Position numbers and translations under genes: made by a program. A stretch of 64,000 nt of DNA from assembly GCA_021797745.1 (NCBI GenBank), contig JAJZZD010000001.1, positions 128,468 to 192,467 of the forward strand. Direction: 5' to 3'. The notes below the pieces were generated by a model, which was not told the origin of the DNA, ran no database searches, and saw only the letters and a list, made by a program, of their open reading frames with translations. This document shows positions 1 to 64,000 of this stretch, in pieces (position 1 is the first letter of the stretch; every line of letters starts with the position of its first letter). The stretch comes from Candidatus Micrarchaeota archaeon. GTDB lineage: Archaea > Micrarchaeota > Micrarchaeia > Micrarchaeales > CABMGC01.

Positions 1-599
1 AAGCGTTGGAGCACCATTCCGAAAGCCCCGAAGCCCTCTACGCGCATCCTGGCGGATTAATTGTAATAGAGCCATCCACCCCTTACGATGCAAAAGGACT
101 TCTTATCAAGGCCTGCAGAACAAATGACCCTGTTCTCTTCCTTGAGCCTACGCGTCTTTACAGGCTTTTCAAGCAAGACATTCCAGAAGATGCATACGAG
201 ATTCCTATAGGAAAGGCAAATGTTGTCGAAGAAGGAAGCGATCTAACTATAATTACATACGGGACAATGGTGACGGTTGTAAAAGATGCCGTAGCAAAGA
301 AGAACGTAAGCGCAGAGATACTCGATTTAAGGACGATAAACCCTCTCGATACAGAAGCAATACTTGCAGCGGCAAAGAAGACAGGAAAAGTGATGATAGT
401 TCACGAAGCCGAAAAAAGTTTCGGAGTTGGAGCCGAGGTAGCGGCCATGCTTGCTGAAAAGGCATTATACAACTTGGATGCGCCAATAATAAGGGTTGCG
501 GGCCCCAGCATGCCATATCCGTTTCCCGGCTATGAAAAATACTACACGCCTAACGTAGCAAAGGTAGTGCAGGGAATTGAAAAACTGTTGTCTCAATAA
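1..599 (+). CDS. 2-oxoacid (pyruvate/branched-chain) dehydrogenase E1 component beta subunit, C-terminal part; 5' end lies outside the window
   Basis: Reading frame is open from the window edge (ORF 6..599). Shows E1-beta-like C-terminal motifs (LFLEPTRLY, DLRTINPLD, VHEA..FGVGAEV). Sits directly upstream of the E2 and E3 genes. Confidence 0.85.
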   Translation, partial: ALEHHSESPEALYAHPGGLIVIEPSTPYDAKGLLIKACRTNDPVLFLEPTRLYRLFKQDIPEDAYEIPIGKANVVEEGSDLTIITYGTMVTVVKDAVAKKNVSAEILDLRTINPLDTEAILAAAKKTGKVMIVHEAEKSFGVGAEVAAMLAEKALYNLDAPIIRVAGPSMPYPFPGYEKYYTPNVAKVVQGIEKLLSQ

Positions 600-688
600 A
601 AACAACTGTCAAATGGTCGAACGAACGCAAGATAAGTATTTACGCATCAGATGTAAATGGATGCAAATCAACAATTGAGTTGAAAATA

Positions 689-1969
689 ATGAAGGAAATA
701 AAGTTTGTGGATGTCGGGGAAGGCATAACTGAAGGTCAGATAGTTAAATGGCTTGTCAAAGACAAAGATAATGTCAAAGAAGACCAGGCGGTAGCTCAGG
801 TCGAGACTGACAAAGCCGTGGTGAATGTTCCGGCGCCAATAGCCGGCATAATAAAAATCGACATGCCTGAAAAATCAGTTTTGCACTTGGGAAATACGCT
901 TGCACACATAGGAACGCAGCAGGAAATTTCAACGCTGGAAAGTTCTGGCAATATTCCAAAGCAGGAAATGCAAGCCGGACAGACAGTAAACAAAGGTGAA
1001 AAATACCTGCATGAAATATCAGAAAACCCAGAAATAGAGTCAATGGAAGGGAAACATGAAATACTTGCTGCCCCTTCAGTAAGAAAGCTTGCGCGTGACA
1101 TGAACGTGGATCTGTCTAAGGTAAAAGGAACAGGGCCTGCCGGAAGAATATTGGAAAACGACATCAGGAATTTTGTTGGCACATCAGGTACTAGTCCTGC
1201 AGCCAAACCAGTGTCAGAAAAAGCACTTCCGAATTTCTCTGGTGCGCTGGAAATGCAGCATGCAGGAGAAATAGAACGAATTCCGCTGTCGCAGACGAGA
1301 AGAGCCATCGCAAGAAACATGGAGGCTTCTGCAACAATACCTAGGGCTGCCCACATGGACCTTGTAGACGCGAGCGCATTATATGCGCTCGTCAGCAAGG
1401 AAAAGCAGGAAATGGAAAAGGACATGAGCATAAAACTAACGTTCATGCCTTTCGTCATCAAGGCGGTGATAGAAGCGCTCAAGGAAAACCCTAATTTCAA
1501 CGCCAGCTACGACTCTGAACGGCTCGAGATAATAAAAAAGAATTATTACAACATAGGAATAGCAGCAGAGGCAAAAGACGGATTAAAGGTAATTGTTGTG
1601 AAAAATGCAGACAAGAAGACTATAGCCGCGCTTGCCAAAGAACTTCAGGAATTAAGGAAAAAACTCGACAGCAATACAATAACATTAGATGAGATGAAGG
1701 ACAGCACATTTACCATAACAAACATAGGAAGCCTCGGCGGCGGCTTTCTGTCAGTTCCGATGATAAACTATCCCGACGTGGCGATACTAGGCATACATCT
1801 TATAAGGGATTGGCCAATTGTGGAAAACGGTGAAGTAAAAGTCGGTAAGATACTTCCGATCTCGCTCGCGTTTGACCACAGGGTTGTTGACGGAGCAGAA
1901 GCAGTTAAGTTCGGTAACGCATTCAAGAAATACATAGAGGATCCTGAGTTTCTCGAGATGTTAGGATAG
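689..1969 (+). CDS. Dihydrolipoamide acyltransferase (E2 component of a 2-oxoacid dehydrogenase complex)
   Basis: N-terminal lipoyl domain with lipoyl-lysine motif VETDKAVV, a peripheral subunit-binding segment (APSVRKLARDMNVDLSKVKGTGPAGRI), and a catalytic domain with DHRVVDG. ATG 689 preferred over TTG 680. Confidence 0.9.
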   Translation: MKEIKFVDVGEGITEGQIVKWLVKDKDNVKEDQAVAQVETDKAVVNVPAPIAGIIKIDMPEKSVLHLGNTLAHIGTQQEISTLESSGNIPKQEMQAGQTVNKGEKYLHEISENPEIESMEGKHEILAAPSVRKLARDMNVDLSKVKGTGPAGRILENDIRNFVGTSGTSPAAKPVSEKALPNFSGALEMQHAGEIERIPLSQTRRAIARNMEASATIPRAAHMDLVDASALYALVSKEKQEMEKDMSIKLTFMPFVIKAVIEALKENPNFNASYDSERLEIIKKNYYNIGIAAEAKDGLKVIVVKNADKKTIAALAKELQELRKKLDSNTITLDEMKDSTFTITNIGSLGGGFLSVPMINYPDVAILGIHLIRDWPIVENGEVKVGKILPISLAFDHRVVDGAEAVKFGNAFKKYIEDPEFLEMLG

Positions 1970-1994
1970 AAAGCAAAAATTCATTGATGATATA

Positions 1995-3374
1995 ATGGTG
2001 ATGGGAGAGCTGCCTGAACGCGTTGATTTGGCAGTAGTCGGCGGAGGAGTGGGAGGATACGTCGCAGCGATACGTGCAGCGCAGCTTGGCATGAATGTTG
2101 CTATAGTCGAAAAGGAAAAGATGGGTGGACACTGCCTCAACTACGCGTGCATACCGTCCAAGACGCTGATAAAAATCGCAGACATGTTCTACGAAATTCA
2201 ACATTCCGAGAAATTTGGCATACATGTGGATTCAGCCACGATTAATCCGCAGGAAATGTACGACTGGCGCATAGCAGCATCAAAGAAACTAGAAACTGGG
2301 GTGGAATTCCTCTGCAAGCAGTACGGTATAGAAATAATAAAGGACACTGGCACGTTCGTGTCGTCGAATTCCCTACAGATGACGAACGGAACGAGCCTCG
2401 AGTTCAAGCATGCGATAATAGCAACAGGTTCAGAACCGGTCGAGCTGAAGGGTTTTGAGTTCGGTGGCAATGTTATCGATTACAAGAAGGCGCTTTTGCT
2501 GCAAACTATACCGAAAAGTATGGCGATAATCGGCGCGGGTTATGTCGCGGTAGAAGTAGGCACACTCTACGCAAAGCTCGGCAGCAAAGTTCACATAATA
2601 GCAAGGTCTGATGTTTTGTCGCATTTCGACAGGGACGCTGTTGAAATAGTAAAAAAAAGGATGCAGGAGCTGGGGATAATTTTGCACCTCGGTGCCAATC
2701 CCATTTCACATGATTCCAGTTCGCTGACACTAAGCAATGGCGAAAAAATAGAGTGCGAGATAATAGTAGCTGCAGTGGGACTCGCCCCTTATACTAAAAA
2801 TTTAGGATTGGAAAACACGAAAGTGCAGTTGGACGAAAAAGGTTTTATTAAAGTAGATAAATCCTTGAAAACCGCAGATGCCAGTATGCTGGCAATCGGT
2901 GACGTGGCAAACGAACCGATGCTTGCGCACAAGGCGATGAGGCAAGCGGTGGTAGCCGCGGAAGTTGCATCTGGAATGAATTCAGTATATGACAGCGTAG
3001 TTCCATCAGTGATATTTTCAGACCCCGAGATTGCGGTTGCAGGAAAGCTCGACGAAGAAGGAACAGAAGTAACTAAGTTTCCTTTCTCTGCGCTCGGTCG
3101 TTCAATCGCTCTCGACAAAACAAAAGGTTTCGTCAAAATAGCATATGACACTGACAATGTAGTGAAAGGAGTAGAAATAGTGGGCGAAGATGCAAGCACC
3201 ATGATAGCAGAGGCAGTATTGGCGATAGAAATGGGCGCAGTTCTTGAGGACATTGCAGAGTCAATACATCCGCATCCAACATACAGCGAAGCACTGCAGG
3301 AAGCTGCGGAAGCCGCGCTTGGCAGGCCTGTACACTTCTTCTACGGAAATAAAAAACAGAAAGGTCAAACATAA
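1995..3374 (+). CDS. lpdA: Dihydrolipoamide dehydrogenase (E3)
   Basis: FAD-binding motif VVGGGVGGYVAA, redox-active disulfide GGHCLNYACIPSK, second Rossmann motif IIGAGYVAVE, C-terminal HPHPT interface motif. Operon context with E1/E2. Confidence 0.9.
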   Translation: MVMGELPERVDLAVVGGGVGGYVAAIRAAQLGMNVAIVEKEKMGGHCLNYACIPSKTLIKIADMFYEIQHSEKFGIHVDSATINPQEMYDWRIAASKKLETGVEFLCKQYGIEIIKDTGTFVSSNSLQMTNGTSLEFKHAIIATGSEPVELKGFEFGGNVIDYKKALLLQTIPKSMAIIGAGYVAVEVGTLYAKLGSKVHIIARSDVLSHFDRDAVEIVKKRMQELGIILHLGANPISHDSSSLTLSNGEKIECEIIVAAVGLAPYTKNLGLENTKVQLDEKGFIKVDKSLKTADASMLAIGDVANEPMLAHKAMRQAVVAAEVASGMNSVYDSVVPSVIFSDPEIAVAGKLDEEGTEVTKFPFSALGRSIALDKTKGFVKIAYDTDNVVKGVEIVGEDASTMIAEAVLAIEMGAVLEDIAESIHPHPTYSEALQEAAEAALGRPVHFFYGNKKQKGQT

Positions 3375-3444
3375 TTTTTGATTTATTTGGCGTATCGTTT
3401 ACGCGGATGAACAAAACTAATGCTTTCGAAACGGCATTATTCTT

Positions 3445-4770
3445 TCAGCGCCTTCCCGAGTATCTCCTGTATGAATTGTGCCTGTCAGGGTCGTAACCGC
3501 GGTGCGGCCTGTTCCTGAATCCCCTGTGTTCTCCATGCTCCCCATGGCCTCCCTGTTCGCCCCTCCTGCCGTTTCTTTCGCTTCCGAAGCCCCTTGCGTT
3601 TGTGCGCCTGTCCCTGCTGAATATCTTGGCATACTTGAACTTGGTTGCGTCGATATCAATCTTTTCGATTTTTATGTTGTTTATGTCCTCTATGTCCCTT
3701 ATCATGTCATGCTGGTTTGCAGTGATTAAGCTGAACGCTCTGCCGTTAGCGTTCATCCTTGCAGACCTGCCCACCCTGTGCAGGTATATCACCGGGTCGT
3801 CAGGAAGGTCGAAATTTATTATGTCAGAAACGCCCTGAATGTCAAGCCCGCGCGCAGCTATGTTTGTTGCTATCAGCAGCCTGGCTCCTCTCTTGAATGC
3901 CTTGATGGCTCCCTCTCTCTTGGCCTGGGTTATGTTGCCGTGTATTATCACTGATTCTATACCCTGCCTGTTCAGCGCCTCGTGTATTTCATCTGCTGCG
4001 TATTTGGTGTGCGCGAAAACTATTGCTTTCGTGGGATTGTACTTGTCAAGGTATGCCAAAAGAGTCGCGAATTTCATGAATTTTTCACACTCTGTGTAAT
4101 AGTGCTTAACTCCGACTGCGACCAATTGCTCCTCATTTCCAATCTTCATGTATTCAAATTCTTTCATGTTCTTCTTTGCCACTTCTATTATTCTCTCAGG
4201 CATAGTGGCAGAGAAAAGCATAGTCTGTCTTGTGCTCGGTGTTTTCGATATTATCCTTTCTATGTCATCGATGAAACCCATGTCGAGCATTGTATCGCCT
4301 TCGTCGAGAACAAGGAATTTTATGTGCTCAAGCCGCAGGGCGCCCCTTTCTACGAGGTCCAGTATCCTTCCTGGAGTGCCAACGACTATCTCAGGGTGCC
4401 TGTCCAAATTGTCCATCTGGACGTTTATCGAAGCAGCTCCGTAAACAACTGTGACGCTTTCGCGCTTGTTTATCAATTTCGACGCTACGTCAGCTATCTG
4501 AAGCGCTAGCTCCCTTGTCGGAACTACTATCAGCGCGCATGGGTCGCTACCGCTCACGATTTTCTGAACTATGGGAATCAGAAACGCCGCCGTTTTGCCT
4601 GTTCCAGTTTTTGCCCTTACTATGATATCTTTCCCTGTTAGCGCTATTGGAATTACTTGTTCCTGTACTTCCGTAGGAGCGACGAAATTCATCCTTCGAA
4701 GTGCATCCAAAAGCTCAGGCTTCAGTCCCATGTCTGTAAAATATTTCAAACTTACACCGAAATTTAGCAA
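3445..4770 (-). CDS. DEAD-box RNA helicase (motif II variant DEGD) with an Arg/Gly-rich C-terminal tail
   Basis: Q-motif region (F..APTEVQ), AKTGTGKT, PTRELA, TPGR, DEGD, SAT, ARGLD, HRVGRSAR. TTG start at 4770 is needed to keep the Q-motif Phe. Confidence 0.9.
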   Translation of the reverse strand: MLNFGVSLKYFTDMGLKPELLDALRRMNFVAPTEVQEQVIPIALTGKDIIVRAKTGTGKTAAFLIPIVQKIVSGSDPCALIVVPTRELALQIADVASKLINKRESVTVVYGAASINVQMDNLDRHPEIVVGTPGRILDLVERGALRLEHIKFLVLDEGDTMLDMGFIDDIERIISKTPSTRQTMLFSATMPERIIEVAKKNMKEFEYMKIGNEEQLVAVGVKHYYTECEKFMKFATLLAYLDKYNPTKAIVFAHTKYAADEIHEALNRQGIESVIIHGNITQAKREGAIKAFKRGARLLIATNIAARGLDIQGVSDIINFDLPDDPVIYLHRVGRSARMNANGRAFSLITANQHDMIRDIEDINNIKIEKIDIDATKFKYAKIFSRDRRTNARGFGSERNGRRGEQGGHGEHGEHRGFRNRPHRGYDPDRHNSYRRYSGRR

Positions 4771-4966
4771 AAGAAACAGAAACAGCTACACAAATTTTTA
4801 GTTGCTTACTGAACTTTGCACATATGAGATGTACAATCTCATATTTAAGGCTTTGCAAACATCAGTCGCAGCAGCTTTCACATGACCTGACATTTCCTTA
4901 GAAATACTTAAATACCTCTGAAAAAGTTATTTATCAAGGATTAACGGGACAAAATGTAATGATAGC

Positions 4967-7582
4967 ATGCCTAGGATAAAACAACCAAAAATAAACCCTG
5001 ATGGGTTAGATGAGACTGTCAAGCAGATGCGGGAGTTAGTCAACGCAAGCAAGCCGCATCCGAAAAAGACAATGCTTCATTATGCCAAAGAACTTTCAAA
5101 TTTAGCGGAAAATACAATAACAATTACAGTAACCGGCTTAACTTCTACATACGAAGCAGCAGTAGAGTCGCCAATAGTTCGTAGTTTTGTCACTGCGCCT
5201 CAAGCCTTTCTGTACAGTTTAGACAGTTTCAATACAGCTGCAAATAAAGAAATCGGCAGATTTTTTAAAGGAATTAACAAATCTACAGTAGAAGGTGCTC
5301 AAGCTATAGAGGAGACGCTTTATGAAGTTGTTACATCCGGCCAGGAAACTATGCAAAAAATATTCAAAGTGTCAGAAACTGCAGGTCAGAGTTTCATAAA
5401 TATGCCTAATCGCTTACTTGATTCAGTTGACGGCTTTAACAGGGAAGCAAATAAACAGATTACAGAAATGATGCAAGTTATCGCAGCTAATGTTAGTGAA
5501 ACAACGGCAACTGGTGTTGATGCCATTAAAGAAATGGTCGATCATGTGTCTGAAAACGCTAACCATGCCTTGGGCGACTTTTCTAAATCAACAAAGCGTT
5601 TTGCTAGACGCTCTGCAAAAGCTTCGAAGAAAGCGCTATCCACGATATCAAATGTCACCTACGAATTCGCCGAACTGGCAGGTCTTTCTGCATACGGTAT
5701 GAATAAAAGCGTAAACGGCATTTTTAATGCGGCGGTAAATAAGCCCATTGAAGCAGTATCTCTCGGCGTATCTTCTTCTGCGTCTGTATTCTCGGAAGGA
5801 TTTGCTAAAATAGCAAAACAGGTAGTAAACATGCCGCAGCAGTTTCTAGATGGTGCTGACGAATCAAATGCTCGAATTAACTCGGCGATTGGGCCATTAG
5901 TCGAAACTGCAAAGAAGCGTTTAGGTAATGGCGTAGATTACGTAACAGGAAAAGTTAGTAGTGGCGTTCAAAACGGCGTTCAAATTGCATCAACCAATTT
6001 GCTATACTATTTGTCTAAACGAAATCCAGTCTTAGCGGTAATTTCCGGCTTTCCTACTCATTCCGCAACCAAAGAAACGCCTAACTCTGCAACCGACAAA
6101 AAATCTAGAATAAGCAAAACGGTTGCTAATAATAAAGTGAGTACAAACAAAACAGCAGTGGCTTTTTCAGAACCTATGACTTTGTGGCAACAGTCGCCAG
6201 TTCCAAATAATGCAAGCTACAATCCCAACGGATATACTCACTTGCTGTCAAACCTGACTTTTTCGGTCTCAAGATCCTCAAGTATGCCTCAGTTAGATAA
6301 TCTTATACAAAAAACAGAAGAAATTGTCGTCTTTTTGCGGAACATGGGCTTGCCGTATAAAGAAATGCAGACTCTTATAAATACGCTAAAAAAAGAAAAC
6401 TCTGGAAATGAAGATCGCGCAAGCTTGAATGAATTTACCACCGAATACGCGGAGAAAATTAAAAGCCTATTAAACGATACGCTTGCTGTTCTAACAAACC
6501 AAAAAGTAGAGCCATACACTAAAGTGTATATGCTTGAAGGAACAATAGCAAAAATTACTAAGCTTATGAATGAAGAAATCGACAACTCCAGTACAGCAAA
6601 TTTTGATTTAATATACCAAGCTTACGATCATGTAAAAACGTCAGAAAAACTTAGGCAACTGCTTGAGATGCAAACGAATAGTGGATTTACTCGACGCAGC
6701 ATAAAAGCGCTTAAAGCGCGTGTTTTGGGCAAGACGGATTTAGAACGCGAAGTAAGGTTCTTAGAGGATAATAACAATGACCTGGTTTCCGCACTTAAGC
6801 AGGGAGTTGAAAGCGCCACAAACAAAAGGGTGACTAGGATACTTTCAGTTATGCTAAACAATGCACTTGCAAACCTTCCTAATGGAATATTGCCTGCAGC
6901 AAGTGCGCTTAATCCTGAAAACATCGTTGTATTGAGTGCAACTGCCACGAATAAACTGCAACAGAAAAGCGTACAGACACAGCAAGGAAAATCAGCCGAA
7001 ACAATGCCTGAGCTAAATGAGAACTTTAATAGTATTAATAAAGATACGGTTGTTAATGCGCCGCTTGCTTCACTGAAAAATACAAAAAGAACAACATTAG
7101 ACGAAGAATTTTCAAATCATATGAGACACATATCTGAGCTTAACACCAAATTTAGCAAGAAAGCTTTGGAGGAAATAAATTTCAAGACTATTGCCATTGC
7201 AAAAGCAGCACGAAATCTCGGTATGTCGGCTGAAGAAATACAAAAAAAGATGGATGCAATTAAAACTGCGTTAGAGACAAATAAAAAGTTAAATGTGAAC
7301 ATGCAAGATATTGATAAACTCTCATTTGGCGACGATGGAATATCGAGAGATTCAGAAGGCAAAATAATTGTAAATAATCACTATGTGATAATAAGCGAGG
7401 AAAAACCAGCCGGTTGGACGGGCGGAGATTACGATTTTTGGAAGCAACTTCACAAAAAACCGATATACGGAGGTTCTGTAGAGCCGGAAGCTGAGGAAAA
7501 AGCTGAAGGACAGCAAAAACAAGCCGACCATCGACAGCTTACTGCTCCATTCGGCGTCCCTGTTGACCCTGCGATTAGGTGA
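4967..7582 (+). CDS. Large hypothetical protein (871 aa): helical-repeat N-terminal third, polar linker, coiled-coil-like C-terminal half
   Basis: Long uninterrupted ORF. Internal repeats share the motif (D)xFN(T/R)(A/E)ANK(E/Q)I. No TM segment, signal peptide or recognisable catalytic motif. Confidence 0.7.
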   Translation: MPRIKQPKINPDGLDETVKQMRELVNASKPHPKKTMLHYAKELSNLAENTITITVTGLTSTYEAAVESPIVRSFVTAPQAFLYSLDSFNTAANKEIGRFFKGINKSTVEGAQAIEETLYEVVTSGQETMQKIFKVSETAGQSFINMPNRLLDSVDGFNREANKQITEMMQVIAANVSETTATGVDAIKEMVDHVSENANHALGDFSKSTKRFARRSAKASKKALSTISNVTYEFAELAGLSAYGMNKSVNGIFNAAVNKPIEAVSLGVSSSASVFSEGFAKIAKQVVNMPQQFLDGADESNARINSAIGPLVETAKKRLGNGVDYVTGKVSSGVQNGVQIASTNLLYYLSKRNPVLAVISGFPTHSATKETPNSATDKKSRISKTVANNKVSTNKTAVAFSEPMTLWQQSPVPNNASYNPNGYTHLLSNLTFSVSRSSSMPQLDNLIQKTEEIVVFLRNMGLPYKEMQTLINTLKKENSGNEDRASLNEFTTEYAEKIKSLLNDTLAVLTNQKVEPYTKVYMLEGTIAKITKLMNEEIDNSSTANFDLIYQAYDHVKTSEKLRQLLEMQTNSGFTRRSIKALKARVLGKTDLEREVRFLEDNNNDLVSALKQGVESATNKRVTRILSVMLNNALANLPNGILPAASALNPENIVVLSATATNKLQQKSVQTQQGKSAETMPELNENFNSINKDTVVNAPLASLKNTKRTTLDEEFSNHMRHISELNTKFSKKALEEINFKTIAIAKAARNLGMSAEEIQKKMDAIKTALETNKKLNVNMQDIDKLSFGDDGISRDSEGKIIVNNHYVIISEEKPAGWTGGDYDFWKQLHKKPIYGGSVEPEAEEKAEGQQKQADHRQLTAPFGVPVDPAIR

Positions 7583-7641
7583 CAATTTAACGGCGCTTAA
7601 TTTTCATAATTAAGCAGCAGGTCAAACACCAGAATTAAATG

Positions 7642-7962
7642 CTAAATTTCGACAGATAGCTCTCCAGTAGTTTCATCCGTAATTATTTTATACTCTTGAG
7701 TATCTTTGACCCACGGTGTATTCGAGTTAGCTTTTCCTGTCATTATATTGAATCTTCCATGGTGCCAGGGACATATTATTTCATCCTGCTCCACTTTGCC
7801 TTCATCCAACGGACCTCCTTTGTGCGTGCATATTGCGTTTATCGCGTAAACTTTGCCTTTGTGCAGTATTACTGCAATCGCCTTGCCGCCTATCTCGACC
7901 TTCTTCGGAACGTCCTCATGAAGGTCGCTTTTCTTTACCGACAGTTTTTCCATAGTCATCAT
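7642..7962 (-). CDS. Rieske [2Fe-2S] domain ferredoxin-like protein
   Basis: CTHKGGPL ... CPWHHGRF, i.e. the C-x-H / C-x-x-H Rieske ligand pairs, in a 106 aa protein. Confidence 0.85.
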   Translation of the reverse strand: MMTMEKLSVKKSDLHEDVPKKVEIGGKAIAVILHKGKVYAINAICTHKGGPLDEGKVEQDEIICPWHHGRFNIMTGKANSNTPWVKDTQEYKIITDETTGELSVEI

Positions 7963-7989
7963 ATCACTTTCTAAATATCTTTTTTAGTT

Positions 7990-9027
7990 TCACCTGCTTT
8001 CCTGATTCTTTTTTATTAAATAGTTTTCGTATTTTATCGAGTTGCTATACAGCTTGTCGAATCTTGCCTTTGCCTCAGACAGTTTTATCCTTGTCACATG
8101 CTCGCTCTTCTTGTTTATTATGTTGAACGGCGGTATCTTGTATGCCTGACTGTCATCGAATATGAACCGCTCGTGCTGCTCGGAACTATCCGAATCGCTC
8201 ATTATGGCAAGATTTACCTCAGTGCCTGAGGCGCTCAGCTCCTTTTTAAGGTCGTTGTAGTTGTCGTTGAAATTCGAGTCGAACATCGATGTGGATGTGA
8301 GTATATCTATCTTTTTAATGTTTGAAACATTTGTTTCTATGAGCCGATAAAGATTTTCTACCGCGGCAGAGTTGAAGTGCTTATCTACTATTTTAACCTC
8401 GCCGGAAAGGTTTGAGAACACGGCATCCCTTAGCTTCATTATGTTTGCAAACGGCTTTTCAGGATCCATGAAAACATTCCTTCCTGTGCCCAACGCTCTT
8501 TGTATGGGTATGTGCGTCAAGAATGCCGTGTAAATATCTACAACTATGGCCAATAGCATTGTGAAATATATCGAATACGCAAAAAACGTGCTCAGGCTTA
8601 TGTTAAATCCTGAAAATATCACAAAATATACCGCAACGTAGAAGAACGACATTACTGTATGCAGTAGCGAGAACCGTTTTATGTCAAACCCAAAAACGTT
8701 GCTCCTTTTAAGGTAAATTATTATTGATGTCCCTATCATGATTATGGCTATTCCGAAGAGAATGTAAGTGGTTAATATCGCAGTATGCAGCGAATTCAAC
8801 TCCAGCGGGGTCGGCAGGAAACTTTGGGTTGCATTGGCTCCAAGCGCGCGGCTTTGCAGCGTTGCTCCTACTCCTATTCCATAAGCAATCCCGTAGTTTG
8901 CTGAAAGGACGTCGGAAACGTATATTGCAAATAGCGCCAGTACGAAAGAGGCAATGCCCCCTAATATTATTGCATACTTCCGCGTTTCCTTTTCCTCTCT
9001 ATTCTGCGTCATCCAATCCCTTATCAT
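7990..9027 (-). CDS. Membrane protein (about 4 TM helices) with a C-terminal soluble PLD-fold-like (MIT_C-like) domain
   Basis: Hydrophobic helices in the N-terminal 180 aa. C-terminal pattern VKIVDKHF..ENLYRLIE..IKKIDILTST...HERFIFDD..AYKIPPFNI. Confidence 0.6.
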   Translation of the reverse strand: MIRDWMTQNREEKETRKYAIILGGIASFVLALFAIYVSDVLSANYGIAYGIGVGATLQSRALGANATQSFLPTPLELNSLHTAILTTYILFGIAIIMIGTSIIIYLKRSNVFGFDIKRFSLLHTVMSFFYVAVYFVIFSGFNISLSTFFAYSIYFTMLLAIVVDIYTAFLTHIPIQRALGTGRNVFMDPEKPFANIMKLRDAVFSNLSGEVKIVDKHFNSAAVENLYRLIETNVSNIKKIDILTSTSMFDSNFNDNYNDLKKELSASGTEVNLAIMSDSDSSEQHERFIFDDSQAYKIPPFNIINKKSEHVTRIKLSEAKARFDKLYSNSIKYENYLIKKNQESR

Positions 9028-9436
9028 CTAAGCAGTTTCTGCTTTAACCTTTTAATAACATGCAGAATCACTTATTATGCATTTCAGCTATCCATTTAAC
9101 TGGGCTCACGGAGGCTGCGTGCATGCTCGCTATAAACTCTGTCAAAAGATCTCGAAAGAGACGGCTCAGCCGGCAGATAAAACAGATCATTTGCATGTTG
9201 CAGTGATTGCACGATGCAGAGGAAGCCTGTGCCATTTACGGATAAGAAGATGTCACGATATGTACTGACGCATTTTGAACATATTGCTTATGTATTGCTT
9301 ATGCATTGCTTATTCAAATGTCCATATTTTGAAGGTCATTTGAACGCGTCCATTTGGCTCCGGCTGTGCCTTTCGGTTTATGCGGAGCTACGCAGAGCTA
9401 TTGCGATATATTATGGCATTGTTTTGGCATATATTT

Positions 9437-10381
9437 TCACATCAAATAGCTAGAAAGGCTGTTGTTATCAATAGGCCGCGCATTGTATCCCCTTAATACC
9501 AAATTTCTTGCGAACATTTTTGCATTCTCTCCTTTTGTAAATATTAGTTTTGGATTGCATGCCTCAACATATTCGATAGCTTGTTTGAAATCGGCGTGGT
9601 CGCTTAGAGCAAACTGTACATCCGTGTCGAAAACAAAATATCTCGCCCATCCGGTAGCAACGGCAGTGAATATCCTCCTGCCATTTGCAGTCAGCCTTTC
9701 CTTTATCTTTCCTATTTTCGAACCCGCAAATATTCCAACGAAATTATTCCCACAGTTCAAGCTTTCGCTTTCGCAAACCGAATAATCCAGTTTTATACCA
9801 TGCTTTTCGTAAACTTTATTGACCAATTCAGTAAAAGGGTCAACAACCGGCTGTATTCCTACTTCGTTTAATATTTTTATGAGCTCCTGAGATCTCCCGA
9901 GCGAATATGCCTTGAAAATAACCGAACCTTTTTCCAATTTCATTTTCGCGTAGTGCTGAATGGATGTAACTGCATCATTCTTGTCTCCGAATTCTATTTC
10001 AGGGTTTGCATACGTGGAGTCCATTATTAAAGCATCAGTTTCTCTCATTTCTATCTTTTCAGCGAGCACAGGCTCATCCACTTGATAGTCGCCGCTGTAA
10101 GTCACCGTGTATCCATAAAGGTCGTTTTTGACAAAAAGCTGTTTTGAACCGAGCACATGGCCTGCATTCAGAAGAGTCACGCAATCAGGTTCATCAATCC
10201 GAATCAATCCTGATTTTCCCCGCGCCTCAAGTAGCTCTTTCGTTATCTCGCTCGTTATCAGTGTGCTGCCCCTTTTTATTCCTGAATAGTGGTCGCTGTG
10301 TGCGTGCGACACAAAATTCACATTAGACGCAGTTTCTTTGCCGTCAAGGGCAATGTTGTATTCTCCAGCCTGAAGAAACAT
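9437..10381 (-). CDS. Metallo-beta-lactamase fold hydrolase, beta-CASP-like nuclease candidate
   Basis: HAHSDHYSG (HxHxDH) near the N-terminus, plus later D/H motifs including LSDHADF, typical of beta-CASP motif C region. Confidence 0.7.
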   Translation of the reverse strand: MFLQAGEYNIALDGKETASNVNFVSHAHSDHYSGIKRGSTLITSEITKELLEARGKSGLIRIDEPDCVTLLNAGHVLGSKQLFVKNDLYGYTVTYSGDYQVDEPVLAEKIEMRETDALIMDSTYANPEIEFGDKNDAVTSIQHYAKMKLEKGSVIFKAYSLGRSQELIKILNEVGIQPVVDPFTELVNKVYEKHGIKLDYSVCESESLNCGNNFVGIFAGSKIGKIKERLTANGRRIFTAVATGWARYFVFDTDVQFALSDHADFKQAIEYVEACNPKLIFTKGENAKMFARNLVLRGYNARPIDNNSLSSYLM

Positions 10382-10451
10382 AGGGTCGCCAAGGAAAACA
10401 ACAACATCAAACTACTTAAATATTTGTACAAACAAAATAAATCAGATAGCG

Positions 10452-11372
10452 ATGACAGAAAACGTGATAATAATTGGTTCGGGTCCTGCCGGCCTCTCTG
10501 CGGCCATATATACTGCGCGAGAAGGTTTTTCGCCTCTAGTCATAGGCGGATTCGAGGCAGGTGGGCAGCTGGAGCTCACTTCGGTTGTAGAAAACATGCC
10601 AGGATTTCCAGAAGGTGTAAACGGGCCAGACCTGATAACTCTGATGCGCAAGCAGGCTGAGCGGTTCGGCGCAAGATTCATCGACCAGAACGTTACCTCA
10701 GTAAATTTCAAAATAAAACCGTTCAAAGTATATTCGGAGAACAACTCTTATGATGCAACATGCGTAATAGTGGCCACAGGCGCCAGCACAAAATGGTTGG
10801 GTATAGATTCAGAGAGAAAGTTCGTTGGCAAAGGGGTAAGCAGCTGCGCCACATGCGACGCGCCGCTGTTCAAAAACAAAAACGTGATAGTAGTGGGGGG
10901 CGGGGACACCGCACTCGAAGACGCGATTTTCCTGACAAGATTTGCAAAAAGCGTGACTGTGGTTCACCGGCGCGGAGAACTCAGAGCAAGCAAGATAATG
11001 CAGGATCACGCGTTCGCAAATCCTAAAATAACATTCACCTTCAATACAACATTAAAGGAAATCAAGGGAAATGGCACCGTTAATTCAGTCGTGCTTACAG
11101 ACACTACCTCAAACAAAGACAGGGAAATGGCCATAGACGGCGTTTTTATAGCAATAGGTCATGAGCCGAATTCAAGCGTTTTTCGTGGACAGCTCACAGT
11201 TGACGACCAGGGCTACATAGTCACGAAGGACGAGGTAAAAACTGAGATAGATGGAATTTACGTAGCAGGGGACGTTGCCGACAGGGTGTACAAACAGGCG
11301 GGCACTGCGAGCGGTAGCGGGATAAAAGCTGCGCTTGAGGTAAGGTCTTACCTATCGAGGCTGCAGAAATAA
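10452..11372 (+). CDS. trxB: Thioredoxin reductase
   Basis: GSGPAGLSAAIY FAD motif, redox-active CATCD, second dinucleotide motif VVGGGDTALEDA, C-terminal GDV motif. Confidence 0.9.
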   Translation: MTENVIIIGSGPAGLSAAIYTAREGFSPLVIGGFEAGGQLELTSVVENMPGFPEGVNGPDLITLMRKQAERFGARFIDQNVTSVNFKIKPFKVYSENNSYDATCVIVATGASTKWLGIDSERKFVGKGVSSCATCDAPLFKNKNVIVVGGGDTALEDAIFLTRFAKSVTVVHRRGELRASKIMQDHAFANPKITFTFNTTLKEIKGNGTVNSVVLTDTTSNKDREMAIDGVFIAIGHEPNSSVFRGQLTVDDQGYIVTKDEVKTEIDGIYVAGDVADRVYKQAGTASGSGIKAALEVRSYLSRLQK

Positions 11373-11375
11373 TAT

Positions 11376-12449
11376 TCACTTTTCGAACTGCCCGATTTTT
11401 TTCTGGCCCTTATAGTTAGTAAGGTTAGAAACCCTTATGCCTACTTTCCTGACAAATTCACCGTTTTCATAATACTTAGAAAAAAGCACTATGGCAGTGT
11501 TGATTATGTCATCCTGACTGTCTGAAGCCCTTGCCAAGCTTTTGCTTTTCATGTGTTCTTCAAAATTCGAGTAGCGTATCTTAACAGTCACAACCCTGAA
11601 AGCAAACCCTGATTTTTCTACTTCATCGTGCACCTCCTTGCCGATTTCCCTGAGCGTTTTAATGATCTGACCTGTGTCGGCGGTGTTTTCGTAGAAAGTC
11701 CTTTCCCTGCCTATTGATTTTACCTCATAGTTCTCCTGTACCTCGCTTTCGTCTATTGCATTCGCATTCTTGTGCAGTTCTATCCCGTATGCGCCGAATG
11801 CGTCCATGATACTCATCAGATTCGCATTTGCAAGCTGGCCTATTGTGGCATAGCCCATCGATGCCAGCTTTTCCGCAGTTTTTTTGCCTACGCCATACAT
11901 GTCATTTACTGGCATTTCCTCTATGAATTTCTTCGCTTCATTTTCGCTTACGTACATTATGCCGTTGGGCTTCGCAGCATTGCATGCCATTTTTGCAATC
12001 AGCTTGTTAGGCCCTATTCCTACTGAACATGGGAGATTCAGTGTGTCTTTCACCTTGTTCTTCACAATTTCAGCGAGCGCACGTGCGCCTTTTTCTCCGT
12101 CTGCGCGTTTAGACACGTCCACGAAAGCCTCATCTATGCTAACCTGCTCGAATTTGTCGGCGTTTTCCTTTATTATTTCCATTACTTTTTTTGACATTTC
12201 CTCGTAATATTCAAAATCAGGAAGGACGTAAAAAGCATCGGGCTTTATCCTGTACGCCATTGATATCGGCATGCCGCTCTTCAGGCCATATTTCCGCGCT
12301 TCGTAGTTGCATGTGTATACAACTCCACGTCCTGCGCCATTCTTGGGATCCGCACCCACAACAAGCGGCTTTCCCTTAAGCTCAGGCCTGCGTAGCTCCT
12401 CGCAGGCCGCGTAGAAATAATCCATGTCTACTAGCATTATGATTCTCAT
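11376..12449 (-). CDS. dinB: Y-family DNA polymerase IV (Dpo4/DinB type)
   Basis: N-terminus MRIIMLVDMDYFYAACEE matches the Dpo4 start. Also has SIDEAF and a helix-hairpin-helix region GVGKKTAEKL. ATG 12449 chosen over the upstream ATG 12464. Confidence 0.9.
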   Translation of the reverse strand: MRIIMLVDMDYFYAACEELRRPELKGKPLVVGADPKNGAGRGVVYTCNYEARKYGLKSGMPISMAYRIKPDAFYVLPDFEYYEEMSKKVMEIIKENADKFEQVSIDEAFVDVSKRADGEKGARALAEIVKNKVKDTLNLPCSVGIGPNKLIAKMACNAAKPNGIMYVSENEAKKFIEEMPVNDMYGVGKKTAEKLASMGYATIGQLANANLMSIMDAFGAYGIELHKNANAIDESEVQENYEVKSIGRERTFYENTADTGQIIKTLREIGKEVHDEVEKSGFAFRVVTVKIRYSNFEEHMKSKSLARASDSQDDIINTAIVLFSKYYENGEFVRKVGIRVSNLTNYKGQKKIGQFEK

Positions 12450-12481
12450 GTTTATTGCTTTCATTTTGTTTTCGCATCTGT

Positions 12482-13114
12482 TTATAACTGTTCGAGCCTG
12501 ACCTCCTCCACATCTCCGCCTGGCGTTTTTTCTCTGAATATCTGCGTTGAAAAATGGTACAGGCTAACCCCTTCGCGCCTCCACATATCTTTTGGCAGGC
12601 CTGCCTTAAGGCATACATTTTCCAGGAATTCGATTGGGCCGAATTTTTCCTCAACAGCGACAATAGGCAGCAGGATACCCTTGTGATAACCATATTCTAT
12701 TATCAATCCGTCAATGCCTATCCTTATTTTCTTCTTTATTTCGTCTGCAGTTCCCCTAAGCCTTTCAGGCCTTGAAAGTATGCTGACTTCTACTATTATG
12801 TCATCGAGTTCTCTTGCCGATACCGGAACGAAACGAGGGTCTTCGCTCGCTGCCGCAAGCGCTGCTTCGACAAGAAGGTTTTTCATCGGCTTTATGCCTT
12901 CGATGAAGCCTATGCATCCTCTAAGCGAACCGGTCTGATAGTTGTTTAAGGTAACGAACACTCCGTAAGACTGCGAGAATTTTTCCCTTTCAAGAGTGCC
13001 TTCTATGACGCTGTTCCTGAAGTTAGGCGATTTTGTCCAGAGGTCTATCGTATGCCTTGCTGCCTTTACCAGCTCGACGCCCTCTGCCAAAGTATATGCT
13101 TTCATGCCAAACAC
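12482..13114 (-). CDS. AMMECR1 domain protein
   Basis: LRGCIGF core motif and overall length of about 200 aa. Confidence 0.8.
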   Translation of the reverse strand: MFGMKAYTLAEGVELVKAARHTIDLWTKSPNFRNSVIEGTLEREKFSQSYGVFVTLNNYQTGSLRGCIGFIEGIKPMKNLLVEAALAAASEDPRFVPVSARELDDIIVEVSILSRPERLRGTADEIKKKIRIGIDGLIIEYGYHKGILLPIVAVEEKFGPIEFLENVCLKAGLPKDMWRREGVSLYHFSTQIFREKTPGGDVEEVRLEQL

Positions 13115-13193
13115 AAAGACAATATTTAAATAATCATTTCAAGGTATTAAATACTTTAGCCGCAAATTAAATGCGCTAGCTAGCGATGGTTTA

Positions 13194-13865
13194 ATGGCAA
13201 GCATTTTGCTCTCAGACATAAAAGACGTTTTCGTAAAAGATTCGAAGGATGTCTCTGAATACGTAGCCGAATCTATTAGGAACATATACGGGGTAATCGC
13301 AAGCGTTAATCTGGAAAAATATAAGGGCATGACAGCGCAGGAAACTGCAGAGGCGATTCTGAAGGAAAACGGAATACCTCAGAACGAGATAGACGCAAAG
13401 CTGAAAAGATACACTGAAGATTTGTTTTATACTTATTACAATGTAACCGGGCATGACAAACAGATCCTTGTCGACGGGGCATCTGAGCTTCTAAAATGGC
13501 TCGGCGAGAAAAAAACTGCCCTGGGCATAGCGACCGGCGAGGCAGAGCGCATAGCGAAGTTCAGGCTCGAGAAAACTAACCTGAGCCAGTATTTCAAGTT
13601 CGGCGCTTTCGGAGGTGACGCAAAGACAAACAGGGAAATAATCTCAACTGCTGTTGAAAAAGCCAGGCAGACGTTTGGAAATTCGAACAAGATATTTTTG
13701 CTATCTGCATCAAAACCAGCAATCTCCGAAGCTAAATCGTTGGACATAAAGACAATAGGCATTACCGGCGTATTTTCTAGTGATGAATTAATTGCAGCTG
13801 GCTCTGATACGGTCATTAGCGGCCTGAGCGAAAAAGGGAAGGTGTTCAGCCTGCTGGAAAAATAA
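13194..13865 (+). CDS. HAD-like superfamily protein with degenerate catalytic motifs
   Basis: Overall PGMB/phosphoglycolate phosphatase-like layout (cap helices, GIATG motif II). Motif I reads SDIKD rather than DxDxT, and no clear GDxxxD motif IV. Confidence 0.5.
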   Translation: MASILLSDIKDVFVKDSKDVSEYVAESIRNIYGVIASVNLEKYKGMTAQETAEAILKENGIPQNEIDAKLKRYTEDLFYTYYNVTGHDKQILVDGASELLKWLGEKKTALGIATGEAERIAKFRLEKTNLSQYFKFGAFGGDAKTNREIISTAVEKARQTFGNSNKIFLLSASKPAISEAKSLDIKTIGITGVFSSDELIAAGSDTVISGLSEKGKVFSLLEK

Positions 13866-14002
13866 AACAGCCATTTCTTTAAGCGCCCTTAGCCCGAAAG
13901 TTCTGTATTCTTTCCAATCATATACTTTGGGAGCGACTGTTCTTTTTCATGGCTTTTTTTCATAGATTAACTGAACATGCGAATGCTGCATTATGCGGCA
14001 TA

Positions 14003-14010
14003 TTTATATT
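14003..14010 (+). promoter_or_regulatory. TATA box candidate upstream of the Cys-rich small ORF
   Basis: tttatatt centred about 26 nt upstream of ATG 14032. Same spacing as several other first genes in this window, consistent with leaderless transcripts. Confidence 0.45.
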
Positions 14011-14031
14011 TTTTGACGCGTCATTATCCAC

Positions 14032-14154
14032 ATGGCTAAGAAAATGAAAAAAACAAAGACCGGAAAGCATGAAGATGAGTGCTGCATGAACTGCTGCAGC
14101 TGCTGCGGCTGCCGCAGTGAAAAAAAGATGAAGTGTGGTTGCGACTGCTGCTGA
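14032..14154 (+). CDS. Cysteine-rich small protein (40 aa, 11 Cys), metallothionein-like
   Basis: Hand translation gives MAKKMKKTKTGKHEDECCMNCCSCCGCRSEKKMKCGCDCC*. ATG start, TGA stop and a TATA box at about -26. Below the ORF-track length cut-off. Confidence 0.5.
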   Translation: MAKKMKKTKTGKHEDECCMNCCSCCGCRSEKKMKCGCDCC

Positions 14155-14216
14155 AAACCCCGCATTGACAAGTCAGTGCCGCTTTCAAAACAGCTATGCT
14201 GCGCATTTTTCCGAAA

Positions 14217-14323
14217 TGGGCCCGAGGAGATTTGAACTCCTGACCTCTCGATTTCCGAATTGATTAAACCTTTTCAAAAGTTTATATCAGTCGAGCGCTC
14301 CAACCAGGCTAAGCTACGAGCCC
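14217..14323 (-). tRNA. tRNA-Ile(GAU): tRNA-Ile (anticodon GAU) with a 32 nt intron at the canonical 37/38 position
   Basis: Hand fold: acceptor GGGCUCG/CGGGCCC, D stem GCUU/GAGC, anticodon stem CUCGA/UCGAG with loop CU-GAU-A[intron]A, T arm AGGAG-UUCAAAU-CUCCU, discriminator A. Confidence 0.85.
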
Positions 14324-14363
14324 ACTGCAGATATATGCACATCTGTGTTTTTATTGTTTCAGT

Positions 14364-15341
14364 TTATTGTGCTGTCGTATTTCCTGCGTCTTTTGTGATC
14401 AGCAGCGACAATTCTCTGAAATCACTCAGCATAAGTTTCAAAATGGATTTGAATCTTAGCGCGGCTGCGGGATGAAACGTCAGGAAATATTTCGTGCCGT
14501 TTTTCTCCACTGTTTTTCCGTGCATTTTCGTGATATTTCCTATTCCCAGCACCTCTGTGCTGGCTACATTTCCTAGCAGAACCACATACTTAGGCTTAAT
14601 CAGCTCCATCTGCATTTTCAGGAAGGGCGCGCATAGGTTTATTTCATCCCGTGTCGGCATTCTGTTCTTTGGCGGGAAGAACTGTACGACACTGGTTATG
14701 TACGCTTCATTTCTCTTTATCCTCGAGGCCTTCAGTATCCTATCTAGAAGCTGGCCGCTTCTGCCTACAAACGGCCTTCTCTGCATGTCTTCGTTTGCCC
14801 CAGGAGCCTGACCGAGCAGCATTATCTCGGCGCTCAGTGAGCCTTCTCCAGGAACGAATGTCCTGCTTAAATTCCACCATTTTTCCTTTTTCGGCAACCC
14901 TGCGTATTCCTTGTTTATCTCCTTGATTTTTTCATACCTGTGTATGTAATCAAAAACCTCAGGCAGCACGTCCTTGATGTTCTTGTACTTTATTTTCTCC
15001 ATCGCCTGGTCCATGCTGAGCCATTCATAGCCGGTGTGCTCATGAGATATCTTTATGCGCTTCTCATCTGTTTCGGCGAGGAAAAACTTCACAGTTTTCA
15101 TTATCTTTTCCTTATTTCTGTAGAAAAACATTTTTACAGTTTTTAGGAATCCTGGCACGAAAGAAACAGAAAGTCCGGTTTCTTCTCTTACTTCCCTTCT
15201 GGCAGTTTCCTCGGCGCGCTCGCCTTTTTCAAAATGTCCTTTAGGAGTGTCATAATCATTTCCACGTTTCAGAAACAAAAGCAGCGCGTGACCGTTTTCT
15301 ATCCTGTAAACGAAAGCCCCGGCGGAAAATTCGAATTTCAT
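14364..15341 (-). CDS. Fusion protein: N-terminal Nudix hydrolase plus C-terminal family 4-like uracil-DNA glycosylase
   Basis: Nudix box GHFEKGERAEETARREVREETGL. UDG motifs VPGEGSLSAEIMLLGQAPGANED..PFVGRSGQLLD and FHPAAALR. Confidence 0.85.
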   Translation of the reverse strand: MKFEFSAGAFVYRIENGHALLLFLKRGNDYDTPKGHFEKGERAEETARREVREETGLSVSFVPGFLKTVKMFFYRNKEKIMKTVKFFLAETDEKRIKISHEHTGYEWLSMDQAMEKIKYKNIKDVLPEVFDYIHRYEKIKEINKEYAGLPKKEKWWNLSRTFVPGEGSLSAEIMLLGQAPGANEDMQRRPFVGRSGQLLDRILKASRIKRNEAYITSVVQFFPPKNRMPTRDEINLCAPFLKMQMELIKPKYVVLLGNVASTEVLGIGNITKMHGKTVEKNGTKYFLTFHPAAALRFKSILKLMLSDFRELSLLITKDAGNTTAQ

Positions 15342-16876
15342 ACATTTACCAGTTTTTCAGCAATGCAGTATCCTGCAATTATTTTTCGGTTCTCGGTTGA
15401 GTTGTAATTGGAAGGATTGAATATGTTGGAAATTGAAGTATAAAATCCGTCATAGCTGCCGCATTGACCGTTTCCTACGTAAGCATCAGGGATCAATACA
15501 GTAATGCCTACTACCGAGTATGTCGTGTTTTGCAAAAGCACAGGCGCACCTATGCTATACACAATGAATTCCGTGCCATTTGAATAAATGTCCATCACCT
15601 GCGATGCGAATCCTTTGCTGTCGAAGAATGACAGCGTGCCTTTTACCTCATCGCTCCCGTTAAGAACCTTCGATAAAATGTTTCCTTTGCTTGACATTAA
15701 AACCTCTATCGGCTCTGACGAATTGACGCTTGCGTTCGCGAGGAACAGCACGGCAGACGCGCCGTTATTCGCTATTGCTGCCGTAGAATTGAATCCCGAG
15801 GTATTGACAAGGCCGAAGGCAGAATTTTGCTGGCTGAATTTGCTGAAATTCAGCTGTGCATAATTATACAGATATATCGGGGATATGTTGTCGGCGCTGG
15901 AGTAAGAAAGCGTAAGCAGGAAATAAACTATGCTGAAAGCAAATGCCGCGGAAACTAATGCATACATAGACTTCGTGAAGTTGATGCCACTTGCTGCTTT
16001 TTTCCTGTTCTTGGTTTTTAATTTTTCTATTTCCAAGCCGTATTTGCCTGCGACAATAATCATGATTGCAATCGCTAGGTAGAAAAGTATCTGGCCGATG
16101 AAAAGGTGTATCACAATCAGGGTGCTGTTGGGACCGTTTGCTAGCCAGTAATATGCAATGAACAGCATGCGGAGAATGTTGAAAAGCAGAAGCAAAAGCA
16201 CGCCGCTCACTATCCAAAGCAACTTGCGCTTCAGCGTTCCCCTGAAGAGATACGCCATTGGAATCAGGAACGCTGCAATGGCAAGGAATGCGCCTATGCT
16301 AACGCACGTTTCGCCTATGCCTATTGCATATGCAGGAGTGCTGAGAGTTATCGGTGGTGCATAAGATACTGTGCTAACGAACGGCTTTATCAAGCCGTAT
16401 ACTATTTCGGTATTCACCGCAGAAAAGCCGTTGTATGCGTTTATTATGGGAGCAAACAGGAGCGGAGAGGCTAGCACTGGGTAAATTATCAACACCGCGA
16501 ACCTGCGCAGATTCACGATGCCGAACAGCATCATGGCCAATGACGCTATTGCAATCGGGAACAAAAGCATGTCTATCCTGTAGCTTATGAACCAGAACGA
16601 TAGCGACAGTCGGAGGTAAAGAAATAGAAGAATGAACAGGGCGAAGAGCGCAATACCTATTTTTAGCGATTTTCTGTCAGGTGAAGGCGTGAGCTTTTCC
16701 TTGACCATGAACAGGCACAGAAGCGGAAGCATCAAAATGGGCACTATGACATAGGTCGACGGGTCAGTGTCGAGTATCTGCAATTGCGTTATAAAGAAAG
16801 AGCTTGCGAGCATTATTGTTATGCATAGCGCGAGCACCAGTATCGCAACATTGCCTGTGTACTTCATATATTTCAC
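15338..16876 (-). CDS. Exosortase/archaeosortase family membrane protein with a ~190 aa C-terminal extracytoplasmic extension
   Basis: Polytopic N-terminal 300 aa carrying candidate Cys-Arg-His triad contexts GETCVSIG, FNILRMLF and VIHLFIGQILF. The stop codon overlaps the start of the downstream Nudix-UDG gene (ATGA). Confidence 0.55.
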   Translation of the reverse strand: MKYMKYTGNVAILVLALCITIMLASSFFITQLQILDTDPSTYVIVPILMLPLLCLFMVKEKLTPSPDRKSLKIGIALFALFILLFLYLRLSLSFWFISYRIDMLLFPIAIASLAMMLFGIVNLRRFAVLIIYPVLASPLLFAPIINAYNGFSAVNTEIVYGLIKPFVSTVSYAPPITLSTPAYAIGIGETCVSIGAFLAIAAFLIPMAYLFRGTLKRKLLWIVSGVLLLLLFNILRMLFIAYYWLANGPNSTLIVIHLFIGQILFYLAIAIMIIVAGKYGLEIEKLKTKNRKKAASGINFTKSMYALVSAAFAFSIVYFLLTLSYSSADNISPIYLYNYAQLNFSKFSQQNSAFGLVNTSGFNSTAAIANNGASAVLFLANASVNSSEPIEVLMSSKGNILSKVLNGSDEVKGTLSFFDSKGFASQVMDIYSNGTEFIVYSIGAPVLLQNTTYSVVGITVLIPDAYVGNGQCGSYDGFYTSISNIFNPSNYNSTENRKIIAGYCIAEKLVNV

Positions 16877-16965
16877 AAAGCTCTTTTGTCCTCAGCCGAT
16901 ATAGACTTCATCACATATCAGTAGTTACTCTGTTCTTCACAGGACCTTATTACAAAGTTTTACAG

Positions 16966-16975
16966 CTATATATAG
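16966..16975 (+). promoter_or_regulatory. TATA box candidate for the archease gene
   Basis: ctatatatag centred about 27 nt upstream of ATG 16997. Confidence 0.45.
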
Positions 16976-16996
16976 TTTTTCGCATGATTTCTAAAC

Positions 16997-17437
16997 ATGC
17001 TAAAGAAACCCTTCAGGTATCTGCCGCATACCGCCGACGCTAAATTCGTAGCATACGGCAGCAGCTTCAAGATTGCTTTGGAAAACGCAGCGCTCGCCAT
17101 GCTCGGCATAATGTTTGAAACTGATAAAATCAAAAACAGCAAACTTTCCTCAAAAAGCGTTGCATTAAAAGAAGCCGCGCATTCGAAAGAAGACCTAGTG
17201 TGGTACACTTTGCAGGGCATTCTGTCTAAAGCCGACGAACTGTCACTGCATGCATATGCTTTCCGTGTCGCAAAACTCGAAGAAAGAAAGGACACGCTGC
17301 GGCTTTCTGGTTTTCTTTTGTACAAAAATGTCGGTGACAAGTTTTCGCTGATGGACATAAAAGCGATAACGCCGCACGAGCTTTCAGTGATAAATAAAAA
17401 TGGGCGTTTCGAGATTACAGTGGTGGCGGATGTTTAG
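16997..17437 (+). CDS. Archease (RtcB tRNA ligase activator family)
   Basis: N-terminal YLPHTADAKFVAYG motif and ~146 aa length typical of archease. Confidence 0.85.
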   Translation: MLKKPFRYLPHTADAKFVAYGSSFKIALENAALAMLGIMFETDKIKNSKLSSKSVALKEAAHSKEDLVWYTLQGILSKADELSLHAYAFRVAKLEERKDTLRLSGFLLYKNVGDKFSLMDIKAITPHELSVINKNGRFEITVVADV

Positions 17438-17458
17438 TGTGAAATAAGATGACGCGAT

Positions 17459-17989
17459 ATGAAATTCGGCAATTTTGATATCGAAATAAGGCTTGCACGC
17501 AGTAAAGATGCTGCGGGGATAGTGACCCACTGGAACGAGAACTTCAAAAGAGGTTTCAGCAAATATGCGGGGACTAACAGGCCCAGAAACAAAATAGATG
17601 CCAGACAATTAAGCAAATCCTTGGCGCTGAAAAAGAAAAACGATTTCGTATTTATTGCGATTGACAGGAAGGCTAAGAAAGTGATTGGCACATCCAATTT
17701 TTCAGCCAGAGATAAAGGCAGGACCAGGCATCGCGGCGGAATGAGCTGGGAAATAAACTACAGATACGCAAGGTTAGGCATAGGCACAGCTTTGGTCAAG
17801 GCGATTCTTGAAGAAGCAAAGAGACGTGGCTTCAAAAAGGCGCAAGCAGAAGTCGCAGTCGAAAATACGGCAAGTTTAAAGCTAGCAAAAAACTGCGGCT
17901 TCATGATAGAAGGCAGGAGGAAAATAGGCATGCTTCTCGACGACGGTAGATATGTAGATACGTATACTTTCGGTAAGGTGCTGAAATAG
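17459..17989 (+). CDS. GNAT family N-acetyltransferase
   Basis: Acetyl-CoA binding region RLGIGTALVKAILEEAKRRGF and downstream ENTASLKLAKNCGF. Confidence 0.8.
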   Translation: MKFGNFDIEIRLARSKDAAGIVTHWNENFKRGFSKYAGTNRPRNKIDARQLSKSLALKKKNDFVFIAIDRKAKKVIGTSNFSARDKGRTRHRGGMSWEINYRYARLGIGTALVKAILEEAKRRGFKKAQAEVAVENTASLKLAKNCGFMIEGRRKIGMLLDDGRYVDTYTFGKVLK

Positions 17990-18425
17990 CACATTCTGCC
18001 CGTGTTGCAAATTAACTAAACTAGTTGCGAAAATTGTAAAAATATGGAAGATATTTAAATCTTAAAGTCCATAATAATAATTGGTGTTAAGGAAAATATA
18101 CTCGTTATATTCCCACCACCTTAACACCACCCACTCTCACCAAATTACTGCCTTGGCCATTTGCCGGTTTTATTCCTATTTTACTACTGAGAACTTAGTC
18201 TAAGACTATTCCTGAAAATAAAAATTCCCTTTGCCGCTATTATTATCTGCGCCCTTTTTTATTTCAGGAAATTTAATTTGTACGCTGCCTTGTGCCTTCT
18301 TTATCATTTTTTTTCATAGCTTCCCGTTTGTCTCCGAATGCAACTTCCGCGGAAAACTCCAGTGACGCAATCTTGCCTGATTTTGTGCAAATTAATTTTC
18401 ATTCCTGCTGAACAAACCATCAGTG

Positions 18426-18496
18426 AGCCAGGAAGGGGAGTCGAACCCCTCTATGCCGCTCTGCAGGCGGCCACATAGCCGATCTGTCATCCTGGC
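18426..18496 (-). tRNA. tRNA-Cys(GCA): tRNA-Cys (anticodon GCA)
   Basis: Hand fold: acceptor GCCAGGA/UCCUGGC, anticodon stem GCCGC/GCGGC with loop CU-GCA-GA, T arm AGGGG-UUCGACU-CCCCU, discriminator U as expected for Cys. Confidence 0.85.
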
Positions 18497-18565
18497 AGCA
18501 ATGCGTGCTGTTTTTGCGTTTCAGTGGTTATCGCCGCGGTTCAGCTATCTTATTAATTATTAACT

Positions 18566-18575
18566 TTTTATATTA
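18566..18575 (+). promoter_or_regulatory. TATA box candidate for the CBS/HPF-like gene
   Basis: ttttatatta centred about 27 nt upstream of ATG 18597. Confidence 0.45.
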
Positions 18576-18596
18576 ATCTGTCTTTTCGGTGACTCT

Positions 18597-19730
18597 ATGA
18601 ATTTGGACATTAAACTACCTGCGGAGTTCGTTTCAAAAGCGGAGGTTTGCGATTATAAAACGCCCATAACTGAGATTATAGGAAAAATAAGGTCGCGGGG
18701 CTCAGTAGTGGTGATGAAGGACGGGGAATATTTCGGGGTGGTGAACGGAAAGACAATAGCCGAAGGCGGCTTCGCTAAGCTTGCAAAGGACTCTGTCGGA
18801 AAATTTGCCGACAGGGTCGCAGCTGCGGGAACAGATATCACCATCGAAAACGCAATAAGCAGCCTCTACAATTCCGAGATTGACGCGCTCCCGATCAGGG
18901 ACGGCAAGAAGATAATCGGGATAGTGAGAAGGGAAAAGATACTCGAATCGATTCTTTCGCTCCATGCCCTTTCGAAGGTAAGTGTTGAGGACATAATGGT
19001 TTCCCCAATAATAGACATAGACTCTAATGCCAATGTAGCTGCTGCAATCGCACTCATGCAGCAGAAGAAGATAAAGCGGCTCGTGGTAAACGACAGGGGA
19101 AAGCCTGCAGGCATAATAACGCAGAACGACATACTTTTCTCTCTCTCAAGGCCAGAGGAGAGGCTACCTGAGCTTAAGGTTGACGCGCATTCGCTGGAAA
19201 ATATTAGCGTCGGCAGCGTTGCTAACATGTACCTCAACACCGTATCTTATGACGAAAAAATAGATGCGGCGATAAAAATCTTCATAGAAAAAAAGGTAAG
19301 TTCAGTAGTTGCGATGAGAGGCGGCAGTGCAGTAGGGCTCATTACCGTTAGGGACGTACTCAAAGCAGCGATGCCAAAACCAGCAACAATTGATTCGCAA
19401 ATCATAATATCAGGATTGGACGACCGCACCAAGGAATTCGAAAATGAAATGAGGTCGCAAATAGGCAACTTCATAAGCAAGGCCGACAAGTTTTCGAGCC
19501 CAAGGCTAAAAATAGTAGAGATAAATGTTAAAAGAAAAGCCAGGGTGTATGAAGCTGCAGGCACTATGGAATTCGAAAGGGGCAACGACATACACGCGAA
19601 GGTTACGGCTTATAACACAGAGCAACTGGTGAGCGAGCTCATGGAAAAGCTTTACAAAATCGCTAAGGAAGAGAAGGAGGAAAAGATACACGACAAAAAA
19701 GAGGGCGGGAATGAGTATGAGGAAGAATAG
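18597..19730 (+). CDS. Four CBS motifs (two Bateman modules) fused to a C-terminal HPF/RaiA (ribosome hibernation factor)-like domain
   Basis: CBS-like segments such as IMVSPIIDIDSNANVAAAIALMQQKKIKRLVVNDRGKPAGIITQNDIL. The C-terminal ~100 aa (IIISGLDDRTKEFENEMRSQIGNFISKADKF...IVEINVKRK...GNDIHAKVTAYNTEQLVSELMEKLYKIAKEEKE) aligns by eye with the HPF/YfiA pattern. Confidence 0.7.
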   Translation: MNLDIKLPAEFVSKAEVCDYKTPITEIIGKIRSRGSVVVMKDGEYFGVVNGKTIAEGGFAKLAKDSVGKFADRVAAAGTDITIENAISSLYNSEIDALPIRDGKKIIGIVRREKILESILSLHALSKVSVEDIMVSPIIDIDSNANVAAAIALMQQKKIKRLVVNDRGKPAGIITQNDILFSLSRPEERLPELKVDAHSLENISVGSVANMYLNTVSYDEKIDAAIKIFIEKKVSSVVAMRGGSAVGLITVRDVLKAAMPKPATIDSQIIISGLDDRTKEFENEMRSQIGNFISKADKFSSPRLKIVEINVKRKARVYEAAGTMEFERGNDIHAKVTAYNTEQLVSELMEKLYKIAKEEKEEKIHDKKEGGNEYEEE

Positions 19731-20184
19731 GCTGTTGCAGTCCAGCTTCGAGCTGCTCATAACATTATCTTTCGGTCTGGCGCTCCTGCTTCCTTTAGTC
19801 ATAGTCGCGTTTCTTCAGCTGGCAGGCGCCAACGTGTCGCTTTCTTCTGTCGAGGCGCAGCAGGCAGCGAGCAAGCTTGCAAGCACGGCGACGCTGGTGG
19901 GAAGTGAAGGCGTGCCGGCAAAGCAGCTTGTGCAGATACAGGTTCCCTCGAGCGTGACTTCAATTTATGTCGGAAACGTGAACAACACAACAGGACACGA
20001 GGTTATTTTTGTCGTGAGCTCGCCTTCAGGTTCTAGTTACATAACCGCATACTCTCCGGTAAACATAAGTGGTTCGTTGCAGAGCATAGAGAATGCCGGC
20101 ACGTATCTGGTTAATGTCAGTGCAGTGTCAAGTTGTCCGAGCAATACGCTTATGCCGTGCGTTTACATGTCAGAACGCACATGA
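19711..20184 (+). CDS. Small pilin-like protein with a class III (type IV pilin-type) signal peptide
   Basis: N-terminus MSMRKNRLL-QSSFELLITLSFGLALLLPLVIVAF: charged leader, Q at +1, E at +5, hydrophobic helix. Remainder is Ser/Thr/Val-rich with N-x-S/T sequons. Overlaps the end of the upstream gene by 20 nt. Confidence 0.7.
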   Translation: MSMRKNRLLQSSFELLITLSFGLALLLPLVIVAFLQLAGANVSLSSVEAQQAASKLASTATLVGSEGVPAKQLVQIQVPSSVTSIYVGNVNNTTGHEVIFVVSSPSGSSYITAYSPVNISGSLQSIENAGTYLVNVSAVSSCPSNTLMPCVYMSERT

Positions 20185-20293
20185 CGAGCGCTTTGCGTTG
20201 TGCAGCATGCCGGCGCATCAGCGCCTGCCTGTGGACTGCAGATGTGGACTGAGACGCAAACTGTTGGCGTGTTAAAACGATGTGTGAAATTGC

Positions 20294-23200
20294 ATGAATA
20301 ACTTCGCTGAGAAACATGGATGCGTGAAGCAGCAGAAACGGCAGAAGCAGCAAATTGCCCTCGAATTTCTGATAGTGTTCGCTTTCGTGATGCTGATATT
20401 CACAATACTTTTCGTGCTGATAGCCAACCAAAGGAGCCTTGTCATAAACCAGCAGACTTTCACTGAGGCGCAGCTTATCGCACAGCAGGTATCTGCTGTG
20501 ATAAACACTGCCATACAATCAGGGAGCGGCTATGCCAGCTCCACAATACTCACCGGCTTTATAAACAGCATACCCTACTCGCTTTACGTTTCTAAAAGCG
20601 GTCTTGTGCTTGTCAATTTGACACTCGGCCACCAGGTAATAGAGGCAGTAGCCTATGTGCCTGCACACAGTATCGTAGCGAGCAACTCTATGCTAGTAAC
20701 AGGGTCAAACGTGCTGTATTCGATACCTACTTATAACAGCATAATGACTGTGCAGAACTACCTTGGGCATGTGTGCATAGATTACAACTGCGGCACATCG
20801 AATAATTTTGCGAGCAACATAACGCTCACTGAGCAGGCAGTACACGCTGCTGCTTTCAGCAACGTGAGCAGTTTCATAAGCACCCCTGGCTACAACGCAC
20901 TGCCCACTGGCTCGTCAGCAAGGTCGGTTTTCGCGTGGGTCTATTTCACAGGTGGAATTTCTAACTACACAGTGTTCAGCTACGGAACTGCGGCAACAGG
21001 CGAGATGCTGGATTTGCGCATCCACCACAGGACTCTCCAGGTCGGCACAGGCGCATCGTATTACTCAAGCCCTCTTAACATTTCCAACAATACCTGGACT
21101 TTTGTAGGGCTTACATACGCCGCTGGCTCCTCCAATGTGATAGTTTATGCCAATAGCAGCAGTTCCCAATTTTCGGTTTCAGGTCCGCTGAACACATTTG
21201 GCACAACTGCAGATATAGGCGCACAGGCAGGCTGCAAATGCCAAAACATGAAAGGCTACATAACCAACTTGCAGGTTTACGCTTACAACCTGTCCAAAAG
21301 CCAGGTGCAGAATCAGTACTCGGAAGGAATAGGCGCTTCGCCGCTTACTGGAAATCTTGTGGCATGGTATCCTCTGCAGGGCAACGCCAACGACTACAGC
21401 GGCTACGGAAACAACGGAACTGCACATGGTCCTGTGTTCTATCCTTCTGCAGTAGAATTTTTCGCAAAAGCAGCAAGCTTTTCAATGACTCCAGTGGAAA
21501 ATATCCCAATAGGCTTCGTTGCTTCCTCTGGCTCTTTCACAGATTCCAACACTGCAAACGCACGTGTGTATGTTAACTACACAAATTCAAACGGCGTAGC
21601 CACGGCATTTCTAACGCAAACAGGAAACAATGGACAGGCTTTAGTCACTGCAACCGCTTTCAACGGCAATTCGTCATTGACAGGCAACATCGCCGCGTTC
21701 TGGCCGCTCAACGCGCAGCAGGGCAACAGGCTTTACGATATATCCGGCAATAATGCCAACGGCGCCATAACCTATTCCTCATGGTCCTTGCCTGACTATG
21801 CTAGCTTTTTCGATGGCAGCTCAGCGTATGTGGAAATACCTACCACTTCGCAGCTCAACAGCACAACGTTTACAGTCAGCTTTTGGATGAATCCAAGACT
21901 GTATGGCAATGCGCAGGACAATCTAACGCTGCCAGCAGCAAGTTCTAGCTCAAGCGCAAGCGTTCTTGTGAGCCATACGTACAACAGCATGTGGTGGATG
22001 ACCTTCGGTGATAATAACGAGGTGTCAATGTATGTTGAAAATTCAATCACGCCTTCGCAGTGCTGCCAGTCGGTAATTGCTTACAACGCAGTGCCGCAGC
22101 TAAACAAGTGGTATATGGTAACCGGCATCGCTAATTCCACGTACATTAAAATATACATAAACGGAATGCTCGTGCAGGAGCAGCCGATAATCGGAAGCAT
22201 CCAGGAGGCTGGCAATAGCATTGTGGTAGGAACCGGTTTCGGGGCTCAGGCCACTTCATATGGATATTTCTCCGGCCAGATTTCAAATCTCCAAATTTAC
22301 GACACTGCGCTTACTTCCGCACAGGTTCAGGAGCTTTACAATTCCGGCATCGCCGGGTCTCCGGTTTCCGCCAGTTCCCTTTCAGGATGGTGGCCGCTCG
22401 ATGGCGACGCAAAGGACTACAGCGCGTATCTTAACAACGGCACAGTATTCGGAAACTTGACCAACCTGAATCTTGGCAATCTGCAGAGCACAAACGCAAA
22501 TTATACGTCTCTTCTCTCTGCCAGCTTCAACGGCGTTTCTGACTATAGCTACATATCCACTAATATTTCGCAGGTTAGCAACGCGTTGAGCGTAGCATTG
22601 TGGGTAAACGCAAGCAGCCTTTCAAAGATGACAAGCTCTGACGGCTATTCAATTTTCAACTCTGTAAGCTCTGGCAGCGGCAATCCAGTTTCATTCCTAC
22701 TGAACAATGGCGGCGGGCTTGGGACAAGTGCAGGCTCAGGCGATGAGGAGCTGTGCATAAGCGCAACGTGCTACAACGGTTACGGAATAAGCAACTCATC
22801 CTGGTACTTCCTTGCATTCACGCTGAACCGTGGCAACGCGAGCCTTTACGCAAACGGCGCTCCCCCTTACAACATATCCGTTCTCACTGGACCTTACTCA
22901 ATCAATTCGCTTTCTCTGGCTAAATCTGCGCTAGGAATAAGTGGATTCACAGGCAACATGTCGAATGTACAGATATATAGCAAGGCTCTCAGCCCGCAGC
23001 AGATTTACCGGATATATTCGAGCGGCATTTCCGGCATTCCTGTGAATTACTCTTCACAAAACACTAACCTTGTGGCATGGTATCCTCTGCAGGGCAACGC
23101 CAACGACATGAGTGCAAACATGAACAGCGGCATTCCCAGCAACGTAGCATATGCAAATACGGGATTCGTGAATAGCCATCTTGTAAACACGCAGGGAGGC

Positions 23201-23767
23201 TATGGGATAAACCTGAATGGCAACAGCAGCTACGCGTTTACCTCGACAAACGTGGCACTGGGCACAAACACAATGACGGCAGTCGCGTGGGTGTATCCTG
23301 AACAGATACGCGGGACAAGCGGACCCATAAAGATAATACTGAGTTCAAAACAGGCGCAGAACGGTGGTTTTGTCCTTGCGATACAAAACGGCAGCAGCAA
23401 TAATTACTTCTCTGCGAATTTCTCAGTGTATGCTAACGCCAAATGGAACAAGGTCACAACGCCCACGGCCTTGAATCCGTATGACGATTGGTACCAGATA
23501 GCAGGCGTGTACAACAACTCATATATAGGAATCTACATCAACGGCGTTCTCATGAACAAAACGGCTCTGACTGGCGCGATAAACCAGCCTGCCGGTGTAA
23601 CAAGCATAGGCGGCAATAACGGTAACACCACAGACTACTTTGCCGGAGCAATCGCAGATGTGCAGGTATATTCTGTTGCTCTGACGCAGCAGCAGCTTCT
23701 TCAGCTTTATGCGTATGGAATGCCTCCGTATGCGCGCGCAATAGCACAGTTTTCGGTGATAAATTGA
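20294..23767 (+). CDS. Giant pilin-signal-bearing surface protein with four LamG (concanavalin A-like, Laminin_G_3 type) domains
   Basis: N-terminus KQ-QIALEFLIVFAFVMLIFTILFVLI (Q+1, E+5). Four domain-end signatures (G.I(T/S)N(L/V)Q(V/I)Y...LS..Q...(L)Y..G). Domain-start modules of the type WYPLQGNANDYSGYGNNGT. About 30 N-x-S/T sequons by hand count. Confidence 0.85.
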   Translation: MNNFAEKHGCVKQQKRQKQQIALEFLIVFAFVMLIFTILFVLIANQRSLVINQQTFTEAQLIAQQVSAVINTAIQSGSGYASSTILTGFINSIPYSLYVSKSGLVLVNLTLGHQVIEAVAYVPAHSIVASNSMLVTGSNVLYSIPTYNSIMTVQNYLGHVCIDYNCGTSNNFASNITLTEQAVHAAAFSNVSSFISTPGYNALPTGSSARSVFAWVYFTGGISNYTVFSYGTAATGEMLDLRIHHRTLQVGTGASYYSSPLNISNNTWTFVGLTYAAGSSNVIVYANSSSSQFSVSGPLNTFGTTADIGAQAGCKCQNMKGYITNLQVYAYNLSKSQVQNQYSEGIGASPLTGNLVAWYPLQGNANDYSGYGNNGTAHGPVFYPSAVEFFAKAASFSMTPVENIPIGFVASSGSFTDSNTANARVYVNYTNSNGVATAFLTQTGNNGQALVTATAFNGNSSLTGNIAAFWPLNAQQGNRLYDISGNNANGAITYSSWSLPDYASFFDGSSAYVEIPTTSQLNSTTFTVSFWMNPRLYGNAQDNLTLPAASSSSSASVLVSHTYNSMWWMTFGDNNEVSMYVENSITPSQCCQSVIAYNAVPQLNKWYMVTGIANSTYIKIYINGMLVQEQPIIGSIQEAGNSIVVGTGFGAQATSYGYFSGQISNLQIYDTALTSAQVQELYNSGIAGSPVSASSLSGWWPLDGDAKDYSAYLNNGTVFGNLTNLNLGNLQSTNANYTSLLSASFNGVSDYSYISTNISQVSNALSVALWVNASSLSKMTSSDGYSIFNSVSSGSGNPVSFLLNNGGGLGTSAGSGDEELCISATCYNGYGISNSSWYFLAFTLNRGNASLYANGAPPYNISVLTGPYSINSLSLAKSALGISGFTGNMSNVQIYSKALSPQQIYRIYSSGISGIPVNYSSQNTNLVAWYPLQGNANDMSANMNSGIPSNVAYANTGFVNSHLVNTQGGYGINLNGNSSYAFTSTNVALGTNTMTAVAWVYPEQIRGTSGPIKIILSSKQAQNGGFVLAIQNGSSNNYFSANFSVYANAKWNKVTTPTALNPYDDWYQIAGVYNNSYIGIYINGVLMNKTALTGAINQPAGVTSIGGNNGNTTDYFAGAIADVQVYSVALTQQQLLQLYAYGMPPYARAIAQFSVIN
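21361..21424 (+). repeat. 64 bp segment identical to 29020..29083 (encodes WYPLQGNANDYSGYGNNGTA)
   Basis: Base-by-base comparison: ggcatggtatcctctgcagggcaacgccaacgactacagcggctacggaaacaacggaactgca occurs at both sites. Flanking sequence diverges immediately. Confidence 0.9.
23069..23107 (+). repeat. 39 bp segment identical to 21356..21394 (third copy of the WYPLQGNAND module)
   Basis: cttgtggcatggtatcctctgcagggcaacgccaacgac is present at both positions. Confidence 0.9.
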
Positions 23768-23781
23768 ATGCGGCTGACTCG

Positions 23782-24321
23782 ATGAAACTTCAGTTCTGGT
23801 CTTTCGACGTAGTGTTTTCTATGGTCGTTTTCAGCGGAGCGCTCATGCTGCTTACGCTCGTGTGGTACAACCAGAGCAACCAGTTCTCGTCGACATACGG
23901 GCTTGAGGTGTTAAGCATACAGGCGCAGCTGCTCAGCCTCCAGAACCGCATAATGATGCAAGGTTCGCCTTACAACTGGTATTCCGTACTAAATGCAGCT
24001 GACAAAGCCACGTGGAGCAACATAAGCATAGGAATAGGCACAGGCATAGGCAACAACATTTCTACAAGCAGACTTGATGCGCTCATGTCAATAGCGTCGT
24101 TCAATTACACATCTTACCAGAATTCGAAGCAGATGCTAGGCATAGGGTACGACTATCTGCTAAACATAACCGGTACAAATATACACATCCTTATAGGGAG
24201 AAATCCTGCTGCTTTCAACGCCACTTCAGTGCAGACTGCAAGCATGCCAATATTCATAGAGGGAAATCCCGCGAATATGAAAATAGAACTGTGGACAAAC
24301 ACCACGTTAGGCGTTAGCTGA
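23782..24321 (+). CDS. Small pilin-like protein (N-terminal hydrophobic class III-like signal)
   Basis: MK-LQFWSFDVVFSMVVFSGALMLLTLVW followed by a polar domain with sequons. Tightly packed after the 1157 aa gene. ATG 23782 preferred over TTG 23764. Confidence 0.6.
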   Translation: MKLQFWSFDVVFSMVVFSGALMLLTLVWYNQSNQFSSTYGLEVLSIQAQLLSLQNRIMMQGSPYNWYSVLNAADKATWSNISIGIGTGIGNNISTSRLDALMSIASFNYTSYQNSKQMLGIGYDYLLNITGTNIHILIGRNPAAFNATSVQTASMPIFIEGNPANMKIELWTNTTLGVS

Positions 24322-24426
24322 CATTCAGCGTTAAAAAGATAAAAAAGAAAAAGCAAAAAAAGAGAAATAAAAAGATGGAAAAATAAAACAAAACGGCGGT
24401 AAAAAGGAAATCACGATGATGTAATC

Positions 24427-26604
24427 ATGGGAAACATAAAACAAATGAAAGGATTGGTTTTCACCCTTGACGCAATGTTCGCGTTCATAGTGGTAAGCGT
24501 AGGAATAACGATACTGCTTTTCCTAAACTTCTTTTCACAGGTGCCTGGAAGCTCGCGCTACTCGCAGGTATCATTGACGACCAGCTACCTGCTTTCCACT
24601 GAAATAATGCTGACGCAGAACGCAAGTTCTGTAGCTGCGCAGGTAGTCAGTCAGAACCTCGGTGCCAACGAGTCATGGCCGCAGTTCATGGGCAATTCGC
24701 AGAGGCAGGGCAATAATGGCTACGCTCCGTCTCTGCCGTCGGTTTCCTACATATTCAACGCGACGCACAACATACTCACCAACGTTGCGGCGGATTATGG
24801 AAACCTGTATTTTGCCACGCAAAACGCAGTGTTCGCTGTGAATGCCACAAACAACGAAACAGTATGGACTTCGAATAAGGTGACGTCGCCTTACAACTCA
24901 GTTGCGGTTTACCATGGCGACGTATTCATAGCAAATTCAGTGGATCTATTTGCGCTTAATTCCTACAACGGTAACATGGTATGGTCGACTTCGCTAAGCA
25001 GTAATCCCACCTCCCAGCTGCTTGTGTACCAGAATCAGATCGTGCTCGGCGAGGGCAGCAACTCGCTGTATTCATTCTATGCCGGCAACGGAACTTTGGC
25101 ATGGAGCTTTCCATTTAATTCCCCGCCTGTGTTCGCGGCCACTGCAGACGGGAATCTTGCAGTCGTCAACTCATCAGGCTATCTTTTCATGGTAGCAGTT
25201 CCTTCTAACACGTTTTCAGGGAGTAACATAAACGTGCTCTGGAGCAAGCCGCTCGCCACAGCAGGAATAACCACGCAGAACGGGAAGATATTCTCTGCCA
25301 GCGGCAACACTGTGGAGATAACCTACATAAATGAAACAAACCTGCTGGCTCAAAATCTGGGCAGCGGCAACATAATTACTGGTGTAGCATTCGGATACGG
25401 AGATGCAGTATATCAAACCGAACAAAGCGTTTCTGTGCTTAACTTCTCTGGCAAGTTCAAGTACAACTTCTCTGCACCGGCGTATTTCGGCTCTTACATA
25501 GCCAACGCCATACCTGTAGTGTCGAAAAAAGGGATATACACAATATGGTCAAACGGTATTGCAATGCAGAACATCACAAACGGCGATTTGGAATGGTTCA
25601 CTAATATTCCAACTGCGCAGTACAGCGCGCTCTCCAGTTATCTCACTCTGGCATACGGAAGGCTCTATGCTGTTGCAGGCACAAGGCTTATAGCTTATGG
25701 CGCGTGCAACGCAAAAGACACAGAGCAACTGCTTCCTGCGCTCGCAGAATTCTACACCAACTTAGAAGGCGGCTGCGGCCAGTCACTGCTTTACAGCATA
25801 GGTGCGGGCTCGAATTACAGTCTGTCTATTAACGGCACATTCGCGCCGTCCATGCACGTTGCGAAGCTCAATGCAAGCGCATACAACAACAGCGCGTTAG
25901 GCACTAGCGGCTTTTTCCTGTCTAACTCATCGCTCAGCAATCTCAGCTCGTTCACGATAACCGCATGGGTGGATCCTAATGCATACAGCACCAAGCAATA
26001 CACGAGCGACATATACACAATAGGCCCTTTGTCAGGAAACTGGGCGCTCAATTTCTCAATGGGCGCTTCCGGTCAGCTCGCAATAGACGACTACAACGGC
26101 GTTACGTTGAAAAATTTCACCAGCAACATGATAATTCCGCTCAACAAATGGTCGTTCGTTGCTGTAACGTTTAACAACTCAAAGTTCGTGCTCTACGTTA
26201 ACAACAAACAGGCATCTGCGCCTGGCCAGGTTGAAACTGGAAATCACGAGAGTTACATTGGCCTTTACTACCGCGGCTATATCGCCAACATGCAGATATA
26301 CAACACGTCGCTCGGACCTGCACAGATGCAAGACGCCTACCTGTCGGGCATGGCAGGCTTGCCTGTTTCCTATGCGCACCTCATAGGATGGTACCCTCTG
26401 ATGGGCGATGCCAACGACTACAGCGGCTCACACAACACAGGCTATCCTTACCACGCGTCGTGGCCAAATTCAACATATGTGCCTTCGGGACTTTCCAACG
26501 CGCAGCAGGTGAGCAGTTCAAGTGCTGTGATTCCGGTAAGAAACTACAGTGGCAACAAAACAGTGACGAGGCTTAAGAACGTAGGCATTTTGTCCTGGGA
26601 TTGA
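24427..26604 (+). CDS. Pilin-signal-bearing surface protein: PQQ-like beta-propeller repeats plus one LamG domain plus an unpaired C-terminal LamG-start module
   Basis: N-terminus MKG-LVFTLDAMFAFIVVSVGITILLFL. Repeated A.N..NG..VW(S/T) propeller blades (ALNSYNGNMVWS, FYAGNGTLAWS, AVNATNNETVWT, QNITNGDLEWF). LamG end signature GYIANMQIYNTSLGPAQMQDAY, then GWYPLMGDANDYSGSHNTG followed by only about 50 aa. Confidence 0.8.
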   Translation: MGNIKQMKGLVFTLDAMFAFIVVSVGITILLFLNFFSQVPGSSRYSQVSLTTSYLLSTEIMLTQNASSVAAQVVSQNLGANESWPQFMGNSQRQGNNGYAPSLPSVSYIFNATHNILTNVAADYGNLYFATQNAVFAVNATNNETVWTSNKVTSPYNSVAVYHGDVFIANSVDLFALNSYNGNMVWSTSLSSNPTSQLLVYQNQIVLGEGSNSLYSFYAGNGTLAWSFPFNSPPVFAATADGNLAVVNSSGYLFMVAVPSNTFSGSNINVLWSKPLATAGITTQNGKIFSASGNTVEITYINETNLLAQNLGSGNIITGVAFGYGDAVYQTEQSVSVLNFSGKFKYNFSAPAYFGSYIANAIPVVSKKGIYTIWSNGIAMQNITNGDLEWFTNIPTAQYSALSSYLTLAYGRLYAVAGTRLIAYGACNAKDTEQLLPALAEFYTNLEGGCGQSLLYSIGAGSNYSLSINGTFAPSMHVAKLNASAYNNSALGTSGFFLSNSSLSNLSSFTITAWVDPNAYSTKQYTSDIYTIGPLSGNWALNFSMGASGQLAIDDYNGVTLKNFTSNMIIPLNKWSFVAVTFNNSKFVLYVNNKQASAPGQVETGNHESYIGLYYRGYIANMQIYNTSLGPAQMQDAYLSGMAGLPVSYAHLIGWYPLMGDANDYSGSHNTGYPYHASWPNSTYVPSGLSNAQQVSSSSAVIPVRNYSGNKTVTRLKNVGILSWD

Positions 26605-26605
26605 T

Positions 26606-29197
26606 ATGATGGAAAAATCAGCATATGGCGCAAACAAAACAGAAAAATCCTGCAGATTAGGCCCAGCAGCGGGAAGCATGAAAGCACAGCTCATGACACT
26701 CATAACGCTCCTTATTTTCCTGCTGATGCTAGCTGAGATATTCACGCTCGCGCTTATCAACATAAACCAGAACACTATATCGCAATCCGTAGCGTTACAG
26801 AGCTTCCAGACGAATTACGGCAAACTGCTCAGGCAAAGCGCCGATTCTTTCGCTTCGAGGAGCGCTTCGCAGTCGCTTACCACTCTGATAAATTACGAAT
26901 ACAATGCATCATTAAGGAAGGGAAATTTTGTGGCTAACGCAAGCCAATACCTGTCTGACCTTATGATTAACGGCGTCCTTCCAAACGAGACGACAGGCTA
27001 CACCCAGAACGCCATGGCTAACCTCACTCTTGAATCATACAACACGTCGCTTGCAAGAACTCTTAACATAGCAGCGCAGAATCTCACCATAAACGAAACC
27101 ATGCCTTTCGTTTATCAGCCCAACGCTTATTCGATCGGTGTGAGATACGCAGAGCGCGTTTTCATAAATGCATCTGGCACATCCTACAGATTCAACATAC
27201 CTGTCAACGTGTCTGTGCCGCTTAACGGCACATACGACCTTTTCTACGCGCAGCAAGGGGCTCTTAGAAAGATAACCTTCTTCGGATCAGGAAACCTGAC
27301 GAGCGTGATAGGTAATGCATATGCGACATCAGGCAACAATGTCGGGTTCGCATACGGAACTGTTTACTGGGTGGCGAGCAGCTCTTCGTCTTCTGCCGCT
27401 TGCAGTTCGCTGCCAAGCCAAACTACATATCTGCCTATAATAGTTACGTACAACGCACAGAACCTCGGTGGTTGCATAAACAATTATGCAGGCCTTATAA
27501 CCTATGAAGCCCCGGCATCTGTGTCAGTGCCTTATCTAGTTTACAATACGTCTTCGCACATAGTTTCGCAGCTTACCACCGGATCGAAAGTGCTTTTGTA
27601 CGGTCCCGGCTTCGATACGCTGAACATAGAAAATCTAAGGAAAGCCGTCACGGACAACTATTACTTCGCGTCGCCGTTCACGCCTTCTTATCTCCAAAGA
27701 TCTAGTTCTGACTTTATGCAATATTCGCAGCAGGGCATGTTTGACTTCATGAACTACGGTCAGCAGGCTCTGAGCATAGGCCCGGGACAAGGATACGTTA
27801 CAGCCGGCGGGTTCTCTGCACCAAACTCCATAACAATATCGCTGTGGTTCAAGCCGACTGCATTTTCAGGCAACGAGTTCCCTCTTGACAGCAACCCTTC
27901 AGGGATATGGAGAATAGGATTCGAGCCGTCATCTTCCAACAACCTAGTATTTGACCCGGACACATCTTCCGCAGTGACAATTCCGTTTGCGGTCAACAGC
28001 GAGTCATGGTATAACCTGGTGCTCAATGCCTACGATTCAGGTGCGAGCACCAAATATCTGTTTTACATGAATGGCAACCTGATAAGTTCCGGGTCTGTGT
28101 CAGGTGTGATGTCAAACTCAGTTAATGACATAGTGCTCGGCAACGAATATTCCTCATTTAACGGGGAGATTTCGAACGTGCAGATATATGACTCGAACCT
28201 ATCGGCTTCGCAGATATTCAAGCTCTACCTTAACGGAATTTCAGGACTGCCAATAAGCAACGCCAACATAATAGAGTATCTTCCGCTCAACGGCAACGCC
28301 AACGACCTGAGCGGCACAGGAGCCAACGGCGCTGTAACAAATGCAGTTTTCGTGCAGGCAACAAACTATTCACGCGACAGCATATTTTCCTATCCTGTAT
28401 CTACTGCGCTTTCGCCGATTCCAGGAATTCTCTGGTGCGATACCAATGCTGAATGTGCCTCAAATTCACAGCCGCACTTGTTCGTAGGCAGCAACCCAGT
28501 AGAAATAGGCAACAGGTATCTTGAGGTGGCAAATTTCACGCAGACGTCGTCAACAAGCAACATAGTGTCAACGGTTACAGGAACTAACTTAACGCCGGGC
28601 GGCTACAATACCGCCGCCTTCTGGATGGACTGGAACGGAGTTACCGGCGAGAAGCCCATATCTTTTGGCAGCTACTCCATACTGATGTCTTCAGTATCAT
28701 GCTTCGGGTTCGACTCTTCAGGCACTGATGTGTACGGAAGTTCTGCCAATACGCTCGGCAGATGGACCTTCGTGGCTGCAATCTTCTACAATGGCATATA
28801 TACGTCGAACAGCATGATTTACGTGAATGGCGTCCAGCAGTCTCTGACGCAGTGCGCAGGCTCTGCAAACACGCCGCTGATAAGCGACAGCGTAACAATA
28901 GGGCCGCTTAGCAGCTACCTGGCTAATGTGCAGCTTTACCGTTCCAAGCTTACAAGCGCGCAGATACAGGACCTATATTCGCGCGGACCCTACGGAACTC
29001 CGATCGTGCAGAACCTCACGGCATGGTATCCTCTGCAGGGCAACGCCAACGACTACAGCGGCTACGGAAACAACGGAACTGCATCGTCGGCAATAACCTA
29101 TCCGTACATACCTGCAGGCAGTGTTCCATTCCAAGATTCTGAGTCAGGGCTTGAAACTGAAATGCAGTTTATAGGTCTTTCGCCGCATGGCGGCTGA
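26606..29197 (+). CDS. Surface protein with an N-terminal hydrophobic anchor/signal, two LamG domains and an unpaired C-terminal LamG-start module
   Basis: MKAQLMTLITLLIFLLMLAEIF helix (a later start at 26678 is possible). LamG end signatures GEISNVQIYDSNLSASQIFKLY and YLANVQLYRSKLTSAQIQDLY. Ends with TAWYPLQGNANDYSGYGNNGTA plus 38 aa. Confidence 0.8.
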   Translation: MMEKSAYGANKTEKSCRLGPAAGSMKAQLMTLITLLIFLLMLAEIFTLALININQNTISQSVALQSFQTNYGKLLRQSADSFASRSASQSLTTLINYEYNASLRKGNFVANASQYLSDLMINGVLPNETTGYTQNAMANLTLESYNTSLARTLNIAAQNLTINETMPFVYQPNAYSIGVRYAERVFINASGTSYRFNIPVNVSVPLNGTYDLFYAQQGALRKITFFGSGNLTSVIGNAYATSGNNVGFAYGTVYWVASSSSSSAACSSLPSQTTYLPIIVTYNAQNLGGCINNYAGLITYEAPASVSVPYLVYNTSSHIVSQLTTGSKVLLYGPGFDTLNIENLRKAVTDNYYFASPFTPSYLQRSSSDFMQYSQQGMFDFMNYGQQALSIGPGQGYVTAGGFSAPNSITISLWFKPTAFSGNEFPLDSNPSGIWRIGFEPSSSNNLVFDPDTSSAVTIPFAVNSESWYNLVLNAYDSGASTKYLFYMNGNLISSGSVSGVMSNSVNDIVLGNEYSSFNGEISNVQIYDSNLSASQIFKLYLNGISGLPISNANIIEYLPLNGNANDLSGTGANGAVTNAVFVQATNYSRDSIFSYPVSTALSPIPGILWCDTNAECASNSQPHLFVGSNPVEIGNRYLEVANFTQTSSTSNIVSTVTGTNLTPGGYNTAAFWMDWNGVTGEKPISFGSYSILMSSVSCFGFDSSGTDVYGSSANTLGRWTFVAAIFYNGIYTSNSMIYVNGVQQSLTQCAGSANTPLISDSVTIGPLSSYLANVQLYRSKLTSAQIQDLYSRGPYGTPIVQNLTAWYPLQGNANDYSGYGNNGTASSAITYPYIPAGSVPFQDSESGLETEMQFIGLSPHGG
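29020..29083 (+). repeat. 64 bp segment identical to 21361..21424
   Basis: See 21361..21424. Located near the 3' end of the 863 aa gene. Confidence 0.9.
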
Positions 29198-29249
29198 CGC
29201 AGTCCTAAATTCCAGCAGCAGCCAAAAGCAGCCAGAATGGCAAAAAAAG

Positions 29250-30239
29250 TTAAACTCCTCCGAGAGAGGCGAATATGCCGCTTATCACCGCTGATGCGAC
29301 TAAGAATGTGCTTACGGCAACGAGTATGAATATTGGCATTAGTCTGATCCCCTTGACTACTGAACCGCTCGATATCGCGCTCACTATGAATGACGCAAAC
29401 GTGGCTATCATAATCACAGAAGTTAAGGCGAAATCATAGTACGCAGAGGTAGTTATCTGGGGAGGGTTTGGCCTGAGGAACGACACGCCTATAGTGGGCA
29501 GGCCTCCCGGGCTGGATTTGAGTATCTGCGTCCATACTGAATTTGTCACTCCTATCATCTGTGACGTGAGCGCGTAAAGAACTGGCGCGCCTATTATCGC
29601 CGCGAAAGCTATGAATATAGTGTAAAGAAACAATTGCCCTGATATTTCTTTCTGCACCATCTGCTGGTTTCTCAGGTCTTTTGCTATGCCGTTAAGCAAG
29701 TCAGTCATGCCTCCGCCGTATTGTATGCCTTCTATTATCATGCGTATCGTATGCTGCAATTGATTCGACCTGTATCTCTTCCCCAGGTCTACGAACGCCT
29801 GCTGCAATGTTATGCCAGTGTAAAGTTCCTTGTCTATGTCCTTTATGTCGTTTCCAAAATAGCCGAATTCAGGCCTTACTGCCAATACTACTGACTTGTC
29901 TATTGCTATTCCGCTCCTTATGTTTGCCGCAACTATCTGCAGGTAGTCAGGAAGCACACTTTCCACGAAATTTTTCCTCTGCTCTATCTTGAGTTCAAGT
30001 ACTGCATAAAGGAGCAGCTCATAAATTCCCGTAGCTGCAAAGCCGGCCAAAGCAGCGATTCCCGTGTTGTATCCTTCAGTTACCAGCAGCGCAGGCACTA
30101 AGACGAAAACGAGTATTCCGCCGAATATCACAAGAGTCAGGTATCTTTCAAGCGTCATCCTGATACCGGAGAGCTTCAGCTCCTCCCTGAGTATATTCGC
30201 GACGTTTCTCGAAACCAATTTTTCCAGGGATAAAGCCAT
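29250..30239 (-). CDS. Type II secretion system F-domain membrane protein (FlaJ/TadC-like pilus platform subunit, single T2SSF domain)
   Basis: One cytoplasmic helical T2SSF-like domain (LQQAFVDLGKRYRSNQLQHTIRMIIEGIQYGGGMTDLLNGIAKDL) flanked by TM helices. Adjacent to a second single-domain paralog and to the ATPase. Confidence 0.8.
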   Translation of the reverse strand: MALSLEKLVSRNVANILREELKLSGIRMTLERYLTLVIFGGILVFVLVPALLVTEGYNTGIAALAGFAATGIYELLLYAVLELKIEQRKNFVESVLPDYLQIVAANIRSGIAIDKSVVLAVRPEFGYFGNDIKDIDKELYTGITLQQAFVDLGKRYRSNQLQHTIRMIIEGIQYGGGMTDLLNGIAKDLRNQQMVQKEISGQLFLYTIFIAFAAIIGAPVLYALTSQMIGVTNSVWTQILKSSPGGLPTIGVSFLRPNPPQITTSAYYDFALTSVIMIATFASFIVSAISSGSVVKGIRLMPIFILVAVSTFLVASAVISGIFASLGGV

Positions 30240-30243
30240 TTAA

Positions 30244-31419
30244 TCACATTGCGAACGAAGGTCTGGAGCTCCTGAGTATGTTGAGGAACAAAATCTGCAC
30301 GAACAGCATGCCCACTATCATCATCAAAAGCGTAGTAGGTGTAACTGTTATTATGTTTATGAATGTGGTTATTATTGCAGCTACTGCTATGCCCATGCTG
30401 GGGAATATGACCCCGAAAAGCATGTAAAACATTGCGAGGGCATTGAGCCTCTGTCCGTATCTCCTCAGCTCTATCACGCGCTCCTGCATTACCTCGTCCA
30501 CAACTTCCTGCAGAGCCCCAACAATGTCTGCGCCCGCTTTTATGCTGACGCTAGCCTGAAGCATTATTCTTTTGAACGTTTTCGACTTGCTCTGAGCGCT
30601 CACCCGGTCTATTGCATCGCTTATTGGCGTACCAAGCTCCACAAGGTCCACAATTTTTTTGAATTCGTCGCTGGCTGCGCCGTAGCCCGTGCTTACTGAT
30701 GTTATAGCGTTGAATAGAGGCACTCCAGAACGCATACCTATCACTATGTCCCTTGTGGCGAAAAGTATGTCCTTTTCGATTTCCTTGCCTTCTGCTTTGA
30801 CTTTTTCCAACGGATAAGTTATAAATTTCTGGAAGAATGCGATCCGGAGGGCATAGCCAAAGGCAATGCCTATTACTATTCCTGCTATCACGTTGCCGAA
30901 TCTTATCAGCAACGCAGCTACCGCGACTGCTAAGACTGCTGCAACTATTATCGAATTTATGAGCATCTTCTTCACGAAATCGTACGGGCTTATCTTCATG
31001 CCCGATTCTATGAGAGCGTCGTCAAGGCCCTTGTGCTTTTCAAGCTCCTTGGCGATGTAGATTTGTATCATTCCAGGCTTCTTGAATCTCTGCTCTCCCT
31101 GACCGGCAGATTTTGGCTGCGGCTCCTTATGGCCGAAAGCGGCTTTCGGAATTGCAGAATATTCGGGTATTTCCTCATGCTCCGCTCCTCTGCCTTCTGC
31201 CGGCCTTGCTGCAGGGTTGGCTGTGATTTCAGGAGAGTACATATGCTGGCCAGGCTGTGCCTGTTGTGCAGCTTGCTGCGCAGCCTGTGGCTGCTCGTTA
31301 GAATATATCGGCTTTGACCTTATCTTGAAAAAAAGAAATTTCCTGCTCTTGGTGAATCCGGTTATACTTGCACTCTTGTTTGTTTCATTGCTTTTTTTCC
31401 GGAATAATTTCATAAACAT
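30244..31419 (-). CDS. Type II secretion system F-domain membrane protein (FlaJ/TadB-like) with a ~130 aa Gln/Ala/Pro-rich N-terminal extension
   Basis: T2SSF-like region GMRSGVPLFNAITSVSTGYGAASDEFKKIVDLVELGTPISDAIDRV..IKAGADIVGALQEV plus TM helices. N-terminal PQAAQQAAQQAQPGQ low complexity. ATG 31419 or 31413 preferred over TTG 31434. Confidence 0.8.
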   Translation of the reverse strand: MFMKLFRKKSNETNKSASITGFTKSRKFLFFKIRSKPIYSNEQPQAAQQAAQQAQPGQHMYSPEITANPAARPAEGRGAEHEEIPEYSAIPKAAFGHKEPQPKSAGQGEQRFKKPGMIQIYIAKELEKHKGLDDALIESGMKISPYDFVKKMLINSIIVAAVLAVAVAALLIRFGNVIAGIVIGIAFGYALRIAFFQKFITYPLEKVKAEGKEIEKDILFATRDIVIGMRSGVPLFNAITSVSTGYGAASDEFKKIVDLVELGTPISDAIDRVSAQSKSKTFKRIMLQASVSIKAGADIVGALQEVVDEVMQERVIELRRYGQRLNALAMFYMLFGVIFPSMGIAVAAIITTFINIITVTPTTLLMMIVGMLFVQILFLNILRSSRPSFAM

Positions 31420-31441
31420 CACTGTCAAATTCAACCCGATT

Positions 31442-32089
31442 TCACTGGGCTATGCCAAGCTGAAGCGCAACTGCCATGAGCAGCTGGTTCCTTGCGTTTA
31501 CCTGGTCCTGCGGCGCATTGGTCTTCTTCTGCATGATTTTCAAGAGTCCTGCTATCTCGTCATTTATTACATTAAGCTCGTCTTCGCCGAACGCGTTCTC
31601 GTCAAGCCCTTCGCTTATCTTCTGCAAGTCGTTTATTTGGTCCTGGAGTGATAGCTTCGGGAGCACTAGCCCTGAGGTGTTTACCTTTTCAGAAAATTTT
31701 TCAATATTGCCTTCAAACTCCTCGCCTATGTTCCTGAACCTCTGCTCGAGCTTTCCCGCAGCCTTTTCAGTTTCTTTCCTGTATTCCTCGTTCCTTATGA
31801 CCCTCTTTATTCCCGGAGCCGGCTTCTGCGCCTCTTTTTCTTTTCCCGCATGTGCAGCCTGCGTCTGAATCTCTGCCTGCTGTTTTTCCTTTGCCTCCTT
31901 TGCCGCCTCCGGTTTAACGCGAACTCTTATCCCTTCTGCTTTTTCCACGTCTTCTAATACGTCGCCATATGCCTGTTTTTTGACTTCCTGCGCTTTCTCA
32001 AGCGCATCGTTTCCCACACTTAGCTCCCCGACTCTGCCGCCTTCTTCTGATTCAGTTATCAGTCTGATTGCTTCTTGGTAAGTTGTCAA
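31442..32089 (-). CDS. Hypothetical highly charged (Glu/Lys-rich) soluble protein of the pilus operon
   Basis: ORF packed between the ATPase and platform genes (16 and 22 nt gaps). No TM helix and no recognisable motif. Confidence 0.6.
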   Translation of the reverse strand: MTTYQEAIRLITESEEGGRVGELSVGNDALEKAQEVKKQAYGDVLEDVEKAEGIRVRVKPEAAKEAKEKQQAEIQTQAAHAGKEKEAQKPAPGIKRVIRNEEYRKETEKAAGKLEQRFRNIGEEFEGNIEKFSEKVNTSGLVLPKLSLQDQINDLQKISEGLDENAFGEDELNVINDEIAGLLKIMQKKTNAPQDQVNARNQLLMAVALQLGIAQ

Positions 32090-32105
32090 TCACGGCACCC
32101 ATGCA

Positions 32106-33593
32106 TCATAATATGTCGTTAGAGAACTTAACGTCCTCTTCCGCCAATTCGAGTATCTTTTCCCTGTTTTTGTAGTAGTTAACTACCACCAATCCTGCGT
32201 CATTCACGTCGTATATCTTGTTCTTCACCATCCAGCTCAGAATCTTGGATTTTTTAGCTAGCTCGTCTGCTATTTCGTTCTTACTGTATCCGCCATAAAG
32301 GATTATTGTGTCCAACAGCCTCTTGAAATCGCCATTTTTGACGAATGTGTCAGTACTTACATCCCACCTGTATATCGAGTTCACGTTGCCGTCGTTAAGT
32401 ATTTCGCCAAAGTCAAGAAGCCTCCTTATGCCAAGGCGCCTGTGCCTTAAAAGCGAGACGACGCTTCCGAACGCATTCAGCATTATCTTGGGCGTGTCTA
32501 TCGGAGGATTGGTCATTCTTATTATAGTATCCTCTGCGTTGTCGGCATGCACTGTGCCGTACACTGCATGGCCGGTGTGTATTGCCTCGAGGAGCGTCTC
32601 GGCGTCAGGCTTTGTCCTTACCTCTCCTATCAGCACTATGTCCGGCCTTTGCCTAAGCGCATTTATCATCAAATCATACAGCTTTATTTCTCCCTTGCCT
32701 TCAGGGTTCGGCTGTCTGGTAAGCATTGGCACCCAGTGCAGGAAATCCGGCAGCGTCAGCTCCCTGGTTTCCTCGACAGAAATTATTCTCCTTGTCGCAG
32801 GCATGAAAATGCTCATTGCGTTCAAAAAGCTCGTCTTCCCGCTCGCAGTGCCTCCTGATATGAGTATGCTTATCTCGTTCTCTATGCACAACCATACGAG
32901 CGAAGCTATTTCTGGCGATATCGTTCCATTGCCTATCATTGCAGGCATTGTCCACGGGTTCTTTCCGAACTTTCTTATAGTAAGAGTGTTGCCCTTCTGC
33001 GAAATAGGATAAAGTGTGGCATTGACCCTTGAGCCGTCAGGCAGTTCAGCGTCCATCAGCGGCGAAAGGTTTGTTATCTGCCTGCCTACTCTCCTGCCTA
33101 TCTGCTCTGCGTCGTTGTAAATGGCGTTCTCATTCTGAAGCCTTATGTTGGTCCTGCACCAGCCATAGACCTTGTGATACACCCACGCATTTTCGCTTGA
33201 GTTGTTTATCACTACCTCTTCCAGGTTTTCGTCTGCAAGCGGAGCTTCGAGCTCACCAAGGCCGAGCATGACGTTTACCACGTATGCTATTATGACTTTT
33301 TTCGAGTCCTTGGCAGTTCCAGGCAGATACCTGTCTATTAGTATGTTCGAGGCTTCTGAATATCTGTCAGTGAGCTCCCCTATGTATTCTTTGCTCTCTA
33401 TCTTCATTATGTCTATTGGGACCATCGATATTAGCTCCTGCCGTAGGGACTGGAGCAATATTTTCGTTGCATCGCCCAAGCCTGGTATCAAAATGTAGTA
33501 GATGGGCGTGAACCCGCCCTCGTCCTTTATTGTTATGTTTACCGATAGCCCGTGTGCATCGAGATTGTATGTTTCCAATATTTTTTCAGCCAT
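32106..33593 (-). CDS. FlaI/TadA/VirB11-type secretion ATPase (type IV pilus assembly ATPase)
   Basis: Walker A GGTASGKTS, Asp box region RIISVEETRELTL, Walker B DIVLIGEVR, His box HTGHAVYGTVHA. ATG 33593 (MAEKIL) preferred over 33623. Confidence 0.9.
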   Translation of the reverse strand: MAEKILETYNLDAHGLSVNITIKDEGGFTPIYYILIPGLGDATKILLQSLRQELISMVPIDIMKIESKEYIGELTDRYSEASNILIDRYLPGTAKDSKKVIIAYVVNVMLGLGELEAPLADENLEEVVINNSSENAWVYHKVYGWCRTNIRLQNENAIYNDAEQIGRRVGRQITNLSPLMDAELPDGSRVNATLYPISQKGNTLTIRKFGKNPWTMPAMIGNGTISPEIASLVWLCIENEISILISGGTASGKTSFLNAMSIFMPATRRIISVEETRELTLPDFLHWVPMLTRQPNPEGKGEIKLYDLMINALRQRPDIVLIGEVRTKPDAETLLEAIHTGHAVYGTVHADNAEDTIIRMTNPPIDTPKIMLNAFGSVVSLLRHRRLGIRRLLDFGEILNDGNVNSIYRWDVSTDTFVKNGDFKRLLDTIILYGGYSKNEIADELAKKSKILSWMVKNKIYDVNDAGLVVVNYYKNREKILELAEEDVKFSNDIL

Positions 33594-33713
33594 GCAAACG
33601 CCGTCCGATTTATGAATCTGCAATTTACGCTTTATCCCTTTACGATTGATTCAATGCCTTCTCTAATTTTTAATACCTTCCCGCATCTGGCTTAGAGCGC
33701 ACGTGCGCCATGC

Positions 33714-34901
33714 CTATTTTCCTTTCGGCTTTTTGATTCCTTTGATATCTTTGCCTAACTTCGAAATGGCATTTCTGCTAGATGCTGCCTTGTTTGCTGC
33801 GGCTTCTACTGCGGCGCTCTTTTCAGGCAGCCTGTCTGCGCTGATGACGCTTGCGCTTTTCAGTATGCTTTTTATCTCGCCCAGCTCTTTTACTATCTCA
33901 TCCCTTTCCTGCTGTACTGCCTGTATGCTGCTTCGCATTTCTCTTATCCTTGAATCAAGTTCTGCATATCCGCCTAGTTTTCCGCGCACGTTTTCAATTG
34001 CCGCTTTCAATGCCGCGATCTGGCCCTTTGCGGCGTCATACATCTGGCGAGTTTCCTGGACAGTTTTCGAAACTGTGTCAAGCATGCTCGCCCTGTATTT
34101 CAAAAGCTCTTTTTTCGTATTCTCTGCATTGGCTTTGTATTCTTTGGAAATCCTGTCATAGTCCTCGACTTTCCTTGACTGCTCGCTGAGTTCCCTACTG
34201 AGCGCTGTCTCTTCATTCCTTATATTTCTCACAATTTCGTCGAAGGTTTCTTTCTGCTCCTTTTGCTGTTCGTAGAACATCCTGTTCAGCACTGTGAGCC
34301 TCTCGTGCGCGTCGCTGAGCATAGCCTGCAAATCATTCATTCTGCTCTTGGCATCCACTAGCGGTCCGTAGCCCTCTATCTGCTCAGCGCGTTTTTCAAT
34401 CTCTTCAAGCTCCGGGCTAACCTTCTGAAGCATGTCTTCCTCTGTTTTTTTTATGCCTACAAGCTTCGCATCGGTTTTTTCCGCTGCTGTTTCATACGCG
34501 CTGAGTTTGTCAAGCATCTCCTTTATCGCGCCAGCCTTTGACTTGAATTCTGATTCTGTAATTACCGCAGTTTTTTTGTAGCTCTCTATCGCCGCATCAA
34601 GTTCTTTTATGCTTTCTTCCTGCGCTTTAATGTCTTCTTCAAGTGTTACCTTTTTCATCTCTGCTGTCTTCTTTGCACTTTCCGATATTTCGCCGCTGCC
34701 ACCCGATAAGCTCACATACATCTTACCTACTTTGTAGGCGACTTTTATCACGTCTGCCTTTTCCAGTATGCCCACCCACGATTCCACGTTGCCTTCTTCG
34801 ACTCCGAGCTTGCTGGCAAGCTCAGTGGCCTCTGTTTCCCCATGCTCCTTCAGGTAGTTGACGAGGTTGTCTATGCCTGTTGTTATGACCTGGTCTGCCA
34901 T
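33714..34901 (-). CDS. Winged-helix-like N-terminal domain fused to a ~330 aa coiled-coil protein (pilus locus accessory)
   Basis: N-terminal 60 aa (ITTGIDNLVNYLKEHGETEATELASKLGVEEGNVESWVGILEKADVIKVAYKVGKMYV) is paralogous to the adjacent 77 aa protein. The rest is heptad-like and Glu/Lys/Ala-rich. Confidence 0.7.
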   Translation of the reverse strand: MADQVITTGIDNLVNYLKEHGETEATELASKLGVEEGNVESWVGILEKADVIKVAYKVGKMYVSLSGGSGEISESAKKTAEMKKVTLEEDIKAQEESIKELDAAIESYKKTAVITESEFKSKAGAIKEMLDKLSAYETAAEKTDAKLVGIKKTEEDMLQKVSPELEEIEKRAEQIEGYGPLVDAKSRMNDLQAMLSDAHERLTVLNRMFYEQQKEQKETFDEIVRNIRNEETALSRELSEQSRKVEDYDRISKEYKANAENTKKELLKYRASMLDTVSKTVQETRQMYDAAKGQIAALKAAIENVRGKLGGYAELDSRIREMRSSIQAVQQERDEIVKELGEIKSILKSASVISADRLPEKSAAVEAAANKAASSRNAISKLGKDIKGIKKPKGK

Positions 34902-34983
34902 GAATTTCGTTATAAACTACTTTTAAAAGATTTAATACCCTTTTGTATTGGTAACTGCGTTTAGGACGCGCATATCTATCACG

Positions 34984-35217
34984 TCACTGTCGCTCTCCGG
35001 CTTTGCCATTTTCAAGAACTCGCACGTACATCCTGCCCATGCGGTAGCTCACTCCCACAACTCCTGCCTTTTCCAGGGCGCCGACCCACTCTTCAATGTG
35101 CTTTTCATCCGACTTGACCGCTTTGGCCAATTCCGCAGACTCTGTCTCCCCGTGTCTTTTAAGGTAGGCGACCAGCTCGTCGATGCTTGTGGTTACAGTT
35201 TCACTGTCCATATTCAC
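34984..35217 (-). CDS. Stand-alone winged-helix-like small protein, paralog of the N-terminus of 33714..34901
   Basis: VTTSIDELVAYLKRHGETESAELAKAVKSDEKHIEEWVGALEKAGVVGVSYRMGRMYV aligns position-for-position with the neighbour (roughly half the residues identical by eye). Confidence 0.65.
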   Translation of the reverse strand: MNMDSETVTTSIDELVAYLKRHGETESAELAKAVKSDEKHIEEWVGALEKAGVVGVSYRMGRMYVRVLENGKAGERQ

Positions 35218-35332
35218 ACGTTAATTTATCTGTCCATTATGATTTCTTGGTTTAGTTTCCTGTTGCTCCTGTTTTCCTTTCATTTTCAGTCTGTTCAAGC
35301 CACACATGGTTCGCATAACACTACCGTTTACG

Positions 35333-35827
35333 TCATTGTGCCGACACTGCAAGTGTGCCATTATCTACGCTCTGCGTTGCCGTCGCTTCGTCTATTGTGT
35401 TAACTACTAAATATCCGTCGAAATAGTCGCCAGCAGATCCGGAGAATACGGTGTTCTGACCGGTATAGCAGCTGACTGCAAACGTGTAGTTCGAGCCCAC
35501 CGCCATAAGCACGCCTCCACCTCCGTTCAGCGTCTCTACGTTAGTGAGCGTGCCCTGCTCGTTGCATGCTATGCCTATGACGTTGACTGGCATATTGATG
35601 CTTTCGAGGTTCACTATAAGCAGCCCGTTGGTTGCGAACGTCAGGCCTTTGCACAGGAAATTGTTGAGCAGGCACGTGCTCTTTGCTCCGAATGCATTCG
35701 TGTTGAAAAGCCCGAGCGCGTAGAGTGCGGCAAGCACAACTCCTATTATCAGGAAAGCCCAGCCATAAGTTATGAGAAATTCCATTGCCGATTGGGCTTT
35801 GGATTGAGATTTTGAGTTCGCGTACAT
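35333..35827 (-). CDS. Archaeal type IV pilin (class III signal peptide), candidate major pilin of the locus
   Basis: MYANSKSQSKA-QSAMEFLITYGWAFLIIGVVLAALYALGLF is the classic archaeal pilin N-terminus (Q+1, E+5, TYGWA). An AT-rich TATA-like element lies about 29 nt upstream of ATG 35827, so this start is preferred over 35875. Confidence 0.85.
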   Translation of the reverse strand: MYANSKSQSKAQSAMEFLITYGWAFLIIGVVLAALYALGLFNTNAFGAKSTCLLNNFLCKGLTFATNGLLIVNLESINMPVNVIGIACNEQGTLTNVETLNGGGGVLMAVGSNYTFAVSCYTGQNTVFSGSAGDYFDGYLVVNTIDEATATQSVDNGTLAVSAQ

Positions 35828-36144
35828 GTTCTCGTTTATAAATGCAAAGGGAAATTTAATAACGTAAGTAGCCATTTAACAATTGTACTTGAAGAACACA
35901 ACAAAAAATGCCAAGTTTGCGGAAACTTGAAGCATATGCCTCCGTGCGAAAGAACATACGGAAGCGAGAATGCAGTTTTGTCATCAGGCAGCGGCATAAC
36001 TGCATAAATAAATATATTGCACAAAGCAATTGACATAGGTCAGGCAGGAAATAACGTTTCCTGAGATCTAAAGATGCTACTGAATGACTGTCAATGAACG
36101 AAAATGAACGAAGAAGTCCCCGACTCATTCAAGGTGGTAGTATG

Positions 36145-36879
36145 TCACAGTTTTCCGACTATGAAACCAGCAATTTCGTCACCTATCGCCGCCTCCGGCA
36201 TTATGACGCGCTTAGTGCCTGCGCGCTCGAGTTTAGGGATGTCATCGAGCGTTTTTATCCTAGAAATGACGCTGCACTTTTCGTTCTGCTTCTTTGCAGC
36301 TATTGATACGAACGCGTTGCTCACGTCGTTCTCATAAAGCGAGAATACGACAAACGCACTGTCTATCCTGCCTTTCTTAAGCGAGTCGTCGTATGTCGCA
36401 TCCTGATTCAGTGCTAAAAGCCCTTCGTGCAGCGCTTTCTTCACCTTTCTGCGCTCATTATCCATTAATACGGCCTGAATCTTGTTCTCCTTGAGCTTCC
36501 TCGCAAGCCTTATGCTTATCCCGTTTATCGGCGTTATTATGGCGTGATTTTTAAGCCTCTTTGCCTTCTGCTTCGCCACCCACTGGTCCACGTCGATGCT
36601 GCTAAGCACCTCGTAGAAGAACGTTACCACTATAATCGTAAGCGCTATGTTGCCTACCAGGCCCAGCACGAAAGCGGTAAACACGAGCGGATTGTCGGTA
36701 TACGCGAACGCAGCCGTAGGCGCGAAGGTCGCGCCTATGATGTTGGTTATGCTCAATATCACTGCAACGAACATATTGTGCGTAGCTATCTCGATGAGCG
36801 CAACGGATATTATGAATATTGCCACTATCGCCAGCGCAGTTATGGTGTGTATCGTATGAAACATTGCCATTCTTGTCAC
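36145..36879 (-). CDS. 2-TM channel-like membrane protein with a C-terminal RCK/TrkA-N domain; no canonical K+ selectivity filter
   Basis: TM1, then a pore-helix-like segment (SITNIIGATFAP where TVGYGD would be expected), then TM2, then a Rossmann-like RCK region (NHAIITPINGISIRLARKLKENKIQAVLMD). ATGA overlap with the upstream gene. Confidence 0.65.
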   Translation of the reverse strand: MTRMAMFHTIHTITALAIVAIFIISVALIEIATHNMFVAVILSITNIIGATFAPTAAFAYTDNPLVFTAFVLGLVGNIALTIIVVTFFYEVLSSIDVDQWVAKQKAKRLKNHAIITPINGISIRLARKLKENKIQAVLMDNERRKVKKALHEGLLALNQDATYDDSLKKGRIDSAFVVFSLYENDVSNAFVSIAAKKQNEKCSVISRIKTLDDIPKLERAGTKRVIMPEAAIGDEIAGFIVGKL

Positions 36880-37646
36880 ATCTTGTGCAGATAGTTTCCT
36901 ATTTCCAGGCCCGCTAGATATTCCGGTATTATTGCCAGGTCTATGCCAGCAGAATAAACGCTCCTCCTTACAATGTCGTCTTTAAGCCTTGACATTACTT
37001 TGATTTTTGGGTTCAGCTTTTTGGCCACTATAGCGCCTAGCACGTTGTCGACATCTTTCTGCGAGGTGAACACAATCGCCCTTGCCTTGCCTATGCCGGC
37101 GAGCCTCAGCGTGTCGCCATCGGTGAAATCCTGCGCTATGTTAAGGATTTTCCTGTCATTCAGCTCCCTTTCTCTTATTTTGTCTGGCTCTATTACAACG
37201 TACCTTATCTTCCTTTTCGCCAGGTTCCTTATCAATGAATCGGCTATGCTGCTGTAGCCGCATATTATGACGTGATTTCTGAGCATTTTCGAGCGTACCT
37301 CGTTTATGTATCCTTCGACGTTGGCGTAAGTGAGAAAGTCCATCACTGCTGCGAGTATGAAACTCGTTATGAGGATTCTGCTCAGGTTGTCAAGCATAAC
37401 AATTGCAAATATCGACGCGAAGCCTGACGTGTTCAAGCCGAAGGCTATCTGCGCTATTGAGCTCGCCGCAACTATGTTCTGCGCATCGAAGAAAGAGGAA
37501 AGGGCAAAATACGAATCCAAGTACAAATCGTTAGTAAACTTGTACAGCACTGTTATCGACACCGCGATTATTATTATTATTATCGCTGCCGTGGTGGTCA
37601 TAACGTTGAACGTATCTTCTCTGCTTTCGGTATCGCGCATGCTCAA
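36876..37646 (-). CDS. 2-TM channel-like membrane protein with an RCK/TrkA-N domain; no canonical K+ selectivity filter
   Basis: LDSYFALSSFFDAQNI occupies the pore-helix/filter position. RCK motif NHVIICGYSSIADSLIRNLAKRKIRYVVIEPD. ATGA overlaps on both sides. Confidence 0.65.
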   Translation of the reverse strand: MSMRDTESREDTFNVMTTTAAIIIIIIAVSITVLYKFTNDLYLDSYFALSSFFDAQNIVAASSIAQIAFGLNTSGFASIFAIVMLDNLSRILITSFILAAVMDFLTYANVEGYINEVRSKMLRNHVIICGYSSIADSLIRNLAKRKIRYVVIEPDKIRERELNDRKILNIAQDFTDGDTLRLAGIGKARAIVFTSQKDVDNVLGAIVAKKLNPKIKVMSRLKDDIVRRSVYSAGIDLAIIPEYLAGLEIGNYLHKM

Positions 37647-38062
37647 ATACCTTTTGTAAGCTCCCTGAAAAGCTCGTCGCTCGCCGACCTGTTCGGCGTA
37701 GCCACAAAACCTGCCCCTGCCTCCTTGAACTTTGCCACTAGCGTTTCGTCATTCGCCCTTGTCGCTATTATCACTTTGTCGTTCAGGCTTCTCACAGTGA
37801 TTATCGTAAAAAGGTTCTTCGCGTCGTTGTCCAGCGCTATGGCCACTGCACGTGCCTTTTCTATTCCTGCTTCCCTGAGCGTTTTCGAGGATGTCGCGTC
37901 GCCTAACACAACATCTATTTTTTTGTCCTCCAGCAAAGACACTTTGTCCTTGTCTTGCTCGATGACAACAAACGGGATATCATATTGTTCAAGTATGTCT
38001 GCTATCTTCTCCCCAACAAGGCCGTAGCCGCAAACGATGACGTGATTTTTAAGCTCGTGCAT
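37643..38062 (-). CDS. Soluble RCK/TrkA-N domain protein
   Basis: NHVIVCGYGLVGEKIADILEQYDIPFVVIEQD dinucleotide-binding fold, 139 aa. First gene of a three-gene overlapping set. Confidence 0.8.
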   Translation of the reverse strand: MHELKNHVIVCGYGLVGEKIADILEQYDIPFVVIEQDKDKVSLLEDKKIDVVLGDATSSKTLREAGIEKARAVAIALDNDAKNLFTIITVRSLNDKVIIATRANDETLVAKFKEAGAGFVATPNRSASDELFRELTKGI

Positions 38063-38376
38063 AAGATTCTACCTGCGTTATCTCTTCAGCTAAAATATTG
38101 AACATGATAGTCTTTAATCCTTTGTCAGAAATGCTCTGATAAACTAAGCTAGATTATTAAGTTAAAAAGAAGCCTAACTTTTCGTTTGGAACAGTTCTTT
38201 GAAACTGCTGAAACTTAAGTTAGGTAAGCTCTTGTTGACAGAGTCGTACCTGAGCTAAGTTGATTTTTCTAAGCCTCTTTTTGTAACACTGTGCAATGAC
38301 AGCTTCAAATTTTTGAGCTTCAATTTTGAAATCAGATTCGCAGCCGAGCTACGTTTTGTCATCTGAAAAGCAGGAT

Positions 38377-38449
38377 TAGCTCCAGCCAGATTCGAACTGG
38401 CGTCAGCGGGTCCAGAGCCCGCTATCCTTGACCACTAGACGATGGAGCT
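38377..38449 (-). tRNA. tRNA-Gln(CUG): tRNA-Gln (anticodon CUG)
   Basis: Hand fold: acceptor AGCUCCA/UGGAGCU, anticodon stem GCGGG/CCCGC with loop CU-CUG-GA, T arm GCCAG-UUCGAAU-CUGGC, discriminator A. Confidence 0.85.
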
Positions 38450-38543
38450 TCGATTCAACAATGCAAACCTATATATGTGAATGTATCTGCATCGCGAATT
38501 TTATTAATGGTTTTCATATTAATAGTCTTTTGTTGGCAATTAG

Positions 38544-39251
38544 ATGTTGGTCAGGGAAACAAGTTACATAAAAAAGGAGATACAGGATATCGTAATAGCA
38601 GATTTAGTCCTGACTTTAGCTTTCGCACTTACGCTGTCTGGAGGAATTTACTACATTCACACTGCAGGTTTTGCGCACACTTTCATAATCGGCCTTGAAA
38701 TATCTTTTGTCGCTGTCACATTGTCTTTCGTTTTGCACGAGCTCATGCACAAGTTCGTGGCGCAGCATTTCGGGGCAGTGGCAGGTTTCAGAACATCCGA
38801 CATCGGTCTCATAATCACTTTGTTCACAGGAGCTATGGGCTTTTTGTTTGGCATTCCTGGAGCTACTATGATTTATGCAAGCAACTTCACAAAAAAGGAA
38901 AACGGAATAGTGTCGCTTGCGGGTCCTTTGACCAACTTTGTGGTATTCGGAGTTTTCTTCGCCGCGCTTATTGTGATAAATCCGCCAGTAACGTCTTTCA
39001 TGTTCAGCCTTCTCTTCTTCACAGTGTTCATAAGCCTCTGGCTTGCGTTCTTCAACATGCTCCCGATATTCCCGCTTGATGGCAGCAAGGTCCTTGCCTG
39101 GAATAAACTAGTCTATGTCATCATAATGTCTGTAATAGTGGGCTTGCTGTTTTACACAGGGATAGTTCCGTACATAGTGCCCGTATCCGGGCTGGCTTTC
39201 GTCCTCATAATAGCCGTTTTCTTCTCAATGTTCTACAGAAATCTCTTCTAA
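38544..39251 (+). CDS. Site-2 protease family (M50) intramembrane zinc metalloprotease
   Basis: HELMHKF (HExxH) within a TM helix and NMLPIFPLDGSKV (NxxPxxxLDG). Polytopic protein. Confidence 0.85.
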   Translation: MLVRETSYIKKEIQDIVIADLVLTLAFALTLSGGIYYIHTAGFAHTFIIGLEISFVAVTLSFVLHELMHKFVAQHFGAVAGFRTSDIGLIITLFTGAMGFLFGIPGATMIYASNFTKKENGIVSLAGPLTNFVVFGVFFAALIVINPPVTSFMFSLLFFTVFISLWLAFFNMLPIFPLDGSKVLAWNKLVYVIIMSVIVGLLFYTGIVPYIVPVSGLAFVLIIAVFFSMFYRNLF

Positions 39252-39310
39252 TTTGCGGTTTTCTTCTTGACTTTTGAAAGTTCCTTCGTACGAAGGTATT
39301 TTTATTTTTA

Positions 39311-40390
39311 ATGCATATGTCTAACAGTGAGTTTATGTACGACCAGTATCTTAGCCAATCAAATCAGCAGCAGCCGAACCAGCAGTTCAGTCAGGAAGAT
39401 TATGAGTTTTTCAAGCCGCGCATAGCCGTAGTAGGAGTTGGCGGCGGCGGTACAAATACTGTTCAGAGGCTCAGTGCCATGGGTGTCAAAGGCGCGAGCC
39501 TTTTTGCCTTCAACACTGATGCAAAACATCTTGGCATGCTGAACTCTGACATCACAAAGCTGCTAATAGGAAAGGATCTTACCCATGGCCTTGGAGCTGG
39601 CGGGTTCCCTGACATAGGTGAAAAATCGGCAGAGCTGTCGAGGAACGACATACAGCTGCTGATAAAGGACAACAACCTGATTTTCCTAACTGCTGGAATG
39701 GGAGGGGGCACAGGCACCGGCGCGGCGCCGATAGTCGGAAGAATCGCAAAAGAGAGCGGCGCAATAACTATAGGTGTTGTGACAATACCTTTCGCGCTTG
39801 AAAGGGTCAGGCTTGCTACTGCGAAGAAAGGCATAGAAAAACTGAGGCAGAGCGTCGACACGCTCATAGTAATAGACAACCAGAAGCTCGTGCAGCTTTA
39901 CCCGAACCTGCCTATAGAGAAGACATTCGCGATAGCAGATGAAATAACTGCAAAAGCAGTAGGAGGCATTTCCGAAACGATAACCCAGCCCAGCCTTATA
40001 AACTTAGACTTCGCCGACGTGAGAAATCTGATGAACGCAGGGGGACTGGCCATGATAAGCGTAGGCGTTGGACAGGGCTCAAGCAAGGTCGAAGACGTAG
40101 TAAAGAACACCCTAAAGAACAAGCTGCTTGATGTGGACTATTCCAAGGCAACAGGAGTTCTTCTGCACATTATAGGCGGACCAGACCTCACGCTAGGCGA
40201 TGCGAATGCGATAGGAACGAAGCTTACTGACAGCATAGCGACAAACGCGAGCGTGACATGGGGCGCAAGGCTCGATCCTAACTACACGGGTAAAGTTGAA
40301 GTAATTGCAATATTCACCGGCGTGGAAGGCTCTTCTCTAATAGGAAAAGAAAAGGAAGAAGAACAGGGACTGGGCTTGGGCCGGCTTTGA
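39311..40390 (+). CDS. ftsZ: Cell division GTPase FtsZ
   Basis: VVGVGGGGTNTV and the tubulin signature GMGGGTGTGAAPIV. The start is uncertain: a TATA-like run at 39296..39310 would favour the in-frame ATG at 39335. Confidence 0.9.
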   Translation: MHMSNSEFMYDQYLSQSNQQQPNQQFSQEDYEFFKPRIAVVGVGGGGTNTVQRLSAMGVKGASLFAFNTDAKHLGMLNSDITKLLIGKDLTHGLGAGGFPDIGEKSAELSRNDIQLLIKDNNLIFLTAGMGGGTGTGAAPIVGRIAKESGAITIGVVTIPFALERVRLATAKKGIEKLRQSVDTLIVIDNQKLVQLYPNLPIEKTFAIADEITAKAVGGISETITQPSLINLDFADVRNLMNAGGLAMISVGVGQGSSKVEDVVKNTLKNKLLDVDYSKATGVLLHIIGGPDLTLGDANAIGTKLTDSIATNASVTWGARLDPNYTGKVEVIAIFTGVEGSSLIGKEKEEEQGLGLGRL

Positions 40391-40624
40391 TAAAAAGCAG
40401 CAGGCCATGAATGTCATATTAAATGGCGCTAAATCACGCGTTTATTGTTTTACATTAAGTAATCATAAATAATCAGTATTTAGTACATAGCACTTACACG
40501 CATCCGAGCAGAATTTTTGTGCTTCGATTTTTCCATACTTTTTATCCTTTAACGCAGAACTACGCTGCACTGTCACAACTGCCGCGGAGATCTAACACAA
40601 CAATAACAGCAATCGATACGGTTA

Positions 40625-40789
40625 ATGCAACCAGCTCCTAACACAACCAAAAATCAGTCGGCAACGGCAACCTCGCAAACTTCTGGGAACGATACCTACC
40701 TTGAAATTGCCGCCATTATAGTTTTGCTTATAGCTGCTTACCTAATTCTCCGCAGAGCTAACGCAATAAAAATGCGGCTCAACGGATGA
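40625..40789 (+). CDS. Possible small tail-anchored membrane protein (54 aa)
   Basis: Hand translation gives MQPAPNTTKNQSATATSQTSGNDTYLEIAAIIVLLIAAYLILRRANAIKMRLNG*. Polar N-terminus, one TM helix, basic tail. No other support. Confidence 0.3.
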   Translation: MQPAPNTTKNQSATATSQTSGNDTYLEIAAIIVLLIAAYLILRRANAIKMRLNG

Positions 40790-40895
40790 CGCAATAAGAA
40801 GTAAAATGACGGCCGCAAGTCACATACATGAAATACTTCGAATATTTTGGCATGACGCCTGCAAAGCTATCTAACGCTTATTCGGCGTTATCAGA

Positions 40896-43202
40896 TTAGT
40901 TAATGGCTTCTGCAATTGTTTCTTTGCCAAGCTCCTTGTCGCGTTTCAGCATATATATTTTTGCATTGGTCGCTTGAGTCAGAGTCTCGTCGTGCGTTAT
41001 TATGAATATCTGGTCTACGAGTTTCGGAAGCACCTCGTTGACAGCCCTTACAAATTTGTCCAGTCCCTGCCTGTCAAGGTTGTGCGTGGGCTCGTCAAGT
41101 ATCAGCCATTTCAGATTGGGAACAAGCACAAGCGCAAGTGCGGTTCTCAGTGCAAGGCATGCAATGCTCTTCTCTCCGCCGCTTGCTATAGTGCCAACTT
41201 CTTCCCACATGCCCCCGTTCCTGCCGGTTTTGACCATGAGCGTGTAATCGTCTGAGTTGGCGTCGAGCGAGATGCCTTGATAGTCTTCATATGGATACAG
41301 TTCAGGCCACATCTCCTGCATTATCTGATTTATGTATGTGATGAGCATAGTGCGCTGTGCTGTCTGTGCCTCTTCGAGCGCGCTCTTGTACTTCGCAAGT
41401 TCGCCTGCTATCCTTCTTTTCTTCTCTATGCTGTTGTATATCTCGTTGACGTTGTCCATTTCCTCTTTCTTGCCCGCTACCTGTACCTTCTTGTCAGCTT
41501 CAATCCTTCTGCCCGAATCGAGTCTTGCTTTGAATTCGCTGAACCTCGCGCCTATTTCAGCGTATTTCTTGTGAAGAGAGTCCATTGCCTTCTCATCCAC
41601 GTCTATTTTTTCGGCTTCTTTTTCCTTCTTCGCCAACTTAATTTTGTCTTCTTCGCTTTCTTTCAGGTAGCCATCCCTCCTGTCTGACATTTCCTTCTCG
41701 CTGTTAAGAACCATAAATTTTTTATTCGCCTTATCAAATTCCTCCTGTTTTTCAGATCTCGAAGATTTGATTTTCTCCATTTCCTTTTTGCCCTGCTCGC
41801 TTGCGGCTTTCAGCTCGTTGAGCTTTTTCTGTGAGTCGCCCAATTCGCGGATGCGCTGATCCTTTTTCTCGAATGACTTCAGCTCAGCTTCCAGCTTCTC
41901 CAGCTCCTTTTCCTTCAGTCCGATCTCTTTGCCGGAATTTTTCACCGCATCTTCTAGCTCTTTTATCGCTGCCGTCTTTTCCGCAACTATCTTCTTCCTT
42001 ATCTCCTCACTTAGTTCGCGTTCGCACACGGGACATTTGCTTATGTGCTTTTCGACCTCTCTGAGCCATTTCTCGTTCTCTTCTTTTTTTGACACATTGA
42101 GTCCGTTCTCAAGCTGCAGTTTCTTCAGTGCGCTTTTCAGTTCTTCGATGCCCATTTTTATGCCGTCGCCACTTATCCCTCTGATGTCTTTTTCCAGGTT
42201 TGTCCGCTCGTCTACCTCTTTTTCAAGCAGTTTCATCGATGCTTCAAGTCCGGCCCATTTTCTTACTGACTCGCGTTCAAGCGACTCGGCTGCATTCAGC
42301 TCCTTTTTAATCCTCTCGAGGTCAGACTTCGACTTTTCGAAGTCCGCGTTTATTTCGCGGCTTCCCTTGGTGACATTTTTATTTACCTTCTCTATTTCTT
42401 TTTCCAGCACCGCTAGCCTGCTTTTTATATCTGCAATTTCCTTTCCAAGCCTGACTTTTTCCTCATATTTCCCTTTTGCGTCCTGAAGTTCCTTTTCAAT
42501 TTCCGATTTTCTCTTCACTTCTTCATTTAAGTCTTTTTCAAGTTTTGCATTTTCCTCCGCTACAGAATCAAGTTCTTTGGAAAGCTCGGCGTATTCCTTT
42601 TCGAGCTCCTTTATGTTGAAGTTGCCGGCAGTTTTCTCATTTTCATCAGCATCTGCTCGTATCCTGTTGACAAGCGACGTGATGTTATCCTGCGCATTGG
42701 CAAATTTATCTAGCCCGAGAAGCCCGTCTATGTACTGCTTCCTCTCTTTTGGAGTGAAATCGAGAAAAGAGGTAAGGCGATTCTGTTCAGCATATATAGC
42801 CTTGGAAAACAGGTCGTAGTCTATTTTCAAAACGCTCTCTATTTCTTCGTTTACGCGCTGCGGCTGCGATTGAAGATAGCTACTGTTTTTTTCAATGGTT
42901 GCCTTGGACGTGCCGTCAAGTTCCAGACTGCGCCTGACCCGATATTTGTCTCCTTCAAACGAAAAGTCTAATTTCACTTCGGCGTTTTTCTCCTGCTGCG
43001 GCTTGTTCATAATTATGTCGTTTACTGCTACGTGCCTGTGCTGTATTGCAGGGTACTTTCCGAAAAGCGCGAAAGAAATGGCGTCCATCACTGTGCTCTT
43101 GCCGGAGCCCATCTGGCCTATGAGTATGTTCGTGCCTCTTGCGAAATCAAGACTCGTGTCTTTGTGCGTCTTCCAATTGATGAGCTCAATCTTATTTATC
43201 AT
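40896..43202 (-). CDS. rad50: Rad50 DNA double-strand break repair ATPase
   Basis: Walker A GQMGSGKST, long coiled coils with a central zinc hook CPVC, signature SGGEKS, Walker B LILDEPT, H-loop ITHD. Confidence 0.9.
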   Translation of the reverse strand: MINKIELINWKTHKDTSLDFARGTNILIGQMGSGKSTVMDAISFALFGKYPAIQHRHVAVNDIIMNKPQQEKNAEVKLDFSFEGDKYRVRRSLELDGTSKATIEKNSSYLQSQPQRVNEEIESVLKIDYDLFSKAIYAEQNRLTSFLDFTPKERKQYIDGLLGLDKFANAQDNITSLVNRIRADADENEKTAGNFNIKELEKEYAELSKELDSVAEENAKLEKDLNEEVKRKSEIEKELQDAKGKYEEKVRLGKEIADIKSRLAVLEKEIEKVNKNVTKGSREINADFEKSKSDLERIKKELNAAESLERESVRKWAGLEASMKLLEKEVDERTNLEKDIRGISGDGIKMGIEELKSALKKLQLENGLNVSKKEENEKWLREVEKHISKCPVCERELSEEIRKKIVAEKTAAIKELEDAVKNSGKEIGLKEKELEKLEAELKSFEKKDQRIRELGDSQKKLNELKAASEQGKKEMEKIKSSRSEKQEEFDKANKKFMVLNSEKEMSDRRDGYLKESEEDKIKLAKKEKEAEKIDVDEKAMDSLHKKYAEIGARFSEFKARLDSGRRIEADKKVQVAGKKEEMDNVNEIYNSIEKKRRIAGELAKYKSALEEAQTAQRTMLITYINQIMQEMWPELYPYEDYQGISLDANSDDYTLMVKTGRNGGMWEEVGTIASGGEKSIACLALRTALALVLVPNLKWLILDEPTHNLDRQGLDKFVRAVNEVLPKLVDQIFIITHDETLTQATNAKIYMLKRDKELGKETIAEAIN

Positions 43203-43370
43203 GCAACTCCTTTTCTGCCAAGCGTAGGAACGCAGTATGAGATAGCATTATGCATTACAAAATATTAAAATGCGTGTTGAAAAATCAGAATGCGGCACAA
43301 AGCAGCGTCAGATACAAATGAAATACAAATGATTATAAATTGACCATCATAAATGAGATAAGGTAATAAA

Positions 43371-44051
43371 ATGGCTGTTGCAGGCATGGCTAACGGCATA
43401 GGTAAATTGAAGATGGCAATGCTCATATTCATTGCCGCTTCTGTAGTGGGCGTGATAGGGTCAATTCTAAGTTATAGCGCAGAATCAGGCGCACTGTCTA
43501 CAATCAGTTCTGGTTACAGCGTGGGTGCCGTTTTTAGCGCGCTGCTGGTACCGTTAGCAGTAGCCGTAATCGCCAGCATAATTGCGCTGGTGGGAGTGTT
43601 TTATCTGCTTGGCGGCTTCAAACTACTCAAACAGGTTTCGGCAAGATACAACATCGGATACATAGGTTCAATCCTGTACATAGTTTCCGAAATAGGAGTT
43701 GTAATTCTTACAGTTCTTGCGCTGTACTTTATTTATGCATTATCGTCATCATACGCCATAGCGTCTCAGTATGCAGGATTTGGCACAGCGGTTCTTGGAT
43801 TAACTGCCATAATAGGAATTCTTGCGATAATTGCCGTCATTCTGATTGTAATAAGCTTCTGGCGCATTGGAGCAGAGTACCAGAATTCCATAGTGCAGAT
43901 AGGAGGAATACTGTGGGTTGTGCTCAACATCGCGGCTAGTTTGTCGTCACTTCTTTCTGTGGTTTCAATAATAGGTCCAATAATCCTGTTCATAGGGTTT
44001 AACCAAATCCTGAACTCGCCGGCGCCCGCGCAGCCCAAAACCAAAGCCTAA
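43371..44051 (+). CDS. Hypothetical polytopic membrane protein
   Basis: 226 aa with about 6 hydrophobic helices and no catalytic motif recognised. Confidence 0.6.
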   Translation: MAVAGMANGIGKLKMAMLIFIAASVVGVIGSILSYSAESGALSTISSGYSVGAVFSALLVPLAVAVIASIIALVGVFYLLGGFKLLKQVSARYNIGYIGSILYIVSEIGVVILTVLALYFIYALSSSYAIASQYAGFGTAVLGLTAIIGILAIIAVILIVISFWRIGAEYQNSIVQIGGILWVVLNIAASLSSLLSVVSIIGPIILFIGFNQILNSPAPAQPKTKA

Positions 44052-44436
44052 TCTACGCAGGCAGAGCGCTAAGCAGATGTGCATCTGCGTGTTGAAACAA
44101 GCATGCGCCGCCGCATTGTAATCGCTGATGGTCTAATGCCGAGGACCAGTATTTCAGAAGGAATAAAAAGTTGAGAATTTCGATGGCACTGCTTGTTATT
44201 GCCACACTTTACGGAATTTTCTCCTTTTTGCAAACGATTAATGTTCTCTTACGGGCTTAGTACCCGTATCCGTGCCGCTACAGGCATAATCTATATGCTC
44301 TCAGGCTTCGACATGCTCAGGAAGTAATCTGCAAAATACAGCATCATGTACTTAGGTTTGATTCTTTACCTGATTGCAGGCATTGTCATGGCAATTTCTG
44401 CGGTGTTGTGAAGTTAATCAGCAGCTATCTAAGCTC

Positions 44437-44445
44437 TTTTTATTT
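44437..44445 (+). promoter_or_regulatory. TATA box candidate for the Mut7-C gene
   Basis: tttttattt centred about 24 nt upstream of ATG 44465. Supports the shorter start. Confidence 0.4.
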
Positions 44446-44464
44446 CGTTTATCCAACTAATATC

Positions 44465-44944
44465 ATGCAGAAACTCGTCGCCGATATCATGCTTGCAAAG
44501 CTCGCGCGTTGGCTCAGAATCGTCGGTGTTGAAGTTGAAAACACGCCTTATTCAAATGACGACAGAATAATAAATTATGTCAGAAGAAGACATGCGTTGC
44601 TTTTAACGCAGGACCGAGCGCTATCGCTGCGTTCGAAACGCAGGAAATTCAAAGTGCTACTGGTGCAGGGAAGCACGCTGGATGAGCAGCTGGCCTTCAC
44701 GGCGCATAAACTCGGAGTCAGACTTGATGTGATTCCCGAAGCCGTGTGCCCTATCTGCAACTCTAAACTGTCAAAAGCGAATCGTAGCTTTGTCATTGAC
44801 AAAATACCAGAGAGTGCAAAGCAGCGCAGAAAATTCTATTTCTGTGCAAACTGCAAGAAGGTATACTGGAAGGGCACACATTTTGCACAGATTAAAAACA
44901 GGCTTGCAAAAGCAAGACAGCTGCAGAAAAAATTAGGGCAGTAA
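44465..44944 (+). CDS. Mut7-C (DUF82) PIN-like RNase domain protein with a C-terminal zinc ribbon
   Basis: MQKLVADIMLAKLARWLRIVG N-terminus typical of the family, plus CPICN...CANCKKVYWKGTH. Confidence 0.8.
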   Translation: MQKLVADIMLAKLARWLRIVGVEVENTPYSNDDRIINYVRRRHALLLTQDRALSLRSKRRKFKVLLVQGSTLDEQLAFTAHKLGVRLDVIPEAVCPICNSKLSKANRSFVIDKIPESAKQRRKFYFCANCKKVYWKGTHFAQIKNRLAKARQLQKKLGQ

Positions 44945-44950
44945 ATTAAA

Positions 44951-45199
44951 TCAAGATATTAAGCTTTCTTCTATTACTTCAACTTCGTTCACGTCCTGCG
45001 TTTTCTTCAGCTTTTCCTCGAAAACAGAACTGCCTTCGCTGTCGTCATGAATAAATAGCACTTTTATTACCTTTATTCCGAAGGCGACCTCTTCCTGCTC
45101 CATTGAATTTGGCTTAAGCTCTTCCCTTATTCTATTCATTACTTCGGCCTCCTTCCCGCCTTCTGCGTAAACCCTGAACAGAACTGCAACCTTTCCCAT
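44951..45199 (-). CDS. ef1b: Translation elongation factor aEF-1 beta
   Basis: 82 aa starting MGKVAVLFRVYAEG, with FGIKVIKVLFIHDD in the ferredoxin-like EF-1beta pattern. Start overlaps the stop of the upstream Zn-ribbon gene (ATGA). Confidence 0.85.
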   Translation of the reverse strand: MGKVAVLFRVYAEGGKEAEVMNRIREELKPNSMEQEEVAFGIKVIKVLFIHDDSEGSSVFEEKLKKTQDVNEVEVIEESLIS

Positions 45200-45366
45200 C
45201 ACGGACCCTCGAATTTGCACTCAGTGCATTTGTACCTTGCGTAAGTCTCCCTGCAGTGCTCGCATCTTATTATTATTCCTTTTCCGCATTTCGGGCACTT
45301 GAATTCAGTATACTTGTTAGTAAGCTTGCCGCACGAGCTGCATGTTTTTCCGCTTAAGGCTGCCAT
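45199..45366 (-). CDS. Small double zinc-ribbon protein (COG2888-like, the conserved neighbour of aEF-1beta)
   Basis: Hand translation gives MAALSGKTCSSCGKLTNKYTEFKCPKCGKGIIIRCEHCRETYARYKCTECKFEGP*, with four CxxC pairs. Below the ORF-track cut-off. Conserved pairing with EF-1beta. Confidence 0.8.
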   Translation of the reverse strand: MAALSGKTCSSCGKLTNKYTEFKCPKCGKGIIIRCEHCRETYARYKCTECKFEGP

Positions 45367-45435
45367 AATTACCACTAAAAAGCAACGTATATTATAAATC
45401 GAAGTATATAAAAACGTAATTACGCTGCAAAATCA

Positions 45436-45510
45436 GGGCATGTGGTGTAACTTGGATAGCACGCCAGCTTGCGGAGCTGTTGGTTGCGGGTTCAAATCCC
45501 GCCATGCCCG
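45436..45510 (+). tRNA. tRNA-Arg(GCG): tRNA-Arg (anticodon GCG)
   Basis: Hand fold: acceptor GGGCAUG/CAUGCCC, D stem GUGU/GCAC, anticodon loop UU-GCG-GA, T arm GCGGG-UUCAAAU-CCCGC, discriminator G. Confidence 0.85.
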
Positions 45511-45516
45511 CTGCCT

Positions 45517-46233
45517 TTACCTTCTGCCTTTTATGAGGCCGTCATTGTTTCGGTAAGACCTGTCGCTTTCAGATGTTGGCCTTTTTATCCCTTTTATAGT
45601 AGGGTCAGCATCAACAAGTTTTTCCATTAAACCAGTGGCGTTTTCAGATGCCAGATACCTGTTTATCTCCACTGCAGGCAGCTTAAATTCCTTTTCTAAA
45701 CGTAACTTTTTATCGTGCATATCATTATGTTCGCCGCACATGATTTGCAGCGCAGTGAGCATGCCGAGTATTCCAGTTTTAGCATAGCCATCCAAACTGT
45801 GTGTATTCTTGTAAATGGTTGCATACTCCATTAACTGGCTATGAAACTTATTGTAGATTTCTTTCATGACATTTATGCTATCTATTTTCACGTGATTGCA
45901 TATAAGAGTTGATATTACCTGCGCGCCATCATAATCTAATTTACTGCCGTTTCTCGTTTTCTCAAGTATGCACGTTAACGCATCCATTCCTTTTTTGTTT
46001 CTTAGCTCTTTATCCGCTCCCATTTTCATTAGAAAATTCACGGTTTCGCCTTTTCCGTTTATGGCGGCCAGAATTAACGCAGTGTTGCCATTTTCATCTA
46101 CCGCGTTTACATTTATACTGCTGCCTTTCCTGCCAACCAAACTTATTAGTGCCTCAAGCTGTCCTTCTGCTGCATATCTGATAAATTCCAAGTCTTCCCT
46201 AGGTGCCTGCCCTTTGGCAGTTTGGATTTTCAT
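45517..46233 (-). CDS. Ankyrin repeat protein
   Basis: Ankyrin consensus stretches DENGNTALILAAINGKGETVNFLMKMGADKELRNKKGMDAL, followed by a helical C-terminal half. Confidence 0.75.
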   Translation of the reverse strand: MKIQTAKGQAPREDLEFIRYAAEGQLEALISLVGRKGSSINVNAVDENGNTALILAAINGKGETVNFLMKMGADKELRNKKGMDALTCILEKTRNGSKLDYDGAQVISTLICNHVKIDSINVMKEIYNKFHSQLMEYATIYKNTHSLDGYAKTGILGMLTALQIMCGEHNDMHDKKLRLEKEFKLPAVEINRYLASENATGLMEKLVDADPTIKGIKRPTSESDRSYRNNDGLIKGRR

Positions 46234-46336
46234 ATATATCACAAATTAAAATAAGAGAGCATTTTGCCATATTTAAATGTTGACATTGAAACGTTCCGGT
46301 TCAAAAACACTTAATGCGCATCTGCAAAATTTCTAT

Positions 46337-46365
46337 ACAAAAATAGAAAGGGGCAAAATGCCCCT
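46337..46365 (-). terminator. Hairpin plus T-tract immediately downstream of the 74 aa gene
   Basis: On the minus strand, AGGGGCA-UUU-UGCCCCU (7 bp perfect stem, 46349..46365) is followed by uuucuauuuuu, and begins 11 nt after the stop codon. Confidence 0.5.
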
Positions 46366-46375
46366 TAAAATAAAA

Positions 46376-46600
46376 TTACCTGCGGCCTTTTCTGTTCATC
46401 TTGGACCTTGCTACGAAACCTGACTTGTCTATGAAGTACAGGAATCCGTCCTCGCGCTTGACTTTTTCAGATCCTACCTTAGCCTTCCTTCCTCTTTTGT
46501 TAGACTTCATAGGAGTTCTCCACGCAAATCCGTCCTTTCCAAGATAGTACAGATATCCGTCTTCTCTGTCTATTTTTTCCTTTGTCATTCGTTCAGCCAT
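46376..46600 (-). CDS. Small highly basic protein made of two ~31 aa internal repeats
   Basis: EKIDREDGYLYYLGKDGFAWRTPMKSNKRGRK versus EKVKREDGFLYFIDKSGFVARSKMNRKGRR. A terminator-like hairpin lies downstream. Confidence 0.65.
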   Translation of the reverse strand: MAERMTKEKIDREDGYLYYLGKDGFAWRTPMKSNKRGRKAKVGSEKVKREDGFLYFIDKSGFVARSKMNRKGRR

Positions 46601-46776
46601 TAATTCACCGATAATTTATCGAGAGCATATCAATATATACATATCGTCGTAATGACGAGATAAAAATACAAGGATAAGCATACTGTATGATATTTTAATC
46701 TTCTGTGCAAATTTATTATTGATTTGTTTATCAATTTGTTTATTGATGTGCGGATTTGCCAGCGGTACTTGATTGC

Positions 46777-47511
46777 ATGATTGAAATAAAACTTTCCAAG
46801 AATTACAACTTAAAAGGGTACACGCTCATAGAGGGTTTTCCTGGCGCGGGGCTTGTAGGGCCAATGGCTGCAAGCTACATAGTGGAAAAGCTGAGTATGG
46901 AATACATAGGCGACATCTCAAGCGATTCGTTTCCTCCTATAGCTGCCATTCACAATGGCATTCCTATGTATACTGCCAGGCTGTACATGGACGAAAAGAG
47001 AAAGCTGCTCGTAATGCTGGCAGAGTTCACTATTCCAACAAATGTCGTATACGCTTTGGGAATGGAAATAATATCATTCATAAGAAAATACGGCATAAAG
47101 AACGTAATATCGATAGGCGGCCTGCCGATGCAGCAGCCAGGTAACAATGCCTATATCATATCATCTGATGAAGACTTCGGCAAGCAGGCAAAGAAACAAG
47201 GGATAAAAAATATACAGGAAGGTGTGATAGCCGGCGTAAGCGCAATACTTCTTGTGAATGCCGTGCACTACAATATACCTGTAGCAGACATACTTGTAGA
47301 GGTAAATCCTGCGATACTTAACCCGAAATACGCGGAAATAGCCATAATGACTCTGGACAAACTTATAGGCATAGAAATAGACCTCCGTGAATTGGAGAAG
47401 GAATCGAAGGTAGTCGAGGCCAAGGTGAAGGACATGCTAGGAAAGGCAAAGGAAACACACGACAGGTACAGCAAGTCAGCCGAGCCTGCAGGACCACCAA
47501 CATACGCCTGA
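46777..47511 (+). CDS. PAC2 family protein (proteasome assembly chaperone-like)
   Basis: LIEGFPGAGLVGPMAA N-terminal motif and ~245 aa length. Confidence 0.75.
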   Translation: MIEIKLSKNYNLKGYTLIEGFPGAGLVGPMAASYIVEKLSMEYIGDISSDSFPPIAAIHNGIPMYTARLYMDEKRKLLVMLAEFTIPTNVVYALGMEIISFIRKYGIKNVISIGGLPMQQPGNNAYIISSDEDFGKQAKKQGIKNIQEGVIAGVSAILLVNAVHYNIPVADILVEVNPAILNPKYAEIAIMTLDKLIGIEIDLRELEKESKVVEAKVKDMLGKAKETHDRYSKSAEPAGPPTYA

Positions 47512-47606
47512 TTTTAGGTCGTAGCAGGTCATAGTTTAGACTCGCATCTTTTATTATTTATGCTGCATATCTAATTTAGGCCAGGCGCACTTTTTTTCAG
47601 TGCAAA

Positions 47607-47712
47607 GCAGGGGTTGCAGAGTCTGGTCTGGCATCTAATGCCACGGAAAATCGCGCAGGACTTAAGATCCTGTGGCCTAGTGCCTTCGTGAGTTCAAATC
47701 TCACCCCCTGCA
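47607..47712 (+). tRNA. tRNA-Leu(UAA): tRNA-Leu (anticodon UAA) carrying a ~20 nt extra insertion between the D-loop and the anticodon stem
   Basis: Acceptor GCAGGGG/CCCCUGC, anticodon arm CAGGA-CUUAAGA-UCCUG, long variable arm, T arm GUGAG-UUCAAAU-CUCAC, discriminator A. Total 106 nt versus about 86 expected. The extra segment contains the hairpin UGGCAU-CUA-AUGCCA. Exact intron boundaries were not resolved by hand. Confidence 0.75.
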
Positions 47713-47856
47713 AATATTTCATACTGACCTGCGACTTCGCAGGGGATATGCAAATAATAAAGTCAGTATCATTACGTAAGGATGTAATGAGCGCAATAAA
47801 ACTAGTTCTGAGAAGTAACCTTGTGCGGAAATGCATAGAAAACAAAATACGAAATC

Positions 47857-48207
47857 CTACACCGGAATTCTTGCACGCATAATTTCCCCAATCACTCTTC
47901 TACTTCCATCATTATTGCTTTTGACCGAAGCAATATCTCCTACTAATATCAAAGGTACCTGTTGTGTGCTCCTTGTGTCTGCACCACGACGCAGTCTTTT
48001 CATTAATTCTTCTGTTTCGCCATTAAACGCTTTGCTAACGGTATCAACCAGCCCTTCCCAACTTTTGCTGCTCACGCTCCAAGAGTCGAAATTAAGAGTG
48101 AACGTTCCATTCTTTTCCACAATGAATAACATCTGAGTGCATCCACTAACGTTTTCCTGTAATTCAGGTAAAAAATCTCTTTCTCCATTTTTATTTTTTT
48201 CTGACAT
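47857..48207 (-). CDS. Hypothetical protein (116 aa)
   Basis: ORF between two tRNA genes. No recognisable motif. Confidence 0.45.
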   Translation of the reverse strand: MSEKNKNGERDFLPELQENVSGCTQMLFIVEKNGTFTLNFDSWSVSSKSWEGLVDTVSKAFNGETEELMKRLRRGADTRSTQQVPLILVGDIASVKSNNDGSRRVIGEIMRARIPV

Positions 48208-48274
48208 TTTTCCACCGGTTTAGCCTGAATTTATTACCAATCCTTTTAAAAGCTGAATTGCCAATTCATCTTGT

Positions 48275-48346
48275 GCCCCTGTAGCTCAGTGGTAGAGCGC
48301 CTGCATGGTAAGCAGGAGGTCTCGGGTTCAATCCCCGACGGGGGCT
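48275..48346 (+). tRNA. tRNA-Thr(GGU): tRNA-Thr (anticodon GGU)
   Basis: Hand fold: acceptor GCCCCUG/CGGGGGC, D arm GCUC-AGUGGUA-GAGC, anticodon stem CCUGC/GCAGG with loop AU-GGU-AA, T arm UCGGG-UUCAAUC-CCCGA, discriminator U. Confidence 0.85.
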
Positions 48347-48384
48347 CTTTCGTTTTTATTTTTCATTTTGTTCTGCTTTCGATC

Positions 48385-49353
48385 TCACTTGTAGTCTGTC
48401 AACGCCCTCCGAAGCGCCGAGAAGTCACTTTTTAGTTTTTCAGAAACATCCTTTGCATTCGACGGTTTTTTTGCGTTTTCGTTTATGACTAGCTTATGGT
48501 CGTGTGCATTAACTTCTAAATAATTGTACCTATTTATGTCGGAAACCTGAATTGTAAGTTCGACCATCCCATTTTTTGCGGTTTTTGCCAAACCATCGAA
48601 AATTGTTTCTATCTCTTTCATAACTGCATTATATACATTCCTTGCCTCGGGGGCCTTTTGCAGCTCCCTTGTCATGTGTATATGGTTGTAGCCTTTGCCG
48701 AAGCGCTCCTCGTAGAGCCTTGACTTGATGCCAGGTAGCTCATTCACAGGAATATACACGCGAATATACTTACCCTCGTCTTTAGACTTGAATTTCGTTA
48801 CTAACGTTTCCCCGCTGTTCTCTTGGCTTCTTAGCTCATTTAATTTTTCGTCAATCTCTCTTATTTTTTTATTATACTGGTCTACTGTCTTTTTTGCAGT
48901 TTCTTTTGCTTCTTGAATAAAACTTGTTTGGTCCATTTGTTCAATTAAGCCGCGCTTAGAATCGGTCGCATGAAGCATATTTCTGATGCTCACATATTCT
49001 TCTGACCCTGTTTTCAATTCAGCTTCATTGACTGCCTGCTCAATTCCAATTCTTGTAGAAACTCCCTCCCTGGTTAATTCATTTATTTCGTTAGTTATTC
49101 CCTGCAATTTTTCTATATATGGAATTATCTTTTTGCCAAACATATTGGTTTTCGCATTTAACCCTGCTTTCTCCTTTTCAAGTCCTGTGCGCGTAGCCTG
49201 TCTAGCATCGTATGAAGACCAAAATCTCTGCATGGCGTCTATAGTAAGCATAAGCACGTAAAACCTTCCGAAATCCGAAGTCGTGTCCTTCCTGACTAGA
49301 CTGTTAAACGCGTCCGCATTTTGTCCTTTACCTGCAATTACAGTATTTTCCAT
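48385..49353 (-). CDS. Hypothetical protein (322 aa): coiled-coil middle, unknown C-terminal domain
   Basis: Long ORF with ordinary composition. No motif recognised. Confidence 0.55.
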   Translation of the reverse strand: MENTVIAGKGQNADAFNSLVRKDTTSDFGRFYVLMLTIDAMQRFWSSYDARQATRTGLEKEKAGLNAKTNMFGKKIIPYIEKLQGITNEINELTREGVSTRIGIEQAVNEAELKTGSEEYVSIRNMLHATDSKRGLIEQMDQTSFIQEAKETAKKTVDQYNKKIREIDEKLNELRSQENSGETLVTKFKSKDEGKYIRVYIPVNELPGIKSRLYEERFGKGYNHIHMTRELQKAPEARNVYNAVMKEIETIFDGLAKTAKNGMVELTIQVSDINRYNYLEVNAHDHKLVINENAKKPSNAKDVSEKLKSDFSALRRALTDYK

Positions 49354-49453
49354 ACCAAAAACCTTGGAAACGAATTCTCCCTCCCTCCTTATAAATATTG
49401 CTATACTTTCTGCCGTTGTGCAGCACAGACTAAAAAAAGCCGAATTTCCAGAT

Positions 49454-49870
49454 TTACAGTATTCTTATCCTGTCGCCGATTCTAACCTCCATGCGCGCTA
49501 TTTTGCCCGCGCTGAGCTCGAGAACGTATTCGGAGGCTTTTTCTGCCTTGTAAATTTCAGAATTGAAGATTGATTTGCGTGGCTGCGCATTTTTGACAGC
49601 ATGAACTATCTTTCCTGACTTGTCTATCCATGCAACGTCTATCGGAAACTTCATGTTGTACATCCATATGCCTGGTCTGGAGTTATCATTGAATATAAAC
49701 AGCATTCCCTCGTTTTCCTTGAGTGGCTTGTGGTACATGAGCCCGAATCCCTTCTTGAAATAAGTGTCTGCAACAAACGCCTTTATCCTATGCCTTTTGC
49801 AAATAACCGTTTTGATTTTGTAATCCTTCGGCGCAAAAAGCGCGTGAAGGAAATCGAGCCAGAGTTTCAC
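49454..49870 (-). CDS. DUF192 family protein
   Basis: GLMYHKPLKENEGMLFIF ... MYNMKFPIDVAWIDKSGKIV pattern typical of DUF192 (COG1430). Confidence 0.7.
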   Translation of the reverse strand: MKLWLDFLHALFAPKDYKIKTVICKRHRIKAFVADTYFKKGFGLMYHKPLKENEGMLFIFNDNSRPGIWMYNMKFPIDVAWIDKSGKIVHAVKNAQPRKSIFNSEIYKAEKASEYVLELSAGKIARMEVRIGDRIRIL

Positions 49871-49879
49871 CAGAGCACC

Positions 49880-51496
49880 TTATTTCGCTACTGCTTCGCT
49901 CTGCTCTCTTAGGAATTGTAGCAGGTAGAACCTGCTGCCGGTGCCTTTGCCTGTCAGCCCGCTGCCCTTCCACCCTACGAACGTGTGCACCCCGACAATA
50001 GCTCCTGTCGTGGCTCCGACTTTTCTATTTGCGTAAACTACCCCTGCCTGTATTTTGTTAAGGAATTCCTTTACTTCTTTCCTGTTTCCGCTGTATATTC
50101 CTGCAGTGAGCCCGTAATCAACATCGTTCGCCTTCTGCAGAGCCTCGTCAAACTTTGCGTACGTATCTATCGCAAGTATTGGTACAAACAGCTCTTCGTG
50201 CATCAGCCTGTTGTCGTGGCCTACTTCTATTACTGCAGGTTCGACATAAATGCCATTCATGCCCGTGTTTACTTCTTTGCCGCCAAATATCACCCTGCCG
50301 TTCCTGCCTGCTTCATCTATTGAACTTTTGTACTTTTCCAGGGCGCCTTTGCTCATTAACGGTCCCACATAATTCTCTTTGTTTATCGGATTTCCTATCT
50401 TCAGGCTCCTCAGTTTTTCTATCAGTTTGCTTATAAATTCCTCCTTGACTGTTTCCTGAACATATACGCGCGAGCACGCGCTGCATTTCTGGCCCGCGTA
50501 TCCAAACGCAGAACCTGTGATTCCCTGCACAGCATCATCAAGATTTGCGTACTTCGATACTATCGCGGGGTTTTTGCCTCCCATTTCAACGACAAATACC
50601 TTCTGGAGGTTGCTATCCAGAGCTTTTTTCATCATTCCGAGTCCTACTGACCTGGACCCGGTGAAAGCTATCCCGGCAACTTTGCCGCTCATCACAAGCG
50701 CGTCCCCTATTTCAGACCCAGGTCCAGTGACGTAATTGAAAACGCCGCCGGGAATGCCTGCTTCTCTGAATATTTCGTATATCTTAAGCCCGCACAGCAT
50801 CGTTTTGTTGTCGCTGGAAGACGGCTTGAAAACAACAGTGTTGCCGGTTATCAAGGCCCCTGTAGACATGCCCACAGATATGGATATTGGAAAGTTGAAA
50901 GGCGCGATAACGCCGAATACACCGTATGGTTTCATGACTATTACCACTTTTTCCTCGCTTCCCGGCGCGCCTTGAAATCCAGCACTTACCTTTTTCTCGC
51001 TGCCTTCAAACTTGGTTTTTCTTACGTAGCCTTTGTTTCTTACTATCTCGCCAGCATAATAATTTAGAAAATCTATTGCCTCGTCGACCTCTCCCACCGA
51101 CTCGTACCTGGTCTTGCCGTTTTCTATGCTTAGTATTGCTGCGACGACGAATTTCTCCCTTCTGAATATATCTGCAGCCTTGATGAACAACGCCGCCCGC
51201 TCCCTGTAATCCATTGAACTCCAGTCGTAGAATGAGGCATAAGCCGCATCTATTGCCTGCTGCGCATTTTCTCTGGTCCCTTTTTGGAACATGCCAATCT
51301 GCGTTCCGTCTATTGGAGAATTTTCGGTTATCTTCTCATTTGCCGAAACTTCATTTCCGTTTATGTACATCGGGAAGGTTTTTCCCAAAACTTCTCTTTT
51401 TACCTTTTCTACTGCCCCGTCAAATAGTCTGTCGAATTCGTTCTCGTTGCCCTGCTCCAAAAATTTCTTGTAAGTGGACTCGTTCTTAAAATCCAT
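49880..51496 (-). CDS. Aldehyde dehydrogenase family, 1-pyrroline-5-carboxylate (glutamate semialdehyde) dehydrogenase-like
   Basis: FTGSRSVG, catalytic Glu region EMGGKNPAIV, catalytic Cys region GQKCSACSRVYV. RocA-like N-terminal extension and ~538 aa length. Confidence 0.8.
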   Translation of the reverse strand: MDFKNESTYKKFLEQGNENEFDRLFDGAVEKVKREVLGKTFPMYINGNEVSANEKITENSPIDGTQIGMFQKGTRENAQQAIDAAYASFYDWSSMDYRERAALFIKAADIFRREKFVVAAILSIENGKTRYESVGEVDEAIDFLNYYAGEIVRNKGYVRKTKFEGSEKKVSAGFQGAPGSEEKVVIVMKPYGVFGVIAPFNFPISISVGMSTGALITGNTVVFKPSSSDNKTMLCGLKIYEIFREAGIPGGVFNYVTGPGSEIGDALVMSGKVAGIAFTGSRSVGLGMMKKALDSNLQKVFVVEMGGKNPAIVSKYANLDDAVQGITGSAFGYAGQKCSACSRVYVQETVKEEFISKLIEKLRSLKIGNPINKENYVGPLMSKGALEKYKSSIDEAGRNGRVIFGGKEVNTGMNGIYVEPAVIEVGHDNRLMHEELFVPILAIDTYAKFDEALQKANDVDYGLTAGIYSGNRKEVKEFLNKIQAGVVYANRKVGATTGAIVGVHTFVGWKGSGLTGKGTGSRFYLLQFLREQSEAVAK

Positions 51497-51553
51497 AAAA
51501 TCAAAGAGTTATTGCAGGTAAAAAGATAAAAATCAGTAGCAACGGAAATGCGG

Positions 51554-52291
51554 TCAATGGTAATCAATAAACCGCAGAAGTGCGGCCTTGACCTGCTCTG
51601 TGTTTGTGTAATGCGGGTCGTGCCCTGCGCCTTCTATTATTTCAAGCAGGCTGTGTTTTATGTGCTTGTTCAAAGCGTGCGCCGCACTTATGCCAAGCAT
51701 TGTGTCATTGCTGCCCCAGATTATCAAAGTAGGAACATGTAACGAATTGAGAGATTCCTCTCCGAAAACAGGGTTTTTATGCCTGGCCTCGAGTGTGCTC
51801 AGTATCACGTGCTCCTTATTGTCATTGTACTTCTTGGCGAGCTCAAGCATTCTTTCGTTAAAAGAGTCTTTCATACTTTCTTTCTGGTAATCTATCCCTT
51901 CCTTCACGCCTCCAGCGTCTTCGAGAATAAGGCCCTTAATGCTGTGGCCAGATGTTGCGTAGCGCATGGCAACCCAGCCCCCATACGAATGGCCAAAAAG
52001 ATAGAAATCAACAATGCCAAGCTTATTTATGCATTCGCTCAGCACCTCCGTTTGTGTGTCGATGCTGTATTCTGCGTGGGGCGCATCCGAACCTCCGTAA
52101 CCAAGCAGGTCCAGCAGGTATATGTCAAGGTCGTTTGGCAGCAGCGCTACCAGTTTTTTCCATGTCCTCGAGTTTGAGGCAAACCCGTGTATGAAAAGAA
52201 TCGACTGTTTGGTGCCTTCATGGTGCCTCACATGCATCCTGCCTAAAGATGTTTGCACAGAAATTGCTTTGAAATCACTTTCATATTCCAT
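51554..52291 (-). CDS. Alpha/beta hydrolase fold protein
   Basis: HGFASN oxyanion region, nucleophile elbow GHSYGG, C-terminal GAGHDPH. Confidence 0.8.
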   Translation of the reverse strand: MEYESDFKAISVQTSLGRMHVRHHEGTKQSILFIHGFASNSRTWKKLVALLPNDLDIYLLDLLGYGGSDAPHAEYSIDTQTEVLSECINKLGIVDFYLFGHSYGGWVAMRYATSGHSIKGLILEDAGGVKEGIDYQKESMKDSFNERMLELAKKYNDNKEHVILSTLEARHKNPVFGEESLNSLHVPTLIIWGSNDTMLGISAAHALNKHIKHSLLEIIEGAGHDPHYTNTEQVKAALLRFIDYH

Positions 52292-52370
52292 TTGTGTTTC
52301 CCCTGTCGTTACCTCTGTCGTTAAGGCTAAACTATTTATTGCTTAATAATACATATTATAGGGTGCGACC

Positions 52371-53060
52371 ATGGACGAAATTCAGAAGAACGTGGCGATA
52401 GCCCAGGCTTTCAACATAGAGAGTTTCGTAAAAGAAGCCACGTGGAAGGACATACTTATAGAATTGGTTGAGAAGAACAAGCTCGACCCTTGGGACATAA
52501 ATCTTGTGGATTTGGTGGAAAAATATCTTGAGGTCGTGAAGCAGGTGAAAGTCCTGGACCTCAGGATACCTGCAAACATAATACTTGCGGCCTCGATCCT
52601 TCTCAGGCTCAAGAGCGAAATGCTCGACGTCGAGGAACAGGTTCCCGAGCCAGAGGAAATGGCATACGAAAGGTCAGCCGTGCAGGTAGGCGAGCTGATT
52701 CCTAGGCTAAAGCTGCCGAAGAAAAGCAGGGTCACTCTTTCAGAGCTCATATCGGCTCTCGACGAGGCGATGAAGCTGAAGGAGGAAAAAGAAGCAATGT
52801 ACGCAAGCAAGCCTGCGCCAATTCCTATAATCATAGACCGCGTAGATGTCGAAGCGAGCGCAAACGAGTTGTACAAGGAACTCGGATCCTGTGCCGATTC
52901 CAAGCACATGCTTACACTCAAATACCTGATAAGCAGACTTCCACAAAAAGACGCATTGCTTGACATATTCGTTCCGCTTTTGTTTTTGGCAAATCACAAT
53001 CGCGTTCTTCTTATCCAGGAGAAGTTTTTTGGGGAAATAATAATAGCAATTGACGTATGA
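52371..53060 (+). CDS. scpA: Segregation and condensation protein A (kleisin)
   Basis: N-terminal LDPWDINLVDLVEKYL pattern. 4 nt overlap with scpB. Confidence 0.8.
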   Translation: MDEIQKNVAIAQAFNIESFVKEATWKDILIELVEKNKLDPWDINLVDLVEKYLEVVKQVKVLDLRIPANIILAASILLRLKSEMLDVEEQVPEPEEMAYERSAVQVGELIPRLKLPKKSRVTLSELISALDEAMKLKEEKEAMYASKPAPIPIIIDRVDVEASANELYKELGSCADSKHMLTLKYLISRLPQKDALLDIFVPLLFLANHNRVLLIQEKFFGEIIIAIDV

Positions 53061-53614
53061 TGGTGTTTATGGACGAGCAGCAGCAAACACAGGACGAGAC
53101 CAAGCCGCAGGTTGATTACAAGAAACTTGTAGAGGCTGCGCTCTTCATGTCGCCTAACGCGATGAGTGCGCAGGACATTGCAAGCGTAATAGGCCTAGGA
53201 TCGGTAGGCCACGTGTCCAACTACCTTAACCAGCTCATTGCTGAATACAGAGAAAGGAACACTTCATTGGAGATAATAGAGATAGGAGGCAAGTTCATGT
53301 TCAGCATAAAGGAGCCTTATGCAAGCAGGGTCGCGCAGATGGCAAGCGGGCCTGAAATAAGCAGGGGAGCGTTGCGGCTTTTGGCGTATGTGAGCAAGAA
53401 CGACAACATAAAGCAGAGCGAGCTTGTGAAAATATTCGGTTCATCCACTTATGACTACGTAAAAGAGCTTGTAGAAAAAGAGTTCATAGAGGCAAAAAAA
53501 GAAGGAAGGAGCAGAAGAATAATTCTGACGGGCAAGTTTGCCGAATATTTTGAAGTTGTACAGGAAAATAATGCAACTGCTCCGCAGGTAAGCTCTTCAG
53601 AATCTGACGAGTAA
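53057..53614 (+). CDS. scpB: Segregation and condensation protein B
   Basis: VEAALFMS start of tandem winged-helix domains. Coupled to scpA. Confidence 0.8.
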   Translation: MMVFMDEQQQTQDETKPQVDYKKLVEAALFMSPNAMSAQDIASVIGLGSVGHVSNYLNQLIAEYRERNTSLEIIEIGGKFMFSIKEPYASRVAQMASGPEISRGALRLLAYVSKNDNIKQSELVKIFGSSTYDYVKELVEKEFIEAKKEGRSRRIILTGKFAEYFEVVQENNATAPQVSSSESDE

Positions 53615-53663
53615 AATTTCATCAAACAAATTCAATCAATGAGAAAATAAATTATAATAATAG

Positions 53664-53735
53664 GGGCTCGTAGTCGAATGGTAAGACGTCTCCTTCACAC
53701 GGAGAAGATCCGGAGTCCGATTCTCCGCGGGCCCA
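53664..53735 (+). tRNA. tRNA-Val(CAC): tRNA-Val (anticodon CAC)
   Basis: Hand fold: acceptor GGGCUCG/CGGGCCC, anticodon stem UCUCC/GGAGA with loop UU-CAC-AC, T arm CGGAG-UCCGAUU-CUCCG, discriminator A. Confidence 0.8.
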
Positions 53736-53928
53736 TTTTGAAATTACAACTGCAAAAACAGTTTTCCGACGTGCTGACAGAATGCGGTACAGAACTTATG
53801 CTTTAATGAAAAGTGCCTTGCCTAATTCGTGAGCAATCAAATAGAAGCAAATTCAGCAGCTGCATTACGACTTTAGCTAATGAAACAGAAAAGTTTTGTA
53901 ATCCAGGATTACCAAAAAACGTATAAAT

Positions 53929-54462
53929 ATGATTAATCATTCATATGTTATGCGAAAAGGAGGCGGCGCAGTAGGCGCAATTCATCGCGTATTAAGTTCC
54001 AAGAATTATCTTGCTGCATTTTTTGTTATAGCTGTGCTGTCCTTCCTCGGCTACTCTTATCTTCTCTCCAGTTCATCATTAAATCTCTCAATTCCAAAAG
54101 TAGCCTTTGGACTTAACATCTATTCTTTAATTGTTTCAGCATTGATCAGCGTGCTGCTTGCACTTTCAATTGTTATGAACGCCTTCGCGTTTTTAAACGG
54201 AACCAAGCCGAACGTAAAGGCCGGCTTTGGCGCGGTAATAGTGGCAATAATACCTGGCAGTCTTTGCTGCACATCAGTGGTGCCTGCAATATTGGCTGCC
54301 TTCGGCGCTTCAACTACCACAATAATTAATGTAACCGGAGCGCTTCAAGGACCTTTCGCTACTTACGAAACACTGTTCATTGCCGCCTCGATGGGGCTTC
54401 TTTTGATAAGCATTTTGTTGGTTTCAAGGAACATTACCCGATGCTGTGCGGTGAAAAAATGA
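53929..54462 (+). CDS. Membrane protein with two vicinal Cys pairs (candidate thiophilic metal/Hg(II) transporter)
   Basis: About 5 TM helices, with CC inside a helix (PGSLCCTSVVPAI) and CC in the C-terminal tail (RCCAVKK). First gene of the mer-like cluster. The in-frame ATG 53950 is an alternative start, with TATA-like cgtataaat just upstream. Confidence 0.6.
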   Translation: MINHSYVMRKGGGAVGAIHRVLSSKNYLAAFFVIAVLSFLGYSYLLSSSSLNLSIPKVAFGLNIYSLIVSALISVLLALSIVMNAFAFLNGTKPNVKAGFGAVIVAIIPGSLCCTSVVPAILAAFGASTTTIINVTGALQGPFATYETLFIAASMGLLLISILLVSRNITRCCAVKK

Positions 54463-55034
54463 AAAATAGCCTATTATTCGGAATCTTAGCACTTGCCGTA
54501 GCGCTGTTGGCTGCGCTGTTATTTCTGAAATATGATTCGAATGGCGTAAATTCCAATTCCTTATCCCAGAATATTTCTGTAGGTTACCTGGCGCCTAATT
54601 ATGGCTTTTTCCTGAGCAACGGCTCTTATGTAAATTTATCCGCGTACAAGGGGCATGCAGTGGTCCTCTGGTTTGTAGCCACTTGGTGTCCTACTTGTGC
54701 GCAAGGTAACGAAGCGTTGAACCAGAGTTATCAATTTTTCGAGCGGCACGGGATCAAGGTAATAGAACTGGAGCTTTACCACGACTTGGGATATCAAGGT
54801 CCGTCTATAGCAAGTTTTGTGCGTTCGTATGCTTCTGACGCGTACACTAACAACACAATAATCCCTGCGCTCGCAGGCTATAACATGACTGCTGCCTATG
54901 ATCCGAAAGGCTATTTGGATATATACTATCTCATCTCGGCAAACGGGACCGTGATATACATAAATGGTTCTCCGGCTTCGACTCTGGGTCAGTTAGAGGA
55001 AGCAATAAACAGTTCTTTAAACAATTCATTATAG
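54459..55034 (+). CDS. Membrane-anchored thioredoxin-fold protein (TlpA/ResA-like)
   Basis: N-terminal hydrophobic anchor, WFVATWCPTCAQG (CxxC). ATGA overlap with the upstream membrane protein gene. Confidence 0.8.
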   Translation: MKNSLLFGILALAVALLAALLFLKYDSNGVNSNSLSQNISVGYLAPNYGFFLSNGSYVNLSAYKGHAVVLWFVATWCPTCAQGNEALNQSYQFFERHGIKVIELELYHDLGYQGPSIASFVRSYASDAYTNNTIIPALAGYNMTAAYDPKGYLDIYYLISANGTVIYINGSPASTLGQLEEAINSSLNNSL

Positions 55035-55041
55035 TGGTTTG

Positions 55042-55374
55042 ATGGATAAGCTAGAATTCAAAGCGTTTTTCTATGCAATAGGCGATTACAGCAGATTTAG
55101 CATACTGAAGGAATTGGCAAAGAACAACCTGAACGTAAGCGAAATAGTGGCCATGACCGGAATCGAGCAGAGCAACGTATCCCACCACATGTCCTGCCTG
55201 CTGAATTGCGGTTTTGTTAGCGTTAGAAGGAAAGGAAAGGAGCGCGTTTATGCGATTAACCCTAATGTGAAACAAACAGTAGACAGCATAACTAGCCACA
55301 TAGCTGCTTACAAAAAACGGATTATATCCTGCAATATAGCGAATAGGGCGTATATTTCCAAGGTGATTAAATAG
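55042..55374 (+). CDS. ArsR/SmtB family metal-responsive transcriptional regulator
   Basis: wHTH region RFSILKELAKNNLNVSEIVAMTGIEQSNVSHHMSCLLNCGFVSVRRKGKERVYAIN. Confidence 0.85.
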   Translation: MDKLEFKAFFYAIGDYSRFSILKELAKNNLNVSEIVAMTGIEQSNVSHHMSCLLNCGFVSVRRKGKERVYAINPNVKQTVDSITSHIAAYKKRIISCNIANRAYISKVIK

Positions 55375-56786
55375 ACGAATTTGAATATGCAATACTGGGA
55401 CAGGGATCGGCTGCTTTCGCAGCGGCAATAAAAGCAAACAGTCTGGGGATCAAAACAGTGATGATTGGCAAGAACGCAACAAGAGGGGCAATCCTGGGCG
55501 GAACGTGCATAAATGTAGGCTGCGTGCCTAGCAAGAGGCTTATAACAGTAAGCACGTTTTTTGAGGAGCTTAGAAGAAGACGGTACGCGGGGTTGGATTA
55601 CGAAATCCAGAAAATAGACTACGCAAAAATAGTCAAAGAGAAGAACAAAGTCGTAGGCGACTTGCGAAATGAAAAATACAAGAAGATATTGGAGACTATG
55701 GAAAACGTCACTTTCATAGGTGGTACAGGAAAGTTCATAGACGCAAACACGATTTCAGCAGGAAATAAAGAGATAAAATCAAAACATGTGCTTATAGCAA
55801 CAGGCGCCAGAGCAGCGATACCGCAGATAAAAGGAATAGAAAAAGCAAGCTATCTAACAAACGAGGAAGCTTTGTCTATTGACAAGCTTCCAGAATCTCT
55901 CATAGTTGTCGGTGGCAGGGCTCTCGGGCTGGAATTTGCCCAGATGTTTGCCCGATTTGGGGTTCATGTTACCTTACTGCAAAGGAGCGATAGGATAATA
56001 CCGAACTGGGAGCCAGAAATAAGCAGGCGCCTTGCTAAGTATTTGAAAGAGAGCGGAGTTAGCATAGTAACGAATGCGACTTTAGCGGAAATAGACTCAA
56101 AGAAAGGGTCAAAGAGCATAACTACCAGAGTCAATGGCAGAGAGGTTGCTTTCGACGCCGAGGAAATTCTTTTCGCCACGGGAAGAACTGCCAACGTAGA
56201 AAAGCTGAATCTAAATGCCGCAGGTGTAAAACTAAACGAGCGAAACTTCGTCAAAGTCGATAACGAACTCAGAACAACGGCTGAAAGCATATTCGCCGCA
56301 GGCGACGTCACGGGCGAGCCTATGCTTGAAACCTTGGCTGCAAAGGAAGGCAACGTAGCGACTTCAAATATTTTCGAGAATGCGAAAAAGCCAATAAACC
56401 TGAACGAAGTACCGAGTGCGATATTCACCTACCCGGAGGCTGCAATGGTCGGCATGACCGAAGAGCAGGTAGTTAAAAATAGGATAAAATGCAGCTGCAG
56501 CCCTGTGGAGTTTAAGCTTGTCGCAAAAGCATCGATAATAGGCGATACAAGAGGAATTGTGAAAATAGTAATAGACAGCAAGACCAAGAAGATACTCGGA
56601 GTGCATATGCTGGCACCGCATGCTGCCGACCTGGTGCACGAAGGCGTGCTTGCGGTTAAATTCGGACTGACAATAGACGACATAATAGATACTGTGCACG
56701 TATTTCCAACGCTTAGCGAAGGGTTGAAGCTAGCTGCTCAGTCTTTCTACGAAGATGTTTCTAAGCTCAGCTGCTGCACCGTATAG
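55371..56786 (+). CDS. merA: Mercuric reductase-like pyridine nucleotide-disulfide oxidoreductase (core MerA without the NmerA domain); initiation codon unresolved
   Basis: GGTCINVGCVPSK redox disulfide, C-terminal vicinal Cys pair (LSCCTV), dimerisation domain. The FAD motif ILGQGSAAFAAAIKA lies upstream of the ORF-track GTG start (55458), in a stretch open from 55371 that has no ATG, GTG or TTG. Confidence 0.7.
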   Translation: MDEFEYAILGQGSAAFAAAIKANSLGIKTVMIGKNATRGAILGGTCINVGCVPSKRLITVSTFFEELRRRRYAGLDYEIQKIDYAKIVKEKNKVVGDLRNEKYKKILETMENVTFIGGTGKFIDANTISAGNKEIKSKHVLIATGARAAIPQIKGIEKASYLTNEEALSIDKLPESLIVVGGRALGLEFAQMFARFGVHVTLLQRSDRIIPNWEPEISRRLAKYLKESGVSIVTNATLAEIDSKKGSKSITTRVNGREVAFDAEEILFATGRTANVEKLNLNAAGVKLNERNFVKVDNELRTTAESIFAAGDVTGEPMLETLAAKEGNVATSNIFENAKKPINLNEVPSAIFTYPEAAMVGMTEEQVVKNRIKCSCSPVEFKLVAKASIIGDTRGIVKIVIDSKTKKILGVHMLAPHAADLVHEGVLAVKFGLTIDDIIDTVHVFPTLSEGLKLAAQSFYEDVSKLSCCTV

Positions 56787-56814
56787 CCTGTTGTGCTTCC
56801 CGGTCATCAAAAGC

Positions 56815-56824
56815 AGTATTTACC
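56815..56824 (+). promoter_or_regulatory. TATA box candidate for 56843..57523
   Basis: agtatttacc centred about 24 nt upstream of ATG 56843. Confidence 0.4.
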
Positions 56825-56842
56825 TAATGCTCCAACGTTTGT

Positions 56843-57523
56843 ATGAAGATAAAAATTGCGGAAAGGCAGAGATTAAATAATGCGCGTGCACATATCTTTG
56901 GTGTAAGCACGCTATTCGTTGACGAACTCGCCTTTTACCTGTTCATGCTAGGTTTCGCAGGGCTGTTGCTCGCATATGTAATACTTAACATATATTCCTT
57001 ATACCGCAGAAAGAAAGGCAATTTGAATTTCGAGCTCAAATCAGTCTCCGTTCCGCTTGCGGGGCTCGGAATATACATGACAATAGTCGGATTGATAGGA
57101 CAGTTGACATGGTTCCTTCCGGGCCCGTATAATATCCTGTTTCTGGATCCGCTCGTAGCCTTTGGCTTGCTTCTTATAATTTTTGCAGTTTCTGTGCGGT
57201 TCAGGCTTAAGCTGCAGTACGCAGGTATTCTCGCGCTTTTGACAGGGTTTATGACCGTGTATTATGGCTTCTCAGGATACCAGCTTAACCTGACTGCAGC
57301 TCCTTTGGAGATGTTTGCCATGTTTTCTCTTTTCGGCCTTGCCGGTGTGCTCGCCTATCCTGTGTCAGTCATGGTGGACCGTTTCAACGAGCACGAAAAG
57401 AATACATGGCTTGGCTGGCATCTCATACTACTGGTATTCCTAATTCTCATCGTCTTTGCAAGCCTTGCTGCGCTATACGCGGGAGCTGTTGCACTGCCTG
57501 CGCATCTGGCATCGCCTCCATGA
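56843..57523 (+). CDS. Hypothetical polytopic membrane protein
   Basis: 226 aa with about 6 TM helices and no motif recognised. Confidence 0.6.
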   Translation: MKIKIAERQRLNNARAHIFGVSTLFVDELAFYLFMLGFAGLLLAYVILNIYSLYRRKKGNLNFELKSVSVPLAGLGIYMTIVGLIGQLTWFLPGPYNILFLDPLVAFGLLLIIFAVSVRFRLKLQYAGILALLTGFMTVYYGFSGYQLNLTAAPLEMFAMFSLFGLAGVLAYPVSVMVDRFNEHEKNTWLGWHLILLVFLILIVFASLAALYAGAVALPAHLASPP

Positions 57524-57553
57524 CTGCTTTTATGCGCGTCGGAGAGCGCGCAG

Positions 57554-57562
57554 ATTTAAATA
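57554..57562 (+). promoter_or_regulatory. TATA box candidate for the DUF373 gene
   Basis: atttaaata centred about 27 nt upstream of ATG 57585. Supports the shorter start. Confidence 0.5.
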
Positions 57563-57584
57563 CCTCTTTTTCTTATGTTATGCT

Positions 57585-58829
57585 ATGCGCGATTTAAAGC
57601 TAAGCAAGGAAAAAAACGAGAGGCTTTTGGTGCTGGTTATAGACGTAGACAACGATCTTTACCGCAAGACAAAGATAGGAGGCCCGCTTCTCGGCAGGGT
57701 TCAAAACCTCAACGGAGCCACACAGCTCGGACTTGCAGACCCGGAAGACCCAGATTCCAACACCATGTTTGCAGCCGTGAAGATATACGACCAGCTTAAG
57801 GAAGACGGCTACCAGGTCAACATAGCAACTATAACTGGCGCTGAGAGCGGCGGCTACGCAGCCGACAGCGAGATAGTGAGGCAGCTTGAGCACGTACTGC
57901 AGCAGTACAAGAGCGACTCGTGCATTTTCGTCGGAAGCGGGGCAAGCGACGAAAGAGTAATGCCGCTCATAGAATCCCGGATAAAAATATCAAGCGTCAA
58001 GCCAGTAATCATAAAGCAGGCGCAGGCGTTCGAGAACACATACGTCAAGATCCTTGACAAGCTGCAGGAACCGCATTATGCAAGAATAGTGTTCGGCATA
58101 CCTGCGATAGTTCTGCTTCTTTTCGCTATAAGCTACGCCATAGGCATAGGCTGGCAGGTTCCTGTCGGCATAATCGGCGTATACCTTGTGCTGAAGGGAT
58201 TCGGGATAGAAGATTCGCTAATAAGCTCATTCAACAGCCTGGGCTTCAGCCTCGACAAGATGAGCTTCGTGTTTTACCTGAGTGCGCTTGTATTCTCGAT
58301 AGCGAGCCTGTTCCTGGCTGTTGGAAATTACGCGTACCAGATAAAGCAAAATTCTCTGGTGATTTCCGTTGCGTATGCGCTCGAAGGGTTCATGGTATTG
58401 ATTCCAGTGGCGATGATTCTGTATCTTGCCGGCCGCTCCATCGACACTAGAAGCAACAGGTACATATTCAGGAACTTCAAATACGGCGTGTATGTAGGCT
58501 CTGTGATAATATTCTGGGTGCTCGTGTATACGTTCATAGCCTGGATAATAGGTCAGTTGTACTTCAGCCAGTTTCTTCTTTTCACTATCATAGCCATAAT
58601 CGTTGGAATAAGCGTGTCATCATTTTCCAACGTGCTCAGGAGAAGGGCGCTTAGGCAGAGAAGGCTGGTGAACAAAACAGTGATAAATGAGGTAGGCGCC
58701 CTTATAGGCAAGGTGACCAAAGTGGATGCGAGAAACGGCAAGCTGATCGTTAACACATCTTTCGGCAACCCTATAAAATACGGTGTCGACAGGATTGTTG
58801 AAATTTCCGACAAGGTAGTCATAAAGTAG
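57585..58829 (+). CDS. DUF373 family archaeal membrane protein
   Basis: N-terminal soluble domain LLVLVIDVDNDLYRKTKIGGPLLGR...LGLADPEDPDSNTMFAAVKIYDQL followed by about 6 TM helices. The upstream extension from 57456 overlaps the previous gene and looks spurious. Confidence 0.75.
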   Translation: MRDLKLSKEKNERLLVLVIDVDNDLYRKTKIGGPLLGRVQNLNGATQLGLADPEDPDSNTMFAAVKIYDQLKEDGYQVNIATITGAESGGYAADSEIVRQLEHVLQQYKSDSCIFVGSGASDERVMPLIESRIKISSVKPVIIKQAQAFENTYVKILDKLQEPHYARIVFGIPAIVLLLFAISYAIGIGWQVPVGIIGVYLVLKGFGIEDSLISSFNSLGFSLDKMSFVFYLSALVFSIASLFLAVGNYAYQIKQNSLVISVAYALEGFMVLIPVAMILYLAGRSIDTRSNRYIFRNFKYGVYVGSVIIFWVLVYTFIAWIIGQLYFSQFLLFTIIAIIVGISVSSFSNVLRRRALRQRRLVNKTVINEVGALIGKVTKVDARNGKLIVNTSFGNPIKYGVDRIVEISDKVVIK

Positions 58830-58994
58830 CAATTGCGTCATGCGCTTTAGCTAGCGATTTTATGGCGCATTCATTGACTTTGTTGATTTAATCTGGCTTT
58901 ATCAACAAAATTTGACTTTTTCAACAAAGCCGCATTCACCATAACCTTTATATTAATGAAGCTGAAAAAGTATTTCTGCAAATAAGAAAAAACG

Positions 58995-59004
58995 TATTTA
59001 AATA
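58995..59004 (+). promoter_or_regulatory. TATA box candidate for the ribosomal protein operon starting with Rpp29
   Basis: tatttaaata centred about 25 nt upstream of ATG 59025. Confidence 0.5.
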
Positions 59005-59024
59005 CGCAGAACGATAGAATTCGC

Positions 59025-59342
59025 ATGCAGAAAGACAATGCCAAGTACTCGGCATACAGCAATAGGAACATAGTCATAAACGAGCTGATAGGGCTCAAGG
59101 TGAAGGTAGTAAAAAGCTCCGACAAAAAACAGAAGGGCACAGAAGGCACAGTGATAGACGAGACAAAAGGCATGCTTGTAGTAAGTACTAATACTGGCAT
59201 CAAAAAACTGCAAAAAACAGCATCGGAATTTCGCTTCTACGCAGGAGCAAGGTCTTTTCTTGTTTCCGGCGAAGAGATAAATTTCAGGCCTGATGAAAGA
59301 ACGGAGAAAGCGCTCAGGTATTACAAGATGAGGAAAGTTTGA
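59025..59342 (+). CDS. rnp1: RNase P protein component 1 (Rpp29/Pop4)
   Basis: NELIGLKVKVVKSSDKKQKGTEGTVIDETKGMLVV Sm-like barrel pattern. Conserved position immediately upstream of S17. Confidence 0.85.
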   Translation: MQKDNAKYSAYSNRNIVINELIGLKVKVVKSSDKKQKGTEGTVIDETKGMLVVSTNTGIKKLQKTASEFRFYAGARSFLVSGEEINFRPDERTEKALRYYKMRKV

Positions 59343-59385
59343 AAAACAGAAAGTAAGCAAGAAGAAAGAAAAAGGATGTGAAACA

Positions 59386-59709
59386 ATGCCAAATGACACA
59401 AACGGCAAAGAGCTCGCAGACTGCAAGGACCCGAAGTGCCCGATCCACGGCACGCTGGGCGCAAGAGGAGCGGTATTTACAGGTGCAGTGGTGAGCGACA
59501 AGGCAAAGAAAACCGTAATAGTCGAAGTTGAGTACATAAAATACATTTACAAATACGAGCGTTACCTACGAAAGCGCTCAAGGATACCTGCTTACAATCC
59601 CACGTGCATTTCAGCAAAGGCAGGAGACATAGTGAAGATAGCTGAGACAAGGAAGCTCAGCAAGACAAAGAATTTCGCAGTAACAGAAATTTTGAAAAGC
59701 GCTAAATAA
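59386..59709 (+). CDS. rps17: 30S ribosomal protein S17 (uS17)
   Basis: CPIHG...GAVVSDKAKKTVIVEV...YNP...GDIVKIAETRKLSKTK pattern. SD-like aggatgtga upstream. Operon order. Confidence 0.9.
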   Translation: MPNDTNGKELADCKDPKCPIHGTLGARGAVFTGAVVSDKAKKTVIVEVEYIKYIYKYERYLRKRSRIPAYNPTCISAKAGDIVKIAETRKLSKTKNFAVTEILKSAK

Positions 59710-59751
59710 TCTTTATGGTTTTAATGATTTTAAATGGTTCAAGTGGTTTAA

Positions 59752-60156
59752 ATGAGAGGCCTGGCAACTCACATAACAAGGACGATAGTCCCTATGAGCG
59801 TAATAAACTGCGCCGACAACAGCGGAGCGCTAAAGTTCAGGATGATAAACAAGCGCGGGAAAGGCCACCGACACGGAAGGCTTGCAGCCGCAGGAATAGG
59901 AGACATGATAACTGCCAGCGTTATAAAAGGGTCGCCAAACTACCTGAAGAAGCCGGTTCTAGTTGTCATAGTGCGGCAAAAAGCGCCTATAAGGAGAGCA
60001 AACGGCATGCGCATACGATTCGAGGACAACGCCGGAGTGATGGTCGACGACAGCAAATTCCACCTGCCGATAGGTACTGAGGTTAAAGGAGCCATGGCAA
60101 GGGAAGTGGTTGAAATAAACGTAAAGCTCGCAGGCATAGCGCCGAAAATAATATGA
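59752..60156 (+). CDS. rpl14: 50S ribosomal protein L14 (uL14)
   Basis: INCADNSGA and FEDNAGV motifs. Operon order. Confidence 0.9.
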   Translation: MRGLATHITRTIVPMSVINCADNSGALKFRMINKRGKGHRHGRLAAAGIGDMITASVIKGSPNYLKKPVLVVIVRQKAPIRRANGMRIRFEDNAGVMVDDSKFHLPIGTEVKGAMAREVVEINVKLAGIAPKII

Positions 60157-60180
60157 AAAACCAATGCGACGGTGTGAATT

Positions 60181-60543
60181 ATGATTTACAGCTCAAAACC
60201 CAGGAAGCAAAGAAATTTCAGATTCAATGCTCCAATGCATGTAAGGCAGCACTTCGCGCATGTGCACCTGTCAAAGGAGCTCAAATCAAAGCTAGGCACT
60301 AAAAAGAGGAACATTGAGGTAAGAAAAGGAGACACTGTGAAGATAATGGCCGGAGGCTTCAGGGGAAAGTCAGGAAAAGTGTCTGGCGTAGACCTGAAGA
60401 GCGGGAAAATATTCGTGGAAGGGATAAACAGGAAAGACGCGCGCGGAAAGGAAAAACCAATCCCGATCCAGACATCAAACGTTTATCTTACTGACATAGA
60501 TCTCGGAGATAAGCTTAGGGATGCAAAGGTAAAAGCAAAATAA
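60181..60543 (+). CDS. rpl24: 50S ribosomal protein L24 (uL24)
   Basis: SKPRKQRNFRFNAPMHVR N-terminus and KOW motif KGDTVKIMAGGFRGKSGKV. SD-like ggtgtga upstream. Confidence 0.9.
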   Translation: MIYSSKPRKQRNFRFNAPMHVRQHFAHVHLSKELKSKLGTKKRNIEVRKGDTVKIMAGGFRGKSGKVSGVDLKSGKIFVEGINRKDARGKEKPIPIQTSNVYLTDIDLGDKLRDAKVKAK

Positions 60544-60618
60544 GCAGATGTATAAAAAGAAAAAACAATAAACAGAAAAGCAGGAAAGAATAAACAAATC
60601 TGAATGTAAAGTGTTCAT

Positions 60619-61302
60619 ATGAGCAGGAAAGGCAACAGCAGGCACGTAAAAAGGCTCGCGGCAAGCCAGTACGCCGGTGCAAAAAGGAAAGAAGCCGCGT
60701 ATCTAGCTAAGCCAACGCCAGGCAGGCACACCCTGGAGCAGAACGCCACGCTCCTGTCAATAATAAGGGACATGCTGCATATTGCCAATACTGAAAAAGA
60801 AGCGGAACTGCCGGTAAGGGCGGGAAGCTTCAAGGTCAACGGCAGGATAGTCAAAGATATCAAGTATCCTATAGGCTACGGTGACGTGATACAGATACTC
60901 CCTCTCGGCAAATTCTATGGCATAGGAATCAACAAGCAGGGAAAGATTACCGTGAAAGAGGTCAAGGAGGCGCAGGGAAGGACAGCAAAGATAATAGGCA
61001 AGTACGTAGCTAAGGGCAAAAAGATAATGCTTAGGCTCAACGACGGGACAGTTGTAGGATTCGAAAAACCTGCAAATGTTAACGATTCAGTTCGTATATC
61101 GCTTGACAATAAAATAGACGGCATCCTCAAGCTTCAGGAAGGCGCCAGGTGCGAAGTGTTCAAGGGAGCACACGCCGCAGAGACTGGCACGATAACAGGA
61201 TTGACAAACGGAACTGCGCAGATTTCGGCAAAGGCAAGGATAAAAAGCAGTTCAGGAACGTTCGAGACGCTTGTGGAAAATATAATAGTGACTGGTGAAT
61301 GA
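60619..61302 (+). CDS. rps4e: 30S ribosomal protein S4e (eS4)
   Basis: MSRKGNSRHVKRLAA start, S4/KOW-like segments. Operon order. Confidence 0.9.
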   Translation: MSRKGNSRHVKRLAASQYAGAKRKEAAYLAKPTPGRHTLEQNATLLSIIRDMLHIANTEKEAELPVRAGSFKVNGRIVKDIKYPIGYGDVIQILPLGKFYGIGINKQGKITVKEVKEAQGRTAKIIGKYVAKGKKIMLRLNDGTVVGFEKPANVNDSVRISLDNKIDGILKLQEGARCEVFKGAHAAETGTITGLTNGTAQISAKARIKSSSGTFETLVENIIVTGE

Positions 61303-61835
61303 AAATGCCCGAGCAGAAGACAAGCAATCCGATGAGCAGCATATACCTAAACAAGCTTGTGCTGAACATAGGCATAGGAAACAGCGAAGACAAGTACGAT
61401 TCAGCAAAATCCCTTCTTAACAAGCTTACCGGTAAAACTGTCATGCAGACGAGGGCCAGGACAAGGGAGCCGGCATTTGGCATAAAGAAGGACCAGATAA
61501 TAGGCGCCGTTGTCACGCTCAGGAAGTCTGAGGCAAATGATATGCTCAAGAGGGCGCTCGAGGCAAACGGCAGCATGATACAGCCTACGAGCATAACAAA
61601 CAACTCGCTGAGCTTTGGCGTGAAGGAATACATTTATTTCTCCGGCGTGAAGTACGACCCAAAGATAGGCATGCTGGGACTCAATGTCAATGCATATTTC
61701 TCAAGGAAGGGCATGCGCGTCGGGCTCAGGAAAAGGAAGAATTCGAGTGCAAGCAAAAAGCACAAGACAATAGACTACGAGGAAATGCTGTCTTACCTGC
61801 AGAAAAATTACGGAGTTAAATTATCGCAAACGTGA
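61299..61835 (+). CDS. rpl5: 50S ribosomal protein L5 (uL5)
   Basis: [10 protein letters not shown] and GMLGLNV patterns. ATGA overlap with S4e. Confidence 0.9.
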
Positions 61836-61843
61836 ATGATGCT

Positions 61844-62002
61844 ATGAAAATGAACTACAACAACAGGTACCGAGGAAAGGGCGGCAGGAAATGCAGAATC
61901 TGCGGCACATCGCGAGGCGTAATCAGGTCGTACGGCCTATGCATATGCAGAAGGTGCTTCAGGGAAGTGGCTGAGGAAATAGGCTTCATTAAGTACCAGT
62001 GA
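61844..62002 (+). CDS. rps14: 30S ribosomal protein S14 type Z (uS14, zinc-binding)
   Basis: Hand translation gives [52 protein letters not shown] with CxxC...CxxC. Below the ORF-track cut-off. Sits between L5 and S8 as expected. Confidence 0.9.
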
Positions 62003-62089
62003 ATTCGCGAATAAAAATTACATAAAGTAAGCAAAAAATAAAACTAAACAAAAATAAAATAAAGAAAAACAAAACAAAAATGTGATAAA

Positions 62090-62473
62090 ATGGTCGATGT
62101 GCTTTCAGACACGCTAAACAAGATAAAGATATACGAGAACATAGGCAAGGACCAATGCACCGTGCCTGACACCAAACTGGTCAAGGCCGTCCTGCTAGCG
62201 CTGAAGAAGAGCAACTACGTTAAGGAAATAGAAGAAATCAAATCCGGCAAGTTCCCGGCACTGAAGGTCACGCTCTCAAAGAAGATAAATGACATAGGCG
62301 TCATAAAGCCAAGGCACGCAGTAGCGCTAGACGATTACCAGAAGTACGAAGCGAGATACATACCCAGCAGGAACTTCGGCATGCTGATAATATCAACGCC
62401 TCTGGGAATAATGAGCAACAAGGAGGCAAAGGAGCAGAAAACAGGCGGCAGGATACTGGCGTTCGTTTATTGA
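62090..62473 (+). CDS. rps8: 30S ribosomal protein S8 (uS8)
   Basis: LSDTLNKIKIYEN start and C-terminal GGRILAFVY. Operon order. Confidence 0.9.
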   Translation: MVDVLSDTLNKIKIYENIGKDQCTVPDTKLVKAVLLALKKSNYVKEIEEIKSGKFPALKVTLSKKINDIGVIKPRHAVALDDYQKYEARYIPSRNFGMLIISTPLGIMSNKEAKEQKTGGRILAFVY

Positions 62474-62530
62474 AAGCATTTATGGAAGCGTTCATCAAAA
62501 AAATGTTTACCTGATTAAAATCGTGATTAT

Positions 62531-63061
62531 ATGCAAGAAATTGTTTTGCCAAGCGGGGTCAAAGCAGAGCTCGACTCGCTCAGCAGCGAGATAAAGATAA
62601 CCGGAAAGCTCGGCTCAACAAAGAAGAAGTACAACCAGCGATTTTCCAGCGTAAAGATAGAAACAGGCAAGATAATAATCGAAGAGAACAAGAACAAGAA
62701 GCTGGCAAGTCAGTCTGCGCTTCTTTGCAAAGTGCTTGCAAACGAGATAAACGGGGCAGTTAAAGGAGTCACTAACGGCATGGAACGCCACATGAAGGTG
62801 GTATTCGCCCATTTCCCAGTTGCAATCGAGGTGAAGCCCGGAGTGGTTCTGGTGAAGAACATATTCGGAGAGAAATATTCAAGAGAAGCGAAGATAATTG
62901 GCGACACTAAGGTAGAAGTAAAAGGCCAAGACATATTCGTTAAAGGCGTAGACGTATACGATGTAGGGCAGACTGTTGCAAACCTTAACAAGGTTTCTTT
63001 CGAAAGGAACAAGGATTCAAGGGTATTCCAAGACGGCATATACCTTGTCAGTGAAGAATGA
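62531..63061 (+). CDS. rpl6: 50S ribosomal protein L6 (uL6)
   Basis: Two-domain L6 pattern (VKAELDSLSSEIKITGKLG ... VKGVDVYDVGQTVANL). Operon order. Confidence 0.9.
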   Translation: MQEIVLPSGVKAELDSLSSEIKITGKLGSTKKKYNQRFSSVKIETGKIIIEENKNKKLASQSALLCKVLANEINGAVKGVTNGMERHMKVVFAHFPVAIEVKPGVVLVKNIFGEKYSREAKIIGDTKVEVKGQDIFVKGVDVYDVGQTVANLNKVSFERNKDSRVFQDGIYLVSEE

Positions 63062-63079
63062 ATCGATAAGTGAGTGTTT

Positions 63080-63430
63080 ATGACAAGTAAAAAATGGCAT
63101 CCACGGTTCGCGGTTCCGAATCTCGGGTCTCCTAACAGGAAAGGCATAAAGGACCGATGGAGGAAGCAGAGAGGCAAGAACAACAAGACGAGGATTGAGC
63201 AGAAAATGCACAACGCCATTCCAAAGGTAGGGTACAAGAACAGCGCAGATTCAAGGTTCGCGCTAAGTGATGGAACACGCGAAATGCTCGTGCACAACGA
63301 GAGGGAGCTTATGCGCCTGAAGGGCGTGCAAGGCTATGTGGCAGTGCTTTCGCACCAGCTTTCCGAGCGCAAAAAGGACATGCTTGCAAGCATCGCGTCA
63401 AAGAATGGTATAAAGATAGCAAACAGGTAA
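63080..63430 (+). CDS. rpl32e: 50S ribosomal protein L32e (eL32)
   Basis: DRWRKQRG...IPKVGYKNSADSRF pattern. ATG 63080 preferred over GTG 63074. Confidence 0.85.
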   Translation: MTSKKWHPRFAVPNLGSPNRKGIKDRWRKQRGKNNKTRIEQKMHNAIPKVGYKNSADSRFALSDGTREMLVHNERELMRLKGVQGYVAVLSHQLSERKKDMLASIASKNGIKIANR

Positions 63431-63458
63431 ATTTCAAAATATTTCAAAAGGTTTCAAA

Positions 63459-63950
63459 ATGAGCATCAAATTCACTAAAAGAGTCGCGGCAGAAATTCTT
63501 GGCAGAGGAGAAAACACCATAAGAATCAAAAGTTCGTCGCTCGAAGACAGCGGCAAGGCGCTCACAAGGGACGACGTAAGGAAGCTGGTAAGCAGCGGTG
63601 GTGTCTATGCGCTGCCCGCAAAGCACAACCTGAGCCTTAACGGCAAAAACCTCAGGATAAGGAGGTCGCAGGGCCGTTCCAGGGGCGCAGGAAGGAGGCA
63701 CGGGACAAGGAAGACAAGGATGGGAAGGCTGTGGGAAAAGAAGATAAGGGCTCTGAGGGTTTTGCTTTTCATACTCAAGCAAATGCGCAAATTGGACAAC
63801 AAGTCGTTCAGGCGGTATTACCTGCTTGCGAAGGGCAACACATTTGCTGACAAGCGTTCACTGCTGCTGCGCCTTGGTGATGATGGAATAAAGATAACAG
63901 AAGACGAGATGAAGCAGATAAACGAACAGATAAAGAAGATGCATGAATGA
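63459..63950 (+). CDS. rpl19e: 50S ribosomal protein L19e (eL19)
   Basis: KRVAAEILGRGENTIRI start and a basic RRSQGRSRGAGRRHGTRK segment. Operon order. Confidence 0.9.
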   Translation: MSIKFTKRVAAEILGRGENTIRIKSSSLEDSGKALTRDDVRKLVSSGGVYALPAKHNLSLNGKNLRIRRSQGRSRGAGRRHGTRKTRMGRLWEKKIRALRVLLFILKQMRKLDNKSFRRYYLLAKGNTFADKRSLLLRLGDDGIKITEDEMKQINEQIKKMHE

Positions 63951-63967
63951 TTGCAATGGATGATTGA

Positions 63968-64000
63968 ATGTCGCACAACGTCAAAAAAATACATTTCAAC
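63968..64000 (+). CDS. Start of the next operon gene, probably 50S ribosomal protein L18 (uL18); truncated by the window end
   Basis: ATG 63968 opens MSHNVKKIHFN... Assigned only from the conserved archaeal gene order L19e-L18. Confidence 0.35.
   Translation, partial: MSHNVKKIHFN

Follow-up and report, generated by a model that had tools for sequence, protein, structure and literature searches.

Probable LamG-modular minor pilins in a System 1-like type IV filament locus of a Candidatus Micrarchaeota archaeon

Among archaeal type IV filaments, System 1 combines two one-domain platform genes with Q+1/E+5 signals, many minor pilins and large adhesin-like class III proteins, and it is already on record in DPANN archaea (PMC4858521; PMC6668835; bioRxiv 10.64898/2026.04.22.720090). 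The split platform, encoded by adjacent genes with one T2SSF domain each, is one criterion for the system (PMC6668835). An account that likewise places System 1 in DPANN describes the split platform and, in the epd cluster, a class III protein bearing a sugar-binding domain (bioRxiv 10.64898/2026.04.22.720090). Substrates of the peptidase EppA carry Gly at −1, Gln at +1 and Glu at +5 (PMC3875500). Genes for LamG proteins linked to type IV pilus loci were noted in the micrarchaeon Mia14 by Golyshina et al. (2017), and a Mia14 locus composed of an ATPase gene, a gap and two TadC genes was assigned to the methanococcal group (PMC5498576). Among the modular pilins, PF13385 is a common module (PMC8179133).

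The locus described here lies in a 64-kb stretch of DNA, the window, from the genome of a Candidatus Micrarchaeota member, a DPANN archaeon with a small genome, as a first-pass annotation made from the letters alone had surmised. Its 12 open reading frames form two convergent gene blocks, A–E on the plus strand and F–L on the minus strand (Table 1). Every one of these genes lies where that annotation placed it, and the features listed there, seven LamG domains, a PQQ-type propeller, an ATPase and two platform proteins of one domain each, are confirmed; its designation as type IV pilus-like is likewise supported. The region is probably a type IV filament locus of the System 1 (Epd/Tad-like) kind, carrying LamG-modular minor pilins at the filament tip that bind host or matrix. 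Its cytoplasmic and membrane machine consists of the ATPase (I), a platform split between G and F, and the wHTH/coiled-coil protein J; A–E constitute a five-gene cassette of class-III-signal proteins, kept together and in order across DPANN phyla. Machinery of this type has been catalogued already; the LamG and propeller modules on members of the cassette set the locus apart. The earlier claim that the gene combination matches no known locus is not supported: the split platform and the Q+1/E+5 signals are System 1 features already found in DPANN.

Table 1. Genes and repeated tracts of the locus (window coordinates; a slash marks the predicted cleavage site)
Feature	Position	Strand	Length (aa)	Description
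A	19711..20184	+	157	Small pilin-like protein; likely start 19717
B	20294..23767	+	1157	Modular pilin candidate: signal KQ/QIALEF(L), small-pilin module, four LamG
C	23764..24321	+	185	Small conserved class-III-signal protein; likely start M7 at 23782 (MKL/QFWSFD)
D	24427..26604	+	725	Carrier N-terminus MKG/LVFTLD, PQQ-type beta-propeller, one LamG
E	26606..29197	+	863	Class-III-like signal MKA/QLMT, long helix, alpha/beta domain (aa 25-391), two LamG
F	29250..30239	-	329	Platform protein, C-terminal-half type; one T2SSF, 9.1e-12, above Pfam cut-off
G	30244..31434	-	396	Platform protein, N-terminal-half type; one T2SSF, 3.9e-15, above Pfam cut-off
H	31442..32089	-	215	Highly charged cytoplasmic protein between ATPase and platform genes; K+R 15%, D+E 19%
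I	32106..33623	-	505	Secretion ATPase, VirB11/FlaI/TadA superfamily; T2SSE 2.2e-33
J	33714..34901	-	395	wHTH + coiled-coil protein
K	34984..35217	-	77	Stand-alone wHTH, paralog of J N-terminus; 51% identity over 73 aa
L	35333..35875	-	180	Canonical pilin SKA/QSAMEF (Q+1, E+5); likely start M17, 35827
64-nt tract, copy 1	21361..21424	+		100% identical to 29020-29083; encodes AWYPLQGNANDYSGYGNNGTA, start of LamG unit
64-nt tract, copy 2	29020..29083	+		3' end of E; identical to 21361-21424

The platform is divided between two proteins that cover opposite halves of an archaellar-type platform: F aligns to ArlJ positions 188–464 of 465, and G to ArlJ positions 6–248 of 555. Because F and G share no pairwise similarity, the split is of the fission type. 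The ATPase matches A. fulgidus GspE (3.6e-65), FlaI (3e-58) and CpaF (3e-50) in the PDB and gives a sub-threshold NCBIfam match to BasE (6.6e-41), scores that in neither collection are decisive for its clade; it is the split platform and the signals that point to archaeal System 1 (Epd/Tad-like). The interposed H is specific to Micrarchaeota, where it occurs in 38 loci, one of them (L067, Micrarchaeales) outside the close set. Immediately ahead of the ATPase gene, where J lies, a wHTH gene is kept across DPANN (74 loci). The relationship of K to J had been recognized as paralogy from the outset, and the identity in Table 1 agrees. L, with a mature length of about 153 aa, is a candidate for the major subunit, and a pilin of its type follows the platform genes in 23 distant DPANN loci. 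Although this "textbook pilin" of the first-pass annotation does possess a canonical signal, neither L nor K is found at this position in most Micrarchaeota loci, K being absent between the TrkA genes and J. Composition separates the two classes of product: K+R makes up 11–17% of the cytoplasmic I, J and H, versus about 3% of A–E and L, which bear 2.2–3.8 N-x-S/T sequons per 100 aa.

Compared with Epd/System 1 of M. maripaludis (clade 1 of Makarova 2016, with ATPases of arCOG01819; "Epd-like", sister of bacterial Tad, in Denise 2019), the locus is alike in its paired one-T2SSF platform genes beside the ATPase, its Q+1/E+5 pilins, the presence of at least five minor pilin-like genes, and its large adhesin-like accessory proteins, sugar-binding or ConA-like. 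An identical layout of ATPase, gap, TadC and TadC is seen in MIA14_0170-0177 of Mia14. Epd has EppA and FleN/MinD or FlaH-type genes, none of which occurs here among the 12 genes or the scanned flanking ORFs; Epd leaders end in Gly, while A, L or Q precedes the cleavage site here; and the Epd/Flp pilin is about 60–70 aa long and lacks a globular domain, in contrast to L. The adhesin modules of Epd are DUF2341 rather than Laminin_G_3 arrays and a PQQ-type propeller, and a wHTH/coiled-coil protein precedes the ATPase here, unlike in Epd.

Within the whole 64-kb window, class-III-like N-terminal signals are confined to this locus. The N-termini quoted earlier are as stated, RLL/QSSFELL in A, KQ/QIALEFL in B, KL/QFWSFD in C, KG/LVFTLD in D, KA/QLMTLI in E and KA/QSAMEF in L, and those of the giant LamG and propeller proteins are pilin-like, as proposed, and conserved in orthologs. 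The motif variant ascribed to C and D is shared by the two, but is better described as a K[GAL] cleavage site with an acidic residue following at +6. A class III signal consists of a basic leader that is short, a [KR][GAS] cleavage site and a stretch of some 20 hydrophobic residues. Under a FlaFind-like strict rule ([KR][GAS]), D, E and L pass, whereas A, B and C fail, solely at −1, and the Pfam Class_IIIsignal model (PF04021) has no significant match among window proteins; distant A-like and B-like homologs match it weakly (E 0.002–0.013). The residue at −1 is Leu in A and C, Gln in B and Ala in L, never Gly in A, B or L, and Leu occupies the position in 18 of 35 A orthologs. Gly, Ala or Ser at −1 is the known rule of PibD, FlaK and EppA, outside which Leu and Gln fall. 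Conservation of the A and C families begins exactly at the predicted cleavage site (Q+1). The multi-TM ORFs of the window include no prepilin peptidase (no GxGD motif, no Peptidase_A24 match), as had been stated; Mia14 has a single FlaK-like gene, located elsewhere in its genome (PMC5498576).

The two small members of the cassette are both conserved. A has 35 orthologs with a mean identity of 68%, in which a variable, basic leader gives way to an invariant QSSFELL (Q+1, E+5), with invariance from Q onward and two invariant C-terminal cysteines. Its AF2 model (pLDDT 87.9) is a lollipop in which an N-terminal helix of about 60 residues (4–64) is followed by a six-stranded beta domain; Foldseek retrieved no solved pilin resembling it (best E 0.078). 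In profile searches, 25 distant DPANN loci have an A homolog beside the pilus ATPase, and C turns up in 49 loci. In an alignment of 24 C sequences from several DPANN phyla, Q+1 and D+6 are invariant, and other phyla read KG/Q at the site; six of the 24 members match DUF7287 weakly, and a PDB profile search with the family gave no match.

The three large members are built from recognizable parts. All seven LamG domains lie in them, four in B, one in D and two in E, and all three proteins exceed the curated Laminin_G_3 cut-off of 27.6 bits in Pfam (B, E 2.4e-63, 213 bits; D, E 1.7e-15, 58 bits; E, E 2.1e-22, 80 bits), with a jelly-roll match for E. Residues 5–156 of B align over full coverage with whole stand-alone DPANN pilins of 135 aa (hhalign probability 98.4%, E 6e-15); judged by this profile match, the first ~156 residues of B are a complete small pilin. 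The best NCBIfam match of B is TafC (8.5e-26, below cut-off). The propeller of D, situated N-terminal of its LamG domain, matches PQQ_2 (3.6e-12; 46.9 bits, cut-off 27.6) and Beta-prop_ACSF4 only. D orthologs read MK[GA]/[IV][IV]FT[LM]D, and the first ~70 residues of D are homologous to those of the large vWA proteins that take its place in the operons of other DPANN (hhalign 89.5%, E 2e-6). For E, the likely start is M25 (MKA/Q), the preceding 24 residues having a pLDDT below 50 in an AF2 model (overall 78.5) that shows a helix at 25–99, a globular domain and the two LamG domains. Foldseek matches this model to pentraxins and laminin LG domains (E 1e-9), and also to S. sanguinis PilC (7oa8). 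The signal of E has no acidic residue at +5/+6, and its orthologs read K[GA]/[QF]LMT.

The ATPase search returned 80 loci, the closest (60–74% identical) in Micrarchaeota MAGs. In Micrarchaeota the order is J-I-H-G-F, followed by convergent E-D-C-B(-A) or C-B-A, and the two blocks are adjacent in 28 of the 28 loci that extend past platform gene F. Beyond this phylum, profile searches find A, the B N-terminus, C, the E N-terminus, the wHTH, I, G, F and the L-type pilin adjacent in loci of Aenigmatarchaeota, Iainarchaeota, Woesearchaeota and Nanohaloarchaea. The cassette there is always ordered A-B-C-D-E and its homologs adjoin the ATPase, so that the linkage of the two operons proposed at first reading is upheld. 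Many of these loci form one co-directional operon, A-B-C-D-E-wHTH-ATPase-platform ×2-pilin; in one of them (L037) all genes occupy a single strand from 4255 to 13951. Part of the synteny within Micrarchaeota may be plain genome collinearity, because the TrkA genes next to J are conserved as well. In the other DPANN phyla the B homolog consists of the pilin alone, some 135 aa long, and the E homolog, with 173 representatives of its N-terminal domain in the searched library, is a stand-alone protein of 315–440 aa devoid of LamG. At the D position these phyla have a large vWA-domain protein bearing a class III signal, one scanned protein having LVIVD repeats. LamG arrays and a propeller were therefore, on these sequence comparisons, apparently grafted in Micrarchaeota onto conserved pilin-like carriers, in three of the five minor-pilin genes.

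In Bacteria this arrangement has its counterparts in modular pilins and in tip adhesins of the PilY1/TadG type. Like the bacterial modular pilins, exemplified by the S. sanguinis vWA protein PilB and lectin PilC (Raynaud et al., 2021), it joins an N-terminal pilin module (B) to extra C-terminal modules of non-pilus families (LamG, PQQ_2). PF13385/ConA-like lectins, present in ultrasmall CPR bacteria too, are among the commonest modules of the bacterial proteins, for which a tip location has been proposed; PilC, as noted, is among the structural matches of E. The signal here is the archaeal Q+1 class III type, in contrast to the bacterial G/F(M)xxxE (IPR012902), and a single cassette holds three modular subunits with up to four LamG domains per protein. 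PilY1/PilC and TadG of bacterial T4aP and Tad systems are likewise large propeller and/or vWA proteins combined with minor pilins, whose role in priming and tip adhesion the locus proteins would share, and the vWA of PilY1 and TadG recurs at the D position of other DPANN. The Pfam scan of the locus proteins found no PilY1-type domain, however. The PQQ_2-type propeller of D precedes its LamG domain while that of PilY1 is C-terminal, and D has a pilin-like N-terminus of its own, unlike PilY1, which leaves the cell through Sec and attaches to minor pilins. A third likeness is to TafC of haloarchaeal Tat-fimbriae, a minor subunit with a subunit-like N-domain and a C-terminal LamG, modeled at the tip at about one per 100 major subunits (bioRxiv 10.1101/2023.03.06.531322). 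TafC differs in being exported through Tat, processed by signal peptidase I and built into its fimbria by donor-strand exchange, and is no part of a type IV filament.

How such a filament might work can be outlined. A prepilin peptidase encoded elsewhere would cleave A–E and L alike, immediately ahead of the invariant Q (I/V in D). As with the minor pilins of bacteria, the N-terminal helices of A–E would next bring these five together in a priming or tip complex, from which polymerization of the major pilin would proceed. Three members would be modular in Micrarchaeota: B as a pilin with four LamG, D as a carrier helix with PQQ-type propeller and LamG, and E as a large minor pilin with two LamG; in other DPANN the D carrier bears vWA instead (LVIVD repeats in one scanned protein). 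The lectin-like modules would be heavily N-glycosylated and placed distally on the filament, where their ligands would be glycans or surface proteins, either those of the Thermoplasmatales host or those of the biofilm matrix. E, having no acidic residue at +5/+6, is the strongest candidate for the cap subunit farthest out. Two Micrarchaeota–Thermoplasmatales co-cultures are known, Mia14/Cuniculiplasma and A_DKE. The best reading for B, D and E is that the filament displays them, at its tip or among its minor subunits, given the locus type, the pilin-type N-termini, the operon linkage, the pilin module of B and the small-genome DPANN organism; they are good candidates for adhesins holding the cell to its host. 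The original proposal that the LamG proteins are processed and displayed as pilins in an attachment organelle is thus supported by homology and synteny, though unproven.

A short surface structure of the bindosome or pseudopilus kind, in which class-III LamG proteins capture glycans or nutrients at the host interface with no long pilus, is an unlikely alternative. The Sulfolobus bindosome (Bas) also combines class-III-signal ligand-binding proteins with a T4P-like ATPase and platform, and the present locus recalls it in the class-III-like signals on all secreted proteins, several with lectin-like domains, in the BasE match of its ATPase (sub-threshold, 6.6e-41), and in the want of an L-type major pilin in most Micrarchaeota loci. 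A, moreover, is as strongly conserved as the machinery, an uncommon trait in a major pilin exposed at the surface. Yet an L-type pilin gene accompanies the machinery in the window and in the 23 distant loci; LamG domains are not solute-binding proteins, the substrates of Bas; and Bas has a single-gene, two-domain platform of a different, crenarchaeal clade (PMC4858521).

Still less probable is that the LamG and propeller proteins are ordinary surface proteins held by uncleaved signal-anchors, independent of any pilus, their adjacency being merely inherited gene order. Such a reading would accommodate the non-canonical −1 residues, a window lacking a peptidase and a significant Class_IIIsignal match, the equally syntenic TrkA neighbors and the expansion of LamG proteins in Micrarchaeota (arCOG07813 has 18 copies in Mia14; PMC5498576 supplement). 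It sits poorly with conservation that starts precisely at the cleavage site, with the lack of class-III-like N-termini elsewhere in the window, and with the homology of the N-terminal modules of B, D and E to proteins beside ATPase and platform genes in other phyla, often in the same operon. We give an equally low probability to a filament devoted mainly to uptake of DNA or macromolecules from the host, with LamG only docking the pilus. In M. maripaludis, the genes required for natural transformation reportedly include System 1 (Epd) pilus genes. Golyshina et al. speculate on type IV pili in DNA exchange (PMC5498576). The locus, however, has neither DNA-binding or competence proteins nor a second (retraction) ATPase, and uptake is compatible with the adhesin model rather than exclusive of it.

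With display on the filament as the preferred reading, the locus bears on an open question, how DPANN episymbionts recognize and hold their hosts, by supplying three concrete candidates, surface proteins tied to the filament machine by their pilin-like N-termini and fitted with modules (lectin, propeller or vWA) that vary from phylum to phylum. It would also extend the modular-pilin principle from Bacteria, ultrasmall CPR included, to Archaea. A bolder extension, which we regard as possible but doubtful, is that A–E are a universal DPANN tip scaffold on which lineage-specific host-recognition modules are swapped, setting host range: LamG arrays and the PQQ-type propeller in Micrarchaeota, vWA in Iainarchaeota and Aenigmatarchaeota. 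If so, modular pilins would be primary determinants of host choice in episymbionts. Specificity would be reshuffled by recombination of LamG units, as the 64-nt identical tract of B and E may hint, and the prepilin peptidase would have an unusually relaxed −1 specificity that tolerates Leu. The tract is present in six copies across B, D and E, two of them identical. In a comparison of two strains of 99.1% identity, changes are not overrepresented in the LamG genes. The pilus link is missed in public annotation, where named orthologs of E appear only as "LamG domain-containing protein" and those of A as "hypothetical protein".

Judged from its sequence, the locus probably encodes archaeal System 1-type pili, members of an Epd-like, Tad-related filament clade, with LamG- and propeller-bearing modular minor pilins. 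ORF calling bore out all twelve ORFs of the first-pass annotation, and Pfam search recovered every domain that it had named: the seven LamG domains, which survive as Laminin_G_3 matches in B, D and E, the propeller, the T2SSE ATPase and the T2SSF domains. Of the two-domain platform ArlJ, protein G matches the N-terminal half and F the C-terminal half. Because the two match opposite ArlJ halves and show no pairwise resemblance to each other, they read as a fission-type platform split, the arrangement diagnostic of Epd-like and Tad systems (Denise et al., PMC6668835). The clade 1 model comprises two TadC genes, at least five minor pilins and two large adhesin-like DUF2341 proteins, DUF2341 being reported in PilY adhesins too (Makarova et al., PMC4858521). 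System 1 is reported in methanogens, Thermococcales and DPANN (2026 preprint, bioRxiv 10.64898/2026.04.22.720090). In Mia14, the locus MIA14_0170-0177 (ATPase, gap, TadC, TadC, secreted component) was assigned to the methanococcal group, and a link between type IV pilus loci and some of the expanded LamG genes was remarked on (Golyshina et al., PMC5498576). Since these three sources place this locus type, the machinery is of a known kind and its linkage to LamG has been seen before; the earlier statement that the locus matches no characterised one overstated its novelty, the split platform and the Q+1/E+5 signals both pointing to System 1. Membership is probable rather than established, because the locus is without EppA, a FleN- or FlaH-type ATPase, a ~60-aa major pilin and Gly at -1, all of them traits of System 1, and because by NCBIfam and PDB scores the ATPase I is similar to FlaI, afGspE and CpaF alike, leaving clade 1 versus clade 2 ambiguous.

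Features of the window and of pilus loci from other DPANN archaea
Feature	Sequence	Coordinates	Strand	Description
A	window	19711-20184	+	157 aa; no Pfam family
B	window		+	1157 aa; Laminin_G_3 x4, E 2.4e-63 (Pfam)
C	window		+	185 aa; no Pfam family
D	window		+	725 aa; Laminin_G_3 x1, 1.7e-15; PQQ_2-type propeller 3.6e-12, above cut-off (Pfam)
E	window		+	863 aa; Laminin_G_3 x2, 2.1e-22 (Pfam)
F	window		-	329 aa; one T2SSF domain (Pfam)
G	window		-	396 aa; one T2SSF domain (Pfam)
H	window		-	215 aa; no Pfam family
I	window		-	505 aa; T2SSE ATPase, 2.2e-33 (Pfam)
J	window		-	395 aa; wHTH domain
K	window		-	77 aa; wHTH domain
L	window		-	180 aa; no Pfam family
Identical 64-nt tract	window	21361-21424		in B
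Identical 64-nt tract	window	29020-29083		3' end of E
TrkA_N/RCK-type genes x3	window	36145-38062	-	two with membrane segments
tRNA-Gln	window	38377-38449
Polytopic ORF	window	15338-16876	-	512 aa; Exosortase_EpsH 3.9e-11
tRNA	window	14217-14323	-	Rfam match
tRNA-Cys	window	18425-18496		ARAGORN call
ORF	window	4967-7582	+	871 aa
ORF	window	9437-10381	-
ORF	window	48385-49353	-
A	L037	4255-4671
B-like	L037	4613-5056
C	L037	5049-5555
Large protein	L037	5539-8319
E-like	L037	8304-9311
wHTH	L037	9315-9998
ATPase	L037	9986-11512
G, F	L037
Pilin	L037	13469-13951
Extended pilin	L053	813-2417		no Pfam family on extension
Extended pilin	L049	2942-4048		no Pfam family on extension
Extended pilin	L041	1341-2417	-	no Pfam family on extension

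In the cited literature on such loci no description was found of LamG/propeller proteins as pilin-like (modular pilins), of an A-E order conserved across DPANN, or of module swapping between phyla. The same gap shows in public annotation, where those E orthologs that bear a name are listed as 'LamG domain-containing protein' and those of A as 'hypothetical protein'. Iterated local HMM searches of DPANN loci found distant homologs of A, the B N-terminus, C, the E N-terminal domain, the wHTH protein, I, G, F and the L-type pilin. These homologs are always mutually adjacent, and the cassette is always ordered A-B-C-D-E; many distant loci form a single co-directional operon (L037 in the table), and in others, such as L070, cassette and ATPase are transcribed away from each other. 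The linkage of the two operons proposed at first pass clearly holds: far from being unlinked in relatives, cassette and machinery adjoin across DPANN, often within one operon.

In these other DPANN phyla the B-like protein is a pilin standing alone (130-150 aa), and the E-like protein, 315-440 aa long, lacks LamG. The D position is held by a 620-1170 aa protein with an N-terminus of D type, [KR][GA]/xxF[ST]x[DE] (slash, predicted cleavage site); vWA was found in 7 of the 8 such proteins scanned, with LVIVD repeats as well in one (L053). Residues 5-156 of B correspond to an entire small pilin (hhalign probability 98.4%, E 6e-15, 132 columns), and homology between the D carrier and the vWA proteins is confined to the first ~70 residues (89.5%, E 2e-6). 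These N-terminal matches point to Micrarchaeota B, D and E as conserved pilin-like carriers bearing lineage-specific C-terminal modules. The N-terminal domain of E occurs in only 173 proteins among 1.84 billion representatives (full HMMER scan); nearly all matches begin at residue ~5-20, and most of the proteins are 850-1400 aa long. C-terminally extended B-like, C-like and A-like pilins (359-605 aa) are also found elsewhere in DPANN, their extensions lacking a Pfam match; the grafting of modules, undescribed ones among them, seems to be a widespread feature of this cassette. Paralogy of A and B is not claimed, the hhalign support being weak (52-71%). Within the window, a 64-nt tract is 100% identical in B and E, genes that have otherwise diverged, and six diverged copies mark LamG unit starts in B, D and E, a pattern suggesting that LamG units have recently recombined or undergone gene conversion.

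Class-III-like N-termini, that is, archaeal pilin-type leaders, are confined to this locus within the 64-kb window, and a strict FlaFind-like rule is passed by D, E and L. Across the 35 clusters of the A family (mean 68% identity), leaders differ in sequence and in length (2-21 aa), and the protein is invariant from the Q on (QSSFELL.T...GL). The sole invariant columns of the C family across phyla are Q+1 and D+6 (consensus KG/QxxSxD); D orthologs read MK[GA]/[IV][IV]FT[LM]D, and E orthologs K[GA]/[QF]LMT. Epd pilins processed by EppA are characterised by the combination of Q+1 and E+5 (PMC3875500). No protein of the locus is better conserved than A, which is level with the ATPase: its orthologs (P0061-P0180) show 60-73% identity among the 120 clusters listed, and 218 clusters match at E <= 0.001. 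The AF2 model of A (pLDDT 87.9) predicts a 60-residue N-terminal helix and a six-strand beta domain; that of E (pLDDT 78.5) predicts a helix at 25-99, then a globular domain, then two LamG jelly rolls. Foldseek matched the A model to no solved pilin in the PDB (best E 0.078), so 'pilin fold' describes the architecture of A only, with its long N-terminal helix followed by a beta domain. Searching the PDB with a profile of the C family brought no match. A-E and L have ~3% K+R and many N-x-S/T sequons, and cytoplasmic proteins show neither trait.

Several observations speak against class III signals. In the window, A, B and C have L, Q and L, respectively, at -1. Among the 35 A orthologs this residue is Leu in 18, Ala in 13, and G, S, C and I in one each, and Leu is non-canonical there for known archaeal prepilin peptidases. 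Pfam Class_IIIsignal (PF04021) had no significant match on six window N-termini and matched distant homologs weakly, so the class III call follows from motif logic and conservation. Processing of the A-E and L N-termini is likely but unproven; if real, it would require a peptidase tolerating Leu at -1. An A24 peptidase was found neither near the locus nor among the multi-TM ORFs of the window, in agreement with the first-pass annotation.

Beside the observed gene content, conserved cassette, modular architecture and extracellular composition, a mechanism can be proposed by analogy. A-E would be cleaved, and their N-terminal helices would then join them in a priming or tip complex resembling bacterial minor-pilin/PilY1 priming complexes, beneath which a major pilin would polymerise, either the L-type or possibly A, in view of its ATPase-like conservation. 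E, which like the cap subunits GspK and PilX has no acidic residue at +5/+6, is the candidate outermost subunit. Such an assembly would present the propeller and all seven LamG domains distally, for binding to host or matrix glycans. S. sanguinis PilB/PilC (PMC8179133) offers a further analogy, PilC (7oa8) being among the Foldseek matches of the E model, and TafC, the LamG tip protein of haloarchaeal fimbriae, parallels the distal LamG display (10.1101/2023.03.06.531322). Conceivably, the same proteins could instead build a bindosome-like short assembly rather than a long pilus, act as signal-anchored surface proteins independently of any pilus, or serve primarily in DNA uptake. On the preferred reading as System 1-type pili with modular minor pilins, the function suggested at first pass is plausible, its claim to novelty aside, and the locus yields testable candidates for DPANN host attachment.

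A homolog scan with the ATPase as query, one genome per species, gave 80 loci, whose gene order was read by BLASTP of window proteins against six-frame ORFs. The closest ATPase loci (60-74% identity) are all from Candidatus Micrarchaeota MAGs; at 40-49% identity they belong to Aenigmatarchaeota, Iainarchaeota, Woesearchaeota, Nanohaloarchaea and Altiarchaeota. J-I-H-G-F followed by a convergent block was found in 28/28 Micrarchaeota loci reaching beyond F, the block being E-D-C-B(-A) in 23 and C-B-A in 5. Three TrkA-like genes upstream of J are just as conserved, so simple collinearity could account for part of this gene order. These genes lie in a row directly upstream of the pilus genes and are kept there, by either co-regulation or mere collinearity, in most Micrarchaeota loci inspected. 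Most Micrarchaeota loci have neither the wHTH gene K nor the canonical pilin gene L (34984-35875) at this spot, and the TrkA-like genes there sit right next to J. The usual place of the L-type pilin in distant DPANN is immediately downstream of the platform genes, and K and L together look like an insertion or relocation specific to the lineage. J and K have the wHTH in common (51% identity over 73 aa).

Window positions 18931-38134 have a 99.1%-identical counterpart in GCA_027363415.1 (contig L081). Divergence is complete from window 38134 / L081 19201, ~240 nt before tRNA-Gln, beyond which L081 carries an alpha/beta-hydrolase gene where the window has the tRNA followed by a gene for an M50 peptidase. 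The cause is either an assembly break or a difference between strains, by rearrangement or by integration at the tRNA. Differences between the two number 0 in D, 5.5 per kb in B and 28 per kb in H, and strain-level hypervariability of the LamG genes was rejected on these figures.

Housekeeping genes flank the locus (2-oxoacid dehydrogenase E2/E3, DEAD helicase, DinB, UDG, FtsZ, Rad50, TrkA-like), and GC is only slightly raised in it (0.47-0.49 versus 0.39-0.46 in most flanking bins); neither feature favours a genomic-island reading. The 871-aa ORF in the table lacks a Pfam family at E <= 1e-4, and the two ORFs below it are also without Pfam matches. The tRNA-Cys falls below the Rfam gathering score. 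The minus-strand tRNA, where ARAGORN reported none, probably contains an intron, because its Rfam match covers 107 nt against 71 positions in the model. Some 3 kb upstream of the pilus locus, the archaeosortase-like polytopic ORF hints at a second route for anchoring surface proteins.

Follow-up and report, generated by a model that had tools for sequence, protein, structure and literature searches.

The hibA locus

The stretch of DNA analysed here, referred to below as the window, covers 64,000 nt of a Candidatus Micrarchaeota genome, the assembly of which amounts to 806 kb (about 0.8 Mb) in 9 contigs and is 90.6% complete. The features distinguished at and around the gene of interest are the following, with positions counted from the first letter of the window.

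15338..16876, minus strand: archaeosortase-like gene, upstream of hibA
16997..17437: archease gene, upstream of hibA
17459..17989: GNAT acetyltransferase gene, upstream of hibA
18425..18496, minus strand: tRNA-Cys(GCA) gene (ARAGORN; Rfam RF00005, 49.2 bits)
18551..18592, plus strand: promoter-like AT-rich region with a Shine-Dalgarno-like motif (sequence reading)
18597..19730, plus strand: hibA/AHA-type gene encoding the protein P0001, 377 aa, stop codon included in the coordinates (ORF list and translation)
18597..19385, plus strand: CBS tetrad, residues 1-263 of P0001 (Pfam, AF2 model, Foldseek)
19146..19208, plus strand: CBS3-CBS4 loop, residues ~184-204, aligned equivalent of the HibA PTC loop and of AHA loop 3
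19386..19706, plus strand: HPF/RaiA-like domain, residues 264-370 (AF2 models, Foldseek, PF02482, PDB profile matches)
19707..19727, plus strand: acidic, disordered C-terminal tail (pLDDT, charge count)
19711..20184, plus strand: 157-aa gene downstream of hibA, which it overlaps by 20 nt; carries a class-III (pilin-type) signal

The ORF at 18597-19730, together with the four CBS motifs and the C-terminal sequence given for it in an earlier, sequence-only reading, was borne out by the ORF list, the translation and Pfam. In the existing annotation, the product of this gene is described as a 'CBS domain-containing protein' only.

Upstream of hibA, a stretch of about 435 nt between the GNAT gene and the tRNA-Cys gene contained no ORF and no Rfam match. 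The tRNA-Cys gene is divergent from hibA, lies about 100 nt ahead of it and has the same upstream position in 9 out of 12 close relatives. Closer to the start codon, the AT-rich sequence TTATTAATTATTAA (18551-18565) precedes the TATA-like sequence TTTATATT (18567-18574), the centre of which lies 27 nt before the ATG. A Shine-Dalgarno-like GGTGA was found at 18588-18592, and in relatives the ATG is preceded, at 5-10 nt, by GGTG-like motifs. This arrangement suggests a hibA transcript with a short leader led by the Shine-Dalgarno-like motif and, given such a short leader, the AT-rich sequence at 18551-18565 would be at least the equal of TTTATATT as a TATA candidate. The gene had been credited with its own TATA box at about -27: a TATA-like sequence is indeed centred there, and its role as a working TATA box is uncertain.

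The published HibA/AHA family

Proteins fusing a CBS tetrad to an HPF domain form a published archaeal family for which cryo-EM structures, knock-outs and AMP binding have been reported (PMC13324472, PMC13728122); the earlier statement that HPF factors were characterised mainly in bacteria and plastids is therefore outdated. HibA was described in Pyrococcus abyssi and Thermococcus barophilus (Madru et al., Nat Commun 2026, PMC13324472; preprint October 2025) and was found on the 70S ribosomes of P. abyssi under stress. Its C-terminal domain occupies the mRNA/tRNA channel of the 30S subunit, and its CBS module was found at three positions on the 50S subunit, in one of which the loop 190-207 enters the PTC (PMC13324472). 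The same module displayed Kd values of 12, 65 and 113 uM for AMP, ADP and ATP, respectively, and no visible change of HibA ribosome binding was caused by AMP or ATP (PMC13324472). HibA was reported to be present in 47% of archaeal genomes (PMC13324472). AHA is the Haloferax volcanii protein HVO_2384 (PDB 12DM; Souza et al., EMBO J 2026, PMC13728122), with 3160 homologs over 2723 species and 17 phyla, and it binds two AMP molecules, in CBS3/CBS4.

The sequence-only reading had proposed a nucleotide sensor fused to a ribosome silencer, and this is the architecture shown experimentally in HibA and AHA. Of the 'energy-state-controlled ribosome silencing' that it put forward, the fusion part stands, while control by nucleotides is still hypothetical even for the characterised members of the family (PMC13324472, PMC13728122).

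The N-terminal CBS tetrad

Pfam placed CBS on P0001 in four stretches (E=1.4e-28), in agreement with the four CBS motifs recognised earlier in the first ~265 aa. The corresponding units lie at about residues 10-57 (CBS1), 66-121 (CBS2), 129-183 (CBS3) and 204-259 (CBS4) and appeared in the AF2 model as four beta-alpha-beta-beta-alpha units, with pLDDT mostly between 85 and 95 over the tetrad. A Foldseek search with the whole model returned ribosome-bound SriA/B and SriD of Methanosarcina and Dri of Pyrobaculum, as well as AMPK-gamma, as the closest folds to the tetrad over 260-300 columns (E=3e-17 for 9znf_4), and a PDB profile search with the full-length family profile matched 9zni_6 with E=2.9e-32. 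The best structural and sequence match of the P0001 tetrad is consequently the tetrad of the SriA-D/ARC and Dri factors (9ZNF/9ZNG/9ZNI, 9E6Q/9E7F); these factors are built of a single CBS tetrad or of two and lack the HPF domain, whereas P0001 has an HPF-like one. AMPK-gamma and the Sri/Dri factors are also the structural relatives reported for the AHA tetrad, and Dri too puts a loop into the PTC (PMC13728122). P. abyssi HibA was absent from the top 50 Foldseek matches of the full-length model (library up to 2026-04-08). That the whole-model search gave CBS-tetrad proteins alone is explained by the dominance of the tetrad in the model, and the C-terminal domain was modelled separately.

Motif conservation was counted over 47 non-identical Micrarchaeota homologs of P0001. 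The motif G-h-h-[T/S]-x-x-[D/N] was kept both in CBS3 (G in 46 sequences, T/S in 45, D/N in 40) and in CBS4 (G and T/S in all 47, D in 43), and was degenerate in CBS1 and CBS2. This pattern of a generic ribose-phosphate motif, considered apart from the published contact residues, fits the AMP/ATP site that was published for the interface of CBS3 and CBS4. By analogy with the characterised proteins, the CBS3/CBS4 pair of P0001 is a probable binding site for AMP or further adenine nucleotides.

In the profile alignment, residues ~184-204 of P0001, between CBS3 and CBS4, were aligned with residues ~186-210 of P. abyssi HibA, a segment spanning the published PTC loop 190-207. The loop had low pLDDT in the AF2 model, measured 20-27 residues among the Micrarchaeota homologs and held R/K189 in 43 of 47. 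Judging from the alignment, an equivalent of the PTC loop is present in P0001, and its insertion into the PTC is predicted.

The C-terminal HPF/RaiA-like domain

Taken as a single sequence, the C-terminal part of P0001 yielded only a lead towards HPF. PF02482 (Ribosomal_S30AE) matched the C-terminal piece over profile positions 12-85 of 88 with E=0.047 and 14.8 bits, below the Pfam gathering threshold of 23.7 bits, and the full-length protein reached 10.5 bits, also below this threshold. An NCBIfam scan gave no match on the C-terminal domain, and the best single-sequence PDB match with phmmer was 8fmw_W, the HPF on the Borrelia hibernating ribosome (E=0.018). Such weak scores would be in line with a small, common alpha/beta fold that resembles HPF by chance, in which case P0001 would be a generic CBS regulator resembling the transcription factor HhpR; the latter was indeed among the NCBIfam CBS matches of the protein, with E=2.1e-6, far below its cut-off.

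However, profiles, per-member Pfam scans and structure comparison all gave HPF and nothing else. When the C-terminal domains of the family were scanned singly, 11 out of 12 matched PF02482 (best E=2.2e-5) and no other family was recurrent. The top four PDB matches of the C-terminal family profile were all HPF/YhbH proteins (8fmw_W, 0.0022; 4hei_A, 0.0074; 4v8h_AX; 2rql_A). Two AF2 models, one of the full-length protein (mean pLDDT 80.7, from a 14-sequence alignment) and one of the C-terminal 113 residues alone (pLDDT 78), displayed the same topology: a strand at 268-272, a helix at 279-296, strands at 304-313, 318-326 and 331-338, and a helix at 341-370. This order of one strand, one helix, three strands and a second helix is the one that had been proposed by eye. 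The first 27 PDB matches that Foldseek gave for the C-terminal model were exclusively proteins of the HPF, RaiA, YfiA or plastid pY type or N-domains of long HPFs (prob 1.00), the highest TM being obtained with E. coli HPF (6h4n_x; TM 0.82, rmsd 2.1 A). A clear gap separated these 27 matches from the next, unrelated folds, e.g. LptE, with E rising from about 3e-3 to 5e-2.

Considering the per-member matches, the PDB matches of the family profile and the Foldseek results, the sub-threshold resemblance of P0001 to PF02482 is more than chance. The assignment of the C-terminus to HPF/S30AE, which had been suggested from the sequence, was thereby upheld by profile comparison, and superposition on known structures gave the HPF family rather than an unrelated fold. 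Moreover, the full-length alignment with HibA described below passes through the C-terminal domain, and HhpR-type proteins are without such a domain (PMC13324472). A chance fold, to which hardly any credence can be given, is effectively refuted by the PF02482 matches, the HibA alignment and Foldseek.

P0001 has the hairpin length and the G..IHA motif in beta4 in common with bacterial HPF/RaiA (YfiA) and plastid pY. It differs from bacterial HPF/RaiA proteins, which are stand-alone (~95-110 aa) or bear a C-terminal dimerisation domain, in having a CBS tetrad, a longer terminal helix, an archaeal host and a PF02482 score below threshold. Beyond the terminal helix, residues 370-377 had pLDDT <50 in the AF2 model; the net charge across residues 361-377 is -5, and C-terminal tails differ between homologs in the alignment. 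The 401-aa chain 9i5v_14, labelled 'RaiA' and matched at 317-399, was considered as an archaeal protein of the same layout and was rejected, as 9I5V is a Porphyromonas gingivalis ribosome.

A hairpin insertion of the HPF domain in HibA (beta14-beta15) was described as archaeal-specific and contacts uS12 (PMC13324472). At the beta2-beta3 hairpin, P. abyssi HibA and 9l96 have 6 additional residues (FNEKFR and HDEKLR, respectively) and the Aenigmatarchaeota proteins 5, whereas P0001 has none, like bacterial HPFs; among the 47 Micrarchaeota homologs, this hairpin mostly measures 7-8 residues. The missing insertion does not disqualify P0001 from membership in the HibA/AHA family, since a P. abyssi HibA mutant without both insertions kept its translation inhibition (PMC13324472). 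The C-terminal profile scored 15-21 bits against bacterial HPFs and 11-24 bits against the domains from Aenigmatarchaeota and Thermoplasmata; used alone, it gave 2.4 bits for P. abyssi HibA and 5.8 bits for 9l96. By these profile scores, the Micrarchaeota HPF domain matches bacterial HPFs as well as it does other archaeal ones. Owing to the 2.4 bits obtained by P. abyssi HibA, the 30S contacts of P0001 may differ in detail from those of this protein.

Full-length homology and phyletic distribution

A search of a 5.8-billion-protein collection yielded 13 homologs of full length (371-382 aa, identity 27-39%), among them one labelled Candidatus Micrarchaeia. In the alignment, these homologs are conserved from end to end, including the C-terminal motifs ISGLD, Y-E/D and KR...YE. 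The family profile, composed of 14 homologs, was aligned at full length with chain 9sr9_H, i.e. P. abyssi HibA, in one stretch (profile 19-365 against chain 17-378, E=2.7e-29), and with 9l96_a, a solved CBS-HPF chain, in two stretches covering both modules (E=3.8e-27). Structures of P. abyssi HibA, a protein of 392 aa, are 9SR9-9SRF/9T7H, with 9SRE as the reference structure (PMC13324472).

The order and size of the modules are alike in both proteins, HibA having its CBS module at 1-269 and its HPF/RaiA-like domain at 270-392 (PMC13324472) and P0001 the corresponding modules at 1-263 and 264-377. The two are collinear, with the CBS3-CBS4 loop of P0001 placed where HibA has its PTC loop and the CBS3/CBS4 nucleotide motif kept in P0001. 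Differences from HibA reside in the low sequence identity, a length shorter by 15 aa, the acidic tail, the lack of the 6-residue FNEKFR insertion, the 0.8-Mb DPANN genome and the linkage with a pilin-like gene. Compared with the published description of AHA, P0001 matches in the fusion of four CBS units with HPF and in the equivalent of loop 3, and its predicted nucleotide sites fall in CBS3/CBS4, where AHA binds AMP. The core features of HibA/AHA that are checkable in silico, namely the tetrad, the HPF fold, collinearity and the loop, were thus all found in P0001 at the level of sequence and model. P0001 is very probably a representative, in Micrarchaeota, of the published HibA/AHA archaeal ribosome hibernation factors, with the CBS tetrad predicted to sit on the 50S subunit and the HPF domain on the 30S subunit.

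All named relatives of P0001 came from Candidatus Micrarchaeota MAGs, and remoter full-length matches were found in Aenigmatarchaeota and Thermoplasmata. The distribution within the phylum was surveyed in 151 Micrarchaeota genomes of 0.6-1.6 Mb, with a match cut-off of E<=1e-10. A match to P0001 was present in 146 of these genomes, in 128 of the 133 high-quality ones and in 81 of the 85 genera. About 132-135 of the matches extended through the HPF domain, which corresponds to ~88% of the sampled genomes, and most genomes held one copy. A scan of its own genome showed the gene to be the only PF02482-like locus (14.7 bits) and P0001 to be the sole CBS tetrad, the other CBS matches being three CBS-pair ORFs of 127-205 aa; a single tetrad fits the exclusion reported between HibA and stand-alone CBS-module factors (PMC13324472). 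Micrarchaeota are unmentioned in the main texts of both the HibA (PMC13324472) and AHA (PMC13728122) papers; genomes of the phylum were included in the database surveyed for HibA (PMC13324472). The domain architecture of P0001, its fold, its full-length homology to HibA, the conservation of its motifs and its phyletic retention are established.

DPANN genomes have lost many genes, and P0001 departs from its relatives at a few conserved positions, e.g. N50, where 42 of the 47 Micrarchaeota sequences have D. On these grounds the gene could be regarded as a decaying, non-functional remnant in the reduced genome of a symbiont. Such decay is most improbable in view of a reading frame that is intact across all 377 aa of the translation, of a confident AF2 model of the full-length protein (the mean pLDDT given above) and of the full-length, mostly single-copy orthologs retained over the phylum. 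The novelty of P0001, as a very probable hibernation factor, is confined to lineage-specific details, the CBS tetrad-HPF design having already been published (2025-2026).

Proposed mode of action

For P0001, ribosome binding, nucleotide binding and any coupling of both are what we infer by analogy with the characterised members of the family. By homology with HibA, its HPF/RaiA-like domain (~264-370) would bind to the A and P sites within the mRNA/tRNA channel of the small subunit. The CBS tetrad (1-263) would dock on the large subunit, from where the CBS3-CBS4 loop (~184-204) would extend toward the peptidyl-transferase centre. A single polypeptide could in this way clamp both subunits, keep out mRNA and tRNA, and preserve idle 70S ribosomes in starvation or stationary phase.

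Linkage with pilin-signal genes

The 20-nt overlap with a first pilin-like gene, noted in the sequence-only reading, was recovered as an overlap with the ORF at 19711..20184, the N-terminus of which (..LLQSSFELLITLSFGL..) holds a Q-x-S-x-E class-III signal. Residues Q10, S12 and E14 of this signal are invariant in 10 orthologs of the 157-aa protein. PF04021 (Class_IIIsignal) was matched by 3 of the 10 orthologs (best E=1.2e-4), and Pfam gave no match for the window's own 157-aa ORF. A PDB profile search with this family produced a weak pilin match only (6w8u_A, E=0.16). The 157-aa ORF is followed by a gene for a protein of 1157 aa that resembles it at the N-terminus and contains four LamG/ConA-like domains.

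Pilin signals were counted as the pattern Q-x-[STA]-x-E followed by a hydrophobic run. By this count, 31 of the 47 Micrarchaeota loci had hibA directly next to a pilin-signal gene, the stop and start codons overlapping or abutting at spacings from -26 to +7 nt. The linked loci, spread over several families of the class, comprised that of the window, those of 10 out of 11 relatives belonging to its family or order (with one ambiguous case), those of 12 out of 15 other named MAGs and those of 8 out of 20 class-level genomes, with the pilin-signal gene one gene away in two more of the latter. None of the 4 loci outside the phylum showed the linkage. The upstream protein-coding neighbours of hibA varied among the compared loci, which argues that the pair formed by hibA and the pilin-signal gene has outlasted rearrangements. 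Pilins and the gene neighbourhood are unmentioned in the HibA and AHA papers (PMC13324472, PMC13728122).

A functional link between hibA and the pilin-like gene is unproven. In compact genomes, operon packing often occurs without shared function. It is conceivable, and in our estimate improbable, that in Micrarchaeota hibA heads an old transcription unit that is specific to the lineage and continues into type IV pilin-like genes, in which dormancy and the host attachment of these episymbionts would be co-expressed and perhaps co-regulated. A further explanation, which we also consider improbable, is that the HibA architecture was re-purposed in Micrarchaeota: P0001 would work with the co-transcribed pilin-like proteins or regulate them, e.g. 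as an RNA-binding or nucleotide-sensing regulator, and would not be devoted primarily to hibernation. The adjacency or overlap in 31 of 47 loci, maintained beside variable upstream neighbours, would be expected from such a change of role, as would an HPF domain that is without the uS12-contacting insertion and very divergent from that of P. abyssi HibA. However, features related to ribosome binding were kept in both modules (the HPF fold, the equivalent of the PTC loop and the CBS3/4 motif), the protein was kept by half of the class-level relatives and by all 4 relatives outside the phylum in which the linkage is lacking, and in P. abyssi HibA inhibition was unaffected by the deletion of both insertions (PMC13324472). 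These observations favour ribosome hibernation as the primary role of the Micrarchaeota protein.

Implications for Micrarchaeota and for the HibA/AHA family

Naming the gene a HibA/AHA-type hibernation factor is mainly a correction of the record. The bacterial-like HPF domain and the linkage with pilin-signal genes are small unreported details, which could inform on the entry of HPF into Archaea and on the triggers of HibA engagement and release. The two papers disagree on whether HPF was inherited from LUCA or acquired by early transfer from bacteria (PMC13324472, PMC13728122). The HPF domain of Micrarchaeota may be a less derived form and could, in that case, help to decide between these two origins.

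That a genome of about 0.8 Mb, and nearly all sampled Micrarchaeota, keep this factor as the only recognisable hibernation gene suggests that host-dependent DPANN archaea, which probably go through long spells starved or detached, can hardly do without ribosome parking. If dormancy and attachment genes were indeed expressed together, a cell that is detached and starving could simultaneously show adhesive pili and have its ribosomes parked.

Conservation of the hibA/pilin-signal gene pair

In the window and among the hibA loci of its relatives (L002-L049), the gene lying directly 3' of hibA was found to encode a protein of about 140-170 aa with a class-III (pilin-type) Q-x-S-x-E signal, and the hibA stop codon and the start codon of this gene overlapped or abutted. 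Of the 47 Micrarchaeota loci, 31 keep the pair; none of the four loci examined outside this phylum has it. It is unmentioned in the reports on Pyrococcus abyssi HibA (PMC13324472) and Haloferax volcanii AHA (PMC13728122). In two class-level Micrarchaeota genomes (loci L018 and L031), a gene of about 445 codons, overlapping hibA by 12 nt, was inserted between both partners; its product, which reads ..GGSSTTGAAGVEADLKTF.. near its start, appears by eye to resemble phosphomethylpyrimidine kinase ThiD.

Surface-protein genes and upstream neighbours

The following features surround hibA in the window:
15338-16876, - strand, archaeosortase/exosortase-family membrane protein (PF09721, E=3.9e-11)
16997-17437, + strand, archease (PF01951)
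17459-17989, + strand, GNAT acetyltransferase
17990-18424, ORF-free stretch of about 435 nt
18425-18496, - strand, tRNA-Cys(GCA)
19711-20184, class-III (pilin-type) signal gene
20294-23767, + strand, 1157-aa LamG-domain protein (four Laminin_G_3/ConA-like lectin domains, E=2.4e-63)

The LamG-domain protein, a candidate adhesin of this episymbiont, also contains a pentraxin-like stretch and starts with a pilin-type N-terminus (QIALEFLIVFAF). In close relatives, the pilin-signal gene was likewise followed by a large LamG-domain protein whose N-terminus was similar to that of the pilin-signal protein. The archaeosortase recurred beside the hibA locus in several relatives (L005, L006, L009, L011 and L012), and the products of the neighboring surface-protein genes might be its processing substrates.

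The tRNA-Cys gene is divergent from hibA and lies about 100 nt upstream; 9 of 12 close relatives, as well as some class-level genomes, carry it in the same place. The adjoining ORF-free stretch, long for a 0.8-Mb genome, was AT-rich with several T-runs and displayed neither an ORF of at least 50 aa on either strand nor an Rfam match.

Archaeal and bacterial HPF domains

A profile of the Micrarchaeota-family C-terminal domain scored bacterial HPFs at 15-21 bits, whereas solved archaeal HibA domains reached 2-6 bits. The domain comparison covered residues 308-322 of the hibA product (P0001) and entries L050 and L054; the beta2-beta3 hairpin of the Micrarchaeota family is as long as that of bacterial HPFs. 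Profile scores and hairpin length could both be relevant to whether archaeal HPF was inherited from LUCA or acquired by HGT.

Follow-up and report, generated by a model that had tools for sequence, protein, structure and literature searches.

How do two different genes of one surface-protein locus come to share 64 nt letter for letter, when the DNA on either side of the shared stretch diverges at once? The question was raised by an earlier note on a 64,000-nt stretch of a Micrarchaeota genome (the window, at its full length), which proposed either recent gene conversion or the use of the shared module as a recombination junction for shuffling LamG cassettes between adhesin genes. We consider the identical tracts to be footprints of short-tract ectopic (interlocus) gene conversion among three of the seven copies of a junction motif, left by at least two events, and we put the probability of this reading at roughly 85%.

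Pilin-like LamG genes beside the type IV pilus machinery

The genome measures ~0.8 Mb, and the database entries closest to it are Micrarchaeota MAGs. Four genes of the locus encode proteins whose N-terminus reads K-[GAQL]-[QL] followed by ~20 hydrophobic residues, a sequence pattern like that of archaeal prepilins, which is found in all four and in their orthologues; no profile matched these N-termini. Three of the proteins carry LamG_3 domains (PF13385; E = 2e-63, 2e-15 and 2e-22), and the pilus assembly genes, with one match to PF00437 and two to PF00482, lie directly downstream of the LamG genes on the opposite strand (Table 1). Genome-wide (the genome is 90.6% complete) there are seven LamG_3 matches, all within the three intact ORFs of the pilus locus, and the genome therefore has no silent donor cassettes.

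Micrarchaeota rely on contact with a host archaeon. The foremost candidates for establishing it are pilin-like proteins with LamG domains (PMC5498576). In Mia14, a cultured Micrarchaeon, LamG-like proteins are linked to type IV pili loci (PMC5498576). The present locus agrees with that case (Golyshina et al. 2017) in phylum, in domain family and in the association with pilus genes, the role proposed there being host-cell contact; the Mia14 paper holds no junction motif, conversion tracts or cassette mosaicism. A modular type IV pilin with a lectin module is also represented by PilC of Streptococcus sanguinis (PMC9934059, PMC8179133). Judged by sequence, the proteins studied here resemble PilC in combining a putative pilin-type N-terminus with one or more concanavalin-A-like/LamG modules in a type IV pilus locus, and they probably act in adhesion. 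Unlike PilC they are archaeal, 725–1157 aa long, and equipped with one to four LamG modules bearing a W[WY]PLxGNANDYSG motif, and both their incorporation into the pilus and their ligand binding are putative.

The motif encodes the peptide xLxxW[WY]PLxGNANDYSGxGNNG, downstream of LamG domains in the three pilin-like genes, and the codon phase is the same in all copies. For six of the seven domains it starts 51–69 nt past the end of the Pfam LamG match, and this spacing marks the motif as a constant appendage at the C-terminal end of the LamG module. The fourth LamG domain of the 1157-aa gene (window 23216–23767) is the sole LamG domain in the genome without a trailing motif. Between copy A and LamG 2 of the same gene lie ~90 residues of a further beta-rich segment and then the degenerate motif (21698). 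An AlphaFold2 model of LamG 2 with its motif and tail (mean pLDDT 66) contains a confident beta-sandwich, on which 'LTAWY' is predicted to form a beta-strand of the preceding LamG domain (pLDDT ~84), with low confidence for the GNANDYSG part.

Table 1. Genes and copies of the post-LamG motif at the pilus locus, in window coordinates
Feature	Position	Strand	Remarks
1157-aa pilin-like protein	20294..23767	+	Four LamG_3 domains (20876-21310, 21812-22330, 22538-23005, 23216-23695)
185-aa small pilin-like protein	23764..24321	+	Hydrophobic N-terminus, no Pfam match
725-aa pilin-like protein	24427..26604	+	PQQ-type beta-propeller and one LamG_3 (25906-26325)
863-aa pilin-like protein	26606..29197	+	Conserved N-domain, two LamG_3 cassette slots (27788-28216, 28574-28969), conserved C-terminal tail
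Type IV pilus machinery	29250..33623	-	Convergent; two T2SSF platform proteins (29250-30239, 30244-31434), 215-aa protein, T2SSE ATPase (32106-33623)
Copy A of the post-LamG junction motif	21356..21424	+	1157-aa gene, after LamG 1; first 39 nt equal copy C, last 64 nt equal copy B
Copy C	23069..23107	+	1157-aa gene, after LamG 3; 39 nt exact with A, 34 of these also with B
Copy B	29020..29083	+	863-aa gene, after LamG 2, 38 codons before the stop; 64 nt exact with A
Diverged motif copy GWWPLDGDAKDYS	22384..22447	+	69% identical to A
Diverged motif copy GWYPLMGDANDYS	26385..26448	+	Near 3' end of the 725-aa gene; 70% identical to A
Diverged motif copy EYLPLNGNANDLS	28273..28336	+	863-aa gene, after LamG 1; 66% identical to A
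Degenerate seventh motif copy AAFWPLNAQQGNRLYDISGNNANG	21698..21770	+	1157-aa gene, before LamG 2

Identical tracts in this genome and in related genera

The 64-nt identity between 21361–21424 and 29020–29083 is exact, as had been claimed. This 64-mer occurs exactly twice in the window, with 0 matches expected in shuffled sequence, and in the whole assembly (806 kb, nine contigs) it was found at these two sites only. The abrupt divergence reported outside the tract also holds, since identity extends by 0 nt on either side. The flanks around the tracts are homologous and ~45% identical, and the cores of the seven LamG domains of the genome are mutually 25–34% identical in protein sequence. The second tract, of 39 nt (CTTGTGG...AACGAC), is exact at 21356–21394 and 23069–23107; its recurrence is thus real, but it is no strict subset of the 64-mer as originally described, because the two overlap by 34 nt and the 5 extra upstream nt are common only to copies A and C. 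Copy A therefore matches C 5 nt further to the left than it matches B, and matches B 30 nt further to the right than it matches C, which implies at least two events.

Codon statistics agree with the argument of the earlier note that selection on the peptide does not suffice to explain identity at every synonymous site. Given the same peptide, the probability that 21 of 21 codons are identical is 1.8e-9 under genome-wide codon usage, ~3e-7 when the same-codon rate at identical motif residues between genomes (0.47) is applied, and ~5e-4 with the most conservative rate (0.68), that of the other copies in the same genome. The non-identical motif copies of this genome use the same codon at 68% of their identical residues, compared with 36% in the adjacent framework. 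Their description as not conserved at the nucleotide level calls for one qualification: they are far from identical to copy A (Table 1), but their synonymous identity is raised. This raised identity of the non-converted copies may be the decayed trace of older conversion, and it could also be a matter of local codon preference.

Gene conversion would account for the small size of the tracts in the following way. Owing to the near-invariant peptide, the copies have runs of 12–30 identical bases in common beforehand; runs of this length would suffice for RadA-mediated pairing during repair, and the diverged flanks would block the spread of heteroduplex, so that just 39–64 nt would be copied. The genome encodes RadA (PF08423, E = 7e-87). 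We infer this repair process, and any direction of copying would likewise be inferred.

Conversion of this type is an ordinary, known kind of event, and among the papers found none describes it for a pilus LamG-motif setting. The features shared with prokaryotic ectopic conversion and concerted evolution are short, non-reciprocal copying between diverged paralogues, sharp bounds, tracts placed where prior identity is highest, and a recombinase of the RecA/RadA family. Short, patchy conversion tracts have been documented experimentally in Sulfolobus acidocaldarius (PMC3367456), whereas here a footprint is seen, in an uncultured DPANN archaeon. A further difference from known ectopic conversion is that the tract stays within a single 21-codon junction motif, which recurs both within and between pilin-like genes and has been homogenised independently in several genera.

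The recurrence in relatives was established with LamG clusters drawn from 16 further genera within the family and order, in which 60 motif copies were identified by peptide pattern. Of these, 58 had complete flanks; they come from 15 of the 16 genera and were compared in pairs. The longest exact run in register between genomes was 32 nt, and 0.32% of 1549 pairs shared at least 30 nt, whereas within genomes this length was reached by 10.6% of 104 pairs, with runs including 89, 88, 88, 53, 43 and 41 nt (Fisher p = 1e-10, calculated on pairs that are non-independent). The exact tract in other genera is again centred on the motif and bordered by diverged flanks, and each genus has a tract sequence of its own. 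At locus L024 of genome G001, three LamG modules (2316, 7357 and 8161) carry an exact 88–89-nt tract on the motif (IANAGLVGWWPLDGNANDYSGFGNNGTA) and their flanks are diverged. At the positions orthologous to copies A and B, the complete genome G018 has ordinary synonymous differences. Taken together, the lineage-specific tract sequences, their recurrence and the divergence in G018 point to concerted evolution by gene conversion and argue against selection on one nucleotide sequence.

The proposal of gene conversion is thus well supported, by sharp bounds in ancient, diverged paralogous positions, by identity beyond codon bias, and by tracts that are lineage-specific and recur with other sequences elsewhere. 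Its qualification as recent applies in part: the tracts are young when set against the saturated divergence of the module, but they predate the split of two strains that are 0.9% apart. From 0 differences in 64 nt a loose age bound follows, with a synonymous divergence below roughly 0.2. A search of genome contigs returned distant Micrarchaeota only, the nearest other species being at most 44% identical in protein sequence, and scanning of metagenome contigs for close relatives by protein patterns and by the 34-nt core of A, B and C gave no match.

LamG cassettes in orthologues and strains

A more dynamic role of the motif, as suggested by the earlier note, would be that of an active homologous-recombination joint, at which crossovers or longer conversions swap, delete and duplicate LamG cassettes in the population and so generate variation of the surface involved in host attachment. 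The geometry of the locus would permit this, the copies being direct and in phase, so that deletions between A and B or between A and C would yield in-frame proteins of 414 and 586 aa, respectively. The orthologues of the 863-aa protein are likewise suggestive. They all share its architecture and all end in the motif and tail (YPYFSGxYNxPGLS...NEWQALGL), at no more than 44% identity to the 863-aa protein; copy B therefore occupies an ancestral position and is no new joint. A comparison of 37 proteins revealed a mosaic pattern, in which N-domain, linker, tail and framework-plus-motif blocks diverge in step, while the two LamG cores remain at background LamG similarity (~25–35%) even in the closest pairs, where the scaffold is 60–80% identical. 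For example, P0005 and P0012 are 80% identical in the N-domain, 35% in slot 1 and 31% in slot 2; the corresponding values are 80%, 30% and 80% for P0034 and P0035, and 77%, 34% and 86% for P0023 and P0025. The number of cassettes varies as well, since P0032 and P0033 are three-cassette versions (~1075 aa, three motif copies) on the same scaffold and tail. A single cassette type is present in slot 1 of three orthologues and in slot 2 of four, among them that of the present genome, and LamG 1 and LamG 4 of the 1157-aa gene cluster with slot-1 cassettes of 863-type genes elsewhere.

The family as a whole (orthologues P0002–P0046) has two hypervariable LamG slots with at least 25 cassette types in 37 proteins, and its closest orthologues (N-domain 70–80% identical) often carry unrelated cassettes (~30%). 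P0006 and the G018 protein P0010 are 85% identical in the slot-1 cassette and only 66% identical in the N-domain, which suggests that a single cassette moved laterally from one genus to another.

As read from these alignments, cassettes have indeed been replaced on a conserved scaffold in the course of evolution, and to this extent the idea of a shuffling junction stands; of present-day switching there is no sign. Contrary to what had been anticipated, the replaced segments do not break exactly at the module. Pairwise alignments place their end close to the 'NVQIY' strand, ~35 codons before the motif begins, and on this placement the most conserved stretch of a ~55-codon 3' homology block is the motif, which is itself no breakpoint. 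The tracts bring no cassette sequence along, and the genome contains neither silent nor partial LamG cassettes. In addition, the cassette type that changes slots has diverged between genomes to the same degree as the N-domains, and the slot change therefore looks old rather than ongoing.

The comparison of strains leads in the same direction. A 529-kb contig of GCA_027335715.1, which represents the same strain, agrees over 21 kb at 100% identity, and the intact 1157-aa gene is found on three large contigs of this strain. GCA_027363415.1, a MAG that represents a second strain, agrees over 19.2 kb at 99.1% identity and has both 64-mers and both 39-mers unchanged and in the same arrangement, the nearest SNPs lying 93–130 nt away. 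The SNPs of this second strain are also carried by a Logan contig of run SRR13188941, in which 12 of 15 are synonymous. Cassette swaps in a related strain, for which the earlier note proposed to look, were thus not seen: among at least four assemblies representing two strains 0.9% apart we found no alternative LamG arrangement, and the differences are SNPs, mostly synonymous. On this evidence we regard an active joint as improbable and retain short-tract gene conversion.

The differences between the strains are patchy. Relative to locus L039 of GCA_027363415.1 there are 172 over window positions 18931–38134, with none in 24000–27499 and 15–18 per 500 nt near 31000–31999, 33500–33999 and 37000–37499. 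This distribution suggests recombination between strains.

Pilin antigenic variation in Neisseria, in which pilE is altered by gene conversion from silent pilS cassettes, provides a useful comparison. Both systems involve type IV pilus proteins, conserved segments that frame variable ones and conversion between copies. Unlike the Neisseria system, the archaeal locus lacks both silent cassettes and an expression locus and gives no sign of high-frequency variants, and it is the conserved block that gets copied, not the variable part.

Across several genera, two observations stand side by side: the motif is homogenised within genomes, and replacement of the lectin cores far outpaces divergence of the scaffold. 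They mark the pilus LamG genes as a fast-evolving part of a very small genome, probably one that determines host specificity, and thereby indicate which segments are worth testing for host or ligand binding. A speculative extension, to which we give a low probability, is that the conserved block composed of the NVQIY strand, the helix and the W[WY]PLxGNANDYSG motif might act as a portable homology anchor. Conversion would keep this block alike within each genome, and pilus-tip scaffolds could then trade whole lectin cassettes with one another and with the DNA of other strains, or gain and lose them by duplication and deletion. If true, this would amount to recombination-driven retargeting of host attachment in an obligate episymbiont.

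Nucleotide selection, assembly and other repeats

Selection acting on the nucleotides themselves, through an RNA structure, an sRNA target or a protein-binding site, could in principle hold 64 nt identical, and the raised synonymous identity even among non-identical motif copies would fit such a constraint. This explanation is largely refuted already by the lineage-specific tract sequences: different sequences are homogenised in other genera, G018 diverges in the ordinary synonymous manner, and the same-codon rate between genomes is low, at the 0.47 given above. A function at the transcript level would call for a sequence conserved from species to species, and no such conservation is seen. An RNA element in particular was rejected, as the 64-mer folds no better than its shuffles (z = +0.55) and no Rfam match was obtained in the interval of 19–31 kb. 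We therefore judge nucleotide selection very unlikely.

An artefact of assembly or polishing, with a collapsed or chimeric repeat, has to be considered for any metagenome-assembled genome such as this one, and here it is scarcely credible. The contig ends overlap by 126 nt, from which an assembly k of 127 follows; the repeat of 64 nt is shorter than this, and single k-mers therefore span each copy together with its unique flanks. In two runs, the branch points of an independent k=31 graph coincide exactly with the edges of the repeats. In run SRR13235777 the Logan k=31 contigs cover 18443–21385, 21395–23098, 23078–29049 and 29054–38403, each break lying k-1 bases inside a repeat, and two of these four contigs had been predicted ahead of the lookup. 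Together with the two further NCBI assemblies, one of them from the different strain, which have the same tracts and flanks, these contig ends and the k-mer length rule out assembly collapse. The Logan contigs are uninformative on recombinant forms, since the 64-nt repeat exceeds k and cannot be phased, and recombinants create no new k-mers. For assembly in general, the case illustrates that repeats of 39–64 nt fragment k=31 assemblies exactly at these sites.

DPANN archaea are known hosts of diversity-generating retroelements and one copy does lie at the 3' end of a surface-protein gene, but the two copies are not the template and variable repeats of such an element, because the genome has no reverse transcriptase (RVT_1) match, the copies are 100% identical, adenines included, and both are situated inside coding sequence for a conserved, not a variable, peptide.

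Further repeats were noticed outside the window. Two near-perfect direct copies of 1.6 kb, 3 kb apart, are located on genome contig C2 (14827–16447 and 17873–19493) and possibly represent an insertion sequence or a duplicated gene. On genome contig C1, positions 92230–93230 hold an array of exact 31–204-nt repeats with a period of ~297 nt in a coding region, which looks like another case of repeat homogenisation.
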